Below are positions 1 to 16,276 of a stretch of 16,276 bases of DNA, in pieces. Source of the DNA: a virus (taxonomy: Duplodnaviria > Heunggongvirae > Uroviricota > Caudoviricetes); IMG/VR virus record IMGVR_UViG_3300033144_006348; one strand, 5' to 3'. The notes beneath the pieces are model-generated. The model was given only the letters and a program-made list of their open reading frames with translations, was not told the origin of the DNA and did not search any database. The first letter of the stretch is position 1. The number at the start of each line of letters is the position of its first letter. Both the position numbers and the translations under genes were made by a program.

Positions 1-234
1 GGACATGTAGTTGCAGAGTATATGCTTCACGGCCTGTCTTTTCGTCGCTGGAAAAATGAAACCCTTATATACTTGGGCGTAAAGGGTTTAACACAACTTG
101 AAAATCTAAGACGAAAACTACAGAATAATAATATTCCATTTGTTGAATTTAGAGAACCAGATTTAAACAATGAAATAACAGCAATTGCTAGTGATAAAAA
201 ATGTAGAATTTTTGAAAGGATGAATTTGTTATGA
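1..234 (+). CDS. PTH2-like peptidyl-tRNA hydrolase family protein, 5'-truncated by window edge
   Basis: Frame is open from base 1 (GHVVAEYMLH...). GHxxAEY, WxNxTLIYLxV and FREPDLNNEITAIA match my recollection of phage PTH2-like proteins. Confidence 0.65.
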   Translation, partial: GHVVAEYMLHGLSFRRWKNETLIYLGVKGLTQLENLRRKLQNNNIPFVEFREPDLNNEITAIASDKKCRIFERMNLL

Positions 235-464
235 ACATAGAAAATGCTGAAAAATTAATCAAATTATACAAGCAGGGATATCAAATTCAATATCTAGCAG
301 ATACAGACGATTATTATGGATGGGTTCCTGCTTGTGGTTCTGGTCAAGGTACTACTATGACTTTTGATATTGTTGATTTTTATGTAGATTTATGTGATGA
401 TGAAATTAAAATTGAGAGTTTTAAGGTTTCTAAAGAATGCATAGATTGGTGGGAACAATTATGA
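231..464 (+). CDS. hypothetical protein, 77 aa
   Basis: GAAAGGA RBS upstream; ATGA overlap with previous stop. Confidence 0.75.
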   Translation: MNIENAEKLIKLYKQGYQIQYLADTDDYYGWVPACGSGQGTTMTFDIVDFYVDLCDDEIKIESFKVSKECIDWWEQL

Positions 465-664
465 AAGAGACAATCATTTTACCAAATTCTGACTTTCCAG
501 AATTTAAAGATAAGGACGGAAACCTTTATAGGCCATCTGATCTAGATCCAGACTCTATAATAGAAGCAATTGATAATGAATTATCTGAACATGGATTAGA
601 GATATTAAGTGGAGATTATGGATCTTCCAACTATTTCTTTTGTATTGTAAAGAGAGGAGAATAA
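461..664 (+). CDS. hypothetical acidic protein, 67 aa
   Basis: Start moved from 437 to ATG 461 (ATGA overlap with the upstream stop). Confidence 0.7.
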   Translation: MKETIILPNSDFPEFKDKDGNLYRPSDLDPDSIIEAIDNELSEHGLEILSGDYGSSNYFFCIVKRGE

Positions 665-666
665 TT

Positions 667-891
667 ATGAGTTTATTATCTTCTTGTGAAACACTAAAAT
701 GTAATATATGTCCTTTTATGGATTGTTTTAAAGCAGGAACTAAACCTAAATGCTTCCTTGATAGAACTCTTTTAATATGGAAGCATATTTTTGACGATCT
801 ATATCATCCAAAGTGCCCATTATTAGACGGAAGAAAAGTTGAAATCAGATCCGAACAAGGGATGTTGTTGATAGAAAGGGATTATGTATAA
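667..891 (+). CDS. small Cys-rich hypothetical protein, 74 aa
   Basis: GAGGAG RBS before ATG 667; CETLKCNICPFMDC...KCF...KCPL. Confidence 0.7.
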   Translation: MSLLSSCETLKCNICPFMDCFKAGTKPKCFLDRTLLIWKHIFDDLYHPKCPLLDGRKVEIRSEQGMLLIERDYV

Positions 892-911
892 TTAAAGAGA
901 AAGGAGAAATC

Positions 912-1259
912 ATGGTAATTAATCAATTTTCAGAAGAAGAGCTAGCAGATGAATTAGAGAGGAGAGGTGTAATAAATCCCAAACCTGATTTATTTAAAGA
1001 TTTTACAGATGATCAATTAGAGCGAGAATTAAAAAGAAAAGAATGGGTGAGGAAACGAACTGAAGAAGCTCCAGAAATGATATGCTCTGAAGATATTAAT
1101 TTAACCGCTCTTCGAATCCAGGTAATTTCTTATATGTCCTGTATAAAAGAAGACGGGTATATATCAGACAATAGGAAACAACAGGTATTTGAAATAGCTA
1201 TGGCGATGTTTTACGGGTCAGATGTTTTTGAATGGGTAAACAAATATAATCTTGAGTAA
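912..1259 (+). CDS. hypothetical protein, 115 aa, with internal repeat (FSEEELADELERR / FTDDQLERELKRK)
   Basis: GAAAGGAG RBS; two similar N-terminal helical segments. Confidence 0.75.
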   Translation: MVINQFSEEELADELERRGVINPKPDLFKDFTDDQLERELKRKEWVRKRTEEAPEMICSEDINLTALRIQVISYMSCIKEDGYISDNRKQQVFEIAMAMFYGSDVFEWVNKYNLE

Positions 1260-1267
1260 GTTTTAGT

Positions 1268-1339
1268 GGGCCAGTTGCTTGGGGCAAGCGGGGTCTTCTA
1301 AATTCCCTATCGTGGGTTCAATGCCCACCTGGCTCTCCA
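1268..1339 (+). tRNA. atypical tRNA, anticodon UCU (Arg) or CUA (amber) depending on fold
   Basis: Acceptor GGGCCAG/CTGGCTC, U73, CCA; D stem GCTT/AAGC with 5-nt loop; T arm GTGGG-TTCAATG-CCCAC; anticodon arm register ambiguous. Confidence 0.7.
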
Positions 1340-1353
1340 GTGAAAGGAATAAA

Positions 1354-1560
1354 ATGTCTATAGAATCATGTAAAGGGTGTACTATACCTAAAGATTCTCA
1401 TTGTACAATAAGATATAAGGGATTGGAATCTAAGTGCCCCTGCCAAAACTGTATAGTTAAAGTAATGTGTCACAACTATTGCGAGAAATCAAAAGAATTA
1501 CATAATTGGATAAGAAAAAATTGGACGAAACATGACTCTTCAGTGAAAGGAGTAAAATGA
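1354..1560 (+). CDS. 8-Cys small protein, CxxC...C...CPCxxCxxxxxCxxxC family (copy 1), 68 aa
   Basis: GAAAGGA RBS then ATG 1354; the track's 1279 start runs through the tRNA. Confidence 0.8.
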   Translation: MSIESCKGCTIPKDSHCTIRYKGLESKCPCQNCIVKVMCHNYCEKSKELHNWIRKNWTKHDSSVKGVK

Positions 1561-1766
1561 CTACAATTGAACTTCCTATTGACAGAAAAATTAAGTATTA
1601 TATGTTAGGAGGACATTGGATGAAGGTTACAAAAATTAAAGATCTAAATCCTTCGGCTTCAAAAAGAAAAGTATTTCTTTCTTGTACATGTTGTAATGAT
1701 CCTAATGTAACTTATTTAGAAATAATAGAAAAAGATTTAGCAAAAATAACCCTAGATAAAATTTGA
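1557..1766 (+). CDS. hypothetical protein, 69 aa
   Basis: AAGGAG RBS; ATGA overlap. Confidence 0.7.
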   Translation: MTTIELPIDRKIKYYMLGGHWMKVTKIKDLNPSASKRKVFLSCTCCNDPNVTYLEIIEKDLAKITLDKI

Positions 1767-1777
1767 AGGATGAAAAT

Positions 1778-1954
1778 ATGGAAGTTGATCAATGTGAAGG
1801 TTGTGTTGTATTAACCGAGACAACAAAGTGCTCAATAAAAGAAAAAGGATATCAAAATAAATGTCCTTGTCCAACTTGTATAGTAAAAATAATGTGCAGA
1901 CATGATTGCGAAAAAATGAATATATTGGTTCAGCAAGTGTATCAAGAGGCATAA
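1778..1954 (+). CDS. 8-Cys small protein (copy 2), 58 aa
   Basis: GAAGGA RBS before ATG 1778; CEGC...C...CPCPTCIVKIMCRHDC. Confidence 0.8.
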   Translation: MEVDQCEGCVVLTETTKCSIKEKGYQNKCPCPTCIVKIMCRHDCEKMNILVQQVYQEA

Positions 1955-1957
1955 AGA

Positions 1958-2176
1958 ATGTATGAAGAAACATGTGAAGGATGTCTAACACTAACATCCT
2001 TAAAAAATTCTAGATGTAGAATACAAAGTCATAATTATTCTATTATCTGTCCATGTGGAAACTGCATCGTAAAAATGATGTGTAATAAAAGATGTGAAGA
2101 TTTACAAAATGTAATAGATATTGTCAATCAGTATTGGGGACGTTGGGGGAGAATTGGCTTTGACAGATTTGATTGA
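1958..2176 (+). CDS. 8-Cys small protein (copy 3), 72 aa; last 32 nt overlap tmRNA
   Basis: CEGC...C...CPCGNCIVKMMCNKRC; GAGG upstream. Confidence 0.8.
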   Translation: MYEETCEGCLTLTSLKNSRCRIQSHNYSIICPCGNCIVKMMCNKRCEDLQNVIDIVNQYWGRWGRIGFDRFD

Positions 2177-2506
2177 AATTTTAGCTTCGTTTCGTTCGCT
2201 CGTCGTTAAGAGCAAAAATAAACATAATCGCAGACGATTATACCCAAGAATTTCGCCTAGCGGCATAATTCCGTTCCATCAATTTTTCTCTCGGATTGAA
2301 TGGGGCGTCGACTAGAGAGATAGGATTTTTGAAAGGGAAATAGCACCTGTAAACTGGCTTTCAAATTCTGAAAAATTTCCAGCAAATGGCGCGACCTTTA
2401 AGTCTTTTGTTGCATAGAGCTTTAAGGTCTATAATATGTGACTATAAACGTAAATGCTAGAATGGAACTTATTTGGACCCGAGTTCGAATCTCGGCTCCT
2501 CCACCA
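2145..2506 (+). ncRNA. ssrA: tmRNA (transfer-messenger RNA), 362 nt
   Basis: 5' GGGGGAG pairs with 3' CTCCTCC-A-CCA, giving G3:U70 and A73; T arm CCGAG-TTCGAAT-CTCGG; 5' GAATTGGCTTTGAC resembles the ssrA D-loop region; internal tag ORF 2230-2268. Confidence 0.93.
2230..2268 (+). other. tmRNA proteolysis tag reading frame: ADDYTQEFRLAA*
   Basis: ATAATC precedes a GCA resume codon; ends in LAA-TAA as in canonical ssrA tags. Confidence 0.88.
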
Positions 2507-2526
2507 AAAAAAAAAGAAAGGAATAA

Positions 2527-2790
2527 GTGAGTATGAGAAGAGGGGATAAAGTAAAAATCGATCCGATTTGTGATAGCACCAGAGGAAGATATGGAATAAA
2601 TGGAGAAATGCGTCAAATGCGTGGAACAGTTCAAATGATTAAATCAGTATCTGGTACCTTAGTGTTCTTAGAAAAATCATCGTGGCAATGGCATATTTCA
2701 GACTTAGTGTTAGATAAGGACATTGAGAAAGTTGTCATTCCAGTTAGCTCGTTTGATCCAGATAATTTGGTTGTGCCGGAGGTGACATAA
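2527..2790 (+). CDS. KOW/SH3-like small protein, paralog A, C-terminal FDPDNL (start may be ATG 2533)
   Basis: GDKVKI...M..M.G.V..I..V...W.W..SDL pattern shared with the next ORF; GAAAGGA RBS. Confidence 0.65.
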   Translation: MSMRRGDKVKIDPICDSTRGRYGINGEMRQMRGTVQMIKSVSGTLVFLEKSSWQWHISDLVLDKDIEKVVIPVSSFDPDNLVVPEVT

Positions 2791-3042
2791 GTGTTAATAG
2801 AAGAAGTAAAAGTTGGAATGAAGGTTAGAATATCTACCGCATGTCGAAAGACAAATGATACAGTTTCTGTAGTACCTGGTATGAAAAAATATCTTGGATC
2901 AGTTCAGACTGTTGATTGTGTTGATTTTGATGTCGTTTCTATACGAGGATTTTCATGGCATCCCCAAGATTTATTAACTCCAGATGAAGATCTACTTGAT
3001 AGAACACCACAATTTTTTGATCCGGAAAATTTAATTGGATAA
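2791..3042 (+). CDS. KOW/SH3-like small protein, paralog B, C-terminal FDPENL
   Basis: KVGMKVRI...M..Y.G.V.TV..V...FSWHPQDL; GGAGGT RBS; GTG start abuts previous stop. Confidence 0.65.
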   Translation: MLIEEVKVGMKVRISTACRKTNDTVSVVPGMKKYLGSVQTVDCVDFDVVSIRGFSWHPQDLLTPDEDLLDRTPQFFDPENLIG

Positions 3043-3466
3043 AAGATTACAAGCTGTACTTATTAAAAAATATTCATCTTTATGTCAAGAAACAGAACTA
3101 ACTATACAACAATCTTGTATGGCATGGGGATTTGAGGTTGGAGATGGTTGGTTTAAAATATTGGATGAGATGCTTGAAAAACTATCTAAACATGATGGCG
3201 TTGTTTTAGCTCAAGTAAAAGAAAAATTTGGGCTTCTCAGAGTATACATAAATCATGGAACAGATGAGGTCTATAATATAATTGATGAATATGAGAGCAA
3301 ATCTGCTCATATTTGTGAAACATGTGGGAAAGATGGAGAAGTAAGACCTGGAGGTTGGATATATACAGCATGTAATGAATGTGATAAAAAATTTAAAGCT
3401 GGAAAACGTCCTTGGTTAGAGGATTGGAACACTCCAGTTGAAGAATCAAATGATCCTATGGGCTAG
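3035..3466 (+). CDS. conserved phage-type hypothetical protein with C-terminal Zn ribbon, 143 aa; stop lies inside tRNA-Glu
   Basis: GFEVGDGWF, QVKEKFGLLRVY and CETCG...GGWIYTACNEC recall a widespread uncharacterised phage family; TTG start. Confidence 0.75.
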   Translation: MDKRLQAVLIKKYSSLCQETELTIQQSCMAWGFEVGDGWFKILDEMLEKLSKHDGVVLAQVKEKFGLLRVYINHGTDEVYNIIDEYESKSAHICETCGKDGEVRPGGWIYTACNECDKKFKAGKRPWLEDWNTPVEESNDPMG

Positions 3467-3528
3467 CGGTCGAGGCCATCAGACCTTCAATCTGAGTATC
3501 GGGGGTTCAAATCCCCCTAGGATCACCA
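3452..3528 (+). tRNA. trnE: tRNA-Glu(UUC), C at position 33
   Basis: Acceptor GATCCTA/TAGGATC; anticodon arm TCAGA-CCTTCAA-TCTGA; U13:G22; T arm GGGGG-TTCAAAT-CCCCC; CCA. Confidence 0.85.
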
Positions 3529-3539
3529 AAGGAGTAATT

Positions 3540-3872
3540 ATGAAAAAAATAATGTTTTTTATAGCATGCTTGCTATTTGTTTTTATGGCAAGTGTAGTAG
3601 ATGGAAAAGATACCTCCAAACCAGAGAAATGTACATTCCCACAAGGAAAAGTTTTCTTAACAATGTCTCCTTATATACCTGGAAAGGTAGTTAAGATTAT
3701 TTCCTATGAGGACCAAGATATAATAATTCTAGAACAAACCAATGGTATTGGAGTTTTAATGGTCAAAGGGTTTATTGCTCATTGCCTCATTCATAAAAGG
3801 GAGATAATGAATTGGGATCAAGTAGGATTTGTTCAGATGTATTACTTGAAAGATTGTACTCCACATGAATAA
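3540..3872 (+). CDS. secreted/periplasmic hypothetical protein with N-terminal signal peptide, 110 aa
   Basis: AAGGAG RBS directly after the tRNA CCA; MKKIMFFIACLLFVFMASVVDG is signal-peptide-like. Confidence 0.7.
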   Translation: MKKIMFFIACLLFVFMASVVDGKDTSKPEKCTFPQGKVFLTMSPYIPGKVVKIISYEDQDIIILEQTNGIGVLMVKGFIAHCLIHKREIMNWDQVGFVQMYYLKDCTPHE

Positions 3873-4206
3873 GAAAGGAGACTCTTTGGAAAATTATAAA
3901 GTAAAATTAGTAACAATTCTTCGCTGGGTGGATAATAATAATTGTGCTACTACAAAAGGGAAATTTTATAAAGATATAACTTTAAAGTATCTGCCTGCAA
4001 GACATATGCTTGTTGATATATGGAACGATAATATTTTTTATGTTGAACAAGTAAAACAACATGAATTAACAGGGGATCTAACCCTATATAGAAGATATGA
4101 TATGCATGATCACTTCTATCAGGAAGATAAATATCAAGAAAAACGAAAAGATTTATTATCAAAAGATTGGAAAGAATATGAAAATAAAATTGGGGTGGTC
4201 GGTTAA
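3865..4206 (+). CDS. hypothetical protein, 113 aa; stop inside tRNA-Trp
   Basis: Open frame overlapping the previous stop; TAA at tRNA positions 13-15. Confidence 0.7.
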   Translation: MNKKGDSLENYKVKLVTILRWVDNNNCATTKGKFYKDITLKYLPARHMLVDIWNDNIFYVEQVKQHELTGDLTLYRRYDMHDHFYQEDKYQEKRKDLLSKDWKEYENKIGVVG

Positions 4207-4266
4207 TGCGCAAACCAGCAGGTTCCAACCCTGTGACTCGGGGTTCAAATCCTCGTCGCCCCGCCA
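4192..4266 (+). tRNA. trnW: tRNA-Trp(CCA)
   Basis: Acceptor GGGGTGG/TCGCCCC, G73, CCA; anticodon arm GCAGG-TTCCAAC-CCTGT; D loop has GCG rather than GG. Confidence 0.88.
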
Positions 4267-4286
4267 TTTAAAAGAAAGGAACATCT

Positions 4287-4550
4287 ATGGAAGTTAAAAA
4301 AACGAAAAAATTAATATACAGTAATTCTTGGAATTTTTTTGATAATGTAAAAGTTGGAGAAACTTATCTGTATAGCACTATTTACACATTTCGAGAGGTT
4401 GTAAAATTGGCTGAAAGAGTTAGAATCAAACTTAGAAAAGGTGATACTTTATATAGTTTTATAGTTATATATATGCCTCCTGTAGCTAATAGAGAAGCGA
4501 TTATATTCGACCCAGAAATGTTGGATTTACCAAGTGGTGTCTTAGCTTAG
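4287..4550 (+). CDS. hypothetical protein, 87 aa, with FDPEML near the C-terminus; stop inside tRNA-Asp
   Basis: GAAAGGA RBS; TAG at tRNA positions 13-15. Confidence 0.7.
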   Translation: MEVKKTKKLIYSNSWNFFDNVKVGETYLYSTIYTFREVVKLAERVRIKLRKGDTLYSFIVIYMPPVANREAIIFDPEMLDLPSGVLA

Positions 4551-4614
4551 TCTGGTTCAAAGCGCTGGCTTGTCACGTCAGAGATCACGGGTTCAAATCC
4601 CGTATTCACCGCCA
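4536..4614 (+). tRNA. trnD: tRNA-Asp(GUC) with two acceptor-stem mismatches
   Basis: Anticodon arm CTGGC-TTGTCAC-GTCAG; T arm ACGGG-TTCAAAT-CCCGT; G73, CCA; acceptor GGTGTCT/ATTCACC. Confidence 0.85.
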
Positions 4615-4622
4615 TTTAATTT

Positions 4623-4699
4623 GGCCCGGTAGCTCAATTTGGGAGAGCATCTGCTTTGCACGCAGGAGGTTGAGGGTTCAAATCCCTCCCGGCCCACCA
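4623..4699 (+). tRNA. trnA: tRNA with Ala anticodon (UGC) but C3:C70 instead of G3:U70
   Basis: Acceptor GGCCCGG/CCGGCCC; anticodon arm TCTGC-TTTGCAC-GCAGG; T arm GAGGG-TTCAAAT-CCCTC; A73, CCA. Confidence 0.85.
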
Positions 4700-4723
4700 T
4701 TACAAAAAGAAAGGGAATCAAAA

Positions 4724-5758
4724 ATGAAGATAAAAACACATGTTGGATTTTGTATTGATGAAAGTGGATCTGTAAAACAAATTATTAAACCTCTTGTTAA
4801 TGCTTACAACCAAACAGTATCCGATATTAGAGACTCTGTCTTGGATGAAGGTCAAGAAGCATCTATGACAGCATTATCATTTGGAGATCGAGTTCTAAGG
4901 CACCGGGTTTTATATGTTGGTCAACAAGTTCAGACAGTTATTCCATTGGATTACAAGGATCTTAATCCCACTGGAACCACCCCTCTTTTTGACTCTGTTT
5001 ATAGAGCCATCAAAAAATTGGAGGAGTTAGACGATGGAAAGGAAACTACATCATTTATTATTACAACGGTAACAGATGGTTTTGAGAATGCCTCTTTTGA
5101 GCCTGGTGTTGAAGCAGCTCTTGCCCTCGTAGATGAAAAGACTGCAACAGATAGATGGACGTTTACTTTTATGGTTCCTAGAGGAAATTCTCAAGAGTTT
5201 TCTAGTAAGTTTGGAATTCCACTGGGGAATATTCAGGATTGGGATACAAAGACCGCAAAAGGGACAGAAGAAGGATTTGCTATCAGTTCAACAGCATACC
5301 ACGGATTTTTCAAAGAAAGAAGTAGGGGCATTAAAGCTACAAAATCCTTCTATTCAAGTATGGAAGGTGTTAATGTCAGAGATGTGAGATCTTCTCTATC
5401 AGAAATTACAAAGCAGGTAAAGGTACTTACTGCCAAAAAAGAATGGCAGATAAAGCCATTTATTGAAAGTAAAAAGCTGCCATATATTAGCGGTGCAGCA
5501 TTCTATCAACTGGTAAAAACGGAAAAGAAAGTCCAACCGTATAAACTGGTTGTAGTTAGAGTTATAACATCTGGAAAAATGTATTCGGGAAGAGAAGCCA
5601 GAGCAATGATTGGAATTGATGTTCCTGATACAGTTCGTCTGGTTCCTAAAGATCATGGGAAATTTGATATTTTCATTCAATCAACCAGTGTGAATAGAAA
5701 GATTCCCAAAGGGACGGACGTTCTTTACTGGACAAGGTTTGGAAGTCAACGTAAGTAA
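4724..5758 (+). CDS. von Willebrand factor A (vWA/MIDAS) domain protein with a C-terminal domain of unknown function, 344 aa
   Basis: MIDAS DxSxS (IDESGS), T (GTTPLFD) and D (TVTDG); C-terminal FYQLVK...QSTSVNRK; start moved from 4670 (inside the tRNA) to ATG 4724 after GAAAGGGA. Confidence 0.8.
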   Translation: MKIKTHVGFCIDESGSVKQIIKPLVNAYNQTVSDIRDSVLDEGQEASMTALSFGDRVLRHRVLYVGQQVQTVIPLDYKDLNPTGTTPLFDSVYRAIKKLEELDDGKETTSFIITTVTDGFENASFEPGVEAALALVDEKTATDRWTFTFMVPRGNSQEFSSKFGIPLGNIQDWDTKTAKGTEEGFAISSTAYHGFFKERSRGIKATKSFYSSMEGVNVRDVRSSLSEITKQVKVLTAKKEWQIKPFIESKKLPYISGAAFYQLVKTEKKVQPYKLVVVRVITSGKMYSGREARAMIGIDVPDTVRLVPKDHGKFDIFIQSTSVNRKIPKGTDVLYWTRFGSQRK

Positions 5759-5764
5759 AACCTG

Positions 5765-5805
5765 ATGGTGGGTGTATTGGTAATCTACACCCACCATTTA
5801 CTTTA
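5765..5805 (+). terminator. putative intrinsic terminator: perfect 12-bp stem, 9-nt loop
   Basis: ATGGTGGGTGTA (5765-5776) / TACACCCACCAT (5786-5797) followed by TTACTTT, just after the vWA stop. Confidence 0.5.
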
Positions 5806-5820
5806 ACTGGAAGGAGAATT

Positions 5821-5946
5821 ATGAAATTAATTAAATGGAAGATTAAAAGATTTTTTAGATATATTGAATTATTGATTACAGGTCACTGGACATATTGTGA
5901 TGGTTGTAAAAAATTTTCTCCTTCTTGGTATTGTCCATACTGTTGA
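5821..5946 (+). CDS. 41-aa Zn-ribbon micro-protein (not in the ORF track)
   Basis: GAAGGAG RBS; MKLIKWKIKRFF...YCDGC...YCPYC*. Confidence 0.6.
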   Translation: MKLIKWKIKRFFRYIELLITGHWTYCDGCKKFSPSWYCPYC

Positions 5947-5961
5947 AATGGAGAATAAGTT

Positions 5962-6159
5962 ATGGAAAATCCATGTGAAATTTGTATAGTCAATGCTTCC
6001 TGTACAGAAAGATGTACCGACTTTGCAAAGTATATTTATGAAAATAAAATCTATGACTGTGGTGGAGAACTTTCTAAAAAAAAAATTGAGCATATGTCAT
6101 ATCCTGAAGCGATAGAATATATTCTTATGATTGAAAATGTAATTTTATCAATTCAATAA
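5962..6159 (+). CDS. small protein with CxxCxxxxxCxxxC motif, 65 aa
   Basis: GGAGA RBS; PCEICIVNASCTERC. Confidence 0.75.
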   Translation: MENPCEICIVNASCTERCTDFAKYIYENKIYDCGGELSKKKIEHMSYPEAIEYILMIENVILSIQ

Positions 6160-6161
6160 GC

Positions 6162-6252
6162 ACCCCTGTAGCTCAGCGGCAGAGCAGCGGGTTTATGCCC
6201 CGAGCGCCGGATAAGCGGTTGGTCGTAGGTTCGAGTCCTACCAGGGGTACTA
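6162..6252 (+). tRNA. tRNA-like gene with UAU (Ile AUA) anticodon, 21-nt variable region and CTA in place of CCA
   Basis: Acceptor ACCCCTG/CAGGGGT, A73; D arm GCTC-AGCGGCA-GAGC; anticodon arm GCGGG-TTTATGC-CCCGA; T arm GTAGG-TTCGAGT-CCTAC. Confidence 0.7.
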
Positions 6253-6271
6253 ATTCTTTAAAGGAGATTAT

Positions 6272-6505
6272 ATGAGTGAGCTTAACATAATTATAGCAAA
6301 TAATGATCAACTAGCTGAAATATACACCGCTCTAAAGCAGGTTTCTATTATGCTCAAATCATATAACCAGATGTGTGTAAAAGCAAGGGATGATTATTTT
6401 CATAAAGGTAATGATGATCTAGCTAAAGAAGTGGAACAATCAATGGAACATGCAGATAAAAGAATGGAATCAATAGGAATCATATTACAATCAATTGAAG
6501 AATGA
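6272..6505 (+). CDS. hypothetical helical/coiled-coil protein, 77 aa
   Basis: AAGGAG RBS. Confidence 0.75.
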   Translation: MSELNIIIANNDQLAEIYTALKQVSIMLKSYNQMCVKARDDYFHKGNDDLAKEVEQSMEHADKRMESIGIILQSIEE

Positions 6506-6930
6506 AAGGAGCGAAAATGTGTTTATCAAAGCCAATTAATTTTAAAGTCAGACGTGAAGGAGGATACTATGTAGGATATAAAGTATTTGAATACAGAAAT
6601 GGAAAATTCTATAATCCATATTGGGCATACTCCAACCCAAAAAGAATGGATGAATGGTTAAAAGCTTATAGATGTACAACTGGGATTATCAGCTTTTCTT
6701 CTCGTGACCATGAGTTTTATCGACCTGGTTTTCATATTTTTAAAAATCTAAGAGACGCCATGGAAGAGGGCGCTTCATTTAGTACCCATGAGGTAGTCTT
6801 AAAAGTATATTTTGATGAAATTACTGAGAAAGGTGAATGGTGGTTAAAAAGTAGTTATGATGGTGATCCTATAAAAGTTGTCGTGGCAAAATATCTATAT
6901 ATCCCATCAGATGGAAGGATACGGAAGTAG
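6502..6930 (+). CDS. hypothetical protein (GYKVF...GFHIF type), 142 aa; start may be ATG 6517
   Basis: Open frame; AAGGAG lies before 6517; the TAG stop abuts the next ATG. Confidence 0.7.
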   Translation: MKGAKMCLSKPINFKVRREGGYYVGYKVFEYRNGKFYNPYWAYSNPKRMDEWLKAYRCTTGIISFSSRDHEFYRPGFHIFKNLRDAMEEGASFSTHEVVLKVYFDEITEKGEWWLKSSYDGDPIKVVVAKYLYIPSDGRIRK

Positions 6931-7323
6931 ATGCTAAGATTAGGCATTGACTTACATGGAGTTATAGATTCCGATGTTGATAAATTTAAAAATTTCTTAT
7001 CTGCAGCTAAAAGTATTGGAATCGACATATGTATAATATCTGGCCCAGACAAAGAATATATACAAAGCGAACTAAAAGAGTATGACATTATAAAGGGAGT
7101 ACATTATGATGGCATTCTTTCTGTTGTAGATTATCTAAAAGATAAAGGCGTCGAAATGTGGACAGATGAAAAAGGAAGATGGTGGGCCAGTGATGAAGAT
7201 TGGTGGAGTTGTAAAGCTGAACTCTGTAATTTACATTTTATAGATGTCATGATAGATGACTCTGAAAGATTTAGTCGCTACTTTGAGAATATCAGTACGA
7301 AATTCATATTATACGAAAGATGA
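6931..7323 (+). CDS. HAD-superfamily hydrolase-like protein (nucleotidase-like), 130 aa
   Basis: Motif I-like LGIDLHGVID, motif III-like K (CKAELC), motif IV MIDDS. Confidence 0.6.
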   Translation: MLRLGIDLHGVIDSDVDKFKNFLSAAKSIGIDICIISGPDKEYIQSELKEYDIIKGVHYDGILSVVDYLKDKGVEMWTDEKGRWWASDEDWWSCKAELCNLHFIDVMIDDSERFSRYFENISTKFILYER

Positions 7324-7331
7324 GGTGAATT

Positions 7332-8162
7332 ATGAAATTTTGTGAAAATTACAAACAAATGGTTGAGAATATCATTCAGTTAACTTCTGAATATATGACA
7401 ATACATCATATGAAATCTATGATTATTGGTTTATCAGGCGGTATTGATAGTACTTTTTGTGCTGCTCTTGCATACGAAGCTAAGAAAAGAATAAAACATG
7501 ATATAAGTCTCATTGGTATAACTATTCCAATAGAAACATCCATAGATGAGACAAAGAGGGCACAAGTTACAGGAGAAGCTTTTTGTGATCATTTTCGTAT
7601 AGAAGGTATGCAAGAAATATACTGGGCTTTACGGGACGAATTAGTATGTACTTCTCCATATAGAAAGATAAGAGAGGGTAATATCAAAGCTCGTCTCCGA
7701 ATGATAAAGCTATTTGATGCTGCAAAAGAAAATGATGGATTAGTTCTTTCAACAGATAATTGGACAGAATATCTTCTAGGATTTTGGACTCTTCATGGAG
7801 ACGTTGGAAACTTTGGAATGATTCAGGAATTATGGAAGACTGAAGTTTATGGACTTGCTTATTATCTATGTACACAATACACTGTAGCTGGAGAACTAAA
7901 AAAGTCTGAAGCATTATTTGAAGGAATAAATGCAATACCAACTGATGGTCTTGGTATTACAGATTCCGATTTTGATCAAATAATGCCAGGATATGATAAA
8001 AGTTTAGATTCAAGGGAGGTGTATAGAAAAATAGATAGGTTGCTGATGAATCACAACCCTGTCCTTCCAGTAAATGATGTTACTAGACGTTATGTTGAGA
8101 CTAGTTTCAAACGGAACGATCCTTATAACATTAAACGAGAAGATATAATCGGAAAGGATTAA
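7332..8162 (+). CDS. nadE: NH3-dependent NAD(+) synthetase
   Basis: IIGLSGGIDS P-loop, GNIKARLRM, STDNWTEYLLGFWTLHGD, ELWKTEV, PTDGL; 276 aa, no glutaminase domain. Confidence 0.93.
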   Translation: MKFCENYKQMVENIIQLTSEYMTIHHMKSMIIGLSGGIDSTFCAALAYEAKKRIKHDISLIGITIPIETSIDETKRAQVTGEAFCDHFRIEGMQEIYWALRDELVCTSPYRKIREGNIKARLRMIKLFDAAKENDGLVLSTDNWTEYLLGFWTLHGDVGNFGMIQELWKTEVYGLAYYLCTQYTVAGELKKSEALFEGINAIPTDGLGITDSDFDQIMPGYDKSLDSREVYRKIDRLLMNHNPVLPVNDVTRRYVETSFKRNDPYNIKREDIIGKD

Positions 8163-8164
8163 TT

Positions 8165-9346
8165 ATGATAATTGAATCAGCGCTAGATCAGGATAAATAT
8201 AAAGTAAGTATGTTACAACCAATTTTTCATCAGTTCTCCGGAGCTATGGTTGAATATCAATTTAAATGTCGAACTCCTGGAATTGATTTTCGCCCATATG
8301 TTGGTGATATAATAAAAAATGTAAATAAGATGTGTATGCATGTTCACTTTACAAAAGAAGATCTAGAATATATTGGGGATACTATGGATTATATTACTTT
8401 AGATTTTCTTCAATTTCTAAAACAATATAGATATGAGTATGAATTTATACACATAACAACCGACGACAATGGAAACCTGCATATTTATATTATCGGACCC
8501 TGGTTATATACACACCTATTTGAGGTTCCAGTTCTCTCTATTATAAGTGAAGTATATTCCAGAGATATTAGTGAAAACTTTGAATATGCAAACATGAAAA
8601 CAATGGAAAAAGCAGATCTCATACAAGGGACTGGAGTTAGAATTGCTGAAGGTGGAGGTAGAAGAAGACACTCAATTGAAGCTCATTATAATGCTCTTGA
8701 AATCTTAAATTCTCGTTGCCCAGATAATCTAGTGGGAACCAGTAATATAATGATGGCCAAAAAACTTGGTATCAAATCTATGGGTACAATGGCCCACGAA
8801 TGGTTGCAAGCTCATCAAGCTCTTGGTTATCCAGTTGGGGATAGTCAAAAAATGGCACTTGAAAATTGGGCTAAAGAGTACCGTGGTAATCTTGGGATAG
8901 CTCTTTCTGATGTTATTGGTCTAAAGTATTTTCTTCATGATTTTGATATGTATCTTGCAAAATTGTTTGATGGAACAAGACAAGATTCTGGAGATCCATT
9001 TGAATATGGAAATGCTCTCATACATCATTATGCGTCAATGAATATAGATCCCAGAACAAAAAGTATAATATTCAGTGATGGTCTTGATTTTGAAAAAGCT
9101 TTAAAACTATATAACAGATTCAGAGATCGAATCCAAACTTCTTGTCTCATTGGTACCAATATAACAAATGATTTTGACTTCAATCCACTACAGATAGTTC
9201 TCAAGATGACAAAATGTAATGGTCAACCTGTAGCAAAAATAAGCGATACTCCTGAAAAAAGTATGTGCAATGACGAAGGGTATAAAGATTATGTCATATC
9301 CACGTTTGATAAAAGGATTAAAATATTATCCGGATATAATATATAA
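8165..9346 (+). CDS. pncB: nicotinate phosphoribosyltransferase (E. coli PncB-type)
   Basis: LDQDKYK, FKCR, GRRRHS, GTSN, GTMAHEW, RQDSGDP, IIFSDGLD, NGQPVAKISDTPEK; 393 aa. Confidence 0.92.
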   Translation: MIIESALDQDKYKVSMLQPIFHQFSGAMVEYQFKCRTPGIDFRPYVGDIIKNVNKMCMHVHFTKEDLEYIGDTMDYITLDFLQFLKQYRYEYEFIHITTDDNGNLHIYIIGPWLYTHLFEVPVLSIISEVYSRDISENFEYANMKTMEKADLIQGTGVRIAEGGGRRRHSIEAHYNALEILNSRCPDNLVGTSNIMMAKKLGIKSMGTMAHEWLQAHQALGYPVGDSQKMALENWAKEYRGNLGIALSDVIGLKYFLHDFDMYLAKLFDGTRQDSGDPFEYGNALIHHYASMNIDPRTKSIIFSDGLDFEKALKLYNRFRDRIQTSCLIGTNITNDFDFNPLQIVLKMTKCNGQPVAKISDTPEKSMCNDEGYKDYVISTFDKRIKILSGYNI

Positions 9347-9497
9347 TGGATATCTTAGAAAAGTATTAGAGGTCTATGAAGGTGAAGGTCTTGACTTCGC
9401 TATATGTGACCCCTATTATAAAAGATACGATTGTAAAAAATGCAAGGGAAAAGGAAAATTAGATTGGATTCAAAAAGTCATGGGAGTTAAAGAATGA
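9270..9497 (+). CDS. DnaJ-type Zn-finger micro-protein, copy 1 (first CxxC degenerate; start uncertain)
   Basis: CKKCKGKGKLDWIQKVMG; track start overlaps pncB by 77 nt; the coupled ATG at 9346 is out of frame. Confidence 0.5.
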   Translation: MTKGIKIMSYPRLIKGLKYYPDIIYNGYLRKVLEVYEGEGLDFAICDPYYKRYDCKKCKGKGKLDWIQKVMGVKE

Positions 9498-9669
9498 GTA
9501 ATCATAGTTTTGAAGGAATAATAGAATTATTTCCTGGTGAGGAACTTTGTCCAGAATGTAAAGGTAAAGGTCTTGAATTAAAACCTATTATAAAAGACAC
9601 AATTGTAAATTATGCAAAGGAAAAGGAAAAATTGACTGGATCCAAAAAGCTATGGGTATATCAAAATGA
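9412..9669 (+). repeat. 86-bp colinear direct repeat (9412-9497 and 9584-9669), 17 mismatches
   Basis: Manual alignment, offset 172, no indels. Confidence 0.85.
9494..9669 (+). pseudogene. DnaJ-type Zn-finger micro-protein, copy 2, split by a -1 frameshift near 9577-9600
   Basis: CPECKGKG in the start frame; CKLCKGKGKIDWIQKAMGISK* in the -1 frame, ending TGA 9667-9669. Confidence 0.65.
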
Positions 9670-9860
9670 CATTAAGTAACTATATTTCATCTAATGAAAG
9701 AAGACTAAATCCAATTGACTTATCACCAGGGGAAGAAGTTTGTCCAAGGTGTAAAGGAATGAAAGGTATATATCTTGTATTTCCTGGATCTCTTAGGAGA
9801 TGCCCTCTATGTAAAGGCAAAGGAAAAGTTGACTGGATCCAAAAAGCAATAGGGGTTTAA
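9666..9860 (+). CDS. DnaJ-type Zn-finger micro-protein, copy 3 (intact), 64 aa
   Basis: PGEEVCPRCKGMKG...CPLCKGKGKVDWIQKAIG. Confidence 0.75.
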   Translation: MTLSNYISSNERRLNPIDLSPGEEVCPRCKGMKGIYLVFPGSLRRCPLCKGKGKVDWIQKAIGV

Positions 9861-9862
9861 GA

Positions 9863-10021
9863 ATGATAAAAACTGTAGCAAAATGTTTTAAATGCAAGAA
9901 ATATACGATTCATGCAAAAGAGTTTAATCAATTGAGTCTTCCTTGGATTTGTTACGAATGTGGTATTAAAGTAGTAACTTTTCCATATAAATATATAAAC
10001 GGTTTCGGAATGGCTCATTAA
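9863..10021 (+). CDS. 52-aa Zn-ribbon micro-protein (not in the ORF track)
   Basis: MIKTVAKCFKCKK...WICYECG...; AGGGG upstream; stop ends 1 nt before tRNA-Lys. Confidence 0.6.
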   Translation: MIKTVAKCFKCKKYTIHAKEFNQLSLPWICYECGIKVVTFPYKYINGFGMAH

Positions 10022-10022
10022 T

Positions 10023-10099
10023 GCGTCGGTAGCTCAGTCGAGTAGAGCAGAGGGCTTTTAACCCTAAGGTCGCGAGTTCGAATCTCGCTCGGCGCACCA
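10023..10099 (+). tRNA. trnK: tRNA-Lys(UUU)
   Basis: Acceptor GCGTCGG/TCGGCGC, A73, CCA; anticodon arm GAGGG-CTTTTAA-CCCTA; D loop GAG rather than GG. Confidence 0.9.
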
Positions 10100-10118
10100 T
10101 TTTCAGAAAGGAGTTTTA

Positions 10119-10328
10119 ATGAAAGGTCAAGACGTGTTCGATTATAGATATGAATATAAAGTAGAATCTTTCTTCGCAAATGACATGAAAGAAATAAATC
10201 AATATCTTGAAAACAAAAACCTTGATGCTAGAGATGTTATAAACATAATACACGATGAAACTCATGATCATTGGTATGAAATCATTTATATTAAAAAAGT
10301 CAATAGGGAAAAGGAGAATAATTCGTGA
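10119..10328 (+). CDS. hypothetical protein, 69 aa
   Basis: GAAAGGAG RBS. Confidence 0.7.
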   Translation: MKGQDVFDYRYEYKVESFFANDMKEINQYLENKNLDARDVINIIHDETHDHWYEIIYIKKVNREKENNS

Positions 10329-10561
10329 AAAAATTATTTGACAAAAATGAACGCTACAATAAAGAATCACATAAAATTGATTCAGAGTTTTATAGGGCTG
10401 TAAAACCCATATTAGAACGTTATGCTAAAGAAGGGTATTCTCTAAGGGAACTATCTTATATAGCACAAAATAGTGTTCGTGATGCAGAATTAGAATTTTT
10501 GATCGGCAGTGATTTAAAATTAGAAAAACAGTTAGAAGAAGAAAGAAAGAAGGAGATGTAG
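10325..10561 (+). CDS. hypothetical protein, 78 aa; stop inside tRNA-Asn
   Basis: AAGGAG RBS, GTGA overlap; TAG at tRNA positions 8-10. Confidence 0.75.
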   Translation: MKKLFDKNERYNKESHKIDSEFYRAVKPILERYAKEGYSLRELSYIAQNSVRDAELEFLIGSDLKLEKQLEEERKKEM

Positions 10562-10626
10562 CTAAATGGCTTAGCAGTCGGCTGTTAACCGACAGTATGT
10601 GGGTTCAAGTCCCATCATCTCCTCCA
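10552..10626 (+). tRNA. trnN: tRNA-Asn(GUU), variant with G1-C72 and U73
   Basis: Acceptor GGAGATG/CATCTCC; anticodon arm GTCGG-CTGTTAA-CCGAC; CCA. Confidence 0.88.
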
Positions 10627-10641
10627 TGATAGTAAAAATGT

Positions 10642-10717
10642 TCTCCGGTAGCTCAGTTGGTAGAGCGGGTGGCTGTTAACCACTTAGTCGGCAGTTCGAA
10701 TCTGTCCCGGAGAGCCA
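10642..10717 (+). tRNA. trnN: tRNA-Asn(GUU), canonical U1-A72 and G73
   Basis: Acceptor TCTCCGG/CCGGAGA; anticodon arm GGTGG-CTGTTAA-CCACT; CCA. Confidence 0.93.
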
Positions 10718-10740
10718 ATAAGAAAAAGAAAGGAAATATA

Positions 10741-11298
10741 ATGTTTAATTTAAAGAAAAAAGTTGAGGATGAAGATATAGAGCCAAAAACTATTGAAAAA
10801 CCCAGGCCAAAATTAGTTGTAGTCGAAAAATATAATATGGTAGAATATGAGGAGATCTCAAAAGAACTAAATTTTAAACCGGCACAGTTGTTAGAACAAA
10901 AACTTCTTAAGTTCTTATCAGAGAACAATATCAAAAGTTTCTCCTTTAATGAAGTGTCCAAATATTTGGAATCAAAATGTAGTGGATCCCAACTATGGAT
11001 ATGGGTACCACTGAGACAACAAGATTTAGATAAAAATATTTCAATAGGGGGAGGATATGGGCATGGTCATTTTTCGACTGAACATGGCCATAATAAAGTG
11101 ACATATCATAAAGCTATTCCTATTAGAATCCTAAGAGATGTTAAAAAAATTGAACAAGGGATGGGAGAACAAAACCTTGCATTCTTCGCTTCTGATTTTG
11201 AAAAGCTAACATATAATGATCCATTTATTATGGTAACTGCAAAAAGTATGAATATAATTATCTTTGGAATGTGGGATGAACCTGGGTTTGAAGGATAA
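10741..11298 (+). CDS. hypothetical protein, 185 aa (C-terminal DPF.....GMWDEPGF)
   Basis: GAAAGGA RBS; start moved from 10657 (inside the tRNA) to ATG 10741. Confidence 0.75.
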   Translation: MFNLKKKVEDEDIEPKTIEKPRPKLVVVEKYNMVEYEEISKELNFKPAQLLEQKLLKFLSENNIKSFSFNEVSKYLESKCSGSQLWIWVPLRQQDLDKNISIGGGYGHGHFSTEHGHNKVTYHKAIPIRILRDVKKIEQGMGEQNLAFFASDFEKLTYNDPFIMVTAKSMNIIIFGMWDEPGFEG

Positions 11299-11304
11299 TA
11301 AAAT

Positions 11305-11381
11305 AGCGGCGTAGCTCAGTTGCGTAGAGCAGTCGGCCGATAACCGGCAGGTCGTGGGTTCAAGTCCCTCCGCCGCTACCA
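11305..11381 (+). tRNA. trnI: tRNA-Ile(GAU), C at position 33
   Basis: Acceptor AGCGGCG/CGCCGCT, A73, CCA; anticodon arm GTCGG-CCGATAA-CCGGC; D loop GCG. Confidence 0.88.
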
Positions 11382-11384
11382 ATT

Positions 11385-11444
11385 TGTACATATTCATACA
11401 GGATTTTGTACATATACATACAAAATCCTGTACATTTTTATACA
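11385..11444. promoter_or_regulatory. three tandem TGTA-N8-TACA palindromes at a 22-bp period, containing a 14-bp inverted repeat
   Basis: TGTACATATTCATACA (11385), TGTACATATACATACA (11407), TGTACATTTTTATACA (11429); inverted repeat 11397-11410 / 11419-11432. Confidence 0.6.
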
Positions 11445-11456
11445 AAAGGAGTATAT

Positions 11457-11666
11457 ATGGAAAAAGTATACTGTAAAAACTGCGAACACCTATTCCAGGA
11501 TATTAAGTTTAAGAAATGTACAGAAGTTCTACAAAATACTTACTATACTCGTGAATATGGAAATCCAATTAAGATTAATGCAAATAATGACTGTAATCAT
11601 TTCAAACTAAAAAAGAAAAAAAAGAGAAGAGTATGGCATTATTGGTTTGCTGCTCCATGGATTTAA
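11457..11666 (+). CDS. small Cys-containing hypothetical protein, 69 aa
   Basis: AAGGAG RBS before ATG 11457; YCKNCEH...C...N.NNDCNHF. Confidence 0.7.
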   Translation: MEKVYCKNCEHLFQDIKFKKCTEVLQNTYYTREYGNPIKINANNDCNHFKLKKKKKRRVWHYWFAAPWI

Positions 11667-11669
11667 AGA

Positions 11670-12092
11670 ATGAAAGTAAAACTTGATTTCATAACAAATA
11701 GCTCATCCTTATCGCATATTGTTTGTATACCAAGATGGTTAGAAATATCAGATGAAGATGAAAGAGCTAAAAAAGCTGTTGATCTTTATGCAGATAGTTT
11801 AACCCCCGCTATAAAACTATTTCAAACTATGAAAAGCCTATTTAAACAACTAAAAAGTGATGGGCTTCTTGCTATGGGTGATCTTAAAGACAGGGAATGG
11901 TTGGGATATTATTCTCTATGCACCTTTTTTCATAGTTCTGAATATGAAATTGTTAATTTTGAGACAGGATCAGGAGGAGGATTTATAGAAAATATATCAG
12001 TTGAAAAACTTAATGAAACATTCATTACTGTGAATAAAGACAAACTCGAATCATCATTCAGATTTTTAGAAAAGGAGAAAAACCATCGGTAA
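11670..12092 (+). CDS. hypothetical protein with N-terminal MKVKLDFITNSSS motif, 140 aa
   Basis: N-terminus resembles the widespread uncharacterised DFVTNSSSSSF-type motif. Confidence 0.7.
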   Translation: MKVKLDFITNSSSLSHIVCIPRWLEISDEDERAKKAVDLYADSLTPAIKLFQTMKSLFKQLKSDGLLAMGDLKDREWLGYYSLCTFFHSSEYEIVNFETGSGGGFIENISVEKLNETFITVNKDKLESSFRFLEKEKNHR

Positions 12093-12567
12093 CTTATTTA
12101 GAAACATAAAAAATGGAATTCAAAATCTTATATTATGGTTTCCAATTATTTGGAGAGATAGGAACTGGGATCATGTGTTCATTTATGATATTTTCAGACA
12201 TAAACTTAACTTAATGGAAAAAAACATTAGAAAATATGGTCATCATACGAACTCAGAAAAAGATGCAGACAAAATTAAAAAATGCGTTATACTTCTAGAC
12301 CGTCTCGTTGAGGATAAATATCATGATAATGCTTATAAAGATTATTATAAAAAATGGGGAGAAGCACATTTAGAATGGATAGATATTGACAATTCTGATC
12401 TTACACAAGCTAAGATAACTCATCCAAATGTTAAAAATAGCAAGGATAGAAAACAAGAGAGAAAAGAATTTAAAATATGTATGGAACATGAAGCATATCT
12501 TAGAGAGCAAGACCTGGATCTGTTGTTTGAAACAATGCGAAAACATATTCAATGTTGGTGGGATTAA
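12085..12567 (+). CDS. conserved phage-type hypothetical protein (W.PIIW.DR.WD motif), about 160 aa, apparent ATC start
   Basis: Frame is open upstream of the track's GTG 12175 and carries LILWFPIIWRDRNWDH; AAGGAG 7 nt before ATC 12085. Confidence 0.6.
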   Translation: MGNLFRNIKNGIQNLILWFPIIWRDRNWDHVFIYDIFRHKLNLMEKNIRKYGHHTNSEKDADKIKKCVILLDRLVEDKYHDNAYKDYYKKWGEAHLEWIDIDNSDLTQAKITHPNVKNSKDRKQERKEFKICMEHEAYLREQDLDLLFETMRKHIQCWWD

Positions 12568-12568
12568 A

Positions 12569-12811
12569 ATGTACACAAAAAAGAAAAGTATTAACTATTT
12601 ATGGGAAATAATACATAGATGTTTGGCAACAGATTCTTATACTTATACTGAAACTACCGTAGAAGGAGAGAATCAAGAGGATGCAATGAATTTTTTCAAT
12701 AAATATGTTGCCGATGGAACATATATACTTCCAATAGATAACATAAATAATGTGTATCCATTCAAATATATTGCGAAAGGAGAACAACTTAAAAAAAGTG
12801 AAAAAAGGTGA
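12569..12811 (+). CDS. hypothetical protein, 80 aa
   Basis: ATG 12569, 1 nt after the previous stop; GGTGGGA upstream. Confidence 0.6.
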   Translation: MYTKKKSINYLWEIIHRCLATDSYTYTETTVEGENQEDAMNFFNKYVADGTYILPIDNINNVYPFKYIAKGEQLKKSEKR

Positions 12812-13070
12812 TTTAAAAGTTTGGTGGATACCTCAAGTACCAATGAAACCCTTTGAGGTTCCAGTTAAAAATATTGATGAAGCAATTTTACTTCTTAAAA
12901 CTCTAGCACTATACGATATATTTCAATTTGAGAATAATATCAAACCTGACTATTGTAACGCTGGAGGATTACAAATATATGAAGACGGTGAATGGATTGA
13001 CTATTACAGTGAAGATTCTCAAGACATTGACGAAATAATGAGGGAACAACTTAAAAATGAAAGAAGGTAA
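12798..13070 (+). CDS. phage P22 Gp17-like protein (superinfection-exclusion gene 17 family), 90 aa
   Basis: LKVWWIPQVPMKPFEVPV...YDIFQFENNIKPDYCNAGGL closely matches my recollection of P22 gp17 (LRVWHIPQVPMKPF...YDAFQYDNNIKPDYCNANGL). Confidence 0.78.
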   Translation: MKKGDLKVWWIPQVPMKPFEVPVKNIDEAILLLKTLALYDIFQFENNIKPDYCNAGGLQIYEDGEWIDYYSEDSQDIDEIMREQLKNERR

Positions 13071-13320
13071 TATAGAATTAGCGAAAATTGAAATAGAAAG
13101 AGATCTAATACTTTGTAATAAATGTCTGGTATCTACCATGTGTGCAGAATCATGTGAAAATTTTCATAATGAAGTAATGGATCTTTTACCACCAAAAAAA
13201 TATTTAGACAATTTTAAAAAGGATCTAGCAGATGATATTAGGAAAGCAGTAGTGAATACATCGTTTCAAACAATAACAGTTACTTTCAAATGGAGACTTG
13301 ATAGAAAGGGGAAATTATGA
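13057..13320 (+). CDS. small protein with CxxCxxxxxCxxxC motif, 87 aa
   Basis: LCNKCLVSTMCAESC; GAGGGA RBS. Confidence 0.7.
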   Translation: MKEGNIELAKIEIERDLILCNKCLVSTMCAESCENFHNEVMDLLPPKKYLDNFKKDLADDIRKAVVNTSFQTITVTFKWRLDRKGKL

Positions 13321-13718
13321 GTAACAGACCTTTTTATGCAGTCGTTTTAATAAATAATAAAGATCAATCAATTAAAGATCTTATGATACAACATCAAAAC
13401 CAAATTATGGAACAAATGAAATTTTATAGGTTTTATGAAGACATATGTAACCAAATTGAAGATCTAAAAGAAAACTATGAAACGGCAGAAAAATATTTTG
13501 GGAATTTATTCTATGATCAGTGCCACTATGAAATTTATCTTAAAAATATATTTGAACTTAAAGAAGAATACAATGCTAATTGCGAAGATGTATTTCTATA
13601 TATTTTCACAAAAAATTCAGCAGGATATTGGGAATCATTACAAATATTTTTAATGGATTCTACTGATAACCTAATTATGCCATATTTCTGTGATGGAAAT
13701 CTATTTTTACCAAGTTAA
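13317..13718 (+). CDS. hypothetical protein, 133 aa
   Basis: AAGGGG RBS; ATGA overlap. Confidence 0.7.
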   Translation: MSNRPFYAVVLINNKDQSIKDLMIQHQNQIMEQMKFYRFYEDICNQIEDLKENYETAEKYFGNLFYDQCHYEIYLKNIFELKEEYNANCEDVFLYIFTKNSAGYWESLQIFLMDSTDNLIMPYFCDGNLFLPS

Positions 13719-13733
13719 TGAAAGGAGATTTTG

Positions 13734-13892
13734 ATGAGCAAACAAAAGCCTAAAAAAGAAGAACAAATGCACCAACATGTTGACAACTCAGGAATACCTT
13801 TTGGGAAAACACATCCAGTTGATGCTAATCATAAAAATGAAAAAACTCAAAAGGCTCATAAGGAAACAATGAAACATGGGGGAATAAAATGA
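13734..13892 (+). CDS. 52-aa Lys/His-rich micro-protein (not in the ORF track)
   Basis: GAAAGGAG RBS; MSKQKPKKEEQMHQHVDNSG...HGGIK*; ATGA overlap with the next gene. Confidence 0.6.
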   Translation: MSKQKPKKEEQMHQHVDNSGIPFGKTHPVDANHKNEKTQKAHKETMKHGGIK

Positions 13893-14305
13893 AAATCGAG
13901 TGTTCAATATGTAATTGTGAAATTACAGACATTTCAATCTCTAAAACTTTAGAGGTAAGAGATGATTATGAAAAACAAGTCAGTAGTGGAGATTTCATTC
14001 AGGGACCACATGATAGAGAATATTTTTCAAGCAAAGTTAATGCTATATACTATAAGTGTAATTGTGGAGAACAAATTTTAAGATTACATGAAGATAATCG
14101 GATTGAAAATTTCATAAGAGACTCAAAAAGAATAGATCCAAATGATTTAGTGTATAATCATTATGGTAATTTAAAAATAGATAGTAAAGAAAAAAGTGAA
14201 TTATTTATTATAACGAGAGAGCAACTTGATTTATTAAAAGAAGCTCCTGAAAATATAAGAGATGAAGAGGTAGAGTCGATTCTAAAGAAAAATAAGCGGG
14301 CGTAG
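13889..14305 (+). CDS. hypothetical protein with CxxC...CxC, 138 aa; stop inside tRNA-Gly
   Basis: GGGGG RBS; TAG at tRNA positions 8-10. Confidence 0.7.
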   Translation: MKIECSICNCEITDISISKTLEVRDDYEKQVSSGDFIQGPHDREYFSSKVNAIYYKCNCGEQILRLHEDNRIENFIRDSKRIDPNDLVYNHYGNLKIDSKEKSELFIITREQLDLLKEAPENIRDEEVESILKKNKRA

Positions 14306-14370
14306 TTTACGTGGCAAAATATTGGGCTTCCACCCCGATGTAGGGGTTTCGAATACCCCCGTCCGCTCCA
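14296..14370 (+). tRNA. trnG: tRNA-Gly(UCC)
   Basis: Acceptor GCGGGCG/CGTCCGC, U73, CCA; anticodon arm TTGGG-CTTCCAC-CCCGA. Confidence 0.9.
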
Positions 14371-14386
14371 TTTGAAAGGAGACAAA

Positions 14387-14635
14387 ATGCTCCATGCCAT
14401 CATAGGAATAGTAATAGTATTTGTAGTATATTTCGGAGCGATGTATTTAGACTCTAAATTTGAAGCACGATCATTTAACAATGGAATCTGTCCAAAATGT
14501 GGAACAAATTTAAAATTGTTTAGAGGCTCACAGGGTAGAAGAGGATGGAAATGCTCAAATTGTGATTATCTTATTTGGATTAGTTATCCAAGTGTAGATA
14601 GAAAGCAACTAAAAAATGAAACAGCACCCATGTAA
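14387..14635 (+). CDS. single-pass membrane protein with cytoplasmic-type Zn ribbon, 82 aa
   Basis: GAAAGGAG RBS; hydrophobic N-terminus, then CPKCG...WKCSNC. Confidence 0.7.
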   Translation: MLHAIIGIVIVFVVYFGAMYLDSKFEARSFNNGICPKCGTNLKLFRGSQGRRGWKCSNCDYLIWISYPSVDRKQLKNETAPM

Positions 14636-14969
14636 AGAATGTATTATAAGGTCCTGCTGCAGGAAAGATTGTGGTAGCTACTACTCATTTAGAAAATCGT
14701 GGTGTTTTATTTCAGGTAATTTATCGCTTGTTATTTCAACAGTTGTATTATTCCCAATCATTATCTTGACAAGGCATTTTGAATTTGGAACACATATTTT
14801 CGGGATATTATACTTTTTATCTATAATTTTCTTAATTTTTTTAGAATTTCGTTCTCATCATGATCTTGACTTTTCAATTTTATTAATGGGAATAGCTCCA
14901 ATAACAATAGTAGCTCTTATATTTATAAAAATCGTGGAGATCCACACAAGAAAATATTCGGCACGTTAG
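14616..14969 (+). CDS. membrane protein (about 3 TM) with N-terminal CxxCxxxxxCxxxC motif, 117 aa; stop inside tRNA-Phe
   Basis: PCKECIIRSCCRKDC followed by hydrophobic segments; TAG at tRNA positions 8-10. Confidence 0.7.
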   Translation: MKQHPCKECIIRSCCRKDCGSYYSFRKSWCFISGNLSLVISTVVLFPIIILTRHFEFGTHIFGILYFLSIIFLIFLEFRSHHDLDFSILLMGIAPITIVALIFIKIVEIHTRKYSAR

Positions 14970-15034
14970 CTTAGGAGGTAGAGCGCCGGGTTGAAGCCCC
15001 GAAGGCTCCCGTTCGACTCGGGAACGTGCTACCA
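14960..15034 (+). tRNA. trnF: tRNA-Phe(GAA), G37 and G1:U72
   Basis: Acceptor GGCACGT/ACGTGCT, A73, CCA; anticodon arm CCGGG-TTGAAGC-CCCGA. Confidence 0.88.
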
Positions 15035-15048
15035 TAGGAGGATTTTTA

Positions 15049-15213
15049 ATGGCAAAAACTTATAACATTGTAGAAATTGAAGACTTTGCAGATGATGCTG
15101 CAACAATAGCTCTTTTAGATGCCGAAGGTGCTAATGATTGGGAACTAGCTGATATTACTTATAGTCCACAATCAAATGGAAGCACAACAGCTCTTTGTGT
15201 ATTTATAAAATAA
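15049..15213 (+). CDS. 54-aa acidic micro-protein, weakly DUF4177-like (not in the ORF track)
   Basis: AGGAGG RBS right after the tRNA CCA; MAKTYNIVEI...LDAEGANDWEL. Confidence 0.6.
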   Translation: MAKTYNIVEIEDFADDAATIALLDAEGANDWELADITYSPQSNGSTTALCVFIK

Positions 15214-15223
15214 GAGAACTATA

Positions 15224-15637
15224 TTGCAGTATCTAACAGAGAAAAAACGAACTATAAAACGGGTGAGAAGACTCAAAGGCAGTGGTGACGGAAACGTTCC
15301 AATGACATTATGGAGTCTTACTGTAACATATATAAACAATGTAAAAATAAATGAAACATTCAAAAGACAAGAATTATTTAATGGAATCAGAAACCTAAAA
15401 ACTAGATTCTTTTATCAATGTGTTATACATGAACCAACTATAGATACTTACAGAATGTGGTTAACTTCTTCTGAATTTATTGAAAAAACAGAAAACCCTG
15501 GAGTATATAAGAAGCTTCAGGATATTCCAGAAGATTTAACTATCACGAAACTACGAAAATATCTTTATGGGGATTCATGGAAAAAATGGTTTATACCAAG
15601 AGAAGAATCCTTGGGAACCAAAAAGGAAAAAATGTAG
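15224..15637 (+). CDS. hypothetical protein, 137 aa; TAG stop straddles the 5' end of tRNA-His
   Basis: TTG start, weak RBS. Confidence 0.55.
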   Translation: MQYLTEKKRTIKRVRRLKGSGDGNVPMTLWSLTVTYINNVKINETFKRQELFNGIRNLKTRFFYQCVIHEPTIDTYRMWLTSSEFIEKTENPGVYKKLQDIPEDLTITKLRKYLYGDSWKKWFIPREESLGTKKEKM

Positions 15638-15711
15638 TGGCCGAAGCCAACCGGTGAGGCGCAAGACTGTGGCTCTTGCTTTAGCGGGTTCGACTCCCGT
15701 CGGTCACCCCA
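15637..15711 (+). tRNA. trnH: tRNA-His(GUG), no genomic G-1, A at position 8
   Basis: Acceptor GTGGCCG/CGGTCAC, C73, CCA; anticodon arm CAAGA-CTGTGGC-TCTTG; base -1 is A15636. Confidence 0.88.
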
Positions 15712-15727
15712 AATAGAAAGGAAAAAG

Positions 15728-15997
15728 ATGAGTTTATTTAACGAAGGAAACGAATGGTCATATTTAACTGTATCAAAAGAAGAACATTATGCTTTTGATG
15801 CTAGAGCAAAAGAACAAAGAATATCTCCATCACAATTATGGATGAACATAATTACAGATAATGGACGAGTACCAATAAAACGAATTCTATGTGAAAAATC
15901 TGAAAATAATGAGAGTATCTGTGATGATCATTGTAATGATGAAGATTGCCCTTGGTTACGAGAACGAGGGATTGAAAGGAGTGAAAGGAGTAAGTAA
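15728..15997 (+). CDS. hypothetical protein, possibly ribbon-helix-helix-like N-terminus plus Cys/His-rich tail, 89 aa
   Basis: GAAAGGA RBS; YLTVSKEEHYAFDARAKEQRISPSQL resembles RHH strand-helix-turn-helix (fold call weak). Confidence 0.6.
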   Translation: MSLFNEGNEWSYLTVSKEEHYAFDARAKEQRISPSQLWMNIITDNGRVPIKRILCEKSENNESICDDHCNDEDCPWLRERGIERSERSK

Positions 15998-16000
15998 AAC

Positions 16001-16186
16001 ATGATAGAAGGTCAAATCTTAAAAAGAGTAAATCTCGCCATAGAGGCACATGGGGGAGAAAAATTTGACCGAATAAAATGTGGATGTATCTCCCAAAAGA
16101 GATTAAAGTGTAACTATTGTAAAATCTATTACGCTTTAATACAATGCAAAGATTATTTGAGAATGAGAATAAACAAGCCCTTATAG
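16001..16186 (+). CDS. small Cys-rich protein, 61 aa; stop inside tRNA-Arg
   Basis: AAGGAG RBS; CGC...CNYC...C; TAG at tRNA positions 8-10. Confidence 0.7.
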   Translation: MIEGQILKRVNLAIEAHGGEKFDRIKCGCISQKRLKCNYCKIYYALIQCKDYLRMRINKPL

Positions 16187-16255
16187 CTCAGTCCGGATTA
16201 GAGCGCCTGGCTACGAACTAGGAGGTCGTGGGTTCAAATCCCTCTAGGGGCTCCA
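16177..16255 (+). tRNA. trnR: tRNA-Arg(ACG), U73
   Basis: Acceptor GCCCTTA/TAGGGGC; anticodon arm CCTGG-CTACGAA-CTAGG; A20 present; CCA. Confidence 0.9.
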
Positions 16256-16276
16256 TTTTAAAAGGAGAATACTGGT

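What the first reader, a model, noticed from the sequence alone, without database searches (positions are those of the whole stretch)
1958..16255. Stop codons embedded in tRNA genes: tRNA punctuation that would make non-stop mRNAs, beside a tmRNA and a Pth-like gene
Seen: 9 of the 13 RNA genes that directly follow an ORF contain its stop codon. Positions 13-15: Glu (3464-66), Trp (4204-06), Asp (4548-50). Positions 8-10: Asn (10559-61), Gly (14303-05), Phe (14967-69), Arg (16184-86). Positions -2..+1: His (15635-37). The tmRNA is overlapped by 32 nt. In the other four cases the stop is 1-8 nt upstream. Seven of the eight TAG stops among the + strand genes I called lie in tRNAs. Downstream genes usually start 11-24 nt after the CCA with their own RBS. 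Established: RNase P cuts at tRNA +1; stop-less mRNAs stall ribosomes and are rescued by tmRNA-SmpB, which tags the product for proteolysis; Pth recycles peptidyl-tRNA. Inference: tRNA maturation would convert these mRNAs into non-stop messages, and the locally encoded tmRNA and PTH2-like protein could either clean up the cost or act as a timer that switches those proteins off. For His, the cut leaves 'UA', which oligoadenylation would complete to UAA, as in mitochondrial tRNA punctuation.
Basis: partly seen in the sequence, partly recalled or inferred. Interest (0 to 1): 0.8.

Follow-up and report, generated by a model that had tools for sequence, protein, structure and literature searches.

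The report
Phage genes ending inside tRNA genes
In an uncultured giant phage, 9 of 13 small genes borrow their stop codon from the tRNA gene that follows them; this is an unusually dense case of an already described overlap, and it looks like a by-product of tight packing, not a designed switch.

Summary
The window is the tRNA region of a roughly 300-kb phage. Genes normally stop 3-15 nt before the next tRNA; overlap is the tail of that distribution. It occurs at 31/122 junctions in related phages, 13/72 in unrelated phages (T5 included) and 9/13 here (binomial p=0.001, but the window was picked for this). tRNAs supply the stops passively: 52% of non-overlapped phage tRNAs have a stop at 8-10 and 21% at 13-15. 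Overlapping genes use early stops more than random frames would (8/8 vs 4.0; 25/32 vs 15.7), so the stop is probably used on the uncut precursor. Homologous genes flip between overlapped and not; the tmRNA overlap is absent in its closest relatives. Overlap is not commoner in phages with tmRNA (5/40 vs 8/32). The non-stop mRNA idea is published (PMC4131195), and this scan saw the same thing in another phage. The Pth2-like gene's conserved partner is a CUA-anticodon tRNA (65/80 loci), not the overlaps. Non-stop messages after RNase P cutting remain a likely but untested consequence; a programmed timer has about 12% probability.

The parts
1..234 (+). 3' part of a Pth2-like gene (start lies outside the window)
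   Evidence: 21 of 24 homologs hit Pfam PTH2; profile hits solved Pth2; Atlas
1268..1339 (+). Degenerate tRNA, called Arg(UCU) but homologous to CUA-anticodon tRNAs; upstream stop 8 nt away, no overlap
1958..2176 (+). 72-aa Cys-rich ORF running 32 nt into the tmRNA; homologs stop before it
2145..2506 (+). tmRNA, tag (A)ADDYTQEFRLAA, G3-U acceptor pair, encoded CCA
3035..3466 (+). 143-aa ORF of a large family, stop at tRNA-Glu 13-15
3452..3528 (+). tRNA-Glu(UUC), overlapped
3865..4206 (+). 113-aa ORF, stop at tRNA-Trp 13-15
4192..4266 (+). tRNA-Trp(CCA), overlapped
4287..4550 (+). 87-aa ORF, stop at tRNA-Asp 13-15
4536..4614 (+). tRNA-Asp(GUC), overlapped, two acceptor-stem mismatches
4623..4699 (+). 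tRNA-Ala(UGC), follows a tRNA
6162..6250 (+). tRNA-Ile(UAU) with long variable arm, no encoded CCA; stop 2 nt upstream
10023..10099 (+). tRNA-Lys(UUU); stop 1 nt upstream
10325..10561 (+). 78-aa ORF, stop at tRNA-Asn 8-10
10552..10626 (+). tRNA-Asn(GUU) 1, overlapped
10642..10717 (+). tRNA-Asn(GUU) 2, follows a tRNA
11305..11381 (+). tRNA-Ile(GAU); stop 6 nt upstream
13889..14305 (+). 138-aa ORF, stop at tRNA-Gly 8-10
14296..14370 (+). tRNA-Gly(UCC), overlapped
14616..14969 (+). 117-aa ORF, stop at tRNA-Phe 8-10
14960..15034 (+). tRNA-Phe(GAA), overlapped
15224..15637 (+). 137-aa ORF, TAG straddling tRNA-His +1
15637..15711 (+). tRNA-His(GUG) with A at -1 and A8; relatives have G at -1
16001..16186 (+). 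61-aa ORF, stop at tRNA-Arg 8-10; no homolog found
16177..16255 (+). tRNA-Arg(ACG), overlapped

Best explanation
A by-product of packing in a phage region where small genes and tRNAs alternate on one strand. The spacer between a gene's stop and the next tRNA is squeezed to a few bases. When a point change or small indel removes the stop, the frame runs into the tRNA, whose conserved U8-A9-G10 or positions 13-15 often provide a stop 2-4 codons later; such changes are tolerated, while those that read far into the tRNA are mostly lost. Shown: layout, rates, passive supply of stops, early-stop bias, lability in homologs. Inferred: ribosomes finish on the uncut precursor, then the tRNA folds and RNase P cuts at +1; ribosomes still on the upstream piece reach a stop-less end and are cleared by ordinary trans-translation (host SmpB with host or phage tmRNA). 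The cost is a cap on protein per transcript, not a dedicated system.
For: In relatives the stops peak at -12 to -3 and tail smoothly into the tRNA; 31/122 overlap. Unrelated phages show 13/72, leaving out GC-rich Bxz1; T5 has annotated overlaps of T5.069, hegC and hegD. Other viral loci show 28/150. Stops at 8-10 and 13-15 are present in 52% and 21% of 956 non-overlapped tRNAs. Early-stop bias: p=0.002 in the window, p=0.0002 in relatives. Homologous gene-RNA pairs differ: tmRNA +30/-13/-7; Glu +13,+13,+13,-1,-14; Asp +13,+13,-1,-6; His -2,+21,-8; Val -10,-9,+8. The tRNA-encoded residues lie beyond the conserved protein core. Gene-gene overlap in the window is as frequent, 16/32. No link to tmRNA: 5/40 with, 8/32 without, p=0.22.
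Against: The window's 69% is a real outlier against a homogeneous clade rate (heterogeneity p=0.59 among the others), and I have no tested reason for it. Some overlaps persist across proteins only 50-78% identical (Glu, Asp, Gln, Ser junctions), which fits a ratchet but also function. Junctions in other genomes were called by a longest-ORF heuristic. There is no RNA evidence.
Confidence: 0.65

Rival explanations
1. Programmed timer: tRNA maturation deliberately turns these messages non-stop, and the phage tmRNA tags the products for destruction.
For: 9/13 is above the clade rate. The tmRNA looks intact with a tag ending LAA. Some overlaps are old. The same feedback was proposed for Carsonella smpB-ssrA.
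Against: The tmRNA overlap is missing in eight relatives. Overlap is not associated with tmRNA. tmRNA-bearing relatives have 0/6, 0/3, 3/18, 3/13. If only cut messages mattered, stop position would be free, yet it is biased early. No SmpB was found in five partial relative genomes.
Confidence: 0.12
2. Relaxed tRNA function in this lineage: several tRNAs are decaying or poorly processed, so overlaps cost little and accumulate.
For: 6/11 window tRNAs carry a stem or consensus defect against 27/104 in relatives (p=0.04). His lacks G-1 and U8, Asp has two acceptor mismatches, and the CUA-family tRNA is degenerate.
Against: In relatives, overlapped tRNAs are no more defective than others (8/30 vs 19/74, p=0.78). 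All eight overlapped tRNAs keep CCA and score 45-67 bits in Rfam.
Confidence: 0.12
3. Amber read-through: a phage CUA tRNA reads the tRNA-embedded TAG codons and extends or fuses the proteins.
For: Seven stops are TAG. A CUA-family tRNA lies at 1268-1339. Read-through at Gly and His would run in frame into the next gene.
Against: TAG is simply what U8-A9-G10 spells. His homologs end in TAA with no fusion. Two of seven in frame is near chance. The window's CUA tRNA has a broken anticodon stem in the CUA register.
Confidence: 0.05
4. Mitochondria-like punctuation, with incomplete stops completed by A-tailing.
For: A cut at +1 leaves UA (His) or U (tmRNA ORF), which an A tail turns into UAA.
Against: Only 2/9 here and 9/40 overall; there is no peak at -2/-1 among relatives. 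Bacterial A-tailing mainly promotes decay (own knowledge).
Confidence: 0.03
5. Assembly errors near gene ends created the overlaps.
For: Gene 9494-9679 looks frameshifted at an A run. The Gly junction has an out-of-frame TAA at -3 beside an A run.
Against: Four junctions are identical in an independent assembly. A second contig matches 2226 bases with no gap. Glu and Asp overlaps recur in other phages.
Confidence: 0.03

Closest known systems
CDS overlap with t(m)RNA genes predicted to give non-stop mRNA, incl. Carsonella smpB-ssrA (Hudson, Lau & Williams 2014, PMC4131195)
   Same: Same-strand gene whose stop lies past the 5' end of a tRNA or tmRNA; same predicted outcome; also variable between strains.
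   Different: In bacteria only 250 such cases among 115,660 t(m)RNA genes (Pfam-positive genes only); here 9 of 15 RNA genes in 16 kb, in a phage, and the genes are small hypothetical ones, not smpB.
tRNA region of coliphage T5 (AY543070)
   Same: tRNAs alternate with small genes; T5.069, hegC and hegD end 14-24 nt inside tRNAs.
   Different: T5 has no tmRNA, a lower rate (3/9 abutting junctions), and two of three cases are homing endonucleases.
Mitochondrial tRNA punctuation (own knowledge; reviews)
   Same: tRNAs sit flush between genes, and their excision would cut the long transcript.
   Different: Most genes here adjoin other genes; complete stops lie inside the tRNA; ends completed by A-tailing are the minority.
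Jumbo-phage translation-support genes: tRNAs, PTH2, NAD salvage (Iyer et al. 2021, PMC7824862); phage tmRNAs (PMC4131195)
   Same: Same gene repertoire in the region.
   Different: The Pth2-like family here lacks the usual catalytic lysine and is linked to a CUA tRNA.

Membership tests
t(m)RNA-overlap non-stop mRNA candidates (Hudson 2014) | Same-strand CDS upstream with its stop past RNA +1 | tested here: met
   9 cases
t(m)RNA-overlap non-stop mRNA candidates (Hudson 2014) | RNA gene is a valid tRNA or tmRNA | tested here: met
   ARAGORN and Rfam agree on all nine; His and Asp have defects
t(m)RNA-overlap non-stop mRNA candidates (Hudson 2014) | Co-transcription and RNase P cut yielding non-stop mRNA | not testable with these tools
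   No RNA data available; no terminator-like site at the nine junctions
Mitochondrial tRNA punctuation | Incomplete stops (U, UA) completed by A-tailing as a rule | tested here: not met
   2/9 in window, 9/40 overall
Mitochondrial tRNA punctuation | tRNAs separate nearly all genes | tested here: not met
   13 of 45 genes are followed by an RNA gene; 32 adjoin another gene
tmRNA (RF00023) | tRNA-like domain with G3-U pair and CCA, tag frame ending in LAA | tested here: met
   130 bits
tmRNA (RF00023) | SmpB partner | tested here: inconclusive
   None in five partial relative genomes; host copy assumed
Pth2 (PF01981) | Sequence similarity to Pth2 | tested here: met
   21/24 homologs hit PTH2, below or near cut-off; profile E=1e-5 to solved Pth2; window fragment alone has no Pfam hit
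Pth2 (PF01981) | Catalytic Lys of the GK motif and Asp of the DAG motif (roles from own knowledge) | tested here: not met
   Aligned to Gln and Glu in the homolog profile; the Lys position lies outside the window
Amber-suppressor tRNA | CUA anticodon in a 7-nt loop on a paired stem | tested here: inconclusive
   Homologs have clean CUA; window copy has two stem mismatches in that register and pairs better as UCU

The most novel reading that the evidence does not exclude
This lineage uses tRNA maturation as an expression limiter: each transcript first yields a few full-length proteins, then RNase P releases the tRNA and the phage's own tmRNA tags whatever is still being translated, so nine small proteins are switched off in step with tRNA production.
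Probability: 0.12. Interest if true: 0.75.

Novelty: new member of a known kind. Interest (0 to 1): 0.3.

Why it matters
As a by-product it shows that tRNA-rich phages commonly (about a fifth to a quarter of abutting junctions) make transcripts that cannot be both a complete message and a mature tRNA, far more often than bacteria. This dense case is a good test bed for how translation and RNase P compete on one RNA, and for why some phages carry tmRNA. It also warns annotators that genes overlapping tRNAs can be real. If the timer reading held, it would be a new way for phages to control protein lifetime.

Tried and rejected
No RNA holder listed; the one RNA run laid gave no contigs; neither is evidence. 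Pattern scans of viral contigs for the tmRNA and tRNA-Glu found nothing. No cultured phage matches the window beyond a tRNA. Promoter and terminator scans were at shuffle level (83 vs 75.5; 7 vs 6.6). The idea that loss of the amber suppressor freed TAG stops in tRNAs was dropped: relatives with intact CUA tRNAs also end in tRNA TAGs, and L003, with the same odd tRNA, has only 2/7. No Thg1 was found in five partial relatives. One relative junction (L159 Ile, +129) was treated as a heuristic artefact, and Bxz1 was left out because long chance ORFs are common at 63% GC. Separate tRNA promoters would not refute the non-stop idea, since the gene's own transcript would still carry the tRNA.
Full report
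What the window is. All genes lie on the + strand: about 45 small ORFs, 14 tRNAs and a tmRNA. Related viral contigs have completeness estimates that mostly imply genomes near 300 kb, so this is the tRNA region of a jumbo phage. Its proteins are on record from an 80-kb JGI contig. The host is unknown.

The observation. Every stated coordinate holds. Nine of 13 gene-to-RNA junctions overlap; 7 of 8 TAG stops lie in tRNAs. An independent assembly at 99.5% identity reproduces the tmRNA, Glu, Trp and Asp junctions. Seven of the nine overlapping ORFs have homologs elsewhere; the Phe ORF has only weak N-terminal matches and the Arg ORF none.

How unusual. I gathered related phage loci through five proteins and one tmRNA pattern, and scored junctions with a longest-ORF heuristic. 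In 16 relatives the stop peaks at -12 to -3 and tails into the tRNA; 31/122 junctions overlap, with no heterogeneity among genomes. Nine unrelated phages give 13/72 and other viral loci 28/150. T5's own annotation shows three genes ending 14-24 nt inside tRNAs. The window's 9/13 is an outlier (p=0.001; 0.013 after correction), but it was chosen for this trait, and gene-gene overlaps in the same window are as frequent (16/32, p=0.33). Bacteria show 250 cases among 115,660 t(m)RNA genes, counting Pfam-positive genes only (PMC4131195).

Why stops sit at 8-10 and 13-15. These triplets are tRNA features: 52% and 21% of 956 non-overlapped phage tRNAs carry a stop there. Non-overlapped tRNA-Glu and tRNA-Trp homologs have the same stop at 13-15. 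This also explains the TAG excess.

The stops appear to be used. A frame entering a tRNA at random would often read far on. Yet 8/8 window cases stop by position 15 (4.0 expected, p=0.002) and 25/32 in relatives (15.7 expected, p=0.0002). Stops straddling +1 inflate this slightly. If the message were useful only after cutting, stop position would be free, so I infer that termination on the uncut precursor matters.

Conservation. Homologous gene-RNA pairs flip state: tmRNA +30 against -13 and -7; His -2, +21, -8; Val -10, -9, +8; Asp +13, +13, -1, -6; Glu +13 three times, -1, -14. The tRNA-encoded residues lie beyond the conserved core of the Glu-ORF family, whose other members end earlier. Some overlaps are old and keep frame across spacer indels, which fits a ratchet as well as a function.

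tmRNA and Pth2-like gene. The tmRNA looks intact. Among unrelated phages, overlap is 5/40 with tmRNA and 8/32 without. No SmpB was found in five partial relatives. The gene at 1-234 is Pth2-like, but its family has Gln and Glu where Pth2 has its catalytic Lys and Asp (roles from own knowledge). Its conserved neighbour is a CUA-anticodon tRNA: 65 of 80 loci, against 1 of 80 control loci. The window's copy at 1268-1339 is a degenerate member. Earlier scan notes report this pairing. So the Pth2-like gene belongs to another module and gives no support to the overlap model.

Mechanism. Inferred, not shown: ribosomes translate the long precursor and terminate a few codons inside the tRNA; once they leave, the tRNA folds and RNase P cuts at +1. 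Trailing ribosomes then meet an end with no stop, a good tmRNA substrate since short 3' extensions favour tagging (PMC4201823). Only 0-4 tRNA-encoded residues would be lost (10 for the tmRNA ORF). A-tailing would complete a stop in only 2 of 9.

What is known. The non-stop consequence of such overlaps, including a feedback reading, is in Hudson, Lau and Williams 2014. The layout is that of T5. This scan reported the same thing in another phage (e1-3278837) and a tmRNA overlap in a third (e1-5354384). I found no paper that quantifies it across phages.

Verdict. Real, unusually dense, and most likely a tolerated by-product of packing (0.65). Relaxed tRNA function (0.12) and a programmed timer (0.12) are not excluded. 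New member of a known kind; interest 0.3.

Noticed in passing
window 1-234 and 1268-1339; L155-L234: Pth2-like genes have a CUA-anticodon tRNA nearby in 65 of 80 viral loci, often directly downstream (control 1 of 80). The window's tRNA is a degenerate member that can also be read as Arg(UCU). Already noted by this scan elsewhere.
   Followed up: partly
L003 about 1310-1400; same place in L009, L150, L156: Upstream of the two-gene Pth2-like operon, relatives carry a short leader with repeated TAG codons; this lies outside the window.
   Followed up: no
window 15634-15711: tRNA-His has A at -1 where relatives have G; this A makes the TAG that ends the upstream gene. With G the frame would run through the tRNA into the next gene. 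No Thg1 found in partial relatives.
   Followed up: partly
window 9494-9679: Zinc-finger-like paralog looks frameshifted near 9590: the family's C-terminal motif continues in another frame. Pseudogene or assembly error.
   Followed up: partly
window 7332-9346: NAD salvage pair: NadE-like gene (by motif, own reading) and nicotinate phosphoribosyltransferase.
   Followed up: partly
window 6162-6250: tRNA with UAU anticodon, long variable arm and no encoded CCA; the syntenic tRNA-Ile(UAU) in L010 is a normal 76-mer.
   Followed up: no
window 6928-6933: The only TAG stop outside a tRNA is followed directly by the in-frame ATG of the next gene, so amber read-through would fuse them.
   Followed up: no
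window 1354-1560, 1763-1954, 1958-2176, 5962-6159, 13057-13320, 14616-14969: A recurring family of small Cys-rich paralogs, common in the relatives' tRNA regions too.
   Followed up: no
window 4724-5758: 344-aa gene with a vWA-like motif (own reading), no Pfam hit, 57-79% identical in over 20 metagenome contigs.
   Followed up: no
window 11397-11432: 14-pair hairpin with a T-rich tail after tRNA-Ile(GAU), the only strong terminator-like site on the + strand.
   Followed up: no
L235 about 1408-1850: A relative encodes a short GGQ release-factor-domain protein (ArfB-like) within its tRNA region.
   Followed up: partly
L236: The source's gene calls omit the Glu and Trp ORFs that overlap tRNAs, though both are intact there.
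   Followed up: no
L035 / L038: A related phage tRNA-tmRNA contig is deposited inside a Thermoplasmatales MAG, probably mis-binned.
   Followed up: no
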